Below the pieces are notes generated by a model. That model searched no databases and was not told where the DNA came from. It saw nothing but the letters and a program-made list of their open reading frames with translations. Of a DNA stretch of 45,276 nucleotides, positions 1 to 45,276 are shown piece after piece. The stretch comes from an uncultured bacterium. Lineage in GTDB: Bacteria; Zhuqueibacterota; QNDG01; DTFT01. Positions within the stretch are counted from its first letter, which is position 1, and the number at the start of each line of letters is the position of its first letter. Location of the stretch: positions 1 to 45,276 of the forward strand of contig CAZNXX010000004.1 of NCBI GenBank assembly GCA_964577095.1, written 5' to 3'. The translations under genes and the position numbers were made by a program.

Positions 1-2
1 GT

Positions 3-1211
3 TTGACCTATAAATCCGCGATCCGAAACGCCTACTTTTTCGGAATTTTCGCCCTGGGCGCATCGACTCCCTTTCTGCCCGTTTTTCTCAAGGAACGCCT
101 CGGATTCGACAACCGGGAACTGGCCCTCGTCCTCATGGTGCGGCCGGCCATGGCGCTCCTGGGTCAGCCGTTCTGGAGCTGGCGGGCCGATTCCACACGG
201 AGCCGGACGCGCCTGGCCGCGATCGCGAGCGTGCTGTCGGCCTTTTGTTTCCCCCTCGTCCTGGCGGGACACCGTTTCCCCGCTGTTCTGATGCTCATGG
301 CGCTTTCCGCTTTCTTCTTCATGCCGTTCAATTCCATGAGCGACACAATCACCTTCGATTATCTCGGCTCATCCAGGCGCAATCACTTCGGCAGTTTTCG
401 TATTTTCGCTTCTCTCGGTTTTTTCGCGGCTGTGATTGTCTCCGGGCCCCTGTACGACAGGCTCGGCCTGCGCTGGCTCTTCCTGCTGTTTTCGCTGGGC
501 ATGCTGGTTTCCGCGTGCTTTATCCGGAAGGTCCCATCCCGCCGCAGTTCAACGCAGCAGACCGGCGACTGGCGGTCCCTGTTCGCCTTTCTCCGCAGGC
601 GCAACGTGCTGTTTTTCATCCTGGCGGTCCTCGTGTCCGAGACTGCGAACCAGATGGCGTACGTTTTTCTCAGCGTGTACGCCAAGTCGCTGGGCGCGAA
701 CAACGCCCAGACGGGATGGATCTGGGCTACGGCCACGGGCATGGAAATGATCACCATGGCCTTCATGCCGTTCATCATCCGCCGCGTGGGACTGAAGAAC
801 GTGCTCGTGCTCGGAACCTTTTTCGTTCTGTTCCGATGGATGCCCATCGCCTTCGTCCATGACTGGTGGATGCTCCTGCCTTTCCAGTGCTTCCACATCA
901 TCACTCTCACTTTCGTGTACGTGGGCGCGGCGATTTTCATGGACGCCGAAGCGCCTCCCGGAATCCGTTTCTCGGCCCAGGCCTTTTTCAGCACCTTCGT
1001 GCTGAACGGAGCCGCACTCATCGGCACGCTTCTGGGAGGACTGATCAGCCAGCGCCACGGTTACGGCCCGATCTTTTTCGTATCCGGGGCGCTCGGTGTC
1101 GTCTCCGCGGCCGTGATGGCGGTTTTCGTGCGCAATCCCAGCCGCATCCACCTGCCGGGAGGTGAAAACGCGCTCAGCCCGCAGGCCGGCCATCCGGCGG
1201 CCCGGCCCTGA
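3..1211 (+). CDS. MFS-type membrane transporter (HcaT/MFS_1_like-like); N-terminus may be clipped by the window edge
   Basis: 402-aa ORF, hydrophobic throughout with about 12 helix-length segments and a central charged loop (KVPSRRSSTQQTGDWR). Only convincing plus-strand gene. TTG at nt 3 and the frame is open to the window edge. Confidence 0.75.
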   Translation: MTYKSAIRNAYFFGIFALGASTPFLPVFLKERLGFDNRELALVLMVRPAMALLGQPFWSWRADSTRSRTRLAAIASVLSAFCFPLVLAGHRFPAVLMLMALSAFFFMPFNSMSDTITFDYLGSSRRNHFGSFRIFASLGFFAAVIVSGPLYDRLGLRWLFLLFSLGMLVSACFIRKVPSRRSSTQQTGDWRSLFAFLRRRNVLFFILAVLVSETANQMAYVFLSVYAKSLGANNAQTGWIWATATGMEMITMAFMPFIIRRVGLKNVLVLGTFFVLFRWMPIAFVHDWWMLLPFQCFHIITLTFVYVGAAIFMDAEAPPGIRFSAQAFFSTFVLNGAALIGTLLGGLISQRHGYGPIFFVSGALGVVSAAVMAVFVRNPSRIHLPGGENALSPQAGHPAARP

Positions 1212-1343
1212 ACCGGACCGACGGAACGGACCCGCGGGTCAGTGCCGCTGAAAATGGATTAAAACGGAATTGGAACCAGGAAGGCTGATCCGGACGGAAC
1301 GCCCGGATGGCGGGTCCCTCTCCGCGGACCGGGTTTCATCGCG

Positions 1344-2438
1344 TCACGGTCGAGCGGTCTTTCTCTCTGAGTCCAGCACCTGCCCGGCCGCGTCGAGCAG
1401 GTCATCGGCGATCCAGTCCGGTTTCACGTCGAACTCCCCGTCCTTCGCGCCGAATCCCGTGCGGACGGCCACGGTCTTCATCCCCGCCCGTCTCCCGGTC
1501 TCGATGTCGGATGTCTTGTCGCCGATCATCACGCTCCGCGTCAGATCCAGATTCAAATCATCCTCCGCGCGGCGCACCAGCGCCTGTCCGGGTTTCCGGC
1601 AGTCGCATTTTTCGGATTTGCTGTGGGGGCAGAAATAGACCTTGTCGACCAGAACGCCCGCGGCGGACACCTGCCCGAACAGGGCGCGGTTCACGCGGTA
1701 GAAATCCTCCTTCGAGTAATACCCCATGCCGATTCCCGGCTGGTTCGTGATCAGGATGATGCGAAAGCCCATGTCCTGGAACCGTTTCATCCCCTCCAGG
1801 GCGTTCGGCAGAACGCGGATCCGATCCGGTTCATGCAGGTACTCGGCTTCCTCGATGACGGTTCCGTCCCGGTCCAGAAACACCGCGACAGACCGTTTCG
1901 CGGGCTTGCGCTCGATGTGCGCGGCGCCCTCCTGCTCCACGACCGTCTCCGCCGGACGGCCGCCTGAAGAGAGAACGCGTTCGATGACCGCTGTCGAGGA
2001 AACCGCTTCCGTGACCGGGATCAGCCGGATCTCTCCCCCGAAGGACGACAGCGCGTCGGATGAGGTCAGTCTTTCCGGACTGTAATCACCAGCTTTGATG
2101 TAAAACCGGGGTTTCAGCGCTTCGAGGTTGGCGCGGTTCCTCCGCTCGTCGAACAGGAAAACGTAATCGACGGATTCAAGCGCGGCCACCAGCTTGAGCC
2201 TCTGGGATTCAGGGACAATGGGCCGGTCCGGCCCCTTGTATTCACGCACGGACCGGTCTGAATTCACGCCCACGACCAGGATGTCGCACAGGGCTTTGGC
2301 CTTCTCGAGGTAATCGGCATGCCCCGCGTGCAGCAGGTCAAAGGCGCCGGAAGTGAAGCCGACCGTCTTGCCCGCCGACCGGATGGATTCGCAGATACAG
2401 ACGAGTTCTTCCCGGCTTTTGATTTTCCGTTCAATCAT
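1344..2438 (-). CDS. Fusion of a heptose-1-phosphate adenylyltransferase-like domain (HldC / RfaE domain II) and D,D-heptose 1,7-bisphosphate phosphatase (GmhB, HAD)
   Basis: N-terminal half has GAFDLLHAGH (HxGH nucleotidyltransferase motif) and VGVNSD. C-terminal half has FLDRDGT (HAD motif I), ITNQ, a CPHSKSEKCDCRKP Cys loop typical of GmhB, and GDKTSD. Confidence 0.8.
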   Translation of the reverse strand: MIERKIKSREELVCICESIRSAGKTVGFTSGAFDLLHAGHADYLEKAKALCDILVVGVNSDRSVREYKGPDRPIVPESQRLKLVAALESVDYVFLFDERRNRANLEALKPRFYIKAGDYSPERLTSSDALSSFGGEIRLIPVTEAVSSTAVIERVLSSGGRPAETVVEQEGAAHIERKPAKRSVAVFLDRDGTVIEEAEYLHEPDRIRVLPNALEGMKRFQDMGFRIILITNQPGIGMGYYSKEDFYRVNRALFGQVSAAGVLVDKVYFCPHSKSEKCDCRKPGQALVRRAEDDLNLDLTRSVMIGDKTSDIETGRRAGMKTVAVRTGFGAKDGEFDVKPDWIADDLLDAAGQVLDSERKTARP

Positions 2439-2465
2439 GGACCCCGCCTCCGGAAGCCCGGTTGA

Positions 2466-3575
2466 TCAGGCGGAAACCGCCTGTCCCCTGCTCCTGAGTT
2501 CGTCTCTCAGCCGCCGCGTGGCGGCCTGTATCTTCGCGAAATCCAGCCCGGTTTCCCGGCACATGTCCGTGACCAGCTCGAGCGGAAGCGCGTTCTCCGT
2601 CCGGATCCGCTCCAGCGCCCGCTCGCGCGTCATGAGCCCCTCGCGGATCATACTGCTGAACAGGTCGTCCTTCTCGGAGAAACCGAACAGCTCCATGAAT
2701 ATCCAGTGCTTCAGGAATGCCAGCTTGCAGTCGAACCGCCACGGGGAGGTGACGTTCGCGGGTTTGCGCCAGCCCAGCTCCGTCTCGATCACCCGGTGCA
2801 TCTCCGCTTCGTCGAATCCGACGTAGTCGAGGTAATCCACCTTGGTCTGGTCGGCATAGAAAAGCTTCTGCATCAACGGAAAAGGCAGGTACTGGTACAG
2901 GAAGGCCCGGCCTTCAGCGGTCATGCACGGCGGACTCTTGAAATAGCGGGGGTTGGCCGCGAGGTCCCGGGCCAGATTGCCGACCAGCCCCAGCGCGTTC
3001 CGCTGATCCCTGCGGGCCCCGGCGCCGGCCAGGGCGTACTTGAAGTGGGCTTCCTCCACTCCGCCGGCCCCGGTAACGACCAGTGAAACGCCCATTTTCT
3101 TCGCCGTTTTACGGAGACCGATCTCGATGTTGCCGTTGCAGATCGTGCAGGTCAGCATGATGAAACCGAGGGACGGCTTCTCCATCCAGGCTTCGAAATT
3201 GTGCTTCAGGCATTTCAGGAGCGATCCGCCGCGGTCTACGTGAAAATCGACGCCCACGGCCTCGGTCATGTTTTTCATGTTCAGGACCGCGGTTTCCGGA
3301 ACGAGCCCGTTGTCGATGAAATACGCCAGCACCTTCATCTTGTGGACGCGGACCAGCTGGTGCAGAACGTATGCGCTGTCCCGGCCGCCGCTGATTCCCA
3401 CAACCGCGTCGTACGGCTGTCCCTTGGCCTTTTGCCGCTCGAACACCGAGTCGAGCGCTTCCCGTCCCAGAAACTGTTTCTTGATGTGGGACTCACAGAA
3501 ACAGCACGTCCCCTGCCCGTTGAATTCGATTCCGGGGTAGGTTTGCGGTAGAATGCACGAATTGCAGCGCTGCAA
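2466..3575 (-). CDS. N-acetyl sugar amidotransferase (PP-loop ATP pyrophosphatase, WbpG/PseA-like)
   Basis: SGGRDS PP-loop and an N-terminal CxxC...CCFC cluster. The track ORF starts at TTG 3593. I prefer the in-frame TTG at 3575, preceded by GAGGAGG plus a 6-nt spacer. Confidence 0.75.
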   Translation of the reverse strand: MQRCNSCILPQTYPGIEFNGQGTCCFCESHIKKQFLGREALDSVFERQKAKGQPYDAVVGISGGRDSAYVLHQLVRVHKMKVLAYFIDNGLVPETAVLNMKNMTEAVGVDFHVDRGGSLLKCLKHNFEAWMEKPSLGFIMLTCTICNGNIEIGLRKTAKKMGVSLVVTGAGGVEEAHFKYALAGAGARRDQRNALGLVGNLARDLAANPRYFKSPPCMTAEGRAFLYQYLPFPLMQKLFYADQTKVDYLDYVGFDEAEMHRVIETELGWRKPANVTSPWRFDCKLAFLKHWIFMELFGFSEKDDLFSSMIREGLMTRERALERIRTENALPLELVTDMCRETGLDFAKIQAATRRLRDELRSRGQAVSA

Positions 3576-3725
3576 AAAAGACCTCCTCGTCAATGACTGG
3601 AATGGATCGGGCCGGAGCCTCGGAACCGGAAAATGTACGAAAAATCGGCTCCGAAAACAATCCTAAAAGTCCGGTGACGGCCCGCATGCCGTCCCGATCG
3701 AACGGGGACGCCGGAAGGGCCGGGA

Positions 3726-4835
3726 TCAGAAATGCAGCTTCAGACTGAGCCCGGCGGAGCAAGGCCCGGCGGACGGGGTCAGGGAAAAGGAAGGGTTGGA
3801 TTCCGTGGAACCGGAAGGCCCGGCGAGAGCCCACTCGGCTATTCCCGTGAGGACGAGGGCCGCGCCTGCGCCCGTCCACAGGCCTGCGGACCGGTTCAGC
3901 CGAACCGAACGGCCGTGAAAGCGGTCTGCGTCCGCCGGCGCGTCGGCGCGCCTGTAATCGTCCTCCGCCTGTCCGGCGAAATGGAATTGCATGAGGCCGA
4001 GTGCAACGGACACGAGCCCGGTTCCCGCGGAAACGACGGCCATCTTCCGGAGCAGCAGCCTGGGGGCGGCAGGCGCGGTTTCGATCGTCCAGTCGCCGAG
4101 TCCGGGCATTTCGGACCGGATCTCGCCGCGCACGAAATCGTTCCGGCTGATCCGGTCGCCGAGGGACTCGGACAGTATCTCCGCCGCGCATTGACCCGCC
4201 TGGAACCTGCGGATGCGGACACGGCCGACGTCCCAGTCGCCGCCGTCGCTTTTCCTCCGCCACACGGTCACTTCGTCCCCAACGGATAGCCCGGACGACT
4301 CCGGCGCGTCGATCAGGCACAGCCTGCCCCGGATCCGGAGAACGGGGTACACAGCGGTCGCGGAATCCGCGAATCCGGAATCGGCCGCCGGTTCCCCGGA
4401 TGCAGGTTCATCATCCGGGTTGTCGACAGCCGCCTCCGCCGCTTCTTCCGCCCCGGCTGTCTGCGTATCCGTTCCAGCCGTTTCCGTGGTGCGACCGGCC
4501 GGTTCGGGTTCGGGTTCGGGTACGGGTGTTTCCGCCATCTGCGGCAAGTCCGCGAAATCGCCCGCGGAAATTTTCAGATCGATGCTCTCGCTGACGATTT
4601 CAGCGGCGCACTTTCCGGACTGGTACCGCACGACGCGGACCCGTCCGACCTGGCTGAAAAACCCGAGTTCATTCTTCCGGTACACGTCTATTTCTCCGCC
4701 CACGGCCAGCCCGGACGAGGCGTTCATGTCGATGAGCACATACTGGCGCACGCGCCTCAGGACCTTCTGTGAATGGGAAGCCCCTGCGCCGAGCAGAAAG
4801 ACGAGGATCAGGCTCCAGGACAGCGCGTTTTTCAC
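3726..4835 (-). CDS. Secreted/membrane hypothetical protein with an internally duplicated domain and an acidic Pro/Glu linker
   Basis: Signal-peptide-like N-terminus (LILVFLLGAGASHS). Two copies of a GRVR(V/I)xR(Y/F)Q(S/A)G(K/Q)CAAEI(V/L)SES block (15/21 identical by eye), a PEPEPEP linker, hydrophobic C-terminal segments, and a terminal ...LKLHF. Confidence 0.6.
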   Translation of the reverse strand: MKNALSWSLILVFLLGAGASHSQKVLRRVRQYVLIDMNASSGLAVGGEIDVYRKNELGFFSQVGRVRVVRYQSGKCAAEIVSESIDLKISAGDFADLPQMAETPVPEPEPEPAGRTTETAGTDTQTAGAEEAAEAAVDNPDDEPASGEPAADSGFADSATAVYPVLRIRGRLCLIDAPESSGLSVGDEVTVWRRKSDGGDWDVGRVRIRRFQAGQCAAEILSESLGDRISRNDFVRGEIRSEMPGLGDWTIETAPAAPRLLLRKMAVVSAGTGLVSVALGLMQFHFAGQAEDDYRRADAPADADRFHGRSVRLNRSAGLWTGAGAALVLTGIAEWALAGPSGSTESNPSFSLTPSAGPCSAGLSLKLHF

Positions 4836-4950
4836 TGGTCGATGTCCGCTTTCAGATGGTCAAAAACGATTCAAAACATGGTCCGGCAAGGCGGACCGCC
4901 CGTAAAATGTTATTAAACAAGCAAAGGCCATGCCCCGGATCGGGGACCCA

Positions 4951-4987
4951 TAAAAAAAATCCGGCGATCCTTTATGGAGACGGCCGG
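4951..4987 (-). terminator. Weak candidate intrinsic terminator downstream of uvrC
   Basis: On the minus strand, a 5-bp stem (CCGGC...GCCGG) with a long loop is followed by T8 (plus-strand A-run at 4952-4959). The stem is short. Confidence 0.3.
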
Positions 4988-5034
4988 GTTCCGTTGGATG
5001 GACGCATCCCATGCGTCCGGGATCAGCATGCCGC

Positions 5035-6930
5035 TCATTGAACAGTGTCAGCCGGCGTCTCGTTTGGGTCCGGATGAACCGGATCGTCCGGCGATCCCGG
5101 ACCGCGACCGCACAGCGCCTCCTTGACTCTCACCGCGACCGGCCGGGACATTCCGGCGACGGCCGCGATTTCATCGACCGACGCCCTCCGTACGGCTTCC
5201 GCGGAACCGAAACGGAGGAGCAGGGCCTTGCGGCGGCTGGGCCCGATGCCCGGAACATCGTCGAGGGACGAACGCACGGCGCGTTTGGCCCGCAAAGACC
5301 GGTGAAACGTCACGGCGAAACGGTGGGCTTCGTCGCGCACGCGCTGGAGCAGGTGGAGGGAAGCGGAAGCGCGCGGAAGGGTCTGGGATTCCGACAGGCC
5401 CGGCCTGAAGACCTCTTCGAGCCGCTTGGCGAGGCCGATCACGGGCTGGCCGCCGGCCCCGCACGCCCGGAGCGCCTCGCACGCCGCCGAGAGCTGTCCT
5501 TTTCCTCCGTCCACCAGGATCAGGTCGGGCAGCGGCAGCCCTTCGCGCATCAACCTCGACACGCGGCGCGAGACCGCCTCGGACATGGCCGCGAAATCGT
5601 CGATGCCTTCGACGTTCCGGATCCTGAATTTCCGGTACCCGCTTTTCAGGGGCCTTCCGTTCTCGAACACGACCATGGAGGCCACGGTGTCCTTGCCCGC
5701 CAGATGAGAGATGTCGAAGGCCTCGATGCGCTTCGGAGGCCTCGGGAGACCGAGGTCGCGCTGTAGCGCGGAGACGGACGGCGCCACCCAGTCCCCGGAC
5801 TGCGATTTCTGGAGGCGCAGCTCCCCGAGCAGCAGGCGCGCGTTCTGCCGGACCATGGCCATGAGCTCCGCGGGCTTGCCCTCGGCCGGAACCGTCAGCC
5901 GCACGGCCGATCCTTTCCGGCCGGAAAGCCAGGCCTCGACCGCTTCGCGGTCGTCGATGCCGAAGGGGATGTGGATGTCCGAGGGGATACTGTCGGCCCG
6001 CAGGTAATACTGCTTGAGAAAGGCGGACAGGATCTCCGGCTCGGGCGTCGCCTCCGCGTGCTCGAGGCCGAACTGCCTCCGGTTCACGATCTTGCCGTCC
6101 CGCACGTCGAACACCAGGCCGCAGGCGCCGTCCCCGTCCCCGGCCGCGGCCACCAGGTCCCGTTCGGTCTCCGGGTCCCCGGCCACTTTCTGCCTGGACT
6201 GGAAGTGCAGCACCGAGCGGATCTGGTCGCGGAGCCGGGCAGCCTGCTCGAATTCCCGGTTCTCCGCCAGTTCCCGCATCCGCCGCTCCAGGTCCTCCAC
6301 GAGCCGCCGGTTCCGTCCCTCGATGAAGGCCACGGTGCGGTCGATGACTTGCCGGTATTCGACCTCCGTGACGCGGCCCTCGCAGGGTCCGCCGCAGCGG
6401 CCGAGGTGGAACTGCAGGCAGATCCGGTGTTTTTTCAGGCGGATCGTCTCTCCGGTGATCGCGAGGCCGCAGGTGCGGATCGGAAAGATGCGGCGGATGG
6501 CGGACAGGAGCTGGCGCATCGAGCCGACGTCGGTGTAGGGGCCGAAAACCAGGGCGTTGTCGCGGTCGGGCCTGCGGACCACGGTCACCCGGGGATACGG
6601 CTCGACCGTGACGCGGATATACGGATAACTCTTGTCGTCCTTCAGGTTGACGTTGTATCGCGGCCGGTGGCGCTTGATGAAATTGGCCTCGAGGATCAGC
6701 GCCTCGATCTCCGAATCCGTGTGGATGAACTCGAAGTCGGCAACCTTGGACATGAGAACCGCATGCTTGGGGTCTCCCGGCGGATCCGGGACGCGGAAAT
6801 GCGTGCGGACCCGGTTCCGCAGAGACTTGGCCTTGCCGACATACAGGATCTGACCCTTCGCGTCCTTGAAGAGGTACACGCCAGGCTCGGCCGGAAGGTT
6901 TCGGATGCGCTCATCCAGTTTCTGGGGCAT
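5035..6930 (-). CDS. uvrC: Excinuclease ABC subunit C
   Basis: GIY-YIG N-terminus (GVYLFKDAKGQILYVGKAKSLRNRV), UvrBC-interaction region, and a C-terminal (HhH)2 (GIGPSRRKALLLRFGS). The track start is 6957. ATG 6930 has a GAAGGAA Shine-Dalgarno 8 nt upstream. Confidence 0.95.
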   Translation of the reverse strand: MPQKLDERIRNLPAEPGVYLFKDAKGQILYVGKAKSLRNRVRTHFRVPDPPGDPKHAVLMSKVADFEFIHTDSEIEALILEANFIKRHRPRYNVNLKDDKSYPYIRVTVEPYPRVTVVRRPDRDNALVFGPYTDVGSMRQLLSAIRRIFPIRTCGLAITGETIRLKKHRICLQFHLGRCGGPCEGRVTEVEYRQVIDRTVAFIEGRNRRLVEDLERRMRELAENREFEQAARLRDQIRSVLHFQSRQKVAGDPETERDLVAAAGDGDGACGLVFDVRDGKIVNRRQFGLEHAEATPEPEILSAFLKQYYLRADSIPSDIHIPFGIDDREAVEAWLSGRKGSAVRLTVPAEGKPAELMAMVRQNARLLLGELRLQKSQSGDWVAPSVSALQRDLGLPRPPKRIEAFDISHLAGKDTVASMVVFENGRPLKSGYRKFRIRNVEGIDDFAAMSEAVSRRVSRLMREGLPLPDLILVDGGKGQLSAACEALRACGAGGQPVIGLAKRLEEVFRPGLSESQTLPRASASLHLLQRVRDEAHRFAVTFHRSLRAKRAVRSSLDDVPGIGPSRRKALLLRFGSAEAVRRASVDEIAAVAGMSRPVAVRVKEALCGRGPGSPDDPVHPDPNETPADTVQ

Positions 6931-7093
6931 GTCGGTTATTCCTTCACATGCGCTCATCCGGGTTCCGGAACATGTCGGTCAAACCTCGGACGAGCGGCCG
7001 CCCGGGGGATCGACGCCGCCGGAAAAGAAAAAGGCTCGGACACGCGGAAACCGTGCGTCAAAGCCTGTTTGAAGCGGAATCGGGAGGAGACGG

Positions 7094-7441
7094 TCAGGAC
7101 TCGATCTGCTCCTCGATCTTGGCCGCCTTGCCTTTGAGCTGGCGCAGGTAGAACAGCTTGGCGCGGCGGATGCGGCCCTTGCGGGTGCGTTCGATTTTCT
7201 GGATCAGCGGCGAGTACAGCGGGAAGATGCGCTCAACCCCCACGCCGCCGGATATTTTACGGACCGTGAAGGTCTTGTTGATGCCGCCGCCGCGTTTCTG
7301 GATGCACAGGCCGCGGAAAATCTGGATGCGCTGCTTGTCTCCTTCGACCACCTTGAAGTGGACGGCGACGTCGTCGCCCGGGTTGAATTCGGGGACGTCC
7401 GCCTTGACCTGCTCCGCGCCCACCAGTTCCAGCATGTCCAT
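7094..7441 (-). CDS. rplS: 50S ribosomal protein L19
   Basis: 115 aa. [26 protein letters not shown]...[22 protein letters not shown] is a classic L19 sequence, and the gene follows trmD. Confidence 0.97.
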
Positions 7442-7488
7442 TTTAACAATCCTCCTTGGAGTGCGATCGATTGATCGTTCTGTTTAGT

Positions 7489-8229
7489 TCAAACCTGCGT
7501 TCCGTCCGTGTCACTTGTACCGGGTGTTTCGGCGGGGCCGCCCGGGCTGCGCTTCAGCAGATCGGGCCTTCGCTCGGCCGTCCGGCGGAGCGCCTGCTCC
7601 TCACGCCATGCGTCGATCCGGGCATGGTGCCCGGAGAGCAGGACATCCGGGACCTTCAACCCGCGGAATTCCTCGGGCCGTGTGTAATGGGGATGGTCCA
7701 GCCGTCCGCTGACAAACGAATCGCCGTCCGCCGAGTCGCTGTTTCCGAGCACGCCCGGTTGCAGCCGAACCACCGCATCGATGATCACGGCCGCGGCCAA
7801 TTCGCCGCCCGAGAGGATGTAATCGCCGATCGAAATCTCCTCGTCGACCAGCGACTCGATGACCCGCTCGTCGACGCCGCGGTAGTGGCCGCAGAGAAAG
7901 ACAAGCTGGGTTTCGGCGGCCAGGGACGCGGCTTTGGACTGGCTGAACGTCTCGCCCTGAGGCGACATCAGCAGGACCCGTAAAACCGCCTCCGGGCTGT
8001 CCCTCCGGACGGCCTCGATGCAGCGGAAAATCGGCTCGGGCTTCAGAATCATGCCCGCCCCGCCCCCGTACGGGTAATCGTCGACGGTGCGGTGGCGGTC
8101 CTCCGCGAAATCCCTCAGGTCCCAGATGCGGTAATGAACACGTTCCTTCAGGCTGGCCTGACGAAGCATGCTTTCCGCGAAAATCGCATCGAACATGCCG
8201 GGGAACGGGGTGATGACATCGATGCGCAT
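7489..8229 (-). CDS. trmD: tRNA (guanine37-N1)-methyltransferase
   Basis: [13 protein letters not shown]..., [30 protein letters not shown], and a conserved operon position. Confidence 0.97.
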
Positions 8230-8233
8230 GCGG

Positions 8234-8731
8234 TCAGATCAGTCCTTCGATGGTGGCGATCGTCACGAGTCCCGCCCGGGGGTCGACCGATCGTATCCAT
8301 TCCTTCACCATCGGAACCAGGAGTTCCTCCCCTTCCCGGTCGATCACCAGAAGGTCCTGTCCCGGGGCTTTCAGAACCTCGCGCACCATTCCGACCGTTT
8401 CTCCGGCCGCGGTCACGGCCTTCAATCCGATCAATTCAAACAGGTAGTACGACCCTGCCGGAAGCGGCCGGCTCAGCGACCGCGCAATCCGGATCCAGCG
8501 TCCCGCCACCGATTCGGCCACGGTCCGGTCGTCGATGCCTTTCAGCTTGATCAGGACGAAGGCGCCGGAAAGCCGCACGCTCTCGACCGCGTGCCGTTTC
8601 CCCGGTTCCTCGTCCCCGTCTGCCAGCCACACCATTCGAAGCCGCTTGAACCGTTCCGGATCGTCGGTCAGCGGGAAAACCTTGAGTTCGCCGCGGAGTC
8701 CGTGCGCGCCGGTGACGCGTCCGACCGACAC
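8234..8731 (-). CDS. rimM: 16S rRNA processing protein RimM
   Basis: [17 protein letters not shown]-terminus, a PRC-barrel C-terminus, and a position between the KH protein gene and trmD. Confidence 0.95.
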
Positions 8732-8778
8732 GGTCGAAGCGTCCTTCTGCCCGCCCGGATCCGGGACCTGCGACCCGG

Positions 8779-9009
8779 CTATTCCAGAATTTCCAGAAGC
8801 GCCCTTTTGCCGCGCTTGGCCGAGGCCGCCGTCAGGAGGGTCCTGATTGATTTCGCTGTCTGACCTTTCCGTCCGATCACCTTTCCGAGGTCCCCGTCTC
8901 CGACGCGAAGTTCAAACACCGTGGTTTTCTCTCCGTCGACTTCCGTGACCACGACAGCCTCCGGATGGTCGACCAGATGCCTGGCGATGAACTCGACGAA
9001 CTCCTTCAT
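8779..9009 (-). CDS. KH-domain RNA-binding protein (YlqC/UPF0109 family)
   Basis: 76 aa with a [18 protein letters not shown] GxxG KH motif. It holds the usual position between rpsP and rimM. Confidence 0.9.
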
Positions 9010-9145
9010 GGCCGCATTCCCTCCTCATGTCAGGTTCCACTCGATTCCGATATCGTCTCCAGAAGAAGGCGTTCATTCCGATGACATCGGTTCAGCGTGA
9101 AACGGACGGACAGGGACCGGCGGGCGGCCGGAGGTCGTTGAAGCT

Positions 9146-9165
9146 CCCCGCCGTAAGCGGCGGGG
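9146..9165. other. GC-rich stem-loop (8-bp stem CCCCGCCG/CGGCGGGG, TAAG loop)
   Basis: Perfect palindromic hairpin read directly from the sequence. No U-tract on either strand. It lies in the 285-nt rpsP-KH spacer. Confidence 0.5.
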
Positions 9166-9186
9166 AATCTTCTATCTGTAAAGAAG

Positions 9187-9297
9187 AGACATCTGACATT
9201 CGCTCGCTTACCCCGCGGCCCCGCTTCGCGGGATCAAGCTATTATATGTCTTCTTGTTGAAGACAAACCGCGGGGAATGCGCTCGCTGTCAGATTCA
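9187..9297. repeat. Imperfect palindromic element in the rpsP-KH spacer
   Basis: Left arm is ATCTGACA-TTCGCTCGCTTA-CCCCGCGG and right arm is CCGCGGGG-AATGCGCTCGCT-GTCAGAT. The outer and inner blocks are complementary, and both arms carry CGCTCGCT in direct orientation. An inner AGAAGAGACAT / ATGTCTTCTT pairing is also present. Confidence 0.55.
9271..9297 (+). repeat. 27-nt exact repeat, copy A (CGGGGAATGCGCTCGCTGTCAGATTCA)
   Basis: Identical to the reverse complement of 17790-17816. It abuts and overlaps the rpsP stop codon (9295-9297). Confidence 0.85.
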
Positions 9298-9771
9298 GGC
9301 GGCCGGAGCGGAAGCCTGGGGTTCGGCGGGCGCCGCTGCCGGAGCGGCCGCTTCGGGTTTCGCTTCGGGTTTCGCTTCGGCCGCTTTTGCTGCCTTATCC
9401 CTGGCTTTCTTGGAAACGCGGGTTTTCTCTCCCGCGCGTCTGGAGCGGTCGACCTGCACGGCCTCCCACTTCTTCACTTCCTCTTCGATCCGGGTTTCCT
9501 CGAATCCGCGCTTCTTCAGGTTGCGGCGCACCAGAATGCCCTTGTGCTTCAGAAGGCTCCGTACGGTGTCTGAGGGAACCGCGCCCTTGTCGAGCCAGTA
9601 ATTCACTCGCGACTCCTCCACCTTCACGGCTGAGGGATTCGTCAGCGCTTCATAGGTGCCGAGACATTCGAGGTAACGCCCATCGCGCGGGGAGCGCGTA
9701 TCGGTCACCACGATCCGGTAAAACGGACGCTTTTTGCGGCCGAACCGTGTCAAACGGATTTTGACTGACAA
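9295..9771 (-). CDS. rpsP: 30S ribosomal protein S16 with a long Lys/Ala/Glu/Pro-rich C-terminal extension
   Basis: The N-terminal ~80 aa (VKIRLTRFGRKKRPFYRIVVTDTRSPRDGRYLE) are canonical S16. The total of 158 aa ends in AKPEAKPEAAAPAAAPAEPQASAPAA. TTG start with GGAGG 6 nt upstream. Confidence 0.95.
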   Translation of the reverse strand: MSVKIRLTRFGRKKRPFYRIVVTDTRSPRDGRYLECLGTYEALTNPSAVKVEESRVNYWLDKGAVPSDTVRSLLKHKGILVRRNLKKRGFEETRIEEEVKKWEAVQVDRSRRAGEKTRVSKKARDKAAKAAEAKPEAKPEAAAPAAAPAEPQASAPAA

Positions 9772-9835
9772 ACAGTACCTCCTGTTGGTGTGAGACTGCC
9801 TTTTTCAGTGTCAGGGTTTAAACGTCCCGGGTCGC

Positions 9836-11170
9836 TCAGCCGAACGGGAACCTTCCGTGCATTCCGGCAAGCCCCTTTCCCCTGAGTTTTCCCATTCTCT
9901 TCATCATCGTCTGCATCGCCTGAAAATCCCGCAGCAACTGGTTCACGTCCTGCACGCGGGTGCCGCTCCCGGAGGCGATGCGCTTGCGCCTGCTGCCGTC
10001 GATCACATGGGGCTTCCGGCGCTCTTCGATGGTCATGGACATGATGATCGCCTCGATCCGGACGAGGGATTTCTCGTCCGGCGCGGTGTTCACCGGCACC
10101 CGGCCGCGCATGCCGGGCACCATGTCCATCAGCTGCGACAGGGGTCCCATCTTTCGCACCTGCCGGAGCTGATCGACAAAATCCTCCAGCGTGAACCCGC
10201 TGCCGGTGAGCCGCTTCGCGAGTTTCTCCGCCTGCTCCCGGTCGACACTCTCCTGCGCCCGCTCCACCAGCGACACGATGTCGCCCATTCCCAGGATGCG
10301 CGAAGCGAGCCGGTCGGGGTGGAAAACCTCGAGGCCGTCGGTTTTCTCGCCCGTGGACAGGAATTTCACGGGCTTTCCGGTGACCGCGCGGATCGACAGC
10401 GCGGCGCCGCCGCGGCCGTCGCCGTCCATCTTGGTGAGGACGATTCCGTCGAATCCGGGCTGAACCGCGAAGGCCTGCGCGGATTTCACGGCGTCCTGTC
10501 CCGTCATCCCGTCCGCGACGAACAGGATTTCCGAGGGTTTCACCGCAGCTTTGACGGTCGCAATCTCATCCATCATGTCCGCGTCGATGTGCAGACGTCC
10601 CGCGGTGTCGACAATGACCGTGTCGAGGCTTCTCTTTCGCGCCTCGGCAACGGCGCCTGCCGCGATACGATCCGCTGAAAGGCCGGTGGGCGCGTAAACG
10701 GGAAGACCCGCGTCTTCCCCCAGCCGCTTGAGCTGTTCGGCTGCAGCGGGCCTGTGAATGTCGGCCGCGGCGAGCAGTGCCCTTCGGTTGCGTTTCGCCA
10801 GGTGTCGGCCCAGCTTTGCGCAAAACGTGGTCTTGCCGGACCCCTGCAGACCGACCACCAGAACCACGGCCGGCAACGGGCCGTCGAGACGCACCGGAAC
10901 ATGCGCGGTTCCGAGCAAAGCGATCAGCTCGTCATGCACGATCTTGACGAGCATCTGGCCGGGTTGAATGCCGGCTGTCACGTCACGGCCGATCGCTTTG
11001 GCCTTGACGGACGCGATGAACTCGGACGCGACCTTGTAATGAACATCCGCTTCGAGCAGAACACGCCTGATCTCACGGCAGGATTCTTCGATGTTCTGTT
11101 CAGAAAGCTTGCCGGTGGCCCTGATTTTTTTCAGGACACCGTCGAATTTTCGGACAATATCTTCGAACAT
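9836..11170 (-). CDS. ffh: Signal recognition particle protein Ffh
   Basis: 444 aa with GLQGSGKTT P-loop, DTAGR, TKMDGDGRGGAALS, and a Met-rich M domain. No obvious Shine-Dalgarno before the ATG. Confidence 0.97.
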   Translation of the reverse strand: MFEDIVRKFDGVLKKIRATGKLSEQNIEESCREIRRVLLEADVHYKVASEFIASVKAKAIGRDVTAGIQPGQMLVKIVHDELIALLGTAHVPVRLDGPLPAVVLVVGLQGSGKTTFCAKLGRHLAKRNRRALLAAADIHRPAAAEQLKRLGEDAGLPVYAPTGLSADRIAAGAVAEARKRSLDTVIVDTAGRLHIDADMMDEIATVKAAVKPSEILFVADGMTGQDAVKSAQAFAVQPGFDGIVLTKMDGDGRGGAALSIRAVTGKPVKFLSTGEKTDGLEVFHPDRLASRILGMGDIVSLVERAQESVDREQAEKLAKRLTGSGFTLEDFVDQLRQVRKMGPLSQLMDMVPGMRGRVPVNTAPDEKSLVRIEAIIMSMTIEERRKPHVIDGSRRKRIASGSGTRVQDVNQLLRDFQAMQTMMKRMGKLRGKGLAGMHGRFPFG

Positions 11171-11430
11171 AATATGCCAATAAAGCCATGAAATTTAAGG
11201 AAAAAATGCTGGGGATGCAAGGGGTTTTATTGAATTAAAGTCAATCAGGATTAATTATCTAATTTATTGAATATCATTAAATTATCTGCTTCGCCGGTCG
11301 AGATTCAGACGTTTTCCTCCGTCGATTGAGTGATCACCCCCCCTCCCGAAGTGCCCGGTCACGGGAAAAGTATCCAAACGATCACCCTGTATTGGACCGG
11401 TCCGTGGCCCGTGGTACGCTCAGATTCGCG

Positions 11431-12576
11431 TTATATTCGAATACGGACGCGCATGCCGCCCGGAACGTCTTCCCCGGAGGCCAGGATGATGTAGCCTCCC
11501 CCGCTTCCGGAGAAAATCGCGCCCGGATAACGGGCATACGCCCGCAGTTTTTTCTCCTGCTCCTCCGGAACCGCGCGGGGCAGAAGCCGCTTCCAGGCCT
11601 CCAGGTTCATGGACAAGGACCGTCCCAATTGCGAGACATTCCGGTCGCGGATGCCGGACCAGCAGCATTCAGCGGATTCGGCCAGCATCTGCACGCCTTC
11701 CACGGTCACGTTGCGATCCTGGAGGGGATCGTATTGCAGGGGCCGTGATCCGACGGGAATCAGGCGCAGAACGCTTTCCAGCCATCGGGCCGCGTCCGGG
11801 TCCGTGATCGAGTCGATGGCCGCCGGCCAATACCCGCCCTCGTAGTGAAGACGATTGATGCCCGGCATCAGAAGTCCGAGATGGTCCTGGGATCCGGACA
11901 CGTACGGGGAACCGGGCGGATTCTCGGCGCCGAACAGCAGTCTGGCGTTGCGCTCCGGGTCGCCGTCCGGGAAGCGGTCGCCCCAGAGTTCCAGCGCCAC
12001 CTTGCGCGAGCTGGTGCCCATGCCCGAGCGTTCGTTAAAAACGACGGTCGGGAGAATCTGAACGACGATGACCGGTCCGGGGTGCAGTTGGGAAACCCAG
12101 GGCTGGTCCATCCATCCGCCGGCCAGGCAGATGCGGTACGGCAGGCGGAGCTTCAGTTTGACGTCGGAACTTGAACGGGCCGGCAGGCCCTTCTCGGGTA
12201 CCCGGTCGAGGACGATGTACTGCACGCCGTTCTCGCGGCACAAGCGTTCCTTTTCCGGCGTGTGCCCGTCCGAATTCACCACGAAACGGTCCGGTTTCAG
12301 CCGCTTCAGGTCCGGCTCGAAGTCGAGCAGACCCCTGCCGGATCCCAGAATCGCGTCATGGACGTGACGGATTGACCGGACGAGAAACAGGCGTTCGTCC
12401 TGCGTGAAAACCGGCGGCCGGCCCTTCAGAAGACGGATGTTTTCGTCCGTGCCCAATGAGACCGTCAGGCGGCCATAGGCCGACGCCTCATTGAAAAAGG
12501 CGACGTGCCCCGCGTGCAGCAGATCGAAGCATCCGCTGACCAGGACCGTCTTTTCACCCGATTCGTCCCGGTTCAT
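11431..12576 (-). CDS. Fusion of a cytidylyltransferase-fold nucleotidyltransferase and a GHMP-type sugar kinase (fucokinase/HddA-like)
   Basis: N-terminal domain has GCFDLLHAGH. C-terminal domain has NERSGMGTSS (a GHMP phosphate-binding loop of the fucokinase GLGTSS flavour) and SGSGGGYI. ATG 12576 overlaps the upstream stop as ATGA. The track start 12609 is the alternative. Confidence 0.75.
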   Translation of the reverse strand: MNRDESGEKTVLVSGCFDLLHAGHVAFFNEASAYGRLTVSLGTDENIRLLKGRPPVFTQDERLFLVRSIRHVHDAILGSGRGLLDFEPDLKRLKPDRFVVNSDGHTPEKERLCRENGVQYIVLDRVPEKGLPARSSSDVKLKLRLPYRICLAGGWMDQPWVSQLHPGPVIVVQILPTVVFNERSGMGTSSRKVALELWGDRFPDGDPERNARLLFGAENPPGSPYVSGSQDHLGLLMPGINRLHYEGGYWPAAIDSITDPDAARWLESVLRLIPVGSRPLQYDPLQDRNVTVEGVQMLAESAECCWSGIRDRNVSQLGRSLSMNLEAWKRLLPRAVPEEQEKKLRAYARYPGAIFSGSGGGYIILASGEDVPGGMRVRIRI

Positions 12577-13541
12577 TCCCGTCCTTCCGTCATCTGCCGG
12601 AAAATCCACGCGTACGTCTTCTCCAGCCCCTGCTTAAGTGAAATGGAAGGTTCCCAGTTCAGATACCGCCGGATGAGCGTATTGTCGCTGTTCCTTCCGC
12701 GTACGCCCTTGGGAGCGTTGAGGTCGTATTTCCGTTCGAGCTTGATCCCGGCGATCGCCTCCACGAGGTCGACCAGCCCGTTGATGGAGACCATCTCGCT
12801 GGAACCCAGGTTGATCGGTTCCTCGATCGCACTGTTCATGATGTCCACAATGCCCTTCACCCCGTCGTCGATGTACATGAAGCTGCGGGTCTGAAGCCCG
12901 TCGCCCCAGACGGTGATCTCGCGGCTGCCTCCGAGCTTGGCTTGGATGACCTTCCGGCAGATCGCGGCCGGCGCCTTCTCGCGCCCGCCGGTCCACGTGC
13001 CGAAGGGTCCGTAGACGTTGTGGAACCGGGCCATCCGGGTGACCAGGCCGAAATCCTCCCTGAAATGCCGGCACATCCGTTCGCTGAAGAGTTTCTCCCA
13101 TCCATAGCCGTCCTCGGCCATGGCGGGATACGCGTCGGATTCCCGGAGGCCTGGATTGTCCGGATCCATCTGCTTTTCCGCGTTGTACACGCAAGCGGAG
13201 GACGCGAAAAAAAACCGTTTCACGCCCTTTTCCCGGGCCGCCATGAGCAGGTGCGTGTTGATCAGGACGCTGAGCATGCAGGCCGCCTTATGCGTCTCGA
13301 TGAACCCCATCCCGCCCATGTCGGCCGCCAGGTTGTAAACTTCGTCGCAGCCGTCCATCGCGGTGACGCAGTTCTCGCGGATCCGCAGATCCAGGACGCG
13401 GTTCTCCGCTTCGGCTGAACGCTGATACCACTGATTCAGCGGCTTGATGTCCACGGCGCGCACGCGGTGCTGTTTTTTGAGGGCATTGACCAGATGGCCG
13501 CCGATGAATCCTCCGGCCCCCGCCACGAGAATGGTTTTCAT
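12573..13541 (-). CDS. GDP-mannose 3,5-epimerase-like SDR
   Basis: GAGGFIGGH Rossmann motif. The long blocks NLAADMGGMGFI, RFHNVYGPFGTWTGGREKAPAAICRK, WGDGLQTRSF and GVRGRNSDN match my recollection of plant and bacterial GME. Confidence 0.88.
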   Translation of the reverse strand: MKTILVAGAGGFIGGHLVNALKKQHRVRAVDIKPLNQWYQRSAEAENRVLDLRIRENCVTAMDGCDEVYNLAADMGGMGFIETHKAACMLSVLINTHLLMAAREKGVKRFFFASSACVYNAEKQMDPDNPGLRESDAYPAMAEDGYGWEKLFSERMCRHFREDFGLVTRMARFHNVYGPFGTWTGGREKAPAAICRKVIQAKLGGSREITVWGDGLQTRSFMYIDDGVKGIVDIMNSAIEEPINLGSSEMVSINGLVDLVEAIAGIKLERKYDLNAPKGVRGRNSDNTLIRRYLNWEPSISLKQGLEKTYAWIFRQMTEGRE

Positions 13542-13709
13542 GTGTCGTTCTTCCTCTGCTTAAAAAAATGATCATGACTGATCGCCGGACCGGTCCCGCG
13601 ATGCCGCTGTCGGATCGAGACAGTCTCCGGGATTGATCCTCGGTCTCCAACAGCCCGGCACCCGGGGTACCGGCGTTTTGATGAGCGGCCATTGACGCGT
13701 CGCTTCACT

Positions 13710-16229
13710 TCATCTCGTCGTCTCCCGCTGAAAAGCGGGAGGCCTGTCCCGTCCCGTCAATTCATAGGTCCGGCCGGGCGCCGTTTCCATGTCGTACAGG
13801 TACCCTTCGGGAACGGAACGGGGTTCGATGCGGGCGGCTTTTGAAATCAGGGGACGCTTTCCCTCCGGAATCCAGTACAGGGGATTCGGATTCCTGCCCT
13901 TGGCGGCTTTCAGCCGGGTTCCTGGACCGCCTTTCAACGGCGTGCCGGAACGGATCCTGCAGTTACCGCCGAGCGTGGATCGTATGCTCAAACGGGCGAC
14001 ACGCCCCTCCTTCCACTCCATCGACTCGATTTGAAACCCGCCGCGCGCCCTGAGTCCGCTGACATTCCCCTGCGGCCATGCTCCGGGCAGTGCCGGAAGC
14101 ACGTGAATGGCGCCGTCGTCGCTCTGAAGAAGCATCTCCGCGACGCCCGACGTGAAGCCGAAATTCCCGTCAATCTGGAACGGCGGGTGCGCGTCAAACA
14201 GGTTCGGGTAGGTTCCCCCCGATTCGGCGAATCCGCCGCCGACCCTCCGGTTCACGGGCTTGATCTGTTCGATTATGAGCTTGTACGCGTGATCGCCGTC
14301 CAGAAAGTGCGCCCACAGGTTGATTTTCCAGTTCATCGACCAGCCGGTTGAGGGATCCCCGCGTTGCAGCAGGGATGTCCGGCCGGCGTCGAACAGTTCG
14401 GGGGTCCGGTACGGCGATATCTGATTGCCCGGGAACACGCCGTACAGATGGGAAACATGACGATGATGGTCCTCGGGGTTGTCCCAATCCTCGAGCCATT
14501 CCTGAAGCTGGCCGTGCCGGCCGATCTGCATGGGCGGCAGGCGTTCGAGAGTCGATTCGATCTTCCGGACAAATCCCGGATCGGTTTTCAGCAGCCGGGC
14601 GGAACGGGTCGTCGCGGTCAGGAGGTCGAAAACAAGCTGGTTATCGAGCGTGGCGCCTGCCGTGATGGAGTATTGCGGGTGGACGGAGGGGGCGTTCTCC
14701 GGGGAAACGGAGGGGCAGACGACCAGCCATCGATTCGAGGGTTCCTCCGTGAGAAATTCCAGATAGAACTCGGCCGCTCCCTTCAGAATCGGGTAAACCG
14801 AGCGCAGATAGGCGATGTCCCCGCTGAAAAGGTATTTCTGCCAGAGATGCTGGCAGAGCCAGGCCCCGCCGGCCGGCCACATCCCCCAGAACGCCCCGTC
14901 CACCGGGCCGGTGATGCGCCACAGATCGGTGTTGTGATGCGCGACCCACCCGCCGGCGCCGTACAGGGTTTTCGCCGTCTGCCGTCCCGTTTCCGACAGA
15001 TCCCGGACCATTTCAATGAGGGGCTCGGCCATTTCGGGAAGCCCCGTGGTTTCGGCGGGCCAGTAATTCATCTCCGTGTTGATGTTGATCGTGTATTTGC
15101 TGTCCCAGGGAGGATACAATTGATCGTTCCAGAGCCCCTGCAGTGTGGCGGGTTGCCCCCCGGGCTGCGAGGAACTGATCAGGAGATAACGGCCGAATTG
15201 AAACAGGAGAGCCGCCAGGTGCGGATCGGAACCGCGGGCGAAGCGTTCGATGCGGACGTCGGTGGGATTCCGCACGGAATCCGTCACGCCGAGATTCAAC
15301 CGGACCCTTCCGTAGGTCTTCCGGTAGGCCTCGATATGATCGTTGAGCGCGGCCGCGTAATCCTTTTCCGCGGACCGGATGAGCGGCTCCCCGGCTCTCC
15401 GGAGCGGGTCGCCGCTGATGTCGTCGTACCGGATGAAGCTGGAGGCGATGGACACGGTGATCAGCGCAGCGTCGGCGTGACGGACAAATATCGCCCCCTC
15501 TTCCGCGTCCCGTTCGCCACCATCGGACGCGACCCTAACCGCGGCTGCGAACCGGACCTTCCCTCGAATGCCCTCGCAGTCTCCCGACGTTCCGGACAGA
15601 ACGATCCGATCCGGATCTTCGGTCGACACATCGAAAGCCGCGGGCCGGTCCATGGAAACCGCGAAATTCAACTGACCGGGCCGGTCCGCGGTGATCCGGA
15701 TGAAAATAACCTGATCCGCGAATGAGGCGAAGACCTCCCGCGTGAAGGTCACCTCCCCCAGCCGGTAGCGCGTGGTCGCGACCGCCCGTTCCAGATCGAG
15801 TTCACGCCTGTAACCCGACGCCCGTTCATGCCCGGGAAAGGAGAGAACCAGGTCCCCGACGGTCTGATACGGCATGCCGTGAGCGGTTTTTGAAATCATT
15901 TTTTCGTTGACCAGCGCCTGCGCGGCGCCGGGATCTCCGCTGAAGATCAGGCGGCGGACTTCCGGAAGCGCCTGGAGCGCGTCCGGATTGTCATTGCGCC
16001 AGGGTTCACCGGCCCAGACCGTGCCTTCATTCAGCTGGATGCGCTCATGCGAAGGATCCCCGAAGACCATGGCGCCCAGCCGCCCGTTTCCCAGGGGCAG
16101 GGCCTCGGTCCAGACGCGGGCCGGTTCATCGTACCACAACATGAATGGCGCCTCGGACCGGTTCGGGTCCGCCGAGGCCGCGGCTGACAGCAAAAAGAGG
16201 ATCCCGGTCGCGAAAACCCGCCTTTTCAT
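13710..16229 (-). CDS. Glycoside hydrolase family 95 (alpha-L-fucosidase / alpha-L-galactosidase type), secreted
   Basis: 839 aa with a signal peptide. The N-terminal LWYDEPARVWTEALPLGNGRLGAMVFG...IQLNEGTVWAG block and the size are typical of GH95. Confidence 0.88.
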   Translation of the reverse strand: MKRRVFATGILFLLSAAASADPNRSEAPFMLWYDEPARVWTEALPLGNGRLGAMVFGDPSHERIQLNEGTVWAGEPWRNDNPDALQALPEVRRLIFSGDPGAAQALVNEKMISKTAHGMPYQTVGDLVLSFPGHERASGYRRELDLERAVATTRYRLGEVTFTREVFASFADQVIFIRITADRPGQLNFAVSMDRPAAFDVSTEDPDRIVLSGTSGDCEGIRGKVRFAAAVRVASDGGERDAEEGAIFVRHADAALITVSIASSFIRYDDISGDPLRRAGEPLIRSAEKDYAAALNDHIEAYRKTYGRVRLNLGVTDSVRNPTDVRIERFARGSDPHLAALLFQFGRYLLISSSQPGGQPATLQGLWNDQLYPPWDSKYTININTEMNYWPAETTGLPEMAEPLIEMVRDLSETGRQTAKTLYGAGGWVAHHNTDLWRITGPVDGAFWGMWPAGGAWLCQHLWQKYLFSGDIAYLRSVYPILKGAAEFYLEFLTEEPSNRWLVVCPSVSPENAPSVHPQYSITAGATLDNQLVFDLLTATTRSARLLKTDPGFVRKIESTLERLPPMQIGRHGQLQEWLEDWDNPEDHHRHVSHLYGVFPGNQISPYRTPELFDAGRTSLLQRGDPSTGWSMNWKINLWAHFLDGDHAYKLIIEQIKPVNRRVGGGFAESGGTYPNLFDAHPPFQIDGNFGFTSGVAEMLLQSDDGAIHVLPALPGAWPQGNVSGLRARGGFQIESMEWKEGRVARLSIRSTLGGNCRIRSGTPLKGGPGTRLKAAKGRNPNPLYWIPEGKRPLISKAARIEPRSVPEGYLYDMETAPGRTYELTGRDRPPAFQRETTR

Positions 16230-16257
16230 GATTCACTCCCTTTCGTGTATTCGGAAA

Positions 16258-17277
16258 TCAGGACGGTTCCGGAACTTGGAGCGATTCTCCGATTTCGATT
16301 TCCGAATCGATCCGGACCATCGTTCTGAATCCCTTCTCTCCTCGGATGCATTTCAGCATCATCTCCATCGCTTTCAATCCGAGTTGATATGGATCCACAT
16401 TGATAATGGTCATGGAGGGAGACGGAATTTGGGCGAATTCGTGGTGGCCGAAAGCGACGACCCCGACGTCATCCGGTATTCTCAATCCCCTTTCACGGAT
16501 GGCGTCATACACGCCGAGCGCGATTCGATCATTTGCCGCGAAAATGACTTCAGGTTTATCCCGGCCCGTCCAGAGTTTCCCGAATCCGGCGATTCCGTCC
16601 TTTCGTTCAAAACCGCCTTCCGCAATCCACTCTTTCCGGACCGGCAATCCATGATCCTTCAATGAATCCAGATACCCGTCGAGACGGTCGCGGCCGATCC
16701 GAACAAGGGAAGATCCGGCCAAATGACCGATTTTACGGTACCCGCAACGGATCACGAAATCGACGAGCTTTTTCGCCGCGCCCCGGTCGTCGATTCCGAC
16801 GAATCCCGAACCCTGATTCTCCAGGATACGGTCGAAAAATATCAACGGCACATCCGAAAGTTTCACTTTCTGATAGATCGCGGCGTCCGGCGTTTCCTTC
16901 GAAACCGCGATCAGCAGTCCGTCGACCCTCATGGAAAGCAGATTGAGAATGTTTTTCCTCTCGATTTCGCTCTTCTCCCGGGAAACGGCCAGAATCACAT
17001 GGTATCCGGAACGGACGGCGGCGTCCATGATGCCGTCGACCGCGTAGGAGAAAAACGAATTCGAGATATCGGGCACGACGACGCCGACGGTCATGGATTT
17101 GCGGGAATGAAGCCCCCGGGCGTGATAATGCGGAATGTAATTCAGTTTTTCAGCGAGCTCACGGACGCGGTGTTTCATGTCGTCCGAAATATCCGAATCA
17201 CCCTTGAGCGCTTTTGAAACCGTGGCCCGGCTGACTTTCAATTTACGGGCGATTTCGGATTGATTGATGATGGGCAT
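16258..17277 (-). CDS. LacI-family transcriptional regulator
   Basis: N-terminal HTH (INQSEIARKLKVSRATVSKALKG) and a periplasmic-binding-fold body. The track start is TTG 17307. ATG 17277 gives the usual short lead-in to the HTH. Confidence 0.9.
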   Translation of the reverse strand: MPIINQSEIARKLKVSRATVSKALKGDSDISDDMKHRVRELAEKLNYIPHYHARGLHSRKSMTVGVVVPDISNSFFSYAVDGIMDAAVRSGYHVILAVSREKSEIERKNILNLLSMRVDGLLIAVSKETPDAAIYQKVKLSDVPLIFFDRILENQGSGFVGIDDRGAAKKLVDFVIRCGYRKIGHLAGSSLVRIGRDRLDGYLDSLKDHGLPVRKEWIAEGGFERKDGIAGFGKLWTGRDKPEVIFAANDRIALGVYDAIRERGLRIPDDVGVVAFGHHEFAQIPSPSMTIINVDPYQLGLKAMEMMLKCIRGEKGFRTMVRIDSEIEIGESLQVPEPS

Positions 17278-17377
17278 TGACTTACTCGTGTAAGTAGAAT
17301 TATCCAATTTTACCCTATTTAACCGCCAATGTCAAGTATTTTCTCGTTGCCGTTCAGAAAACATCGGATGTCCGGCT

Positions 17378-17776
17378 TCATTCGACGGGCCCCCCGCAAT
17401 CCTCCATACTGTAAATTCGCTCCGTCAATCTCCATTTCTCTCCCGCCGTGGCATCGGCGGATGCAGCCTGGAACCGCGACATCCTCTCCTCCCATTCCGC
17501 CTGCCTGGGCTTTCCCGCAAGTTCGGCCATGGCGCGGTCATGGTCGAAATCGGGGACCGTGTCCATGATCATGAACAACCGGGTTCCGTCCCTGTAGATC
17601 TGCATGTCGAGGATGCCGACTTCCCGCATCCCGGCAGCGATTTCGGGCCAGCAGGCTCCGGGCGCATGGGCGTCTTTGTACTCCTGCATCAACGCCGGAT
17701 CGTCTTTCAATTGAAGGGTCTTGCAGTACCGTTTGATTCTGCGAAACGCCGGCGAAGAATGATTCGGATCGATCAT
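17378..17776 (-). CDS. L-rhamnose mutarotase family protein (RhaM/YiiL-like; context suggests L-fucose or L-galactose)
   Basis: 132 aa beginning MIDPNHSS...KRYCKTLQLKDDPALMQEYKDAHA...WPEI. ATG 17776 has GGAGA upstream. The 222-aa track ORF is an unsupported 5' extension that overlaps the ABC gene. Confidence 0.85.
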   Translation of the reverse strand: MIDPNHSSPAFRRIKRYCKTLQLKDDPALMQEYKDAHAPGACWPEIAAGMREVGILDMQIYRDGTRLFMIMDTVPDFDHDRAMAELAGKPRQAEWEERMSRFQAASADATAGEKWRLTERIYSMEDCGGPVE

Positions 17777-17789
17777 GATCGTCTCCTCT

Positions 17790-17816
17790 TGAATCTGACA
17801 GCGAGCGCATTCCCCG
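17790..17816 (-). repeat. 27-nt exact repeat, copy B (inverted relative to 9271-9297)
   Basis: TGAATCTGACAGCGAGCGCATTCCCCG on the plus strand. It lies 14-40 nt upstream of the mutarotase ATG, adjacent to its Shine-Dalgarno. Confidence 0.85.
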
Positions 17817-18005
17817 GTCTCGCGATGCGGGATGAATCCGGGGATGAGGGCTGATGAACACTTCTCCGGAGAATCAGACCCGTTGGAGCGGCTGGAAGCA
17901 CGATCTTCGATCAACCGGAAGGATTGGAACCGGAACCATCGGGCTTCCGGCCATCCGATTGACTTCTGTCTTTCAGTCCCTGCTCGTTTCCTGTCTTGGA
18001 GTGGT

Positions 18006-19823
18006 TCATTTGTAATTCCTCGCCTGCGTTTCGAACATCCTCGCATACTTGCCGCCTCTCCGGATCAGTTCGTCGTGGGAACCGTTCTCAAGAACGGACC
18101 CGTTCTCGATGACGACGATCCGGTCCGCCATGCGGACCGTTGAGAAACGGTGGCTGATGAGGAAGGCGGTCCGGTTCCGGGCCAGTTTGCGGAATCGCTG
18201 AAACACTTCGGTTTCGGACTTCGCGTCCAGGGAGCTGGTCGGCTCGTCCAGCACGAGAATCTGGCCGGACTTGAAGAACGCCCGCGCCAGGGCCATTTTC
18301 TGCCATTCTCCGACGCTCAACTCCTCGCCGTTTTCGAACCATTTGCCGAGCATGGTGTCGAGTCCGCGTGGCAACGTCTCGAGCGTGCGGTCCGCGCCGG
18401 CCTCGGCCGCGGCCGCCCGGAGGCGGTCATCGTCCTTCCGCGCCCGAACGTCGCCGAACCAGATATTCTCGCCCGCCGAAGCGTGATAGCGCGCGTAGTC
18501 CTGCAGAATCACGCTGATCTGCCGCCTGAGCCCGTCCGGGTCGAATTCCCGGAGCGGGATGCCGTCTATCGTAATTCGCCCCTGATCGGGATCGTACAGG
18601 CGGCACAGAAGCTTGACCAGTGTCGTTTTTCCGGCCCCGTTGTTCCCCACCAGGGCGACATGTTCCCCTGCCCCCACGGACAGGGACAGGCCTGAAAAAA
18701 CCTTCCGACGGCCTCCCGGGTAGCCGAAGGAGACCCTGTCGAAGCGGATGCCGGTCCGGATGGGTTCTGGAAAGGGCCGCGGCCGGGACGGAGGCCGGAT
18801 GCGCGGCCGGATGTCCAGAAATTCGTAAAAATTGGACAGGAAGAGATTGTCCTCGTACAGTCCCGCCAGTCCGGACAACAGCTGCTGCAGGTGGCCCTGC
18901 CCGCGCTGAAAGGCCTGGAAGTACATGAAGAGATCACCGACCGTGATGCTTCCCTGAACGGCACGGAAGGCGATGAAGGCATAGGAGCCGTAAATGGCCG
19001 CGGTGGCGCCGACCTGCGCAAGAAAATCGGAGAGAGAACGCCTCGCAGAAAGCGCCAGCCGCTCCCGCCGGAGAATCCCTCTCAGGCCGCGGAACCGCAC
19101 GCGGAACAGATCGCCCAGCCCGAAAAGACGGATTTCCTTCGCGTGCTGGTCGCCTGTCAGCATCCAGTGATGATACCAGGCCTTCCGTTCGGCATGCGTG
19201 TGTTCCCTCTGCCAGCGGAACAGGATTCTGGAAAACCGCATCCGGACGATGATGCCGGGTGTCACGGCCAAGAAGAGAACCGCTGCAACCGCCCAGTGTA
19301 AAGTGACCAGAAGCCCGGCCATGGCCGCCAGGGAGAGCCCGTTCATGCCGACTTGCGCCAGGCCGTTCACGATATGGGTGGGCCTGGACGGCGCCTCCTG
19401 CTGGGCCCGATGCAGGGTGTCGAAATATTTCGGATTTTCGTAATAGGCGAGATCGATTTCCACGGATTTTTCATGCAGGATATCGGAGATCCGGTCCGTG
19501 ACGATCATGGCCTGATTTTCCGCGATCAGGTCCGAAGCGGACCGGATCAGGGCCGAAGCGAGGGCGACCAGCCCGGTCCAGGCGAGAAGCGCAGCCACGC
19601 GGCCGAAAGCCGCGGACTTGTCCGAAGCCGCGATTCCGGCTACCACGGAATCGATCATGAGTTTCGTTAGATAGAGGGAGAGAAGCGGCAGGAGCCCCTG
19701 GACGGACAGCAGAAAGGCATTGGCGGCCGTCCATCCCCGGGCGATCCGCCAGACCAAAGCGAGCGCGCGGCCGAGACGGAGTGTGTAGCGGATCCGGGAT
19801 CGTGTGTGACGGTTTCGGGTCAT
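18006..19823 (-). CDS. ABC exporter, fused permease and ATPase (type-1 exporter half-transporter)
   Basis: 605 aa with six N-terminal TM segments, Walker A GNNGAGKTT, an atypical signature LSVGEWQK, and Walker B ILVLDEPTS. Confidence 0.9.
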   Translation of the reverse strand: MTRNRHTRSRIRYTLRLGRALALVWRIARGWTAANAFLLSVQGLLPLLSLYLTKLMIDSVVAGIAASDKSAAFGRVAALLAWTGLVALASALIRSASDLIAENQAMIVTDRISDILHEKSVEIDLAYYENPKYFDTLHRAQQEAPSRPTHIVNGLAQVGMNGLSLAAMAGLLVTLHWAVAAVLFLAVTPGIIVRMRFSRILFRWQREHTHAERKAWYHHWMLTGDQHAKEIRLFGLGDLFRVRFRGLRGILRRERLALSARRSLSDFLAQVGATAAIYGSYAFIAFRAVQGSITVGDLFMYFQAFQRGQGHLQQLLSGLAGLYEDNLFLSNFYEFLDIRPRIRPPSRPRPFPEPIRTGIRFDRVSFGYPGGRRKVFSGLSLSVGAGEHVALVGNNGAGKTTLVKLLCRLYDPDQGRITIDGIPLREFDPDGLRRQISVILQDYARYHASAGENIWFGDVRARKDDDRLRAAAAEAGADRTLETLPRGLDTMLGKWFENGEELSVGEWQKMALARAFFKSGQILVLDEPTSSLDAKSETEVFQRFRKLARNRTAFLISHRFSTVRMADRIVVIENGSVLENGSHDELIRRGGKYARMFETQARNYK

Positions 19824-19887
19824 CCGGTTCGGTGGGATGGATGATGGGTTCGGGTCTTTGGTCCGGATTGCGGGATGACCGACTCGC

Positions 19888-20196
19888 TCAACCGGTCTTC
19901 TGGACGGTCAGCAGGCGCCGCGCGGTCATTTCCCCGATGAATTCCATGATGTCGGCCCGCAGTGTCGAGGCTGGAACGTCGAACTCATCGGCGACAAGCG
20001 AGGCCACTTGTGAAAGTGTGCGCCGGCCGTCCAGCTTCAGCCAGATCGCGCGGGCCGTATCGTTCAGCGCGTAAAATTCCTCGTCCGCGTCGCCGGAATC
20101 CGAGAAGAGCGGAACGAGGATGACTTCTCCTTCGATTTCCCGGGCAGCCACTTCCTCGGACGGCAGGCACACCGCATTCATACTCAGGACGGCCAA
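19888..20196 (-). CDS. PqqD-family protein (RiPP recognition element-like peptide chaperone)
   Basis: 102 aa. EGEVILVPL...FYALNDTARAIWLKLDGRRTLSQVASLVADEFDV...DIMEFIGEMTARRLL matches the PqqD/RRE pattern. TTG start with GGAGGA 5 nt upstream. Confidence 0.8.
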   Translation of the reverse strand: MAVLSMNAVCLPSEEVAAREIEGEVILVPLFSDSGDADEEFYALNDTARAIWLKLDGRRTLSQVASLVADEFDVPASTLRADIMEFIGEMTARRLLTVQKTG

Positions 20197-20340
20197 CTCA
20201 GTCCTCCGCTGGAATCGGCGGGAAAAACCTCAAACGGCCGGTGGAAAACGCGGGCCCGGGTTCACTGCCGGACGTCTCTATTCGGATCGGGTGGGCCGGT
20301 TTGTTTTTACGGGGCCGTTTCGTCTGACCGGACGAATAAT

Positions 20341-20376
20341 GAAAAATTCCTCGTGGCGCTCAAAGGCGCCACGAGG
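20341..20376 (-). terminator. Rho-independent terminator of csp
   Basis: Perfect 11-bp stem CCTCGTGGCGC/GCGCCACGAGG (20349-20376) with a 6-nt loop, followed on the minus strand by AATTTTTC. Confidence 0.8.
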
Positions 20377-20400
20377 AATACTGCCGAGTACCCCAAACGA

Positions 20401-20613
20401 TTATTCCGGAATCACATTCGCCGCTTGCGGGCCCTTCTGGCCCTGGGTCACTTCCATCGTCACTTTCTGACCTTCCTTCAGCGACTTGAAGCCCTGGACC
20501 TGTATGGCTGAATGATGCACAAACACGTCCGGTCCGCCTTCCTGCTGGATGAAACCGAAACCCTTGGAGTCGTTGAACCACTTGACTGTTCCGCTGATTC
20601 TCTCGCCGCCCAT
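20401..20613 (-). CDS. csp: Cold-shock protein (CspA family)
   Basis: 70 aa with [15 protein letters not shown] (RNP1) and VFVHHSAI (RNP2). Confidence 0.97.
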
Positions 20614-20642
20614 GCTTTCCTCTTTTTGTTTTGGTTTAACAA

Positions 20643-20663
20643 TGTTCCGGCGAACCGGTTAAA
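20643..20663 (-). promoter_or_regulatory. Recurrent motif site (plus strand TGTTCCGGCGAACCGGTTAAA) in the csp 5' region
   Basis: Nearly identical to 31509-31528. It contains the AACCGGTT palindrome and its GGTTC end lies 38 nt from the csp ATG. Confidence 0.35.
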
Positions 20664-20723
20664 CCGTCCGTCCGGATGATGAGTCTCCTGAATGAGAAGT
20701 TTACGCCTTCCGCATCCTCCTCG

Positions 20724-20876
20724 TTATTCCACGACCGGGAGGGTTCCGTCCGAGGGTTCGGTCGATTCCGCGGTTCCGGTTTTCTTCTCCATCTTTTTCA
20801 GCCGTTTCTCTTCCTTCTTCTTCTGTTTGGCCAGGTCCTTCTGCCGTTTCTCGAATTTATAATTGGGTTTGATCAC
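20724..20876 (-). CDS. Small Lys-rich hypothetical protein (50 aa; 61 aa if ATG 20909 is used)
   Basis: GTG 20876 is preceded by AAAAGGAG plus a 6-nt spacer. The sequence IKPNYKFEKRQKDLAKQKKKEEKRLKKMEKK has an acidic tail. No family recognised, and it could instead be part of a long csp leader. Confidence 0.45.
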   Translation of the reverse strand: MIKPNYKFEKRQKDLAKQKKKEEKRLKKMEKKTGTAESTEPSDGTLPVVE

Positions 20877-20942
20877 CAGTTGCTCCTTTTGGATGCTTTC
20901 CGAACCCATCCCCGATCTGGGTCAAAGGAACCAAATTATGTT

Positions 20943-20971
20943 AATATACTTCAAATTCTGCTCTTACACAA
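20943..20971 (-). promoter_or_regulatory. Candidate sigma70-type promoter for the small ORF-csp unit
   Basis: On the minus strand: TTGTGT, a 17-nt spacer, then TATATT. AT-rich surroundings. Confidence 0.35.
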
Positions 20972-21049
20972 GCAAAAACGGAACAGAGCAAAACTCCCGG
21001 AGAGAACGACCCCTTCCCGGAGCGACTGGTTTTTCGCGGCATTTGAAGA

Positions 21050-21310
21050 TCAATCCGGATCGGATTCCGAATTGCCGCTTCTCCCGGATCCCGGTGAAGA
21101 CCACCTGCGCCCGCATCTGCGGGAATGAGAGGGTTCAGCCTGGGAATCTTCAGGCCGAACTGTAACAGAATCCTCCTCGATCGGTTCAATATTTGACAGA
21201 TCACACGGTTCCATTAATTCATTGTTTTTATTTAATTTATTTGCAATTTTCATGTGGGATGAGTCTGCAAACGGAGTTCTTCGGCAGGCATCAAAAATCG
21301 TGGGTTTCAT
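21050..21310 (-). CDS. Questionable 86-aa ORF overlapping the upstream stop codon as ATGA
   Basis: The ATGA overlap with the 139-aa gene stop is the only support. Composition is very uneven and no family was recognised. The AT-rich middle may instead be intergenic. Confidence 0.2.
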   Translation of the reverse strand: MKPTIFDACRRTPFADSSHMKIANKLNKNNELMEPCDLSNIEPIEEDSVTVRPEDSQAEPSHSRRCGRRWSSPGSGRSGNSESDPD

Positions 21311-21726
21311 TCCATCCCGCCGAATCCGGAAAAATGCCTGTTTATTCTGGCCGACACTTGGCGGTCCGTCATTTTATCCGCGGTCTCAATGCTGACCACC
21401 TGCCCGCGAAAACGTTTACGCCGGAGACGTTTTTCGATTTCCCCCTTCGCCTCTCCCGGACCGAAGATCAGAACGGCTTCCGCGCCGCGAAAGGCCGAAA
21501 TGACTTCATCATAGTACTGGTTGAGATTGTTCGAAAACCGCCTGTCCCGGGTGGATTCGTACGAGCCCCGATAAGCTCCGTAGGGGGTTTTTGAATGATG
21601 GTCTCCTGAAAACCGGCCATTTTTCCCGGTGTTCGATAAAATCAGTTTTTTCTCTTCCCTGCCGTCGGTGACGATCACCAGAACAGCCTTCTGATGATCG
21701 ATCCACAAACCCGCTTGTTTTTTCAT
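21307..21726 (-). CDS. Small eRF1/Pelota-like (bacterial aeRF1, 'baeRF'-type) domain protein
   Basis: 139 aa. AVLIFGPGEAKGEIEKRL resembles the GPGxxK strand-loop of the eRF1/Pelota central domain. The N-terminus LWIDHQKAVLVIV is beta-strand-like. The family assignment is inferred, not searched. Confidence 0.6.
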   Translation of the reverse strand: MKKQAGLWIDHQKAVLVIVTDGREEKKLILSNTGKNGRFSGDHHSKTPYGAYRGSYESTRDRRFSNNLNQYYDEVISAFRGAEAVLIFGPGEAKGEIEKRLRRKRFRGQVVSIETADKMTDRQVSARINRHFSGFGGME

Positions 21727-21789
21727 GTGGTTCTCCTGTACGCATGATGATCCCCCTGAAAACCTTTTTACCGGATGCCCCGTTTCCGT

Positions 21790-23280
21790 TCAGTCTATGT
21801 GCAGTTCACAAATCCTGCGAAAGTGATATCCGTATACGGCCAATGTAACAGCCAGCGGAAACAGGTTCGGTCTTTTCCATAGGGCCCAGAATACGAGCTT
21901 CCAGTATTCAACCCGCTCCCTGCCCGCGATTCCCAGCCGTAAAACGGAACTCATGAACGCATACCCGTAATCCGCGGAACGTCGAAGGTTCAGAGGGGTT
22001 TTGATTTTTTTCGGACGGTATTCCTTTAAAAAAGTTTTTATCCGGCTGTAATAGATCTCGGGGGAATAGATATGGTTCATCAGGTTCCTGTAACCCGACT
22101 GCAGAACATCTATTTTCATCGAAGGAATGATATTCGTCGTTCCGTCCGCGTTGTCTCCGGATGTCTTATCCAGCAGGCGCCCTTCCGATTTCATGCGATC
22201 GTGCAGCCGGGTGCCCGGAATGGCCTGCAGAAGGCCGACCATCGCCGTTACGATTCCGCTATTCTGTATAAAATCGATGAGCCGCTGAAAGGTCGAAGCC
22301 GTATCGCTGTCGAAACCGACGATGAAGCCGCCCTGAACCTGCAGTCCCGCCCGTTGAATGCGCTTCACGTCCTCAACCAGATCGCGTTTCAGATTCTGGG
22401 TTTTGCCGCATTCCCTCAGACTGTTTTCATTGGGCGTCTCGATTCCGATGAAAACCGAATCGAATCCTGCGTCCGCCATCATGGCCGCGAGGGATCCGTC
22501 ATCCGCCAGGTTGATCGAAATCTCGGTATTGAACGGAAATCCTTTTTTGTTTTTCCGCCATCGGATCAGCGCGGGCAGAAGCCCGGCTTTGAGAAGCGCC
22601 TTGTTCCCGATCAGGTTGTCGTCCACGAAGAAGACGCTCCCCCGCCATTTTCGACCATGGAGGCTGTCCAGTTCGGCGATAATCTGGTTTGGTGTTTTGG
22701 TTCTGGGCCGGTGCCCCAGGAGCGAGGTGATGTTGCAAAAGTCGCATTGAAAGGGACAACCCCGCGAGAATTGCACGCTCATCGAGGCGTAATGGTTCAT
22801 ATCCGCCAGTTTCCACAGTGGAACCGGAGATTTCCGCATGTCCGCAAATTCGGAGCTCGAGTAAATCCGTTGCGCGTGTCCCCCGATGAAATCGGCCAGA
22901 AAAACCGGAAGCGTCACTTCGCCCTCGTTCAAAACGAAGTGATCGACGCTTTCGAACGCTTCGTGCTCCAGGGTGAAAAGAGGCCCGCCGGCGACAACCG
23001 GCAATCCCGCTGCCTTGCATCGATCGATGACCCGGCGCGCGGAATCCTTCTGAACCGCCATGCCGCTGATGAACACAAGGTCCGCCCAGTCCAGATCCTT
23101 CCGGGTGAGTCTTCTCACATTGAGATCGACCAGCCGTTTGGACCATCCCTCCGGAAGCATCGCCGCGACCGTCAAGAGTCCGAGCGGAGGCAACGAGGCC
23201 TTTTTCCGGATGAATGGCAGTGCGTGCTTGAAGCTCCAGAACGTGTCCGGAAACTCGGGGTAGATCAGAATCACATTCAT
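21790..23280 (-). CDS. B12-binding-domain radical SAM protein (class B, DUF4070-type C-terminus)
   Basis: N-terminal cobalamin-binding-like Rossmann region (VILIYPEF...DLVFISGMA), CPFQCDFC (CxxxCxxC), and a C-terminal helical region. ATG 23280 has AAGGAGGG upstream. The track ORF is extended to 23421. Confidence 0.88.
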   Translation of the reverse strand: MNVILIYPEFPDTFWSFKHALPFIRKKASLPPLGLLTVAAMLPEGWSKRLVDLNVRRLTRKDLDWADLVFISGMAVQKDSARRVIDRCKAAGLPVVAGGPLFTLEHEAFESVDHFVLNEGEVTLPVFLADFIGGHAQRIYSSSEFADMRKSPVPLWKLADMNHYASMSVQFSRGCPFQCDFCNITSLLGHRPRTKTPNQIIAELDSLHGRKWRGSVFFVDDNLIGNKALLKAGLLPALIRWRKNKKGFPFNTEISINLADDGSLAAMMADAGFDSVFIGIETPNENSLRECGKTQNLKRDLVEDVKRIQRAGLQVQGGFIVGFDSDTASTFQRLIDFIQNSGIVTAMVGLLQAIPGTRLHDRMKSEGRLLDKTSGDNADGTTNIIPSMKIDVLQSGYRNLMNHIYSPEIYYSRIKTFLKEYRPKKIKTPLNLRRSADYGYAFMSSVLRLGIAGRERVEYWKLVFWALWKRPNLFPLAVTLAVYGYHFRRICELHID

Positions 23281-23530
23281 GAAAACCCTCCTTTTCCGCA
23301 ACCGCACGTCTCCGCCGCGTTCCTTCACGGATGCCGTGCGGCTGAAATCGCATGCTCGGGGAAGGAGCGGAGCATCCGGAATCCGGCGCGGAAAATAAAA
23401 ACATCTCTCTTGTCGGAACAATCGTCCGATGGGACGAGCAAGGATCCGGCCGCCTGGGATGCCTTCCCATCTTCCCCGTGAACCGGCGTGTCAGATTCTT
23501 TCCGGTGCCGGCTGGATTCGGCGGGACGCG

Positions 23531-24472
23531 TCAACCATCGGGCTGAAGACGATCGAGCAGGGCGCGGACGCTTCCGGTGGCCAGGGCGACGCATGAATCC
23601 GCGGCGCCGTAATACAGGCGGAGTGTGTCACCGTCGCCGTCAATCGTGCAGCCGCACGGAAAAACCACATTGTCGACGTCTCCCATTCTTTCGTAAGGCT
23701 CCTCCGGACCGAATATCCACTCGTCGCTGCGCCGAATGCACCTTTCCGGATTCTCAAGATCAAACAACGCCAGACTGATCCGATAAATGCATCCGGCGGC
23801 CGTCTGCCGGACGCCGTGGTACAGGACCAGCCAGCCCTGAGGCGTCTCTATGGGCGGACAGGCCAGACCGATTTTATTCGCGTCCCACCAGGCCCCGCGC
23901 CGGGCTTCCAGCATCAGCTTATGATTCCCCCAGGACCGCAGGTCCGGAGAAAAAGAGATCCACATGTGAGCGATCGGAGCGTTGACCGGTCTGTGGATCA
24001 GGGCCCACTGCCCCTGAATTCTTCGGGGCAAAAGGGCGGCGTCCTTGTCTTCCGGCTGCATGATCAGCCCGCATCTCTCGAAGGTGATAAAATCGTCGGT
24101 GAGCGCCATGGCCACGCCCGGACCGTCGGTCGTGTAGGCGGTATAAACGACGGCGAACCTTCCCAGTTCGGGGACAAACGTGATGCGGGGATCCTCGATT
24201 CCCCAAAGCTCCTCCGGATACCGGCCGGGATCCGCCATCAGCGTGGGACGGTTGTCGATCCGCCAGCCGTCCACTCCGTTGACCGACCGTGCGGCGCAGA
24301 GATGTGAATGACCGGTGCGGTCTTCCACGCGGCAGAGGAGCAGGGTCGTTCCATCGGAGAGCCGGGCGGCGCCAGGGTTGAACACGCTGTTGACCGGATA
24401 CGGCCAATGCGCGGCGGTTAAAATCGGATTTTTTTCATTTCTGCAAAAAAGGTCGGAATGGGGATTGTTCAT
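23531..24472 (-). CDS. GH130-family beta-mannoside phosphorylase/glycosidase-like protein
   Basis: 313 aa. NPGAA...LLLCRVED, WGIEDPRITF, the LYHGV block and YYGAADS are typical of the GH130 five-bladed propeller. The ATG overlaps the upstream stop (ATGA at 24469-24472). Confidence 0.85.
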   Translation of the reverse strand: MNNPHSDLFCRNEKNPILTAAHWPYPVNSVFNPGAARLSDGTTLLLCRVEDRTGHSHLCAARSVNGVDGWRIDNRPTLMADPGRYPEELWGIEDPRITFVPELGRFAVVYTAYTTDGPGVAMALTDDFITFERCGLIMQPEDKDAALLPRRIQGQWALIHRPVNAPIAHMWISFSPDLRSWGNHKLMLEARRGAWWDANKIGLACPPIETPQGWLVLYHGVRQTAAGCIYRISLALFDLENPERCIRRSDEWIFGPEEPYERMGDVDNVVFPCGCTIDGDGDTLRLYYGAADSCVALATGSVRALLDRLQPDG

Positions 24473-26766
24473 TTTACGGGGTTCTCCAATGGAGGCAGTA
24501 CGTTCTCACTCAGACGCAGTTCCAGCAGGGCTTGCAGAAATGCGAGCAGGGATTCCGCGCCCTCGTTCTCATTCGGTCGATCCGGATGGAGACCGTCCCG
24601 GCAGCCGCCCGTCGTCGGATCATACACCGGCAGATTCAAATCGTTGCGGCCGAGGAACCATTCAAAGGCACGGCGTGATTCCCGGCGCCAGTGCATGTCT
24701 CCGGTGATCCGGAATGCCTCCAGACAGGCGGAAACCATGGCCTGCGCTTCAACCGGCTGCTGATCGAACCGGGCCCGCTCGCCCCCCTTCGTATAGAACC
24801 CGTTCGAGCCGATGGGAACGAAATGTCGGCCCGGGGTATCCGACCGCTGTAATTCGGACAGCCACTTCAGCGACTCCAATCCGGCATCGGTCATTTCAGG
24901 GTGGGGTATCGCCTGGCCGCACAGAAGAAGGGCGTGCGGCAGCGCGGCGTTGCAGTAGGTCAGCTTGTCTTCATACCATTCCCAATCATCCGAACGGTTC
25001 CGCCGGTACAATCCCAGCAGTCGCCCTGACAATTCATCACTGATCTGGCCGGCCTTCCGGTCGCCGGCAAATCGCTGCAGGTACTCATGAATGCCCATCA
25101 AGGCAAAGGCCCATGCCCGGGGGCTGGTCGTAGCGAGAATGGCGGGTAAGGCCTGTTCGAACACCCGGCCCGCCATGCTCTGCAGAACGGGCATGTTGGA
25201 GCGGCCCAGAACGGCACCCAGAGCCCATAGGGTGCGGCCGTGGCTGTCGTCCGAGCCTCCTGCTTCAAGCCAGTGCCGCCTGTAATCCATGAAATTCCGG
25301 AAATGCCCGATTTCCGGATCAAAGGCGTACCAGATGAAGGCGAGATACCGGGAGGCCAGGTCCGGGGCTTCCCCGTTTCCCATGGTTTCCAGAAGCGTGC
25401 TCACCATGAGCGCACGGGCATTGTCGTCAAGGGTGTAGCCCTCGCGGTAATTGGGGACCGTAAAAATTGCATGTTGAAGAATGCCGGTTTCATCCGTCAT
25501 GTGGTGCAGGTGATCCAGTTTGAGCGGCGGCAGTTCTCCCGGACGTTTGTCAAGCGGTTTGACCGCGAAGTCCGACTGGGCATGATGACGTCGTTCCAGC
25601 CGCGCGCGCTCGAAACTTTCCATGTAGCGCCGCGAAACCTGCGGCCAGATCATATCGCGCCCGAATACATAGGCGCGCTTCCGCATGGCGTGACGCTCGG
25701 AATCGTTGTCCAGAAGCGCAATGATCCCGTCCGCCAGAGCCGCCGGATCTCGGAACGGCACCAGAACTCCCCGTCCTTCTTCCAGCAATTCTTCCGCGTA
25801 CCAGTAGGGCGTGGAAATGACCGCCTTCCCCGCCCCCACCGTATAAGCGAGCGTGCCGGACGTGATTTGCGCGGCGTTGAGGTAAGGGGTCACGTAAATA
25901 TCCGCCGCGCCGATGAACTGAACGAGCTCTTCCAGACTGACGAAGCGGTTATAAAATATGACTTGTCCTTCTACGCCTTTCTCCTGGGCGAGCCATTGCA
26001 GGGAGAGCCTGTACGTCTCGCCATCCTTCCGCAGAACATGGGGATGGGTCGCACCCAGAACGATATAAACCACATTCGGATGACGGGCCAGGACTGCGGG
26101 CAGAGCTGAAATGACGTTCTCGATCCCTTTATTCGTCGAGAGCAGCCCGAAGCTGAGCAGGACGATTTTCCCCTCGACTCTGAATAAATCCTTGTTGTAA
26201 CTCGGGTCCACGAACGGGACATCCGGAATACCGTGTGGAATGAGGTCGATTTTTCCGGGCGGAATGCCGTAAATCTCCCGAAGAAATTCGGAGCCTCTCC
26301 GGCTCATGACGACGATACGATCGGAGAGTGCCGTGACTTCCTCCAGCACCCGTTTCTGATCTGCGTCGGGATCACGCAGAATGGTGTGCAAAGTCGTGAC
26401 GACGGGCATCCGAAGTTCCCGCAGGAGGGCGAGGATATGACTTCCCGCGCGGCCGCCGAAAATGCCGTATTCATGCTGCAGGGATACGAGATCGACATTG
26501 TTGATATTGATAAAATCAGCGGCGCGGCGATAGGATTCAATATCTTTCTCCGTCAGCTCAAAACGGACGCGGGGCGGATAATCGTACCCGGTTTCGGTGT
26601 CATTGACCGGCAGGGCGATACAGGTTGTTTCCCTGAATTCATTGGATACCGCTTCGCACAGATCGGTGGTAAATGTTGCGATTCCGCATTGACGCGGCAT
26701 ATAATTGCCGATAAATGCGATTCGTTTAATGGTTGAAGCAGTTGAATTTGGATCCATCAGAGACAA
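24469..26766 (-). CDS. GT4-family glycosyltransferase fused to a large alpha-helical (probably (alpha/alpha)6 glycoside-hydrolase-like) C-terminal domain
   Basis: The N-terminal ~390 aa are GT-B/GT4-like (HEYGIFGG, ...E.FG...LEA-type region TLAYTVGAGKAVISTPYWYAEELL). The C-terminal ~370 aa are rich in helical repeats (DDNARAL, GRTLWALG, NAALPHALL, NEGAESLLAFLQALL). Start is TTG 26766 or ATG 26757. Confidence 0.82.
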   Translation of the reverse strand: MSLMDPNSTASTIKRIAFIGNYMPRQCGIATFTTDLCEAVSNEFRETTCIALPVNDTETGYDYPPRVRFELTEKDIESYRRAADFININNVDLVSLQHEYGIFGGRAGSHILALLRELRMPVVTTLHTILRDPDADQKRVLEEVTALSDRIVVMSRRGSEFLREIYGIPPGKIDLIPHGIPDVPFVDPSYNKDLFRVEGKIVLLSFGLLSTNKGIENVISALPAVLARHPNVVYIVLGATHPHVLRKDGETYRLSLQWLAQEKGVEGQVIFYNRFVSLEELVQFIGAADIYVTPYLNAAQITSGTLAYTVGAGKAVISTPYWYAEELLEEGRGVLVPFRDPAALADGIIALLDNDSERHAMRKRAYVFGRDMIWPQVSRRYMESFERARLERRHHAQSDFAVKPLDKRPGELPPLKLDHLHHMTDETGILQHAIFTVPNYREGYTLDDNARALMVSTLLETMGNGEAPDLASRYLAFIWYAFDPEIGHFRNFMDYRRHWLEAGGSDDSHGRTLWALGAVLGRSNMPVLQSMAGRVFEQALPAILATTSPRAWAFALMGIHEYLQRFAGDRKAGQISDELSGRLLGLYRRNRSDDWEWYEDKLTYCNAALPHALLLCGQAIPHPEMTDAGLESLKWLSELQRSDTPGRHFVPIGSNGFYTKGGERARFDQQPVEAQAMVSACLEAFRITGDMHWRRESRRAFEWFLGRNDLNLPVYDPTTGGCRDGLHPDRPNENEGAESLLAFLQALLELRLSENVLPPLENPVK

Positions 26767-26956
26767 CTCTTTTCAGATGATTGACCGTTCATTCATGCGT
26801 GTGATGGTGAGTCGGGGGTACTCCCATTTGTTTCAACAAACAGCTTGATGATCTTACGTTCTGCGGCGGATGGAGTCGGGTGTTTTCCACCTTCAGCAGC
26901 ACCAAAACCGGGGTGCTGATCTCAATTCGGCGATTTTCCCGGGAGTTCCAATCGGA

Positions 26957-27018
26957 TAATAAAAAGGAGCGGGCTGCCTTCGAATTGGATTGATCGATCC
27001 CGAAGTCATACAGCCCGC
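26957..27018 (-). terminator. Compound hairpin plus T-tract ending the low-GC gene array
   Basis: On the minus strand: GCGGGCTG...(inner CTTCG/CGAAG stem)...CAGCCCGC followed by TCCTTTTTATTAT. It lies directly downstream of the last island gene. Confidence 0.55.
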
Positions 27019-27032
27019 ACCCTGAAAGCGCT

Positions 27033-27197
27033 CTACAGACCTTTTACCAGATTCCCGAGAGCCAGAACGATGAATCCGATCAAAACCATCGCAAATGCGT
27101 AACCGGTGTGGATGATCCCCTGAGAGGCGAGTGCTCCGAGTATCGCCAGAATGACAGCGATAAAAAATGTAATCTCTTTGGGAGGCGTGAGTTTCAT
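27033..27197 (-). CDS. Small two-TM membrane protein (54 aa), absent from the supplied ORF track
   Basis: Hand-translated as MKLTPPKEITFFIAVILAILGALASQGIIHTGYAFAMVLIGFIVLALGNLVKGL. AAGGAGA lies 8 nt upstream of the ATG. Confidence 0.6.
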   Translation of the reverse strand: MKLTPPKEITFFIAVILAILGALASQGIIHTGYAFAMVLIGFIVLALGNLVKGL

Positions 27198-27302
27198 GAT
27201 TTTGTTCTCCTTCTGTTTTGGTTTGGAGATGTCACCTTTTCAATTCGGTTGATCGAACCCGCAAAGATGCGCTTCTTGAAGCCGTTTTAGAATCCGGATA
27301 TT

Positions 27303-27944
27303 CTATTGCTGGGCCATTTCGACACTGGCGACATTGACGGCTGCCTGAACGCGGTTCAACGCATCCTTCAAACCGACGCCCTCCTGCAGAACCTTGACGG
27401 TGATCGGCAGAATCGAATCGACTCCTTTCAGGGTCAGGTCGTTTGATAGAAATTTCTGTATCTCTTTCATGTCGGACATGTATGTCTGAAAAACTCCTTT
27501 GACTCCGATGCTTTCTTCGGCGATTTTGCCATACACTTCACCCAACTCGGCCCGGCGCTGTTCACTGAGCGCACGGATCTGCGGATTGGCGTACGCGTCT
27601 CCCTGTTTCTTCCATTCAACGAAATACTCCTTTCCGCGGACCTTCATCTCATCGGCATGCACGGTGAACTTCTTTTCCATCGCGTCCATTTTAACCACGT
27701 TTGCGGAAAAGGCATCGAACGCGGATTTGACATCGGGCTGCCCCGCCCGGGTCAGGTTATTCAGTGACGCTCCCGTTGCATCCAACTGAACGGCGACAAC
27801 TAATATTTCCTCGGACACAGTCTGCATTGTGGTCATTGCGTTTCCTGATCGCTCCATGCCGGTTGTCGCGCAGCCGGTAAGGAAGGCGGACATGCCAATC
27901 ATAATTGCGATCGGCGAAAGTACGGATCGTTTCAAGTTTTTCAT
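27303..27944 (-). CDS. Helical lipoprotein (tentatively DUF2959-like)
   Basis: Lipobox FLTGC after a signal peptide, and AAAGGAGA upstream. The helical body resembles DUF2959-type lipoproteins in layout only, so the family call is weak. Confidence 0.7.
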   Translation of the reverse strand: MKNLKRSVLSPIAIMIGMSAFLTGCATTGMERSGNAMTTMQTVSEEILVVAVQLDATGASLNNLTRAGQPDVKSAFDAFSANVVKMDAMEKKFTVHADEMKVRGKEYFVEWKKQGDAYANPQIRALSEQRRAELGEVYGKIAEESIGVKGVFQTYMSDMKEIQKFLSNDLTLKGVDSILPITVKVLQEGVGLKDALNRVQAAVNVASVEMAQQ

Positions 27945-27981
27945 CTGATTCTCCTTTTTTTAATTCTGTATACTTCGAAAT

Positions 27982-28422
27982 TCACTTCTGACTATCCCCG
28001 AATAGCCCCTCTATCTTCTTGCCGATCTGGTCCAGTTCCCCCTGAAAGTCCGCTTTGAATTTGACCCATTGGCTTTGTCCCCCATCGTATTGCTCCAGCT
28101 TTTTCTTCAAGTCGCGATTCTTTTGTTCCAGGTCGGCCACTTCCTTGGCGAATTTCCTGTTGGCGGTGGAGCCGCTTGCTTCCATCTTTTCTTTGAATAC
28201 CGCAATATTCTTTTCATTTCCTACGATTTTTTGTGCGGATTCGGTTTTAAATATTTCCCATTCGGCAAGATATCCGGCCCTGGCCTCAGTCAATTCCTGC
28301 TGGGCCGATTCCAGATTCTCTTTCGCATTTTCAACTTTTTGTTTTGACGATTTTTCACAACCGACCAAGCAAGCTCCGGCGATCAAACCCATGGCGGCCA
28401 GGGTTACAATTCCTTTGTTCAT
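27982..28422 (-). CDS. Coiled-coil lipoprotein
   Basis: Lipobox LVGC. ATG 28422 has AGGAAAGGA upstream, while the track ORF starts 36 nt earlier. Lys/Glu-rich heptad-like sequence. Confidence 0.72.
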   Translation of the reverse strand: MNKGIVTLAAMGLIAGACLVGCEKSSKQKVENAKENLESAQQELTEARAGYLAEWEIFKTESAQKIVGNEKNIAVFKEKMEASGSTANRKFAKEVADLEQKNRDLKKKLEQYDGGQSQWVKFKADFQGELDQIGKKIEGLFGDSQK

Positions 28423-28521
28423 TATTTTTTCCTTTCCTGGTTTCTTTTCCATAACCATTACACATAATCGGTGATACCGTTTTTGTGAACCCGGCGTCAG
28501 TTCAATTCTCCGGGAATTTGT

Positions 28522-28818
28522 TTAACTTTTCAAATTGTCAATCTTCTCCGCCTCTTCCTTTATGGATTGCTTGTGCTGATCCACCTTTTCAATCAACCCT
28601 TTTATCTTCAAATTTTTCCGGATATCTCCGTTTTGACCGTTGGCCAGCTCACTGTACACTTCCGTTCCGATCTCCTTGAATACTTCATTCAAAGAGTGGG
28701 TGCTGTTCGCCATGTCCAGCTTGACCTTACCGATTTTCATGTATTTATTGGTCGTTGCCGCCGCGTCGGACAGCTCCCCTTTGATCGTTTTTTTGATTTT
28801 ATTCCAATTCGTTGACAT
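28522..28818 (-). CDS. Small coiled-coil hypothetical protein (98 aa)
   Basis: ATG 28818 is preceded by GGAGGA plus 7 nt. The track ORF (to 28899) runs through the upstream terminator and is rejected as a start. Confidence 0.6.
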   Translation of the reverse strand: MSTNWNKIKKTIKGELSDAAATTNKYMKIGKVKLDMANSTHSLNEVFKEIGTEVYSELANGQNGDIRKNLKIKGLIEKVDQHKQSIKEEAEKIDNLKS

Positions 28819-28865
28819 ACGCGATTCCTCCTGCCGTTCATCACTGTTTTCCGAATTTATCTTCA

Positions 28866-28900
28866 GGGAAAACTTGAGCGGACATTCCTGTCCGCTCAAG
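28866..28900 (-). terminator. Rho-independent terminator after the OMP gene
   Basis: Perfect 11-bp stem CTTGAGCGGAC/GTCCGCTCAAG with a 6-nt loop, followed by TTTTCCC on the minus strand. Confidence 0.8.
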
Positions 28901-28911
28901 TCTCAGGAAGA

Positions 28912-29454
28912 TTAAAGTTTGTACAGAAGACCGACAGTGAGAACATAGAAGTTGCTTTTCAAACTGCCGGATCCCGGAATTTCCTCAAAATCGTAATTCA
29001 GGAAGACATAACGGATATCACCGGTCAAAAGAAACCTTGTTTCAACCGGCAATTCCACCCCGCCCCCAAAATGGTAACCGACCTTCTGCGTCGTCTCGTC
29101 TTTCAAAAGCGGTAATTTTTTCTTATTATAATCATACGTTACACTGTACCAGCCGGCGCCGACTGCCCCGTAAAGCATGGGCACCGGATAAACCAGGCCG
29201 GTGATCATGACAGGCCAGTTTCGAACCGTCAAAAGACCGTCCGCGTATTTTTCCTGCCGATAGTTGATGGATGCTTCGACGCCGAAGATCGGTTTTACCT
29301 TCAGCCTCCATGCCACCCCGCCCATCAATGATCCTTTATCGGCTTCCTGGGCTTTATAATAGCCGATTTGCGGACCCAGACTGATGCCCTGTGTATTCCC
29401 ACGGGGAACCATCAGAAAAGTCAAACCTAAGATGAACCACAGTTTCTTGTTCAT
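28912..29454 (-). CDS. Small outer-membrane beta-barrel protein (OmpA-barrel/OMP_b-brl-like), paralog 1
   Basis: 180 aa from ATG 29454 (GAAGGAGG upstream). It has a signal peptide, alternating amphipathic strands and a C-terminal ...VGLLYKL. It is 114/180 identical (hand alignment) to 30104-30646. Confidence 0.85.
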   Translation of the reverse strand: MNKKLWFILGLTFLMVPRGNTQGISLGPQIGYYKAQEADKGSLMGGVAWRLKVKPIFGVEASINYRQEKYADGLLTVRNWPVMITGLVYPVPMLYGAVGAGWYSVTYDYNKKKLPLLKDETTQKVGYHFGGGVELPVETRFLLTGDIRYVFLNYDFEEIPGSGSLKSNFYVLTVGLLYKL

Positions 29455-29605
29455 CACACAGCCTCCTTCAATTGGATAAATGATTGTTATTGTTGGATCC
29501 TTCTCGTTCCTTGACTTCAATTCAAATCTATTCTCCATCTCATTTTCTCGTCCCGACTCATGGCTGAATCTGTTCTTGAGATCCTCATTGGTATTTTGAG
29601 ATTGA

Positions 29606-29824
29606 CTACTTTTTACGCCCGACAATAACCATCACAATACCGCCGGCGAGCGCCAATCCGCCGAAAAGAGGCGATAAAGGAACCGTTTTCCGGGTTTCGG
29701 TTGAAGCCTGGATAGGGCCGATATCGATGATTTTCTCACGTGAAGTGTATGTGATGCCCTGATAAATGAAAACCATTGCGCCAAGCACGATGAGAACGAT
29801 TCCGATGAACAGGATGGGTTTCAT
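29606..29824 (-). CDS. DUF3185-like small two-TM membrane protein
   Basis: 72 aa with two hydrophobic helices flanking a polar loop and a basic C-terminus GRKK. AGGAGA upstream overlaps the end of the preceding gene. Confidence 0.7.
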   Translation of the reverse strand: MKPILFIGIVLIVLGAMVFIYQGITYTSREKIIDIGPIQASTETRKTVPLSPLFGGLALAGGIVMVIVGRKK

Positions 29825-29836
29825 GCGTTTGATCTC

Positions 29837-30007
29837 CTATTTCAGTGATTCATGCCGCACTGCCGATTTGCGGCCTTTTATGACTCTGAACAGCAGTACG
29901 ATGATTGCTGCCACCAGCAGGACATGGATGAGTCCACCCACTAAATGGCCGCTGAAAATGGCGATCAGCCACAATAACAGAAGAATGGTAATGAGAGCCC
30001 AGAACAT
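29837..30007 (-). CDS. lmo0937-family small membrane protein (56 aa), absent from the supplied ORF track
   Basis: Hand-translated as MFWALITILLLLWLIAIFSGHLVGGLIHVLLVAAIIVLLFRVIKGRKSAVRHESLK. It parallels the 42751-42903 product. AAAGGAA upstream. Confidence 0.75.
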   Translation of the reverse strand: MFWALITILLLLWLIAIFSGHLVGGLIHVLLVAAIIVLLFRVIKGRKSAVRHESLK

Positions 30008-30058
30008 TTTAATATTCCTTTCTGCGATTCTGTATTCTCATCTCTGCGTCCTTCCAGG

Positions 30059-30098
30059 CACACAGCCGGAGGGAATATCCGGTCCGTCCGGCTGTGTG
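30059..30098 (-). terminator. Strong hairpin after OMP paralog 2 (no U-tract)
   Basis: 11-bp perfect stem CACACAGCCGG/CCGGCTGTGTG with an 18-nt loop. The flanks are not T-rich. Confidence 0.45.
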
Positions 30099-30103
30099 AT
30101 CTA

Positions 30104-30646
30104 TTATAAACCGAACAGCAGTCCGACGGTCATGACAGTGAAATTGCTTTTCATGTCGCTGCTGCCCGGGACTTTTTCAAAGTCATAATTCAGGAATACA
30201 TACCGAATATCGCCGGTCAATTTGATTTTTGAGACGACCGGGACTTCCAACCCTCCGCCAAAATGCCAGCCGACTTTATGCGAGGTGTCGTCTTTGAGGA
30301 TCGGCACCTTCTTCTGATCATAATCAGAAGTCACGCTGTACCACCCGGCTCCGACGGCTCCGTACACAACGGGCAGGGGATAAATCAAACCCGTCACCAT
30401 CACCGGCCAGCTTCGAACCGTCAAAGCGCCATCCGCATATTCTTCCTGACGGTATTGAATGGAGGCCTCAACGCCGATGACCGGCAGCAGTTTCATCCGC
30501 CAGGCCGCTCCCCGCATGAAGGAACCCTTGTCCGCATCTTTCGTCTTAAAATATCCGATCTGCGGTCCGATTCCAAAGCTCTGCGCCGCCACCTGGGCCG
30601 CCATCAAAATGAACAGCCCTGCCAGCAGATTGATTCTCATGCGCAT
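30104..30646 (-). CDS. Small outer-membrane beta-barrel protein, paralog 2
   Basis: 180 aa with signal peptide ...AAQVAAQS and GGAGA upstream. It shares long identical blocks with paralog 1 (GAVGAGWYSVT, LTGDIRYVFLNYDFE). Confidence 0.85.
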   Translation of the reverse strand: MRMRINLLAGLFILMAAQVAAQSFGIGPQIGYFKTKDADKGSFMRGAAWRMKLLPVIGVEASIQYRQEEYADGALTVRSWPVMVTGLIYPLPVVYGAVGAGWYSVTSDYDQKKVPILKDDTSHKVGWHFGGGLEVPVVSKIKLTGDIRYVFLNYDFEKVPGSSDMKSNFTVMTVGLLFGL

Positions 30647-30769
30647 GAAGCGATCTCCTTTTCAACAGGATAAATTGTTTTTTGTCCTTGAATTGGATCG
30701 TGAGATGGGCGATGGTGTTCAGCCCATTGCATGAACACCGGATGATCTCCGTTTTTTCAATTCTCCGCG

Positions 30770-30955
30770 TCATGGCTTCCAGAACATCAGCTTGATTTCT
30801 TCCCTGGTTTTTCCGAGCCTCTTCTGCAATCGACCCAACACCTCTTCTTCATTTCGAATCTGGAATACCGTGGAATCTTCGCTCCGATTGGAGAATTTTG
30901 TCTTCAAATTTCCTCCGGCTTCCTTCCAGCTGCCGTTCGCATCGAGATTGACCAT
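30770..30955 (-). CDS. CsbD-family general stress protein
   Basis: 61 aa with a GSWKEAGGNLKTKF...VLGRLQKRLGKTREE pattern. CCAGGAGG upstream. Confidence 0.85.
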   Translation of the reverse strand: MVNLDANGSWKEAGGNLKTKFSNRSEDSTVFQIRNEEEVLGRLQKRLGKTREEIKLMFWKP

Positions 30956-30979
30956 CTGGCGCCTCCTGGTCTTCTTAAC

Positions 30980-30993
30980 TGAACCGGTTTGAT
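30980..30993 (-). promoter_or_regulatory. Recurrent motif site (plus strand GAACCGGTTTGAT) upstream of csbD-like gene
   Basis: Same 13-mer as at 31516-31528. The GGTTC end is 25 nt from the ATG. Confidence 0.35.
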
Positions 30994-31045
30994 CGTCTTT
31001 TTGCGTGCATCCGCATGAACATCATAATCATTTTCCGCGATCAGA

Positions 31046-31219
31046 TCAATCGGCCGTCAGGACGAAAAAGTGATTAATTCTTTTGATTGATCGGAGCCTG
31101 ATTCCCGATTTGCCGGTCATCCGTCCCGAACACTCCACCCGAGGGTCATTCCGAAAGACGCGCGAGGCCGTGCGAATCGACTCGCACGGATTGGTGCATC
31201 GCTTCGGTTCGATATTCAT
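31046..31219 (-). CDS. Candidate 57-aa ORF, absent from the supplied ORF track
   Basis: ATG 31219 is preceded by GGAGG plus 8 nt. Product is MNIEPKRCTNPCESIRTASRVFRNDPRVECSGRMTGKSGIRLRSIKRINHFFVLTAD. No family recognised. Confidence 0.3.
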   Translation of the reverse strand: MNIEPKRCTNPCESIRTASRVFRNDPRVECSGRMTGKSGIRLRSIKRINHFFVLTAD

Positions 31220-31260
31220 GTCCAGATCCTCCTGTTGCTCCCGTCCGACCCCTGACCTCT

Positions 31261-31488
31261 TCAGTCCGTCAAGCTTGGGTATTCATCGATCGACCCCGGC
31301 GGCCGTCGCGAATCTCGGGAACCCGGCCTGCCGGCGCATTCATCTTTCTGATTCATCTGATCGTATAATTTTTGAGAAATGAACAGGCCGGCCAATTCCA
31401 CTATCCCTGTTTCAGCGCTTGCCGTGCCGCTGACTGACGACACTTGGGCGATCACCGTCGACTGACTCGGGTCCAGGTTGTTTTTCAT
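31261..31488 (-). CDS. Hypothetical 75-aa protein
   Basis: GAGGAGA Shine-Dalgarno upstream. The N-terminal half is plausible and the C-terminal half is low-complexity. No family recognised. Confidence 0.45.
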   Translation of the reverse strand: MKNNLDPSQSTVIAQVSSVSGTASAETGIVELAGLFISQKLYDQMNQKDECAGRPGSRDSRRPPGSIDEYPSLTD

Positions 31489-31508
31489 TTTATCTCCTCG
31501 GAAAATAC

Positions 31509-31528
31509 TGTTCCGGAACCGGTTTGAT
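31509..31528 (-). promoter_or_regulatory. Recurrent motif site (plus strand TGTTCCGGAACCGGTTTGAT)
   Basis: Overlapping perfect palindromes GTTCCGGAAC and AACCGGTT. The GGTTC end is 27 nt from ATG 31488. Confidence 0.35.
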
Positions 31529-31634
31529 TTTGTCCTTTTTTATCGTTCAATCTCAAGTTTCGTTTATTGGATCGGCTCCGTCAACGGGGTTCCGCGCATC
31601 CCTCTCCAGATTCTCACCGAGCCGCATCTTTAAT

Positions 31635-31677
31635 ACGGCGGGGGCAGAAGTTCTCTCTGCCTCCATGCCCCCGCCGT
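31635..31677 (-). terminator. Strong hairpin downstream of the 213-aa OMP gene
   Basis: 12-bp stem ACGGCGGGGGCA/TGCCCCCGCCGT with a 19-nt loop, followed by only a weak A/T stretch (TATTAAAG). Confidence 0.45.
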
Positions 31678-31772
31678 GTTCCTGATCGGACTTCGTCCTC
31701 CCGGATCGCTTTCCGCTTTGTTCATTGGATCACGCATGGACGTTTCGAGCGGGAGCGTCCTTCCGTTCTCAC

Positions 31773-32414
31773 TCACCTGATGTAATAGGCGATTCCAGCA
31801 CCTGCGTAATGGAATGAATCATCGTTCAGCGCCAATCCAAACTCCGCGACAAAATCGATGGTTTCGGAAATCCGGTATTCGATTCCCGGCACGAGGTGCA
31901 ATCTCGTGATCGAATCGTCGACACCCGAGGGGACATCCTTCATCTTGTCGAACGACGCATCCAGCGCCCCGCACAGTTCAAGCTTTTTCCCGATGAGGCC
32001 GCTCAACTGCGGGATGATTTCGAACCCCATCAGGTCATAACCGGCGTCTTTGCCGGCCAGCCAGTTCAAGCCGCCGGTCAGCGAGAAATCCATACCGGAA
32101 CCCTGTTCAGTGCCTCTGAGTATCCAGTATTCTCCATCCACGCCGACCAGAGTTCCGTTATCCAGGAACCCCAGTTTGGCTTCAACGTCGAAATGCGGGG
32201 TGAATGCGTATCCTCCGCGAATCCCCACTCCGACCTGGTTGTCGGCTCCGTCTTTGCCGAACACCATGATCGGGGCCGCCATCAATTTGAAGGTTCCCTG
32301 GTTCATCGTTTCGGCGGACTGAAGCACGCCGATCGTCTGAGCCGAAGCCGATTTCGAGAAACACAGCCCCAACGCGACGGCAAAGAAGATCCGTCCGATT
32401 TGAGAGATTCTCAT
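31773..32414 (-). CDS. Outer-membrane beta-barrel protein (213 aa)
   Basis: Signal peptide ending SASAQ, alternating beta-strand pattern, C-terminal GIAYYIR, and CAGGAGGA upstream. Confidence 0.72.
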   Translation of the reverse strand: MRISQIGRIFFAVALGLCFSKSASAQTIGVLQSAETMNQGTFKLMAAPIMVFGKDGADNQVGVGIRGGYAFTPHFDVEAKLGFLDNGTLVGVDGEYWILRGTEQGSGMDFSLTGGLNWLAGKDAGYDLMGFEIIPQLSGLIGKKLELCGALDASFDKMKDVPSGVDDSITRLHLVPGIEYRISETIDFVAEFGLALNDDSFHYAGAGIAYYIR

Positions 32415-32619
32415 GTCCTGTCCTCCTGAAATGAATGATTGAACGGTACCGAATGTTTTTACTTAATTAAAGTATACTTTTTCAACGCCTGAATCAATCG
32501 CCCAAAGGGATGAAAAAGGATCCGGTTCTTTTGGACGATGCAGAATTCAGACAAAAACAACGATGGCACGATTCTCTTTTCCCCTTTTTCAGCGCGACCG
32601 GTCCGATGCTGGATCTTCG

Positions 32620-33423
32620 TTACCGCTTATAATGCGTCAAAGCCTCTTTCATTTCAGACTTCAGCTTGCGGATGCGGCTCTCATCGGAAGGATGTGTGCT
32701 CAGGAACTCAAGCGACTGATTATTGGCGCTTTGAGACATGCGTTGCCAGAAATCGATTGCGCCGTTCGGGTCGTACCCCGCCATGGCCATGAAAATCAGT
32801 CCGAGATGATCGGCTTCACCCTCCTGCATCCTGCTGTATGGCAGCATGGCTCCGATCTGGACTCCGGCGCCGAAAAGGGACATCCAGATGTCCTGTGTCT
32901 GTTTGGGTTTCTGCCGGAGCGCTGCGGCAAGGGTTTGGCCGCCCAAGTCGGCAATCAGCGCCTGACTCATCCGCTCGTTGCTGTGCTTGGCCACGGCATG
33001 GGCGATCTCGTGGCCCATCACGACCGCCAGTCCGTTTTCATTTCGGGTGACAGGAAGAATTCCGGAGTAGACCACGACTTTTCCACCCGGCATGCACCAG
33101 GCGTTGACCTCCTTGTTCTCGATCAGGTTGAATTCCCAGGCGAACCCGTTCAGATCCTGCGACCAATTTTTCCCGGCAAAATAGTCCGTCACCGCGTTCT
33201 GGATCTTCCTTCCGACTCCCTTGACCTGATTGGCCTGGGCCGTGTTGTCGCTCAACCGGTTCTCCTTCATGAACTGGTCATACTGGACAAAGCTCGTGGA
33301 GAGCATGTCGGTGTCCGAAACCAGGGAGAGCTGACGTCTTCCGGTGAGCGGAACCAGACTGCAGGCCGCAGACAGAAGCGCGGCCACGATCAGGTGAAAG
33401 AATCCCGTTTTGATCTTTTTCAT
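32620..33423 (-). CDS. M48-family zinc metallopeptidase (LoiP/YggG-like), lipoprotein or secreted
   Basis: HEIAH zinc motif with downstream EGEADHLG, and N-terminal LLSAAC lipobox-like signal. Confidence 0.9.
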   Translation of the reverse strand: MKKIKTGFFHLIVAALLSAACSLVPLTGRRQLSLVSDTDMLSTSFVQYDQFMKENRLSDNTAQANQVKGVGRKIQNAVTDYFAGKNWSQDLNGFAWEFNLIENKEVNAWCMPGGKVVVYSGILPVTRNENGLAVVMGHEIAHAVAKHSNERMSQALIADLGGQTLAAALRQKPKQTQDIWMSLFGAGVQIGAMLPYSRMQEGEADHLGLIFMAMAGYDPNGAIDFWQRMSQSANNQSLEFLSTHPSDESRIRKLKSEMKEALTHYKR

Positions 33424-33465
33424 GAGTCACATCCCTTCATGCGCTTGACCGTTCTGATTTTTCTT

Positions 33466-34674
33466 CTATATTGAAAAGCCCACCTGGGCATTCAACAATA
33501 ACCTTGACTTTTTCTGGATGGGGAAAAATGGCGTCATTTCGAGACCGGCGTTGGCTTTCATGCCGAAGGGTATTCCGAATCCCTGGATGACCCCGACCAA
33601 ATCGAGCAGGATCGACACGGCAAAACCGCCCTGCCCCACTCCTACATCGATCGGTGAATTCACGCCGAATGTCCCGAGCCCCAGATTGACGGGGAATCGA
33701 TGTCCGGACACCGCATTGACATAATAAAACCGGATCATGGCGCTGGACTTGCCGTATTGAATCGTATCTTCGGACTGTGTGTCGTACAAAACCTTGGGGA
33801 TGGCCAGCGCGAAACGCGTGACGATTTTCGGCCCCTTCACGCGATAATAGCACGTAAACGAATTGAGCCGGTCGTAGGCGCCGATTTTAATGGTATAATC
33901 GGGCTTGACATGGACCTTGACGATGGTCCAGCTCGGAAGTGAATCCAGCTGTAAATGCACCTGCTCCAGCTCCTCCGGCAGAATCGCGGCATATCCGCCG
34001 TATGCGGTGCGGTACTGCGCGAACATGACGCGATCCCGATTGGGATCCCCGCAGCTTCGGAACGTCAGAACACGCCGTTCGAACGTATACAAGACTTTTT
34101 CTTCCCGTGTCATCACCGTCGTCTGAATCGTGACGAATTGCGGCCCCATATTGGGCCGTATGGCGTCCCGGTCAAAGATCACTCGAAGCTTCCGTATTCT
34201 TTCGCGGTTCAGAGTGACGGCGGTCCGCGCCCGGTCACTGCCGCTGTCCGGACCCAAACGCACATATTCTTCAACCTGTTCCACGCCCTGGATCTCTTCG
34301 ACGTTCACGAAGCTGTTTGTTTTATAAAAGAAAAACTGGCCTATGGAATCCACGACCTGCACGAAAACCCTGTATGATTCCGGGGTCACCGATGGAGGGA
34401 TAACCGCCGTGTAAATATGCTCACCGATGGGCATGAACTTCATTCCCTCCATGGTCAGCATGGGGGTCACTTTCACGGACGACGTGCTGTCCATGAGACT
34501 GATGGACAGCCGAATGGTGTCTCCGAAAAAGTAGACCCGTTTATCGACCGAGACGGCGATGCTGACATCCTCGAGGGAGGGCCAGGTCACTGTGGAAGAA
34601 TTGGATTGAGACTGAGCGGGCCGTCCGCCGATCAGGACGACGCATATCATTATTTTACATTGCTTTAGGGTCAT
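33466..34674 (-). CDS. Secreted hypothetical protein (402 aa)
   Basis: N-terminal hydrophobic signal, beta-rich composition, Gly-rich C-terminal third. No family recognised and the start codon context is weak. Confidence 0.6.
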   Translation of the reverse strand: MTLKQCKIMICVVLIGGRPAQSQSNSSTVTWPSLEDVSIAVSVDKRVYFFGDTIRLSISLMDSTSSVKVTPMLTMEGMKFMPIGEHIYTAVIPPSVTPESYRVFVQVVDSIGQFFFYKTNSFVNVEEIQGVEQVEEYVRLGPDSGSDRARTAVTLNRERIRKLRVIFDRDAIRPNMGPQFVTIQTTVMTREEKVLYTFERRVLTFRSCGDPNRDRVMFAQYRTAYGGYAAILPEELEQVHLQLDSLPSWTIVKVHVKPDYTIKIGAYDRLNSFTCYYRVKGPKIVTRFALAIPKVLYDTQSEDTIQYGKSSAMIRFYYVNAVSGHRFPVNLGLGTFGVNSPIDVGVGQGGFAVSILLDLVGVIQGFGIPFGMKANAGLEMTPFFPIQKKSRLLLNAQVGFSI

Positions 34675-34776
34675 TCCTAACTCGTCATCCGACAGCTACA
34701 ACCGACTGCGATCGCATCCGATGAGTTCCTCCATCAGCGTTCGAACGGTTTCCCGGCCTGAATCGGGAGATTCGGA

Positions 34777-35898
34777 TCACTTCGAAAGCCTGCTGCATTC
34801 CCATCCGGAGTGAGCGCGCTTGTTCTTGAAGCGTCCGAATTGTGCCGGCCGGTAGAACACACGCACTCCATCGTTTATTCCCGGCCTTACAAAAGCGGTG
34901 TCTTCGGCGCAATCATAATGGACGACGATCGCCGGTTTTTCGCCTGGCAAAGATTTCATGGGATCATCGAAGAGAGGGTCGACGGTCTGCAAATATCCAC
35001 GGACACGATCCACATCGTACACCGCCACCGCAATCGATGTCTGGATATTCTCCTTCAGCTTCTTGAATGACTGTTCTGCGTATTTCTCGGCAAAAGCCCT
35101 GATATCTCCGTCACCCAGACCGATCTCCAGCCGTTCCAATGATTGGAGATTGAAATAGGAGAGGTGAAGATTTTCCGGGGAGGCGACAATGGTTCTCGCG
35201 GAGGGAGCCAGCGTTTTGATCGTATGAGGAGAGCCGTTGTAACACGTGGAAAGAACCATCAGATCGATCTTCGAGGTGTCACCGATCATCGATTTTAAAT
35301 CGTCGGCGAAGTCCCGGACGGTGAAGGATCGATCAGGGTACGATGCGTGATATCCGATGCCGCCATTTTCAGGAATTTCATGACCGAAGTACAGAAACAA
35401 TCGGATCGATGACGCATCCGGATGCGTTTGATACCTGCGATATTTCAACGCGTGCGGATTCACTTGGGCCGACCCTGGATCGCGCCGGTACGACTCTTCG
35501 GCGATTTTCCTTCCGTGACTGAAATAATAGAATGTTCCGTCACGGAGCGGAAACAGGAACAAGAAATGCCTCTTGGGTTTCTCATGGAAAATGAAAACTT
35601 CGGCTTCCGGATTTCGATACGCCACCTGAATGGCGCCGGCGAGCGCCTCCTCATCCGCCTGAACCGCATGGCCGGATTGAGTGTGATAGAAATAATTTCC
35701 GTCGCCGTGAATCATAAATATCATTGAAAAACGATGGGCTTTCGGATGATCAAACCGGTCTGGTTGGTCCCGGTTCATGTATGAAACGGAACCGCACGAG
35801 AACTGAAAGAATACGAGTACCACGCAACCGAGCACCCCCAAGAGCGTTCTGAAGGGTTGCGTGGTACTCACCGGACATCGTTGATGCATAACCGTCAT
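34777..35898 (-). CDS. Clostripain-like (C11/caspase-fold) cysteine peptidase, probable lipoprotein
   Basis: FMIHGDGNY (His-Gly) and DLMVLSTCYNG (Cys) are spaced like the C11 catalytic dyad. N-terminal FQFSCGS lipobox-like sequence. The call is inferred from motifs only. Confidence 0.55.
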   Translation of the reverse strand: MTVMHQRCPVSTTQPFRTLLGVLGCVVLVFFQFSCGSVSYMNRDQPDRFDHPKAHRFSMIFMIHGDGNYFYHTQSGHAVQADEEALAGAIQVAYRNPEAEVFIFHEKPKRHFLFLFPLRDGTFYYFSHGRKIAEESYRRDPGSAQVNPHALKYRRYQTHPDASSIRLFLYFGHEIPENGGIGYHASYPDRSFTVRDFADDLKSMIGDTSKIDLMVLSTCYNGSPHTIKTLAPSARTIVASPENLHLSYFNLQSLERLEIGLGDGDIRAFAEKYAEQSFKKLKENIQTSIAVAVYDVDRVRGYLQTVDPLFDDPMKSLPGEKPAIVVHYDCAEDTAFVRPGINDGVRVFYRPAQFGRFKNKRAHSGWECSRLSK

Positions 35899-35938
35899 CC
35901 CTTGAAAACCGGCCTCCGGCCATCCGGCCGGGCTCGGG

Positions 35939-36373
35939 TCAGAGGATCAGAATCAGAATAATGACGATCAGGAGAGCCGAGACAAGGCTGATGGTGACGG
36001 ATTGATAGGCCTGCTCCATGTCCTGAACAACATAATCGGAGAAGGCGTTGAGCTGGGCATCGGCAACGCGCTCGAACCCGTTCGTGCCCGTGAGTTCATC
36101 CTGCTTTTCCTGGAGAGCGGTCCTGATCCTGCTGATACCGTCGCGGTCGTCCTTCGAAACCAGGCCTGAGCTTTCAACCCGGTCGAGGGCCCTGGACATG
36201 GTCTGCAAGGAGTGGTCCATGATATCTCGTTTCTGCGCCGGGTCGGCTGTTATCTTGACCCTCCGTGCGGTGTCGTTGAAGACCTTCTGGATGCCTTCTC
36301 TTCCTTCAGCCCATCCGGCCTGAACTGCGACGAAGGACATCGCGAGAACCGTCATGATCGTTTTTGCTTTCAT
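35939..36373 (-). CDS. Hypothetical exported helical protein with a C-terminal TM anchor
   Basis: Signal peptide (AVQAGWA), helical body, terminal LVSALLIVIILILIL. CCGGAGG upstream. Confidence 0.65.
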   Translation of the reverse strand: MKAKTIMTVLAMSFVAVQAGWAEGREGIQKVFNDTARRVKITADPAQKRDIMDHSLQTMSRALDRVESSGLVSKDDRDGISRIRTALQEKQDELTGTNGFERVADAQLNAFSDYVVQDMEQAYQSVTISLVSALLIVIILILIL

Positions 36374-36446
36374 ACGGATTGCCTCCGGTTTCTGTTGAAT
36401 GAGTGATGATTGACAGGATACGATCTTATTCGAACCGTCGGGTGTT

Positions 36447-36647
36447 TCAGGACCGTGAGCCGCCGATACGAATCCCGGATATTGATTGCAACACGCCGAA
36501 ACCGTTTAACAGCCAGAGAACGACCGCAATGACGACGACAGCATTCAATATCGATTTGATTTTATGGTCCATCGGTATGAAGTGGCTGATCAGCCACAAG
36601 AGGACACCGACCACGATCAGGGTGATGACGACATTGATTAACGGCAA
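36447..36647 (-). CDS. Thivi_2564-family small membrane protein
   Basis: 66 aa. PLINVVITLIVVGVLLWLISHFIPMDHKIKSILNAVVVIAVVLWLL matches my recollection of this family. TTG start with AAGGGAG 6 nt upstream. Confidence 0.72.
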   Translation of the reverse strand: MPLINVVITLIVVGVLLWLISHFIPMDHKIKSILNAVVVIAVVLWLLNGFGVLQSISGIRIGGSRS

Positions 36648-36739
36648 TGGATACTCCCTTCGCTTTTCGGATGATCAATTGATTCAAGCGGAGCGCGTGA
36701 TCAGACCGATCCACCCTTCGAATCGGGCTCAGAAACGAA

Positions 36740-37420
36740 TCAATTGAGGGTGCCGTTCTCCGCCGCTTTCTTGAGCTTATCACTCGCGAAAATGGCGACT
36801 TCGACGCGCCTGTTCTGTTCACGGCCCAAATCCGTGTCATTGGATGAAACCGGGTTCAGCTCGCCGAGTCCGACCGTTGAAATCCTTGAACCGTCGACTT
36901 TCAGGCTCCTTTGATAACTGGCAACGGCCTGCGCACGGCGTTCGGACAGACTCTGGTTGTACGCTTCCGATCCCGTATTGTCCGTGTCTCCTTCAATCAG
37001 GATGTTCGTGTCCGGATATTTATTGAGGATCCTGGCCAGACTCTCAATGTTCGTCTTCGCCGCAGGCTGCAATTCGGAGGAGTCAATATCGAACAGGATT
37101 CCGGAATCGAACGTGATCTTGATCCCCTCGCCGACCCGCTCGATTTTCGCGTTCTCGATGTCTTTCCGCATTTCATCCGCCTGCCTGTCCATGTGACGGC
37201 CGATGAGTCCCCCTGCCGTTCCGCCAACAGCCGCGCCGATGATGGCGCCGATGGCCGTGTTTCCCAGCTGGTGTCCGATGACGGCTCCCGCGGCTCCGCC
37301 GACCCCTGCTCCGATGCCGCCGCCCTTCAATGCATTACTGGCGCCGCATCCCAACAGGAGAACCGTTGAAATACAAAGGCCCACCACTCCGACAAGTCTT
37401 TTTTGTTCTTTTTTCATCAT
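36740..37420 (-). CDS. OmpA-family lipoprotein with an N-terminal glycine-zipper region
   Basis: Lipobox LLLGC, a GGGIGAGVGGAAGAVIG...GAIIGAAVGG glycine zipper, and a C-terminal OmpA_C domain (TDNTGSEAYNQSLSERRAQAV, NRRVEV). Confidence 0.9.
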   Translation of the reverse strand: MMKKEQKRLVGVVGLCISTVLLLGCGASNALKGGGIGAGVGGAAGAVIGHQLGNTAIGAIIGAAVGGTAGGLIGRHMDRQADEMRKDIENAKIERVGEGIKITFDSGILFDIDSSELQPAAKTNIESLARILNKYPDTNILIEGDTDNTGSEAYNQSLSERRAQAVASYQRSLKVDGSRISTVGLGELNPVSSNDTDLGREQNRRVEVAIFASDKLKKAAENGTLN

Positions 37421-37608
37421 GCACCTCTTTTGAGATTATGAATGAAACATTTTCAGGACAAATCATCTCTCGCAGGTTCTGTATCGATCAAACGAATGAG
37501 CCACCCCGCGGGCCATGCCGATTCCGGATGACTCGGGGTAAAACACACGCGAGGAATCATGGATTGTGGCGCTTCATTTCTTCCAACACTCGATTGTGGC
37601 CCGTCCGC

Positions 37609-39078
37609 CTATTGTTGCACATAGAATTCGATTCGCCGGTTATCCGTCCGGCCCTCCTCCGTGTTATTGTCGGCAATGGGCTCCATCTCGCCCTTGCCGA
37701 ACGATCGCATGCGATGGGACCGGATGCCCCTCTGCTCCAGCCAGTTCTGGACCGCCTGCGCACGTCGCAGCGACAGGTCCTGATTGTATTCGTCGCTCCC
37801 GACGTTGTCCGTATGACCGGATATTTCGATCCACACATCGGGCCGGGCAATCAGCGCCTGATAAGCGAGCTCCAAAATGTCCCTTGAATCAGCCGTCAGA
37901 ATGGACTGATCAAAGTCGAAATTGACGCCTCTCAGAATGATTTTTTTCCCCGGATCGAGGAGGATTGTCTTGATTCCCTTCGAAATGTCATCCTTCCAAT
38001 CGAGCGGATTGGTTCCCCTTTTGACTTCAGCGCCGTCGTTCACGCCGCCGTTATCCGTGTCGATTTTGATCGGATCGGTTTTCGACGTATTTGCCTCGTA
38101 ACCATCGTTCAAATCATCGCCATCCGTGTCCGCTTTCGCGGGATCGGTTTTGAACTGATTGACTTCATCGCCGTCGTTCAAGCCGTCTTTATCGGTATCC
38201 ACTCTCAATGGATTGGATTTATATCTGAATTCATTTCCATCGTTCAAGCCGTCTCCGTCTGTGTCCGTTCGAAGCGGATCCGTTTCAAATCGTTTGACTT
38301 CGGTGCCATCGAACAGACCATCGCCGTCGGAATCCGCTTTGAGGGGATTGGTCTGATACTGATTCACCTCGTCTCCGTCGCTCAATCCGTCCGCGTCGGT
38401 GTCCGCGTTATTGGGATCCGAACCGGTTTCTTTTTCCGCCGCATTGCTCAATCCGTCCCTGTCCGGATCGTCCGACCCGCCACCGGATGCGCCGACGGAT
38501 GCCCTCGTGAACATGAGCCCGATGACGAATCCGTAAAAACCGTCCTGCTTTTCATTGGTCAGCCGGTTCAGATTGGATTCCGAGCGTTCGCGGCCGTCCA
38601 GTTTGTCTCTCAGGGACAATGCGTATCCTCCGCTCACTTCCAGTATCATCTGGCTGTGAACCCGGGTCTGAAAACCGAGCCCTATGGGGATCATGGGTAA
38701 AAAGCTGGATCCGCTCCTGTCAACGGCTTTGGACACGCCGAAACCGGCGTATAAAAACGGGTTCAGTTTTTCAAGAGAGAATGGGATGAAAAGGAACCTG
38801 TTTTCAATCATGGCCGTTTCCGCGGAATAGACACCGGGAGCGTCGAGCCGGGTGTATCCGACTCCCAGTTGTCCCAGTAAACTGGGAGCCATCATCTGGT
38901 ATTGAAGAAATCCCCGGTATTGAGCGACCCATTTGTCGGAATTGCTGTTGTCTCCCATGGCTCCCCCGACGGCAATGCCCAATCCCTGGCTCGGATTCTT
39001 AAATCCGAATCCTGCTTTGGCAGGGTTCAAGCATAACAGGACAAGAAACACCGGCATAAACCGTAAAATCCATTTCAT
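37609..39078 (-). CDS. OmpA-family outer-membrane protein: beta-barrel, thrombospondin type-3 Ca-binding repeats and OmpA_C
   Basis: ATG 39078 (AAAGGAG upstream), signal peptide, about 8 DxDxDGxxDxxE repeats, and a C-terminal HTDNVGSDEYNQDLSLRRAQAV. Confidence 0.9.
   Translation of the reverse strand: MKWILRFMPVFLVLLCLNPAKAGFGFKNPSQGLGIAVGGAMGDNSNSDKWVAQYRGFLQYQMMAPSLLGQLGVGYTRLDAPGVYSAETAMIENRFLFIPFSLEKLNPFLYAGFGVSKAVDRSGSSFLPMIPIGLGFQTRVHSQMILEVSGGYALSLRDKLDGRERSESNLNRLTNEKQDGFYGFVIGLMFTRASVGASGGGSDDPDRDGLSNAAEKETGSDPNNADTDADGLSDGDEVNQYQTNPLKADSDGDGLFDGTEVKRFETDPLRTDTDGDGLNDGNEFRYKSNPLRVDTDKDGLNDGDEVNQFKTDPAKADTDGDDLNDGYEANTSKTDPIKIDTDNGGVNDGAEVKRGTNPLDWKDDISKGIKTILLDPGKKIILRGVNFDFDQSILTADSRDILELAYQALIARPDVWIEISGHTDNVGSDEYNQDLSLRRAQAVQNWLEQRGIRSHRMRSFGKGEMEPIADNNTEEGRTDNRRIEFYVQQ
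37998..38472 (-). repeat. Thrombospondin type-3-like repeat array (coding)
   Basis: Iterated D(T/S)D(G/K/A)DGL(N/S/F)DG(D/N/T)E units separated by xxxT(D/N)P(L/A)Kx, read from the translation. Boundaries are approximate. Confidence 0.8.
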
Positions 39079-39141
39079 CTGAATGCTCCTTTCAGTGAAT
39101 GTCTCATTTTCATTTCGATTTATTTTGACTCCCAATCATCT

Positions 39142-39154
39142 GAACCGCGTTGTT
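39142..39154 (-). promoter_or_regulatory. Motif variant (plus strand GAACCGCGTTGTT) upstream of the TSP3-OmpA gene
   Basis: Shares TGAACCGCGTT with 43370-43380. It lies 63 nt upstream of ATG 39078. Confidence 0.3.
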
Positions 39155-39330
39155 CGATTCGGGGGCGGGGAATAAGTGACCTCCCCCCTTATCTGGCGAT
39201 AGACCGGCAGTTTATGCGAAATGCGCGTTTTCCCTTATTCATGAATCCACATCAGTCTGCTTCAAGCCGTCACACCGCTACCCACCGGAGAATCCGTTTA
39301 TGCGGATTCCCCTTCTGTTTGTCGAGTCGG

Positions 39331-40446
39331 TTATTGAACAACGATTTCGAACAAAACTCGCATGTTGGCCTTTGCCGCTTTTGAATAGAGTTCCCTGGGC
39401 GCGGCTTCATGCTCAGCCGGTTTGGTTTCGCCATACCCGATCGTTGAAAGTCTGCCCGCCATAATAACGCCTTCATTCACCAGGAATTCTTCGACGGTAC
39501 GGGCCCTTCTTTCGCTCAATCTTTGATTGTAATCTTCAGTGCCGGAAGCGGAGGTATAGCCTGCAATCCTGATTTTGGATTCCGGGTTGTTCTTCAGAAT
39601 CTGGACGCTCTTTTTCAGGATCCGCTTCGCTTTTTCCGTGAGAGTCGACTGGTTGAAATCGAAATGCACATCCTCAAAGGCAAGAATAACCATTTTCGGC
39701 TTCGTCGCAAGAACCTTCACCGTCTCCTCCACCTGCGGTTCAGGCACATCTGACACGAGAACGACGACCTTCTCCTCTGTTCCCGGTTCTTCCATTTCAA
39801 CCCGTTCCGGCCGGTTTTTCGACTGACCGCCGAAGGCCAATACGATTCCCGCGGAAGCGTGGACATTGTGATACCCCTGCTTAAAAGGGAACACTTCGGT
39901 GACGAAATGATCCCTGAGGTCGAGCCTGAGTGCGAAATGTTCCGCAAGCCACAATTTGGCGCCCACTCCGAGATCAAAGGTGGACATGTCCTGATTCGAT
40001 ATTTTCGGACTGTAGCGGACGCCTCCCAGCCCGGCGACAATGAACGGGGTCAGCCGGCGGTCGGGCATAAAATGATAGACCGCGTCGATATGATAGAAGG
40101 TTAGGTCCACTTTATCCATCGGACTTCTGTACTGGCCTTCCTTGGCTCCCGTCCTGGCTTTATCCAAAACGCCGCTGTTGACCAGCTCCACGGTGCCTTC
40201 GATGCCGAAACGCTTCGTCAAATTCAAGCCGATTCGTCCGCCATAGACAGGACTGTTTTCGAGATTCTGTCTGTCTTCAAAAAAATGATAGCCTATAAAC
40301 GGACTCAATTCGACACTATGTGCCCGTATTCCCAGGAGACCGGATGATTCGGATCGGTCATCCATGCCGGATGCAACCGAAGGCAGGCCGGTCACCCACA
40401 GAACAGCCGAAGCTGTAATGAATAATGCCGTATTCAGTATTTTCAT
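39331..40446 (-). CDS. OmpA-family outer-membrane protein (N-terminal beta-barrel plus OmpA_C)
   Basis: Signal peptide, beta-barrel region, and C-terminal YTSASGTEDYNQRLSERRARTV. Three in-frame ATGs (40467, 40452, 40446), and the last has the best GAGGA spacing. Confidence 0.9.
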   Translation of the reverse strand: MKILNTALFITASAVLWVTGLPSVASGMDDRSESSGLLGIRAHSVELSPFIGYHFFEDRQNLENSPVYGGRIGLNLTKRFGIEGTVELVNSGVLDKARTGAKEGQYRSPMDKVDLTFYHIDAVYHFMPDRRLTPFIVAGLGGVRYSPKISNQDMSTFDLGVGAKLWLAEHFALRLDLRDHFVTEVFPFKQGYHNVHASAGIVLAFGGQSKNRPERVEMEEPGTEEKVVVLVSDVPEPQVEETVKVLATKPKMVILAFEDVHFDFNQSTLTEKAKRILKKSVQILKNNPESKIRIAGYTSASGTEDYNQRLSERRARTVEEFLVNEGVIMAGRLSTIGYGETKPAEHEAAPRELYSKAAKANMRVLFEIVVQ

Positions 40447-40497
40447 TTTCATTCCTCTTTCTTTCATTTCATTTCTTCATTCGGCATTTTCCCTCGA

Positions 40498-40525
40498 GGG
40501 AGACAGGCGGTTCCGCCTGTCTCCC
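40498..40525 (-). terminator. Perfect 12-bp GC-rich hairpin downstream of the ice-binding-like gene
   Basis: GGGAGACAGGCG-GTTC-CGCCTGTCTCCC. No U-tract, so it is a terminator or an RNA-stabilising stem. Confidence 0.5.
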
Positions 40526-40562
40526 TCAAATGGGACTGTTTTCACGATGAATCCCGCGACTT

Positions 40563-42659
40563 CTATGGATTGCTCACCGCATTGAAATCCAACGTCACCG
40601 CGGCGATCCGTGTCATGGCTCTGCCCACGAGTGAAGCGCCATTTTGCATCGTGACGGATTGATCCGCCATGATGGTTCCCTTCATCGCGGCCGTGGTTCC
40701 GATCGTCGCCGAGGTGCCGACCTGCCAGAAGACATTCTTCGCCTGCGCACTGCCTGCCAGTATCACCTGGCGACCGGACGTCACTGTGAGCGACGACGGG
40801 ATCTGGAAGATGAAAACGCCTTCCGAATTGCCCTGTGCGTCGAGAGTCAGGTCTCCGGACGAGATGGCCAGTGTGGAAGTGGAAGTATAGACTCCGGGAG
40901 TGAGAGTCTGTCCTCCGATGTTCCCAGATACTGTGGCACCGGGAGCCCGTCCAGCCGCGTCGTTATAGGCGCTCGTCAGACAGGATTTTGCGTTATTGGC
41001 TTCCGTATCATTGATGCGTATCGTCCCGTTCACGATTCCGGGCGGGAATCCGGTCACTGAGCTACCCGGACTCAGCCCGAGATCACCATTCACAATGGTA
41101 TTGCCGGTATTGGTCACAGTCGAACCGGCCAGAATCGGGAAACCGGAAGCGCATCCAAGATTCACCATAGCGGGTCCTGGAGGAGGCAGGGCAGCGCCGG
41201 TGGTAAATTGCCACACATAGTCGCTGGCCAGAGCATTGCCCGCGAGATCCCTGGCTCCGGTTGTAATCGTCGCCGTATAGGTGGTGTTGGGCTCAAGATC
41301 GGATTCAGGCACAAATGTTCCACCCGTACCCGCGTAGGATACCGCTCCGGATACCGGTGTATTCCCCTGTTTTAATGTAAATGTGAGTGAGTTCATCGTC
41401 AGGGGATCCATCGCCTCGCTGAAGAATGCCGTGACGAACTTGTTCAAAGGCACGCCTGTGGCGTTATTCACCGGATCCGTGGAAATGACTGTGGGTCGAA
41501 CGGCATCCGGTGCATCACCCGTGGTAAAGCTCCACACATAGTGATCGGCCATGGCGTTGCCTGCGAGGTCCCTGGCTCCGGTGGTGATCGTTGCCGTATA
41601 GGTGGTGTTGGCGGTCAGATTGCTGGTCGGCGAAAAGGTTCCGGTCCTCCCCACATAAATGACCGTACCCGATACCGGCGTGGATCCCTGTTTCAAGGTA
41701 AATGTCGCCGTGGTAATCGTCACCGGATCCATCGACTCACTGAAGGTTGCGGTGATTCTCTTGTTTACAGCCACGCCCGTGGCGTTGTTCACAGGATCGG
41801 TTGAAATCACCATGGGCCGGGTGAGATCCTGAGCCGCGCCCGTGGTAAATCTCCATACATAATTATTGGCCATGGCGTTTCCGGCGAGGTCTTCAGCTCC
41901 GGTGGTAATCGTGGCCGTAAAGAGTGTGATGGGGGCGAGGGGGTTTGCGGGGGAAAATGTCGCGACCAGACCGACATACGTGACTGAGCCCGAAACCTCG
42001 GTGTCCCCTTGCTTCAGGGTAAATGTGGACGCGGTGATCGTCAACGGATCCATCGCTTCACTGAAGGTTGCGGTGATTTTCTTGTTGAGAGCCACGCCCG
42101 TGGCGTTATTCAACGGGTCTGTCGAAATAACAACGGGCCGAGTGACATCCGGAGCCGTGCCCGCGGTAAAGTTCCACACATAGTTGTTTTCCATGACGTT
42201 TCCCGCAAGATCCGTAACACCGTTGGTAATGGTCGCCGTGTAGGTGATGTTGGCAGAAAAATTGCCCGCAGGTTTGAAGGTTGCGACCAGGCCTGTATAG
42301 GTAACGGTTCCGGATATCGGCCTGGTACCCTGCTTGACGGTGAATGTGGACGTATTGATCGATGACGGGGCCATGGGTTCACTGAATGTGGCGCTGACAG
42401 CCGTGTTGATTGCCACATTTGTGGCAGTGTGGAATGGGATCGTGGAACTCACCGTGGGCGCGGTTTTATCCGAGCCCCCTGTAATTTTCGATCCATCCCA
42501 GATGCCGCATCCCGCCATGAGGATCATGAAAAGCATGGCCATGAGGATTGCCCCGGTGACATTGCGAAGATGGCCGAACAACCGCCTTTTCCCGGTTTTC
42601 CTTTGGGGGTCCGCGAACCGGACTTTTTCGGTTTTATTATCCTTTGAATTTGTATTCAT
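40563..42659 (-). CDS. Lipoprotein with four SbsA/Big_5-type Ig-like repeats and a C-terminal DUF3494 (ice-binding-like) beta-solenoid domain
   Basis: ATG 42659, basic N-terminus, and lipobox LMAGC. Four repeats of ~105 aa (D.TRP.VISTDP.NNATGV...TATITTGA.DLAGNA...YVW.FTTG). The C-terminal ~200 aa (ILAGSTVTNTGNT.VNGDLGLSPGSSVTGFPPG...VFWQVGSSAT-like) are typical of DUF3494. Confidence 0.85.
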   Translation of the reverse strand: MNTNSKDNKTEKVRFADPQRKTGKRRLFGHLRNVTGAILMAMLFMILMAGCGIWDGSKITGGSDKTAPTVSSTIPFHTATNVAINTAVSATFSEPMAPSSINTSTFTVKQGTRPISGTVTYTGLVATFKPAGNFSANITYTATITNGVTDLAGNVMENNYVWNFTAGTAPDVTRPVVISTDPLNNATGVALNKKITATFSEAMDPLTITASTFTLKQGDTEVSGSVTYVGLVATFSPANPLAPITLFTATITTGAEDLAGNAMANNYVWRFTTGAAQDLTRPMVISTDPVNNATGVAVNKRITATFSESMDPVTITTATFTLKQGSTPVSGTVIYVGRTGTFSPTSNLTANTTYTATITTGARDLAGNAMADHYVWSFTTGDAPDAVRPTVISTDPVNNATGVPLNKFVTAFFSEAMDPLTMNSLTFTLKQGNTPVSGAVSYAGTGGTFVPESDLEPNTTYTATITTGARDLAGNALASDYVWQFTTGAALPPPGPAMVNLGCASGFPILAGSTVTNTGNTIVNGDLGLSPGSSVTGFPPGIVNGTIRINDTEANNAKSCLTSAYNDAAGRAPGATVSGNIGGQTLTPGVYTSTSTLAISSGDLTLDAQGNSEGVFIFQIPSSLTVTSGRQVILAGSAQAKNVFWQVGTSATIGTTAAMKGTIMADQSVTMQNGASLVGRAMTRIAAVTLDFNAVSNP
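41190..42470 (-). repeat. Four tandem ~315-bp coding repeats (Ig-like domains)
   Basis: The repeats share long identical nucleotide runs (for example AACGCCACGGGCGTGGCT and ATCACCGCAACCTTCAGTGA). Boundaries are approximate. Confidence 0.8.
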
Positions 42660-42750
42660 TTGATCTTCTCTCTTTTTTAATCGATTGAACCAGTTCGGTC
42701 CCATCGTATTTCGATACCGATTCAGGAGGACTGGTGCTTTCCGGTTCAAG

Positions 42751-43014
<264 letters not shown>

Positions 43015-43074
43015 CTATCTCTCAGCCGACTCACTGAAAAGTCGATTTGGACGAGGCGTCGCACCATCCGCGGG

Positions 43075-43332
43075 TCAGCGTCTTCGTCCGGCGAGGGTCC
43101 TGATCAAGAACAGAAGAATCAGCGCCCCGACAATCGCCGCGATGAGCAGACCCAGAATGCCGGCGCTGGATATGTTGAGCTGACCGAACAGCCAGACTCC
43201 GATGAAGGCGCCCGCCACGCCGACGACCAGATCCCCCAGAAGGCCGAATCCCCTGCCCTTCCAGATGTGTCCGGCCAGGAATCCCGCCAGAACTCCAACC
43301 GCCAAAAAGATCAGCAGATGTTCCGTGCTCAT
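43075..43332 (-). CDS. GlsB/YeaQ/YmgE-family stress-response membrane protein
   Basis: 85 aa with LAVGVLAGFLAG...GDLVVGVAGAFIGVWLF...IVGALILLFL. AAAGGAGA upstream. Confidence 0.9.
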   Translation of the reverse strand: MSTEHLLIFLAVGVLAGFLAGHIWKGRGFGLLGDLVVGVAGAFIGVWLFGQLNISSAGILGLLIAAIVGALILLFLIRTLAGRRR

Positions 43333-43370
43333 GGTGTTTTCTCCTTTGAATAGGAATGTTTTGCCGTTTT

Positions 43371-43383
43371 GAACCGCGTTTTG
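43371..43383 (-). promoter_or_regulatory. Motif variant (plus strand GAACCGCGTTTTG) upstream of the glsB-like gene
   Basis: The GGTTC end is 38 nt upstream of ATG 43332. See the motif finding. Confidence 0.3.
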
Positions 43384-43485
43384 TTTTTCGACCCCGTTCT
43401 CTTTGTCCTGAGTCGACCGCCGGATTCGACTGCCGGTCTCTCTCTTGCGCCCCTTATTTCTTGAATGCCCGCATGATCTTCTCCT

Positions 43486-44214
43486 CTATTTTTCAACCGG
43501 AGATCCGCCGGATAGGATCATGGCGATTCGATCGAGAGAAACCAGCGAGCCGCTTTTGAGGAAAATCACGTTACCGCCCGTCTGCAGAACTCTTTCGATG
43601 ACCACGTCCACCACGTCATCGATGACTTCCCGGAGATTGACATGCCTGGATACAACCGGCAGACGATCCGTTTTTCGAATGCTCCCTCTCACGTGATAAT
43701 CCTCTTCAACGTACAGGATCGAACCTTCGTCCGTGTCAATTGCCTCGATGACTGCCTGGATTCCAAAAACGACTTTTTCCCTTTTACCCGCCGCTTCCAG
43801 ATCGCGGATCGCGTTTTTATCGGTACCGGCGATCAACTCCTTGACGACCGGCCAGACGATCTTTCCCAAATCATGGTTCGATGTCAGCGCGTACTCCCCT
43901 TCAACACAGCCGATGAATGAGCCCAGATGGGTGGTCAGGGTTTTATATTGATTCTGCAGACCCATCGCACCGACCAACACCCATCGAAGCGGATCCTGCA
44001 GGTGATAATGAGTGAATCGGCTGTCGGTCTGTCTGATGAATTCCTGCCTGCGGCTGCCGCCGCTGGCTTCACGGGAGGCGCCGGCGTCATTGACCGGGAT
44101 TTCAAACGGGAAACGGGAGTCCTGTATGTCAATGAGTCTGTCTCGAAATCCTTCGTACAATCGACTGGTCCGCTCATTCAAGGACAAAACATAGTAATGG
44201 ATGCTGGGCTGCAT
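43486..44214 (-). CDS. eRF1/Pelota-like (bacterial aeRF1, 'baeRF'-type) protein, 242 aa
   Basis: The central region WVLVGAMGLQNQYKTL and the C-terminal VVFGIQAVIEAIDTDEGSILYVEEDY...VIERVLQTGGNVIFL resemble eRF1 domains 2 and 3. The call is inferred by eye, and the Shine-Dalgarno is weak. Confidence 0.55.
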   Translation of the reverse strand: MQPSIHYYVLSLNERTSRLYEGFRDRLIDIQDSRFPFEIPVNDAGASREASGGSRRQEFIRQTDSRFTHYHLQDPLRWVLVGAMGLQNQYKTLTTHLGSFIGCVEGEYALTSNHDLGKIVWPVVKELIAGTDKNAIRDLEAAGKREKVVFGIQAVIEAIDTDEGSILYVEEDYHVRGSIRKTDRLPVVSRHVNLREVIDDVVDVVIERVLQTGGNVIFLKSGSLVSLDRIAMILSGGSPVEK

Positions 44215-44565
44215 GTCGGTTCTCTATTTTGGACGATTGCTTCTTTTTGCGGATACGGGAAACCCTTTCGGCGGGGCTCTCCCGACCGGCATTTTCATGC
44301 CCATAGTTACTCATACGCAACCGCAAAAACAATCGACCAAAGGATTGAAAAGGGAGCTAATTCATTGGATCAATGCGGGATGCATCCTGCGGTCAATTCC
44401 GAACGGACGGATCGCATCAGGGGAGGGTATTCACTTGAAATTAAAGGAATCAGGCGGAAATGGTGCGGGCGGTGACAGAAGCGGTTTGTCTGAGGAGAGG
44501 TCCTGGAATCGGCAGGGGTGGATCGATGATCGCGCGGCGCTCAGTGGATCGTGCGGCGAATCGGA

Positions 44566-45222
44566 TCAGCCGGATCCATCCTTGCGGACAAACGCGGCTA
44601 TCTGCAGGCGGGTGTTGAGCTCCAGTTTTTCCAGAATGTTATGCACATGGCTCTTGACCGTGAAAGTGGCGATGTTCAGGCGTTCGGCGATTTCCTTGTT
44701 GCTCAGGCCCTCCGCGATCAGACCGACGATTTCACGTTCGCGATTCGTAAACTGGATGGATTTGGAAGGGATCTCTTTTCCATCCCTGAGCGCGGTCTCT
44801 ATAATCTGACTGAACAGGGATTGGGTCATGCGCGGGGGAAGCACTTTCTCGCCGCCTGCGACGGTTTTTATCGTTTTTTTCCAATCATCCCAGGGGGCGT
44901 TCTTTAAAATGAATCCGGATCCCCCGGCTTTTACGAATTCGACGATGTCCACATGGTCGGGAAGGATATCCATTGCGATGACCTTCGCATCCGACACTTG
45001 TTCCTGAAGCTGGGACATCAATTTCAGGCTGTTCTCTTTTTCCAGACCGAGGTCCAGCAGAATGACATCGGGTTGTTTTTTCATCTTCTTCATCTGCTGC
45101 ACGGTCTCGCCGTCTTCGGATTGCGCGACGACCTCGAAATCGGCGTGTTTATTGAGCATGCCGGCGATGCCCTCACGAAGAAGGCGGTTATCCTCAATCA
45201 ATAATATCCGGATTTTACCCAT
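44566..45222 (-). CDS. NarL/FixJ(LuxR)-family response regulator
   Basis: Receiver domain (ILLIEDN, VILLDLGL) and C-terminal LuxR HTH (TNREREIVGLIAEGLSNKEIAERLNIATFTVKSHVHNILEKL). No kinase gene is present in the window. Confidence 0.93.
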   Translation of the reverse strand: MGKIRILLIEDNRLLREGIAGMLNKHADFEVVAQSEDGETVQQMKKMKKQPDVILLDLGLEKENSLKLMSQLQEQVSDAKVIAMDILPDHVDIVEFVKAGGSGFILKNAPWDDWKKTIKTVAGGEKVLPPRMTQSLFSQIIETALRDGKEIPSKSIQFTNREREIVGLIAEGLSNKEIAERLNIATFTVKSHVHNILEKLELNTRLQIAAFVRKDGSG

Positions 45223-45247
45223 AGAAAAGCCATCCCAAATTATTGAT

Positions 45248-45276
45248 AATTATGGAATTATGGAATTATGGAATTA
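45248..45276. repeat. Tandem octamer AATTATGG x3.6, truncated by the window end
   Basis: Read directly from the sequence. It lies 26-54 nt upstream of the response-regulator ATG. Confidence 0.85.

Follow-up and report, generated by a model that had tools for sequence, protein, structure and literature searches.

What does a protein of 381 amino acids do when it joins a cytidylyltransferase-like domain to a fucokinase-like domain, and why is its gene coupled to that of a homologue of GME (GDP-mannose 3,5-epimerase) in a locus with a secreted glycosidase? This question is raised by the window analyzed here, a stretch of 45,276 nucleotides from an uncultured bacterium. The first-pass annotation had read the locus as an L-fucose/L-galactose module in which the fusion would be a non-orthologous version of the salvage enzyme Fkp. 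The chances are about even that the fusion is a bifunctional activator of L-galacto-configured sugars, which would do the job of Fkp with a nucleotidyltransferase of a different fold. A more specific form of this reading, equally finely balanced, is that the fusion is a non-orthologous Fkp analogue making GDP-L-galactose (or GDP-L-fucose), which GME would convert to GDP-mannose in a Leloir-like L-galactose route. In the literature, no description was found of L-galactose entering mannose metabolism via such a fusion and GME.

Organization of the locus

The five genes are all located on the minus strand, in the order given previously. The first encodes a RhaM-family sugar mutarotase of 132 amino acids (17378..17776; Pfam rhaM, E 1.4e-26). 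The rhaM match is confined to the last ~110 residues of a longer mutarotase ORF, and the start at 17776 is provided with a Shine-Dalgarno sequence, GAGGAG. It is followed by a LacI-family regulator (16258..17277, minus strand, ATG at 17277) with Pfam LacI and Peripla_BP_1/3 domains, which probably controls the unit. A sigma-70-like promoter, TTGACA-17-TAAAAT, is predicted ahead of it from its consensus match (11 of 12 positions; 17307..17335, minus strand). The palindrome CTTAC-N4-GTAAG (17281..17294, minus strand), located between the -10 box and the start of LacI, occurs once in the window; it is a weak candidate operator, since at least one match was also found in 17 of 100 shuffled sequences. 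The mutarotase gene is located upstream of the predicted LacI promoter and therefore may belong to a separate transcript, which counts against the favoured reading of the locus.

The predicted secreted GH95 alpha-L-fucosidase/alpha-L-galactosidase (13710..16229, minus strand; Pfam catalytic domain, E 9e-177) was borne out as such by matches to all three Pfam domains (N-terminal, catalytic and C-terminal) and by a signal-peptide-like N-terminus. Its best PDB match is the B. ovatus alpha-L-galactosidase 4UFC (E 1.2e-270), and its YTININ motif aligns with the catalytic Asn-x-Asn of that enzyme, N372 and N374. The Thr at position 370 is as in the L-galactosidase, but is not diagnostic because fucose-specific XacAfc95 also has Thr. 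Similarly, the GH29 of the module is nearest to the exo-alpha-L-galactosidase BpGH29 (7ljj, E 5e-91; next different protein 1.7e-57), while its Asp327, a proposed specificity residue, is also present in fucosidase 4ni3 and hence not diagnostic. L-fucose is the commoner sugar in plant-type glycans, which counts against a preference for L-galactose.

The GHMP kinase domain of the fusion

The fusion gene (11431..12576, minus strand) overlaps the GME gene by ATGA, as read directly at 12576-12573. Its C-terminal half, a predicted compact GHMP sugar-1-kinase domain (residues ~144-381; 11434..12147, minus strand), was not matched by Pfam or by single-sequence PDB searches. Its identity was shown by an AlphaFold model searched with Foldseek and by a family profile run against the PDB. 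The model of the fusion has a pLDDT of 81.7, with most of the C-domain at 85-98, and this domain matched WcbL (4usk), Fkp (9iip), 3k85 and mevalonate kinases with probability 1.00. The family profile had the Fkp fucokinase domain 9iip on top (E 1.1e-15), with heptokinases behind it (E 6e-9 to 3e-6) and no significant match to galactokinases. The annotated resemblance to fucokinase thus stands: the nearest solved relative by profile is Fkp, not an HddA-type kinase or a galactokinase.

Three GHMP motifs are invariant or nearly so among 26 homologues: motif I RICLAGGWMDQP (residues 148-159; consensus R-x-D/C-L-A-G-G-W-x-D), the Ser-rich P-loop motif II RSGMGTSS (183-190), which contains the SGMGTSS noticed earlier (184-190), and the Gly-rich motif III SGSGGGY (356-362). 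In the profile alignment, R148, W155, D157, Q230 and D231 of the fusion align with R592, W599, D601, Q761 and D762 of Fkp, so that D231 (in GSQD) falls on the catalytic Asp base D762 and R148 on the catalytic Arg R592. The roles of Fkp R592, W599, D601, G759, Q761, D762, E751 and the Ser-rich P-loop have been described (PMC11982464), and each has an invariant counterpart in the family. Of the seven fucose-contact residues of Fkp the fusion keeps six, and those by which Fkp recognizes the L-galacto configuration are conserved. L-fucose, L-galactose and D-arabinose are all substrates of Fkp (PMC11982464).

The GME homologue

The GME homologue (12573..13541, minus strand) matches Arabidopsis GME (PDB 2c59) over residues 4-318 (E 3.1e-96), and S143, C145, Y174, K178, N203, K217, R243 and R306 are conserved (2c59 chain numbering is higher by 2). 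No NCBIfam model for GME was matched, the best hit being Fcl, far below its cut-off. The earlier "look-alike" is an extended SDR in which the S-Y-K triad, the acid-base pair of Cys and Lys, R243, R306 and N203 are all present. It is a full homologue that lacks none of the named catalytic residues, and it is predicted to interconvert GDP-Man and GDP-L-Gal. GME acting on 100 g/L GDP-Man yields ~15 g/L GDP-L-Gal and 5 g/L GDP-L-Gul (PMC6678494), so that the direction from L-Gal to Man is downhill.

The epimerase of the window is a full-length homologue of the plant and Methylacidiphilum GMEs (2c59, 8sg0; PMC8787198, PMC6678494), which serve anabolism as far as is known (ascorbate, cell wall, LPS, antibiotics). 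Unlike theirs, its gene belongs to a glycosidase locus with a regulator and is coupled in translation to one for a kinase/nucleotidyltransferase, which implies that GME would work in the reverse (catabolic or salvage) direction.

Family distribution and gene context

At E <= 0.001 the fusion has more than 4,600 matches among database proteins. Of 85 loci drawn from several phyla, 80 have a GME gene directly upstream, at a distance of ~1 kb, on the same strand. Frequent neighbours in these 85 loci are GH29 (43), LacI (38), GH95 (17) and RhaM (14-16). An unbiased neighbour census returned GME (77), GH29 (41), LacI (38), an MFS transporter (17), GH95 (17) and RhaM (14), plus GH31, GH51, GH27, GH2 and esterases. 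This strong conservation of gene order backs the functional link that had been drawn among the five genes. RhaM is even found in a triple fusion, RhaM-NTase-kinase (P0136), and in some Bacteroidales loci an Amidohydro_2 lactonase gene is located beside the module. We tentatively suggest, at a confidence a little short of even, that a mutarotase, a compact GHMP L-galactose-1-kinase joined to a guanylyltransferase of the HxGH fold, and a plant-type GME working backwards constitute a widespread, horizontally spread bacterial GDP-linked Leloir-like pathway of L-galactose catabolism.

A link to GDP-sugars, also annotated before, is backed by a paralogue in the same genome (47% identical), which is located directly upstream of gmd-fcl-wzz, with gmd scoring over its NCBIfam cut-off. 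Furthermore, some distant relatives have GT11, GT6, GT2 and Polysacc_synt genes next to them, and others form fusions with GMD: P0177 is a GMD-kinase fusion, and P0218 has GT11 (fucosyltransferase) and GT6 as neighbours. These clearly biosynthetic settings favour an anabolic salvage role, in which scavenged L-fucose would be activated by the fusion to GDP-L-fucose for use in surface glycans. Fkp plays this part in Bacteroides, and the same has been proposed for Amuc_1591 of Akkermansia, whose genetics support the role. GME would then work in the forward direction and provide these glycans with GDP-L-galactose or GDP-L-gulose; LPS or antibiotic synthesis is where bacterial GME has been placed to date. 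We nevertheless regard this as rather unlikely for the module. The GME-linked clade is separate and tight (SH-aLRT 97), its neighbours are glycosidases, LacI regulators, transporters and mutarotases, and no glycosyltransferase or flippase family is among its 20 commonest neighbour families (18 of which were identified). Moreover, a second copy is already present in the biosynthetic locus of the same genome.

The nucleotidyltransferase domain and its nucleotide

The N-terminal HxGH nucleotidyltransferase domain (residues ~9-125; 12202..12552, minus strand; Pfam CTP_transf_like, PF01467, E 6.9e-11) scores 42.9 bits against a cut-off of 21. It carries CFDLLHAGH at residues 16-24, and both the HxGH motif and the C-terminal S-S-S/T-x-x-K/R motif are present, with H21, G23, H24, S136, S137 and K140 invariant among 26 homologues. 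The cytidylyltransferase fold read from the sequence is confirmed by its best Foldseek matches, HldC (5xf2), TagD (2b7l) and Fom1 (5x3d).

The domain would join a sugar-1-phosphate to an NTP, probably GTP, since the partners are GDP-sugar enzymes. We are aware of no enzyme with this fold that uses GTP, and the relatives of the domain use CTP or ATP, which counts against GTP. The same chemistry may accordingly be carried out with another nucleotide, giving CDP- or ADP-L-galactose/-L-fucose and a GME-like enzyme switched to match, as the closest relatives by sequence and fold (ECT, TagD, Fom1, HldC) would have it. This is improbable in view of the epimerase, which matches GDP-specific plant GME (E 3e-96) with catalytic and diphosphate-binding residues conserved, and of the repeated ties of the family to gmd, fcl, a GMD fusion and GT11.

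The heptose (or other sugar-phosphate) kinase/adenylyltransferase analogous to HldE that had been offered as an alternative is rejected as highly improbable: rfaE domain II is the best NCBIfam match of the N-domain (52 bits, far below the cut-off of 181) and WcbL and 3k85, both heptokinases, belong to the structural neighbours of the kinase, but the profile ranks Fkp well above heptokinases, the Trp and Asp of GGWxD (fucose contacts in Fkp) are invariant in the family whereas 3k85 has GGGSD, and no heptose or LPS-core genes are found among the neighbours.

Proposed pathway

In the L-galactose route that we favour, the secreted GH95 would free L-galactose or L-fucose from plant-type glycans, and the sugar would be imported. 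The RhaM-type mutarotase would equilibrate the anomers, after which the GHMP domain may phosphorylate C1 of beta-L-galactose or beta-L-fucose with ATP. The HxGH domain would convert the sugar-1-phosphate, probably with GTP, to GDP-L-galactose, and the translationally coupled GME would turn this into GDP-D-mannose in the direction favoured by equilibrium. A housekeeping mannose-1-phosphate guanylyltransferase could finally pass GDP-mannose to the hexose-phosphate pool, or it could be used for glycans. The genome harbours three GH95 genes, two GH29 genes and one ManC, and lacks FucI and a cog3618-type (Amidohydro_2) lactonase. Two observations count against this route: no transporter gene is present in the cluster, and no type-I mannose-6-phosphate isomerase was found in the 96.7%-complete genome.

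If the route is correct, the HxGH domain would be the first nucleotidyltransferase of the cytidylyltransferase fold to use GTP on a sugar-1-phosphate, and bacterial GME, known only from anabolic contexts, would gain a catabolic role. A function would be assigned to >4,600 proteins, of which those named at source are called only 'cytidyltransferase-like' or 'FAD synthase'. It would also bear on how complex xylans, xyloglucans, pectins and algal galactans are degraded in soils, peat, sediments and guts. With its 381 amino acids, not even half as large as Fkp, an enzyme that makes GDP-L-galactose or GDP-L-fucose from free sugar would be of use in the chemoenzymatic synthesis of glycans.

Comparison with known systems

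Both Fkp and the fusion combine a GHMP sugar-1-kinase and a sugar-1-phosphate nucleotidyltransferase in a single polypeptide, and their kinase domains are detectably homologous (E 1e-15) with catalytic and sugar-contact residues in common. However, the domain order is reversed, the fusion is far smaller (381 versus 949 amino acids) and ~85 residues between GHMP motifs I and II of Fkp are missing. The pyrophosphorylase of Fkp has an NTP_transferase/beta-helix fold of ~500 amino acids, whereas the sole non-kinase domain of the fusion is the ~125 amino acid CTP_transf_like domain; the fusion therefore is not a member of Fkp, though it probably works alike. Coupling to GME is found in the fusion clade and not for Fkp. 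The earlier label of a non-orthologous version holds for the folds, the activity being predicted.

By description, the same architecture is found in Amuc_1591 of Akkermansia muciniphila, a putative 'fucose-nucleotidyltransferase' in which an N-terminal adenylyl/cytidylyltransferase domain precedes a fucokinase-like one at the C-terminus, for which 9IIP was the modelling template (Lakey et al., Gut Microbes 2026, PMC13313206). Suppressor mutations confer D-arabinose resistance, and L-fucose rescues growth. Unlike the fusion, it is reported from a transcription unit with murJ, is assigned a role in envelope biosynthesis and is described with no mention of a GME partner (PMC13313206). Amuc_1591 is thus genetically tied to L-fucose, D-arabinose and envelope synthesis, which counts against the L-galactose catabolic reading.

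HldE likewise fuses a kinase to a nucleotidyltransferase of the cytidylyltransferase fold, but its kinase is N-terminal and of the PfkB/ribokinase type, its substrates are heptose phosphates and its context is the LPS core. Against the HldE model NF008454 the fusion scores 46.6 bits (cut-off 521), the match is confined to the nucleotidyltransferase part, and the kinase belongs to GHMP rather than PfkB.

The proposed module follows the logic of the Leloir pathway and its pyrophosphorylase variant (GalM, GalK, GalT/USP, GalE): a mutarotase, an anomeric kinase, nucleotide activation and an SDR epimerase that turns a rare into a common sugar nucleotide. It differs in its enzyme families, in its carrier, which would be GDP rather than UDP, in a 3,5-double epimerisation where the Leloir pathway has a 4-epimerisation, and in its sugar, L-galactose. 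Bacterial use of glycan-released L-galactose is also known from Bacteroides vulgatus, for which Hobbs et al. in 2014 reportedly described an oxidative pathway of L-galactose dehydrogenase, cog3618 lactonase and L-galactonate dehydrogenase. That pathway is non-phosphorylative and involves no nucleotide sugar, and the module, if confirmed, would represent a second, phosphorylative L-galactose route beside this one known oxidative route.

Organization of the gene cluster

Five genes are encoded on the minus strand at 11431-17776, in the order described in the first-pass annotation. ORFs and Pfam matches place a RhaM-family mutarotase at 17378-17776, a LacI regulator at 16258-17277, a GH95 enzyme with a signal-peptide-like sequence at its N-terminus at 13710-16229, an SDR epimerase homologous to the 3,5-epimerase of GDP-mannose (GME) at 12573-13541 and a 381-aa fusion protein at 11431-12576. 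The ATG of the fusion gene overlaps the epimerase stop codon as ATGA, which can be read directly in the sequence. The mutarotase ORF reaches 18046 in the ORF finder, with its Pfam match in the last ~110 residues; the start was taken at the ATG at 17776, which is preceded by a GAGGAG Shine-Dalgarno sequence. Just before the LacI start lie a promoter-like site (TTGACA-17-TAAAAT) and a palindrome (CTTAC-N4-GTAAG, 17281-17294), both consensus matches only. The gene cluster is thus confirmed, and the interpretation first given to it is supported in silico.

Sequences described as exact 27-nt inverted repeats (9271-9296 and 17791-17816) surround an 8.5-kb segment including these genes. Each is a copy of a 26-nt element, GAATCTGACAGCGAGCGCATTCCCCG, that is scattered over the 3.5-Mb genome in 44 copies at <=3 mismatches (8 exact; control pattern 0), and the order GH95-GME-fusion-ffh-rpsP is unchanged in close relatives. 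The idea that the repeats delimit a mobile or invertible segment (9271-17816) was therefore rejected; the element looks REP-like.

The epimerase and the two domains of the fusion

The epimerase, first called a close GME look-alike, is by its sequence more than that, namely a GME homologue. It matched Arabidopsis GME (2c59) with an E-value of 3.1e-96 (residues 4-318) in a PDB search in which the next unrelated SDRs followed at ~1e-27. Alignment to 2c59 showed that every key residue named in a GME review is kept: the S143/Y174/K178 triad, the C145/K217 acid-base pair, N203, R243 and R306.

The N-terminal domain of the fusion provides its sole Pfam match, CTP_transf_like (residues 24-151 of the long ORF). 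An AlphaFold model, based on an alignment of 26 homologues (mean pLDDT 81.7), matched HldC, TagD and the Fom1 cytidylyltransferase in Foldseek, in agreement with the cytidylyltransferase fold originally proposed. The HxGH and S-S-S-x-x-K motifs are kept in the 26 homologues, so that nothing points to the inactivity that had been named as an argument against the proposed function.

For the C-terminal 238 residues, neither Pfam, searched up to E 10, nor a PDB search with the sequence alone gave a match; their GHMP kinase nature was revealed only by fold search and family profile. The modelled domain matched GHMP kinases, with heptokinase WcbL as top Foldseek match, followed by the fucokinase of Fkp (9iip, 9iit) and by 3k85. 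When 40 diverse kinase domains of the family were combined into a profile and searched against solved structures, Fkp matched best (9iip, E 1.1e-15; 5yys, E 1e-14), followed at some distance by the heptokinases (E-values below) and mevalonate kinases (E ~1e-5), with galactokinases above 0.5. The suggestion of a GHMP kinase with a fucokinase-like loop thus held, and fucokinase was preferred over HddA-type kinases and galactokinases, the groupings that would have spoken against it.

Roles of the sugar-contact residues of Fkp are known from a 2025 structural study (PMC11982464). In the profile alignment, Fkp R592 (leaving-group stabilisation), W599 (stacking on C4-C5-C6), D601 (O3 and O4 binding), G759 (backbone contact), Q761 (O4 binding) and D762 (general base, O2 binding) correspond to R148, W155, D157, G228, Q230 and D231 of the family, the sole changed position being T602 (Q158). 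E218 is found at the expected place of Fkp E751, and S189/S190 at the P-loop serine positions. All these family residues are invariant in the 26 homologues. The conserved contacts suggest that the predicted pocket reads the L-galacto configuration, fitting L-fucose, L-galactose and D-arabinose, the sugars accepted by Fkp (PMC11982464).

Distribution and genomic context

The fusion has >4,600 database matches (E <= 0.001), and those that are named carry 'cytidyltransferase-like' or 'FAD synthase'. The closest matches outside the lineage (57-68 % identity) are from MAGs labelled Bacteroidales, Ignavibacteria, Calditrichaceae, Chloroflexota and Planctomycetota. The gene was found in 12 of 31 genomes of the same order, a patchy distribution. 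Other fused forms are RhaM-NTase-kinase (P0136; NTase, nucleotidyltransferase), GDP-mannose 4,6-dehydratase (GMD)-kinase (P0177), GT2-kinase (P0149) and PNP_UDP_1 phosphorylase-NTase-kinase (P0152). Stand-alone compact kinases of ~240 aa also exist.

A GME homologue, 70-95 % identical to that of the window, lies ~1 kb upstream of the fusion on the same strand at 80 of 85 loci. Prolixibacter, Mariniphaga, Melioribacter and Sunxiuqinia are among the genera to which loci are ascribed. Unbiased clustering of all ORFs around the fusion homologues, counted per locus, yielded GME (77 loci), GH29 (41), LacI (38), GDSL esterase (18), MFS transporter and GH95 (17 each), AP_endonuc_2 (16), Amidohydro_2 and RhaM (14 each), GH31 (10), GH51 and GH27 (9 each) and GH2 (8). 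No glycosyltransferase or flippase family was found among the 20 commonest neighbour families (18 of 20 identified). Judged by gene content, these are loci for debranching of plant hemicellulose side chains, under predicted LacI control.

The closest relatives carry a 541-aa ORF without Pfam match between GH95 and GME (L005:5338-6963; also L006 and L007), and a PorV-like gene upstream of GH95. The ORF is missing from the window, where the GH95-GME gap is 168 nt. One contig, CAVPSX010000021.1, holds two divergent Amidohydro_2-GME-fusion copies (L025 and L028) ~7-9 kb apart, an arrangement resembling that of a module duplicated in inverted orientation. Contigs binned to archaea, from MAGs labelled Bathyarchaeota (L070) and Methanoregula (L002, accompanied by GME and LacI), carry copies of bacterial type with 57 % identity; these may reflect binning error or cross-domain transfer.

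Sugar, direction and nucleotide

GME acts on GDP-sugars. On chemical grounds, a 3,5-epimerase would convert GDP-L-galactose to GDP-mannose, a central metabolite, while GDP-L-fucose would yield GDP-D-rhamnose, for which we know of no catabolic route. The reading that fusion and GME form a Leloir-like route for L-galactose is preferred here, at about half of our confidence. It concerns the GME-linked proteins, which form one tight, short-branched clade in a quick tree (SH-aLRT 97). Catabolism of L-galactose by this clade is favoured by these conversions, and by the equilibrium of GME toward GDP-mannose, about 80:15:5 (PMC6678494). It is also favoured by the glycosidases: the GH95 of the window has the B. 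ovatus alpha-L-galactosidase 4UFC as its nearest match (E 1.2e-270), and the module GH29 the exo-alpha-L-galactosidase BpGH29 (E 5e-91; next different protein 1.7e-57). The same holds for the gene content of the genome itself, with three GH95, two GH29 and one ManC, and no FucI or cog3618 lactonase found.

Several points weaken the L-galactose reading. L-Fucose is the commoner sugar. The published specificity residues, GH95 Thr370/His and GH29 Asp327, were rejected as markers, being non-diagnostic. No type-I ManA (PMI) was found in the genome, which makes the last step to fructose 6-phosphate putative, and the cluster has no transporter gene. Anabolic salvage of L-fucose is the strongest alternative, though on the whole unlikely. 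In Akkermansia, suppressor mutations in Amuc_1591 confer resistance to D-arabinose and L-fucose rescues growth; the protein was described in 2026 as a putative fucose-nucleotidyltransferase for envelope synthesis (PMC13313206).

The genome also encodes a paralogue, 47 % identical to the fusion (G000:C123, i.e. L091:1382-4719, minus strand), placed elsewhere in the tree among members with biosynthetic contexts. The paralogue sits immediately upstream of gmd (TIGR01472, 562 bits, above cut-off), fcl (483 bits, slightly short of the cut-off of 500 bits) and a Wzz gene for chain-length control, and these neighbours mark a predicted locus for GDP-L-fucose biosynthesis or salvage. Another member, P0218, adjoins GT6 and GT11 genes, GT11 being the alpha-1,2-fucosyltransferase family, and other distant members adjoin GT2, Polysacc_synt or GT7C genes. 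Taken together, such neighbourhoods suggest that the product of the family is GDP-L-fucose or GDP-L-galactose. The characterised relatives of the N-terminal domain use CTP or ATP, so that GTP use by the fusion is what we infer from context; that it uses another nucleotide seems improbable. Distant members also occur on phage-like contigs (L094:3994-7143 and L092:45-5923), one following GT11 and GT6 genes near large RNA-polymerase-like genes, the other in the vicinity of genes for baseplate (GPW_gp25), Collar and peptidase C1. To judge by these neighbours, phages may encode a GDP-fucose supply for glycan modification.

The HldE-like heptose enzyme offered as alternative in the first-pass annotation is highly improbable and was rejected, since the kinase profile, despite the WcbL fold match, ranks Fkp above the heptokinases 3k85 (E 5.6e-9) and WcbL 4usk (E 2.8e-6).

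Comparison with known systems

New from the window are the GH95-headed form of the module, the presence of a gmd-fcl-linked paralogue in the same genome as a GME-linked fusion, and the negative outcome for the flanking repeats. Among bacteria, GME has so far been characterised from Methylacidiphilum alone, where it was assigned a role in LPS synthesis (PMC8787198, PMC6678494). Literature searches turned up no account of bacterial catabolism by way of GDP-L-galactose. Amuc_1591 resembles the fusion in its two-domain architecture, going by its published description (PMC13313206); no Akkermansia member was found in the Atlas search or among the cluster names. The fusion itself is probably a non-orthologous analogue of Fkp, with a compact kinase in which motifs I and II are spaced by 26 residues, compared to ~110 in Fkp.

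Follow-up and report, generated by a model that had tools for sequence, protein, structure and literature searches.

A conserved gene cluster with a truncated Balon-family homolog and a shared promoter-operator element, probably an inherited stress/dormancy regulon of an uncultured FCB-group bacterium

Introduction

Balon genes usually lie within operons for the stress response (PMC10901736), and the baeRF-1 clade is reported to spread by lateral transfer (PMC6514570). The window analyzed here is the whole 45,276-nucleotide stretch of DNA from an uncultured bacterium, and it carries a Balon-family homolog among the 23 genes of its low-GC part (the island, 26,957-45,276). A sequence-only reading had described this part as a horizontally acquired envelope-remodelling or dormancy module. 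As a functional reading, the module is supported by the Balon homolog and by a shared promoter-operator element; the acquisition is not supported by the conservation and composition of the region. The 27-45 kb region, which forms a functional unit with the adjoining genes back to about 20 kb, is probably a chromosomally inherited stress/dormancy regulon cluster of KSB1/Calditrichota-like FCB members and not a recent island.

Results

Response regulator and Balon homolog

All 23 island genes are on one strand, as had been noticed. The co-directionality is not specific to the island, as all credible genes from 1.3 kb to 45.2 kb are on the minus strand, and every feature given below lies on this strand. 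The island begins with an orphan NarL/FixJ-type response regulator of 218 aa (44566..45222), composed of a REC domain and a GerE HTH (Pfam Response_reg 4e-15, GerE 4e-18). It is the best-conserved protein of the cluster, with 62-94% identity across 31 loci, and its recognition helix TVKSHVHNILEKL is nearly invariant among 35 orthologs. The phospho-acceptor set E10/D11 and D57 along with the conserved Lys is complete, and the usual Thr/Ser of the receiver is missing (VIAMD). No histidine kinase is encoded in the window; several relatives possess a KaiC-like ATPase gene at this point of the cluster. The NarL-type protein is proposed as the master regulator of the cluster. Directly upstream of its gene, at the contig end, reading of the sequence revealed the tandem repeat (TAATTCCA)x3 (45253..45276), and an identical triple repeat precedes the regulator ortholog in L008; it may serve the regulator gene itself as operator or promoter. 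The Logan contig L001 stops at the same point as the window, and on its right side the cluster extends past the contig end.

The eRF1-like gene (43486..44214) encodes a Balon-family (baeRF_family3) ribosome hibernation factor homolog of 242 aa. It matches PF18845 at 1.3e-22, its ortholog profile aligns to residues 117-367 of the 369 of PDB 8RD8_B (E 8e-21), and Balon 8RD8_B is also the top Foldseek match of its AF2 model (E 3e-15). Sequence profile and predicted model together show a Balon-family homolog truncated by its N domain. The GGQ motif is absent from the protein.

Envelope and small stress protein genes

Next to the Balon homolog are two small membrane protein genes. The first encodes a GlsB/YeaQ-type stress protein (Transgly_assoc) of 85 aa (43075..43332; PF04226 1.7e-9) with orthologs in 9 loci. 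The second encodes a DUF5670 (lmo0937-type) protein (42751..43008), found in 21 loci, in which PF18919 matches residues 36-79 (4e-15); as the orthologs are 49-50 aa long, translation probably begins at M36 (42903) and yields 50 aa. They are followed by a lipoprotein (40563..42749) that combines four Ig-like Big_5 domains with Ice_binding (DUF3494) at its C-terminus (3e-105 and 1e-60); it has 321-nt coding repeats and a strong hairpin of -39 kcal/mol 3' of the gene. Three proteins with OmpA_C come next. These are an OprF/OmpA-type porin with a β-barrel and a peptidoglycan-binding OmpA_C domain (39331..40467; OmpA 3e-23, OMP_b-brl 3e-8; 20 loci), an outer-membrane protein with six TSP3 calcium-binding repeats (37609..39135; TSP3_bac 9e-37, OmpA 1e-21; 20 loci) and a Glycine-zipper lipoprotein (36740..37420; OmpA 2e-23, Gly-zipper_Omp 2e-12; 21 loci).

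The 66-aa small membrane protein at 36447..36647 has no Pfam match of its own and is assigned to the THIVI_2564 type only through 85%-identical orthologs annotated PF28077; it occurs in 14 loci. A secreted helical protein of 144 aa with a C-terminal membrane anchor (35939..36373) is present in 19 loci and invariably paired with the C11-like gene; its alignment shows 69% mean column identity, and it has no relative in Pfam or PDB. Its partner, a putative C11 (clostripain)-like cysteine peptidase lipoprotein of 373 aa (34777..35898; 18 loci), reaches 25.0 bits for PF03415, weakly below the cut-off of 25.8, and gave no match in a PDB sequence search; H173 and C219 are invariant across 15 orthologs. 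The 402-aa protein at 33466..34674 is conserved in 6 loci at 52-90% identity and had no credible match in Pfam, while the adjacent M48 zinc metallopeptidase lipoprotein (32620..33423; PF01435 1e-34) is found in 8 loci.

The remaining genes start with a small outer-membrane β-barrel protein of 213 aa (31773..32414; OMP_b-brl 2e-9) and a CsbD-like small stress protein of 61 aa (30770..30955). The latter matches PF05532 at E 0.005, under the Pfam cut-off, and its L007 ortholog is annotated as CsbD (PF05532). A duplicated module recognized by Pfam (28912..30646) contains a β-barrel OMP (30104-30646), a second DUF5670 protein (29837-30007), a 72-aa 2-TM protein (29606-29824) and a paralogous β-barrel OMP (28912-29455/29625); the two barrel genes share 72% DNA identity and both have strong hairpins at their 3' side. 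The terminal genes (27033..28899) are poorly conserved and form the part with lowest GC (0.474). Among them, the 125-aa protein (28522-28899) and the 158-aa lipoprotein (27982-28458) have homologs in 6-10 element-bearing contigs, and homologs of the 213-aa lipoprotein (27303-27944) and the 54-aa 2-TM protein (27033-27197) are absent from all 207 loci fetched. A hairpin of -30 kcal/mol is located 3' of this last gene.

Most assignments made from the sequence alone were confirmed by Pfam, including the NarL/GerE regulator, the eRF1-like protein (baeRF_family3, E 1e-22), GlsB/YeaQ, both lmo0937-type proteins, DUF3494 with its four Big_5 domains, the three OmpA_C and three OMP_b-brl proteins and M48. 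The CsbD and C11 calls are weak and the THIVI_2564 call holds by orthology; the DUF3185-like call had no support (E 0.1).

A promoter-operator element shared within the cluster

A DNA element of about 85 nt, composed of a σ70-type -35/-10 pair and an invariant operator of about 40 nt, has three significant copies in the window (nhmmer) and 185 unique copies elsewhere. Copy 1 (44304..44389; E 1.4e-15, also recovered by motif search) precedes the Balon homolog by 113 nt, with the invariant operator followed by -35 TTGTTT (44332-44327), 17 nt and -10 TAACTA (44309-44304). Copy 2 (32469..32550; E 5.4e-17) lies upstream of the 213-aa β-barrel gene, with TTGATT (32497-32492), 17 nt and TACTTT (32474-32469), and its orthologous position is kept in L009, L016 and L081. 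Copy 3 (31021..31105; E 5.2e-8) precedes the CsbD-like gene by 90 nt, with TTGATC (31049-31044), 17 nt and TATGAT (31026-31021), hexamers also chosen by a generic σ70 scan. A sub-significant element-like match was seen at 23417-23446.

Each locus has 1-4 copies, in every case on the gene strand and 80-135 nt ahead of start codons. Among the loci compared, the element is confined to regulator-bearing ones and carried by 30 of 31 of them. Metagenomes contain at least 120 exact matches to the element core, and on these contigs the first ORF after it encodes the Balon homolog (13), a β-barrel (12), CsbD (7), OmpA, DUF5670 or a KaiC-like protein; it also stands ahead of UspA-like, DUF326-like, LapA-like and DUF4398-like genes. 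Judged from sequence, at least three island promoters share a near-invariant, predicted stress-regulon promoter-operator. The regulator would bind the element, and expression of the cluster would be stress-induced. The element is directly ahead of only 3 of the about 23 island genes, and strong hairpins after several genes suggest separate transcription units.

A factor other than the NarL-type regulator could read the element. It may be a dedicated sigma-type factor, either a split sigma made of a σ70-region-2-like protein of about 85 aa and the σ4-like HTH of the regulator, or an unlinked alternative sigma, instead of classical activation by the regulator. A σ70_r2-like ORF (PF04542, 5e-9) is indeed found directly 3' of the Balon homolog in 11 loci, the regulator HTH matches Sigma70_r4_2 at 4e-7, and the invariant block overlaps the -35, with the spacer also conserved within KSB1/Calditrichota. 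We consider this quite unlikely, as the element is retained but the σ2-like ORF is missing in the window and in L002 and L008, its closest relatives, GerE far outscores Sigma70_r4_2 on the regulator, and the -10 is a generic TAnnnT, placed exactly 17 nt past TTGnnn in 121 of the 185 unique instances, which is typical of a housekeeping-type holoenzyme.

The strand specificity and fixed distance upstream of coding regions would also fit a structured 5' leader, riboswitch or small RNA instead of a DNA operator. RNAalifold returned 0.0 kcal/mol for both strands, with no consensus structure and no gain over column shuffles, an Rfam search matched no family, and by the -35/-10 geometry transcription is predicted to start downstream of most of the invariant block, making an RNA element scarcely credible. 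The element is treated as a DNA operator joined to a promoter.

Conservation of the cluster in relatives

The genes are co-localised in several FCB-group lineages. About 30 loci, with the labels KSB1, Calditrichota, Krumholzibacteriota, Bacteroidota or Rhodothermales, carry the cluster with its gene order either kept or shuffled. L002-L004 and L008 keep the order of regulator, Balon homolog, GlsB, DUF5670, Ice_binding, three OmpA, THIVI_2564, 144-aa protein, C11-like and 402-aa protein; L005-L035 and L081 possess the regulator-to-402-aa gene set in the same or shuffled order. Outside the island, the window encodes a C-terminally extended GT4 glycosyltransferase (24469-26766), a GH130 (23531-24472) and a B12-binding radical SAM/DUF4070 protein (rSAM, 21790-23421), all identified by Pfam. 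These three are cluster neighbours in distant relatives too (L005, L010/L029, L013), and GT4 (72-75% identity) and rSAM adjoin the cluster in L005/L022, L010/L029, L013, L024, L025 and L031. Island proteins have a median identity of 86% to L002 and backbone proteins of 87% (Ffh), 86% (g12) and 90% (g13) to L208, and, with L002 and L208 coming from the same sample series and assumed to be one organism, island and backbone stand at the same distance (about 86-87%) from a single related population.

Nucleotide composition and origin of the island

The GC drop noticed near 27 kb is real, from a mean of 0.617 over 1-20.3 kb to 0.522 over 26,957-45,276, but it is smaller and less abrupt than described. 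The 60-nt lines, given as 57-75% against 33-58% GC, average 0.586 at 23.5-26.8 kb (5-95% range 0.45-0.68) and 0.523 at 27.0-45.3 kb (0.38-0.63), an overstated separation. GC segmentation placed the top single change-point at 20.3 kb instead of 26.9 kb; only models with at least three segments included a break at 26.5 kb, and the lowest trough spans 26.5-30.2 kb (0.474, remaining island 0.534). The low-GC domain actually starts at the gene of a cold-shock-domain protein (20401..20613; PF00313 1.9e-28).

Codon usage showed the same pattern. GC3 is 0.769 in backbone genes and 0.633 in island genes (Mann-Whitney p=3e-6), as expected from the earlier description; it is 0.661 in rSAM, GH130, GT4 and g19, with no difference from the island (p=0.30; 0.66 for GT4/GH130/rSAM at 21790..26766 vs 0.63). 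The step at 26.9 kb therefore lies chiefly in codon positions 1 and 2 and in spacers, and at these positions it reflects amino-acid usage, with R/A/P down and N/T/I/K/Q up. The tetranucleotide signature of the island is unlike the backbone as predicted (z-score correlation 0.25-0.34 between the two, 0.52-0.61 within each), and that of the 20.3-26.9 kb segment is intermediate. Across 21 loci, cluster GC3 = 0.26 + 0.47 x flank GC3 (r=0.86, p=5e-7) with a fixed point near 0.49, so that the cluster is below its flanks in GC-rich hosts and above them in AT-rich hosts. The GC offset is a clade-wide property and no donor signature, and low GC is a standing property of the cluster in GC-rich hosts and no mark of recent import. 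The lower GC arises because GC3 is drawn to about 0.49, R/A/P are fewer and N/T/I/K/Q more frequent, and spacer DNA is extra.

These data bear on the claim of a recent acquisition, in which an 18-kb low-GC genomic island from a lower-GC donor was inserted beside GT4. Such an event would fit the differences in GC, GC3 and tetranucleotides from the 1-20 kb backbone, the lack of homologs for i22 and i23 (27.0-28.0 kb, lowest GC) in any fetched locus and the lateral spread reported for baeRF-1. It is nevertheless very improbable. Content and order are kept in about 30 loci across lineages with the GT4/GH130/rSAM neighbours included, the divergence equals that of the backbone, the neighbours share the island GC3 with the main change-point at 20.3 kb, and the excess of GC over the flanks in AT-rich hosts is the opposite of an AT-rich import. 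Presence at the same locus in close relatives with a matching gene tree is largely indicated, and a scan of the window for the predicted tRNA, integrase or flanking direct repeats found none.

An ancient or recurrent exchange, with occasional swaps of a long-established cluster between related FCB genomes of differing GC and a composition that never fully equilibrates, is unlikely. The slope of 0.47 with its fixed point is what repeated exchange among related lineages is expected to give, and the distinct tetranucleotide signature agrees with it. Gene order is shuffled, accessory genes (KaiC-like, σ2-like ORF, 190-aa lipoprotein) are gained or lost among lineages, one genome (L010/L029) contains two regulator-Balon pairs 14 kb apart, and L005 has an integrase and a transposase 8 kb upstream. 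Cluster GC3, however, strongly tracks host GC3, flanking genes are co-conserved, cluster and backbone divergence are equal in the closest relative, and a weaker compositional drive on rarely expressed genes would give the same compressed slope. Chromosomal inheritance remains the preferred reading.

Discussion

In the proposed mechanism, the orphan regulator would be phosphorylated on Asp57 by a kinase encoded outside the window and would bind the near-invariant operator of about 40 nt, AAAGAnnTAGTTCC-TTTTTCATCC-CTTTGGGCGA, which adjoins the -35 in a promoter of σ70 type (TTGnnn-17 nt-TAnnnT). The first promoter would drive the genes of the Balon homolog, GlsB, DUF5670 and the Ice_binding lipoprotein, the second the small β-barrel protein, and the third the CsbD-like gene and another β-barrel protein. 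The Balon homolog would park ribosomes by sitting in their A site and peptidyl-transferase region. The co-clustered products, comprising three OmpA_C peptidoglycan-tethering proteins, three small β-barrels, lipoproteins, M48/C11-like peptidases and small membrane proteins, may stabilise and clean the envelope of the non-growing cell.

The earlier statement that no described system co-localises these members stands in part. The literature searched held no description of this cluster or of its regulator and promoter; the placement of Balon genes in stress-response operons is already known (PMC10901736). The homolog differs from Balon itself, in which the N domain contacts the decoding centre; the window's protein lacks this domain, and ribosome binding is thus not assured. 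The truncated protein may bind ribosomes.

Base composition and gene content

The GC content of the window was calculated in 1-kb windows and is 0.60-0.68 over 1-16 kb, with a following dip to 0.535-0.556 at 16-18 kb. A second dip at 20-23 kb (0.50-0.54) is followed by a return to about 0.60 over 23-26 kb. Between 26.5 and 30.5 kb GC is only 0.44-0.50, and from there to the window end it is 0.50-0.57. The sequence-only reading had placed an abrupt drop at the left border of an island at 26,957-45,276. The drop is real, with a mean GC of 0.522 in the island and 0.617 over 1-20.3 kb, but the main break is at 20.3 kb and not at 26.9 kb. Least-squares segmentation found the best single change-point at 20.3 kb (0.617/0.532), while a break at 26.5 kb emerged only in segmentations with at least three segments, the segment of lowest GC being 26.5-30.2 kb (0.474). 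The GC ranges sampled by hand had exaggerated the contrast at the boundary, as the 60-nt lines just left of it have a mean of 0.586 (5-95% range 0.45-0.68) and those right of it a mean of 0.523 (0.38-0.63), with overlapping ranges. GC3 is 0.633 in 23 island genes compared to 0.769 in 17 backbone genes (p=3e-6), and at 0.661 the B12-rSAM, GH130 and GT4 genes together with gene g19 are indistinguishable from the island (p=0.30). As the left neighbours share the GC3 of the island, the step at 26.9 kb resides mostly in codon positions 1 and 2 and in the spacers. The island proteins use less arginine, alanine and proline and more asparagine, threonine, isoleucine, lysine and glutamine. The island genes are shorter (mean 643 nt vs 1076 nt) and less densely packed (coding density 0.81 vs 0.90). 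Tetranucleotide correlation is 0.25-0.34 between backbone and island and 0.52-0.61 inside each, and the 20.3-26.9 kb stretch has an intermediate signature.

A 70-aa cold-shock-domain protein (20401-20613, minus strand; PF00313, 2e-28) is encoded exactly at the true onset of low GC at 20.3 kb. Longest-ORF calling overlooked it, and the stretch 20346-20767 on the same strand goes with it. Just upstream of this csp gene lies a lysine-rich 61-aa ORF (20724-20909, minus strand). The 139-aa ORF of g19 (21307-21726, minus strand), which has a good start context, is situated between the csp and rSAM genes in the low-GC domain and has no match in Pfam. It was tried as a second aeRF1-like domain and rejected, being unrelated to the profile of the Balon homolog described below (hhalign probability 0.1%). 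The gene for a PqqD-family protein (19888-20196, minus strand; PF05402, 2e-15) directly precedes that for a 605-aa ABC transporter ATPase/permease (18006-19823, minus strand). This pairing is typical of RiPP/peptide export and is unrelated to the stress genes.

The island is co-directional as had been described, but this is not specific to it, since all credible genes from 1.3 kb to the window end are on the minus strand. The earlier gene list was mostly right. Pfam confirmed the NarL-type response regulator (44566-45222, minus strand), baeRF_family3 (43486-44214, minus strand), Transgly_assoc, two DUF5670 proteins, four Big_5 domains with Ice_binding, three OmpA_C proteins, three OMP_b-brl proteins and M48. 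The CsbD and C11 matches are weak, both lying under the Pfam cut-offs, THIVI_2564 was assigned by orthology only, and DUF3185 found no support from Pfam in the island. The C11-like protein scores 25.0 bits with a cut-off of 25.8; its H173 (in GHE) and C219 (in STC) are invariant in 15 orthologs, a pattern compatible with a His/Cys dyad. Ortholog profiles of this protein and of the 144-aa protein gave no useful match among PDB sequences. A 57-aa ORF (31046-31219) was rejected as a gene, as it overlaps a promoter element and has no homologs, and a 75-aa ORF (31261-31488) has a single weak match only. Two small β-barrel genes, i19 (28923-29222) and i16 (30115-30414), share 72% DNA identity and represent a local duplication, with the DUF5670 and two-TM genes in between. 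The last two genes, located in the lowest-GC kilobase, encode a 213-aa lipoprotein and a 54-aa two-TM protein. They alone have no homolog in any of the 207 fetched loci, and they may be younger additions.

Conservation of the cluster across lineages

Conserved co-localisation was looked for in other genomes and was found in about 30 loci. All of these regulator-bearing loci contain the gene set of 27-45 kb, hereafter the cluster, in the same or a rearranged order and, in several of them, with GT4/rSAM as neighbours. The loci with the closest relatives of the Balon homolog (67-70% identity; L002-L004 and L008) have identical genes in identical order, which is regulator, Balon homolog, GlsB, DUF5670, Ice_binding, barrel-OmpA, TSP3-OmpA, Gly-zipper-OmpA, THIVI_2564, 144-aa, C11-like and 402-aa proteins. 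Remoter loci (41-61% Balon identity), labelled as KSB1, Caldithrix/Calditrichia, Krumholzibacteriota, "Cytophagia", Bacteroidota, Rhodothermales and UBP14, retain most of the set, at times rearranged. A frequent alternative order is regulator, 144-aa protein, C11-like protein, Balon homolog, DUF5670 and β-barrels. None of the neighbours of the cluster is present at the Chloroflexota Balon homologs (about 30% identity). The genes for GT4 (72-75% identical), GH130 and B12-rSAM/DUF4070 are found no more than 10 kb from the cluster in the loci L005/L022, L010/L029, L013, L024, L025 and L031. These supposed backbone genes are conserved neighbours of the cluster themselves. In L010/L029 (CAXXFV010000009.1), two regulator-Balon pairs were observed in one genome, about 14 kb apart and with GT4/GH130 between them.

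The island had been interpreted as horizontally acquired, and its deviating composition would agree with such an origin. Like classical genomic islands, the cluster differs in composition from the adjacent backbone. Unlike them, it has no integrase, tRNA or flanking repeats, it keeps conserved neighbours across lineages and its GC offset reverses in sign. The window contains no tRNA, no integrase or transposase domain was found in its Pfam scans, and no flanking repeats were detected in the window, the right flank lying beyond the contig end. The tRNA, integrase or direct repeats proposed as marks of an island are thus missing from the window, and among 22 relatives a tRNA lies within 10 kb of the cluster in two only and adjacent to it in none. 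The divergence of both parts appears concordant: island proteins have a median identity of 86% to L002 and backbone proteins have 87% (Ffh), 86% (g12) and 90% (g13) to L208, a contig of the same JGI sample series with matching local gene order. As L002 and L208 are different contigs, their link to one genome is circumstantial.

The expected deviation in GC, GC3 and tetranucleotides was indeed observed, but its change-point is at 20.3 kb and its sign flips in AT-rich hosts. When the host is GC-rich, the cluster lies 4-10 points of GC under its flanks, and in AT-rich hosts its GC equals or exceeds that of the flanks. Over 21 loci, cluster GC3 follows 0.26 + 0.47 x flank GC3 (r=0.86, p=5e-7). The GC offset is therefore a property of the cluster everywhere. 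A sign reversal with host GC would not be expected after import from an AT-rich donor and so counts against it. Taken with the conserved synteny and neighbours, the apparently equal divergence of island and backbone and the lack of mobility marks, the evidence speaks against an acquired island, at least a recent one. Either a weaker compositional drive on the cluster genes or occasional exchange among related lineages could cause the offset. Across the clade, the GC3 of the cluster is drawn towards about 0.49 irrespective of host GC. This minor evolutionary finding, as yet without explanation, could distinguish weak compositional drive from recurrent exchange. The comparative data also correct a tempting misreading, as the compositional step in a 45-kb window corresponds to a conserved, co-inherited cluster.

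A conserved promoter-operator element

A motif was first seen 5' of the genes for the Balon homolog, the 213-aa β-barrel and the CsbD-like protein. It extends to an element of about 85 nt, nearly invariant in relatives whose proteins are just 40-70% identical. An nhmmer profile found three significant copies in the window, all on the minus strand, at 44306-44389 (copy 1), 32473-32550 (copy 2) and 31024-31105 (copy 3). Each related locus has between one and four copies, always on the gene strand. The nhmmer copies are confined to regulator-bearing loci, and none was found in Chloroflexota loci. The element is present in 30 of the 31 regulator loci, and four loci with the element only are truncated contigs. 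In the locus L006, a 272-nt tandem duplication (9569-9922) spans the complete element and reaches into the first codons of Balon, the element copies being at 9569-9650 and 9841-9922.

The 22-nt core of the element was searched for in metagenome contigs and was recovered from at least 120 of them. Among the matches listed, the first ORF 3' of the element is the Balon homolog in 13 cases, a β-barrel in 12 and CsbD in 7, with fewer cases of OmpA, DUF5670, the KaiC-like ATPase and the regulator. Element-led genes among these matches which are absent from the window encode UspA-like, cysteine-rich DUF326-like, LapA-like and DUF4398-like proteins and lysine-rich mini-proteins. A recurrent 77-aa (76-83 aa) Gly/Met/Asn-rich two-TM protein, likewise absent from the window, is led by the element in at least seven metagenome contigs. 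This protein (MENNLMNTKNN...GGMMNGGMNGSGW...; loci L093, L133, L135, L161, L171 and L172) is a regulon member with no family assigned.

In 121 of the 185 unique instances among the matches listed, TAnnnT occurs exactly 17 nt past the TTGnnn of the core, in flanks which were not used in selecting the instances. Upstream of the core, AAAGAnnTAGTTCC is conserved. A generic σ70 promoter/terminator scan, which gave no enrichment over shuffles (16 vs 12.3; 25 vs 22.1), separately selected TTGATC-17-TATGAT in copy 3. Such a conserved element could also be a structured RNA. This reading was rejected, as RNAalifold gave no consensus structure on either strand (0.0 kcal/mol) and Rfam has no match at the element copies at E<=1. 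The other Rfam matches over 20-45 kb were a sub-threshold cspA-thermoregulator over the csp gene (33 bits with a cut-off of 78) and a chance c4-a1b1. Lack of RNA structure and of an Rfam family along with the -35/-10 geometry indicates that the element acts as DNA. It is read as a putative σ70-type promoter whose -35 abuts a near-invariant operator of about 40 nt. TAGTYC repeats occur in this operator 5' of the -35 and directly adjoining it, among them an inverted pair of 7-2-7-like form (TAGTCCA-AA-AGAACTA), and the blocks TTTTTCATCC and CTTTGGGCGA as well as TTTTCATCC-CTTTGGG are also part of it.

A match to the core at the annotated start of B12-rSAM (23417-23446, minus strand; GGATCC-TTGCTCGTCCCATCGGACGATTG) is degenerate and non-significant (profile E 5.7) and is a weak candidate element only. 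In the loci L013 and L031, the rSAM and Balon genes are co-linear, and in one metagenome contig rSAM is 3' of the element. The high conservation makes the element a search key by which the whole regulon can be listed in any genome or metagenome.

The response regulator and its possible partners

No other protein of the cluster is as conserved as the regulator (62-94% identical), which is composed of REC and GerE/LuxR HTH domains (Pfam). In 35 orthologs, E10/D11, D57 and the lysine of FILK are invariant, the usual Thr/Ser position of the receiver reads A-M and the DNA-recognition helix is essentially invariant. As the invariant helix matches an invariant DNA target and regulator and element co-occur, we infer that the regulator activates through the element. 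A REC plus GerE-HTH protein with a phospho-acceptor aspartate and a repeat operator abutting the -35 are features shared with NarL/FixJ/BvgA-type promoters. Unlike in those systems, no cognate histidine kinase adjoins the regulator, some relatives have a KaiC-like ATPase, and the operator of about 40 nt, almost invariant across phyla, is far more conserved than typical NarL sites.

No histidine kinase domain was detected in the window or in the clusters of the relatives. In about eight genomes, a double-domain KaiC-like ATPase of about 580 aa, often with its own element, is encoded between the regulator and the Balon gene (L002 7684-9429, L007 2236-3969, also L008, L009, L017 and L081). The window has no such ATPase, and its regulator and Balon genes are only 351 nt apart. 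This ATPase is a candidate input module of the orphan regulator. Directly 3' of the Balon gene, 11 relatives possess an 83-90-aa ORF resembling σ70 region 2 (PF04542, 5e-9 for the L007 copy), for example at 10769-11041 in L005, 10781-11032 in L006 and 10793-11062 in L007, with eight further loci. The window and L002/L008 lack it, and the window also lacks a 190-aa lipoprotein of the relatives. The small ORF is possibly a split sigma or an RNA-polymerase-binding accessory. The σO-RsoA (YvrI-YvrHa) pair of B. subtilis is a two-subunit sigma, and the 11 relatives resemble it in having a tiny protein of σ70 region 2 only beside a protein with a σ4/LuxR-like HTH. Unlike in that pair, the HTH partner would be a receiver-domain response regulator, and the window itself does not encode the small protein. 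A split sigma made of this mini-protein and the σ4-like HTH of the regulator is given a low probability.

A tandem triple repeat, (TAATTCCA)x3, lies directly upstream of the regulator gene at the contig end (45253-45276, minus strand), and L008 has the same triple repeat upstream of its regulator (about 6600-6640). The repeat possibly serves as a control site of the regulator itself, and it is perhaps the reason for the assembly break. Beyond the 5' end of the regulator gene the contig continues for 54 nt, and the only other record of the cluster genes, Logan SRR8925737 (L001), stops at the same base.

A Balon homolog without the N domain

The gene earlier described as eRF1-like (PF18845, 1e-22) is, by profile and predicted fold, a homolog of Balon. 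Its ortholog profile matched chain B of PDB entry 8RD8 with E=8e-21, and the window protein alone did so with 5e-6. In Foldseek searches with its AlphaFold model (pLDDT 73.8), the top three matches were Balon of Psychrobacter urativorans (8RD8_B, E 3e-15), followed by Pelota and then mycobacterial Balon (Msmeg1130, 6e-9). In the structure 8RD8, Balon and RaiA are bound to a hibernating ribosome; Balon has neither NIKS nor GGQ and binds the A site independently of mRNA (PMC10901736). GGQ is likewise missing from the window protein and from an alignment of 16 sequences. The 242-aa protein aligns to residues 117-367 of Balon only, which means that the N domain, whose HP motif contacts the decoding centre in Balon, is missing, and this holds throughout the subfamily (229-273 aa). 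Residues 174-196, a possible counterpart of the EF-Tu-binding β-hairpin, have pLDDT <50 in the model. How a short Balon without the decoding-centre domain holds on to the ribosome is a question raised by this subfamily.

Balon genes are usually found in stress-response operons, with OsmY/OsmB/OsmC, HdeD, Hsp20, RaiA and alternative sigma factors in their reported context (PMC10901736, Helena-Bueno et al. 2024). The window homolog is also surrounded by stress-type genes. Unlike in the Balon operons, no RaiA/HPF adjoins it, and the genes beside it encode envelope proteins (OmpA_C, β-barrels, peptidases, Ice_binding). The cluster's regulator and common promoter are undescribed in that work (PMC10901736). 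Balon-type factors in uncultured FCB lineages thereby gain a concrete regulatory context, namely a specific response regulator and a promoter-operator. In the loci L064 and L070 (at 3.7-10.7 kb), from MAGs labelled Zixibacteria and Ignavibacteriaceae, a distant Balon homolog (30%) was observed about 2 kb downstream of ffh-rpsP-KH-rimM-trmD-rplS, an operon which is also in the window at 7.1-11.2 kb.

Proposed function of the cluster

The earlier proposal of a stress or dormancy module gains support and is sharpened by the Balon link and the conserved promoter. The phosphorylated regulator would activate the element-bearing promoters, its kinase presumably being encoded outside the window. The cluster would then couple a translation-parking factor to envelope hardware. 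This hardware would comprise three peptidoglycan-binding OmpA_C proteins, three small β-barrels, lipoproteins, the M48 and C11-like peptidases, an Ice_binding/Big_5 surface lipoprotein and small membrane proteins typical of σB, σS and EcfG regulons. Strong hairpins lie 3' of the genes for Ice_binding, barrel-OmpA and the 144-aa protein, of both β-barrel genes and of the last gene. They point to about eight transcription units, only three of which begin with the element. For the remaining genes, regulon membership is suggested by conserved linkage. The GT4/GH130/rSAM genes and the cold-shock-domain gene have low GC3 and conserved linkage like the cluster, and probably belong to the same functional neighbourhood.

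Comparison with known stress regulons

The occurrence of Balon homologs in stress operons (PMC10901736) and a proposed translation shut-down by baeRF-1 proteins without the catalytic motif (PMC6514570, Burroughs & Aravind 2019) are already published. In the literature searched, we did not find the cluster, an N-domain-less Balon subfamily in such a context, the linked NarL-type regulator or a promoter-operator conserved across phyla, and the KSB1/Calditrichota literature searched for the cluster or regulon gave nothing relevant.

The most far-reaching reading takes the regulator as the master switch of an unrecognised general stress/dormancy response of KSB1, Calditrichota, Krumholzibacteriota and neighbouring FCB lineages. 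It would have the σ70-region-2-like mini-protein and the KaiC-like ATPase as partners in many genomes and would act via the cross-phylum operator of about 40 nt, and it may be a split sigma-like factor gated by phosphorylation. Ribosome parking through the N-domain-less Balon would be linked by it to envelope reinforcement. That all these parts hold jointly is improbable in our estimate.

In its gene families (CsbD, GlsB/Transgly_assoc, lmo0937/DUF5670, OmpA-like, USP-like), the cluster resembles the regulons of σB in Bacillus/Listeria, RpoS in γ-proteobacteria and EcfG-NepR-PhyR in α-proteobacteria. It resembles them also in having one promoter signature 5' of many dispersed and clustered stress genes, here three copies in the window and 185 unique instances among the matches listed. 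Unlike in those regulons, the window has no alternative sigma gene, the -35/-10 looks like the housekeeping type, specificity would come from the invariant upstream operator of about 40 nt, the linked regulator is a NarL-type response regulator, and many members are physically clustered. The cluster thus appears to work like a general stress regulon without the defining alternative sigma of the σB, σS and EcfG systems. If the master-switch reading were true, it would represent a third architecture of bacterial general stress control, beside the alternative sigmas (σB, σS) and the PhyR-NepR-EcfG partner switch.
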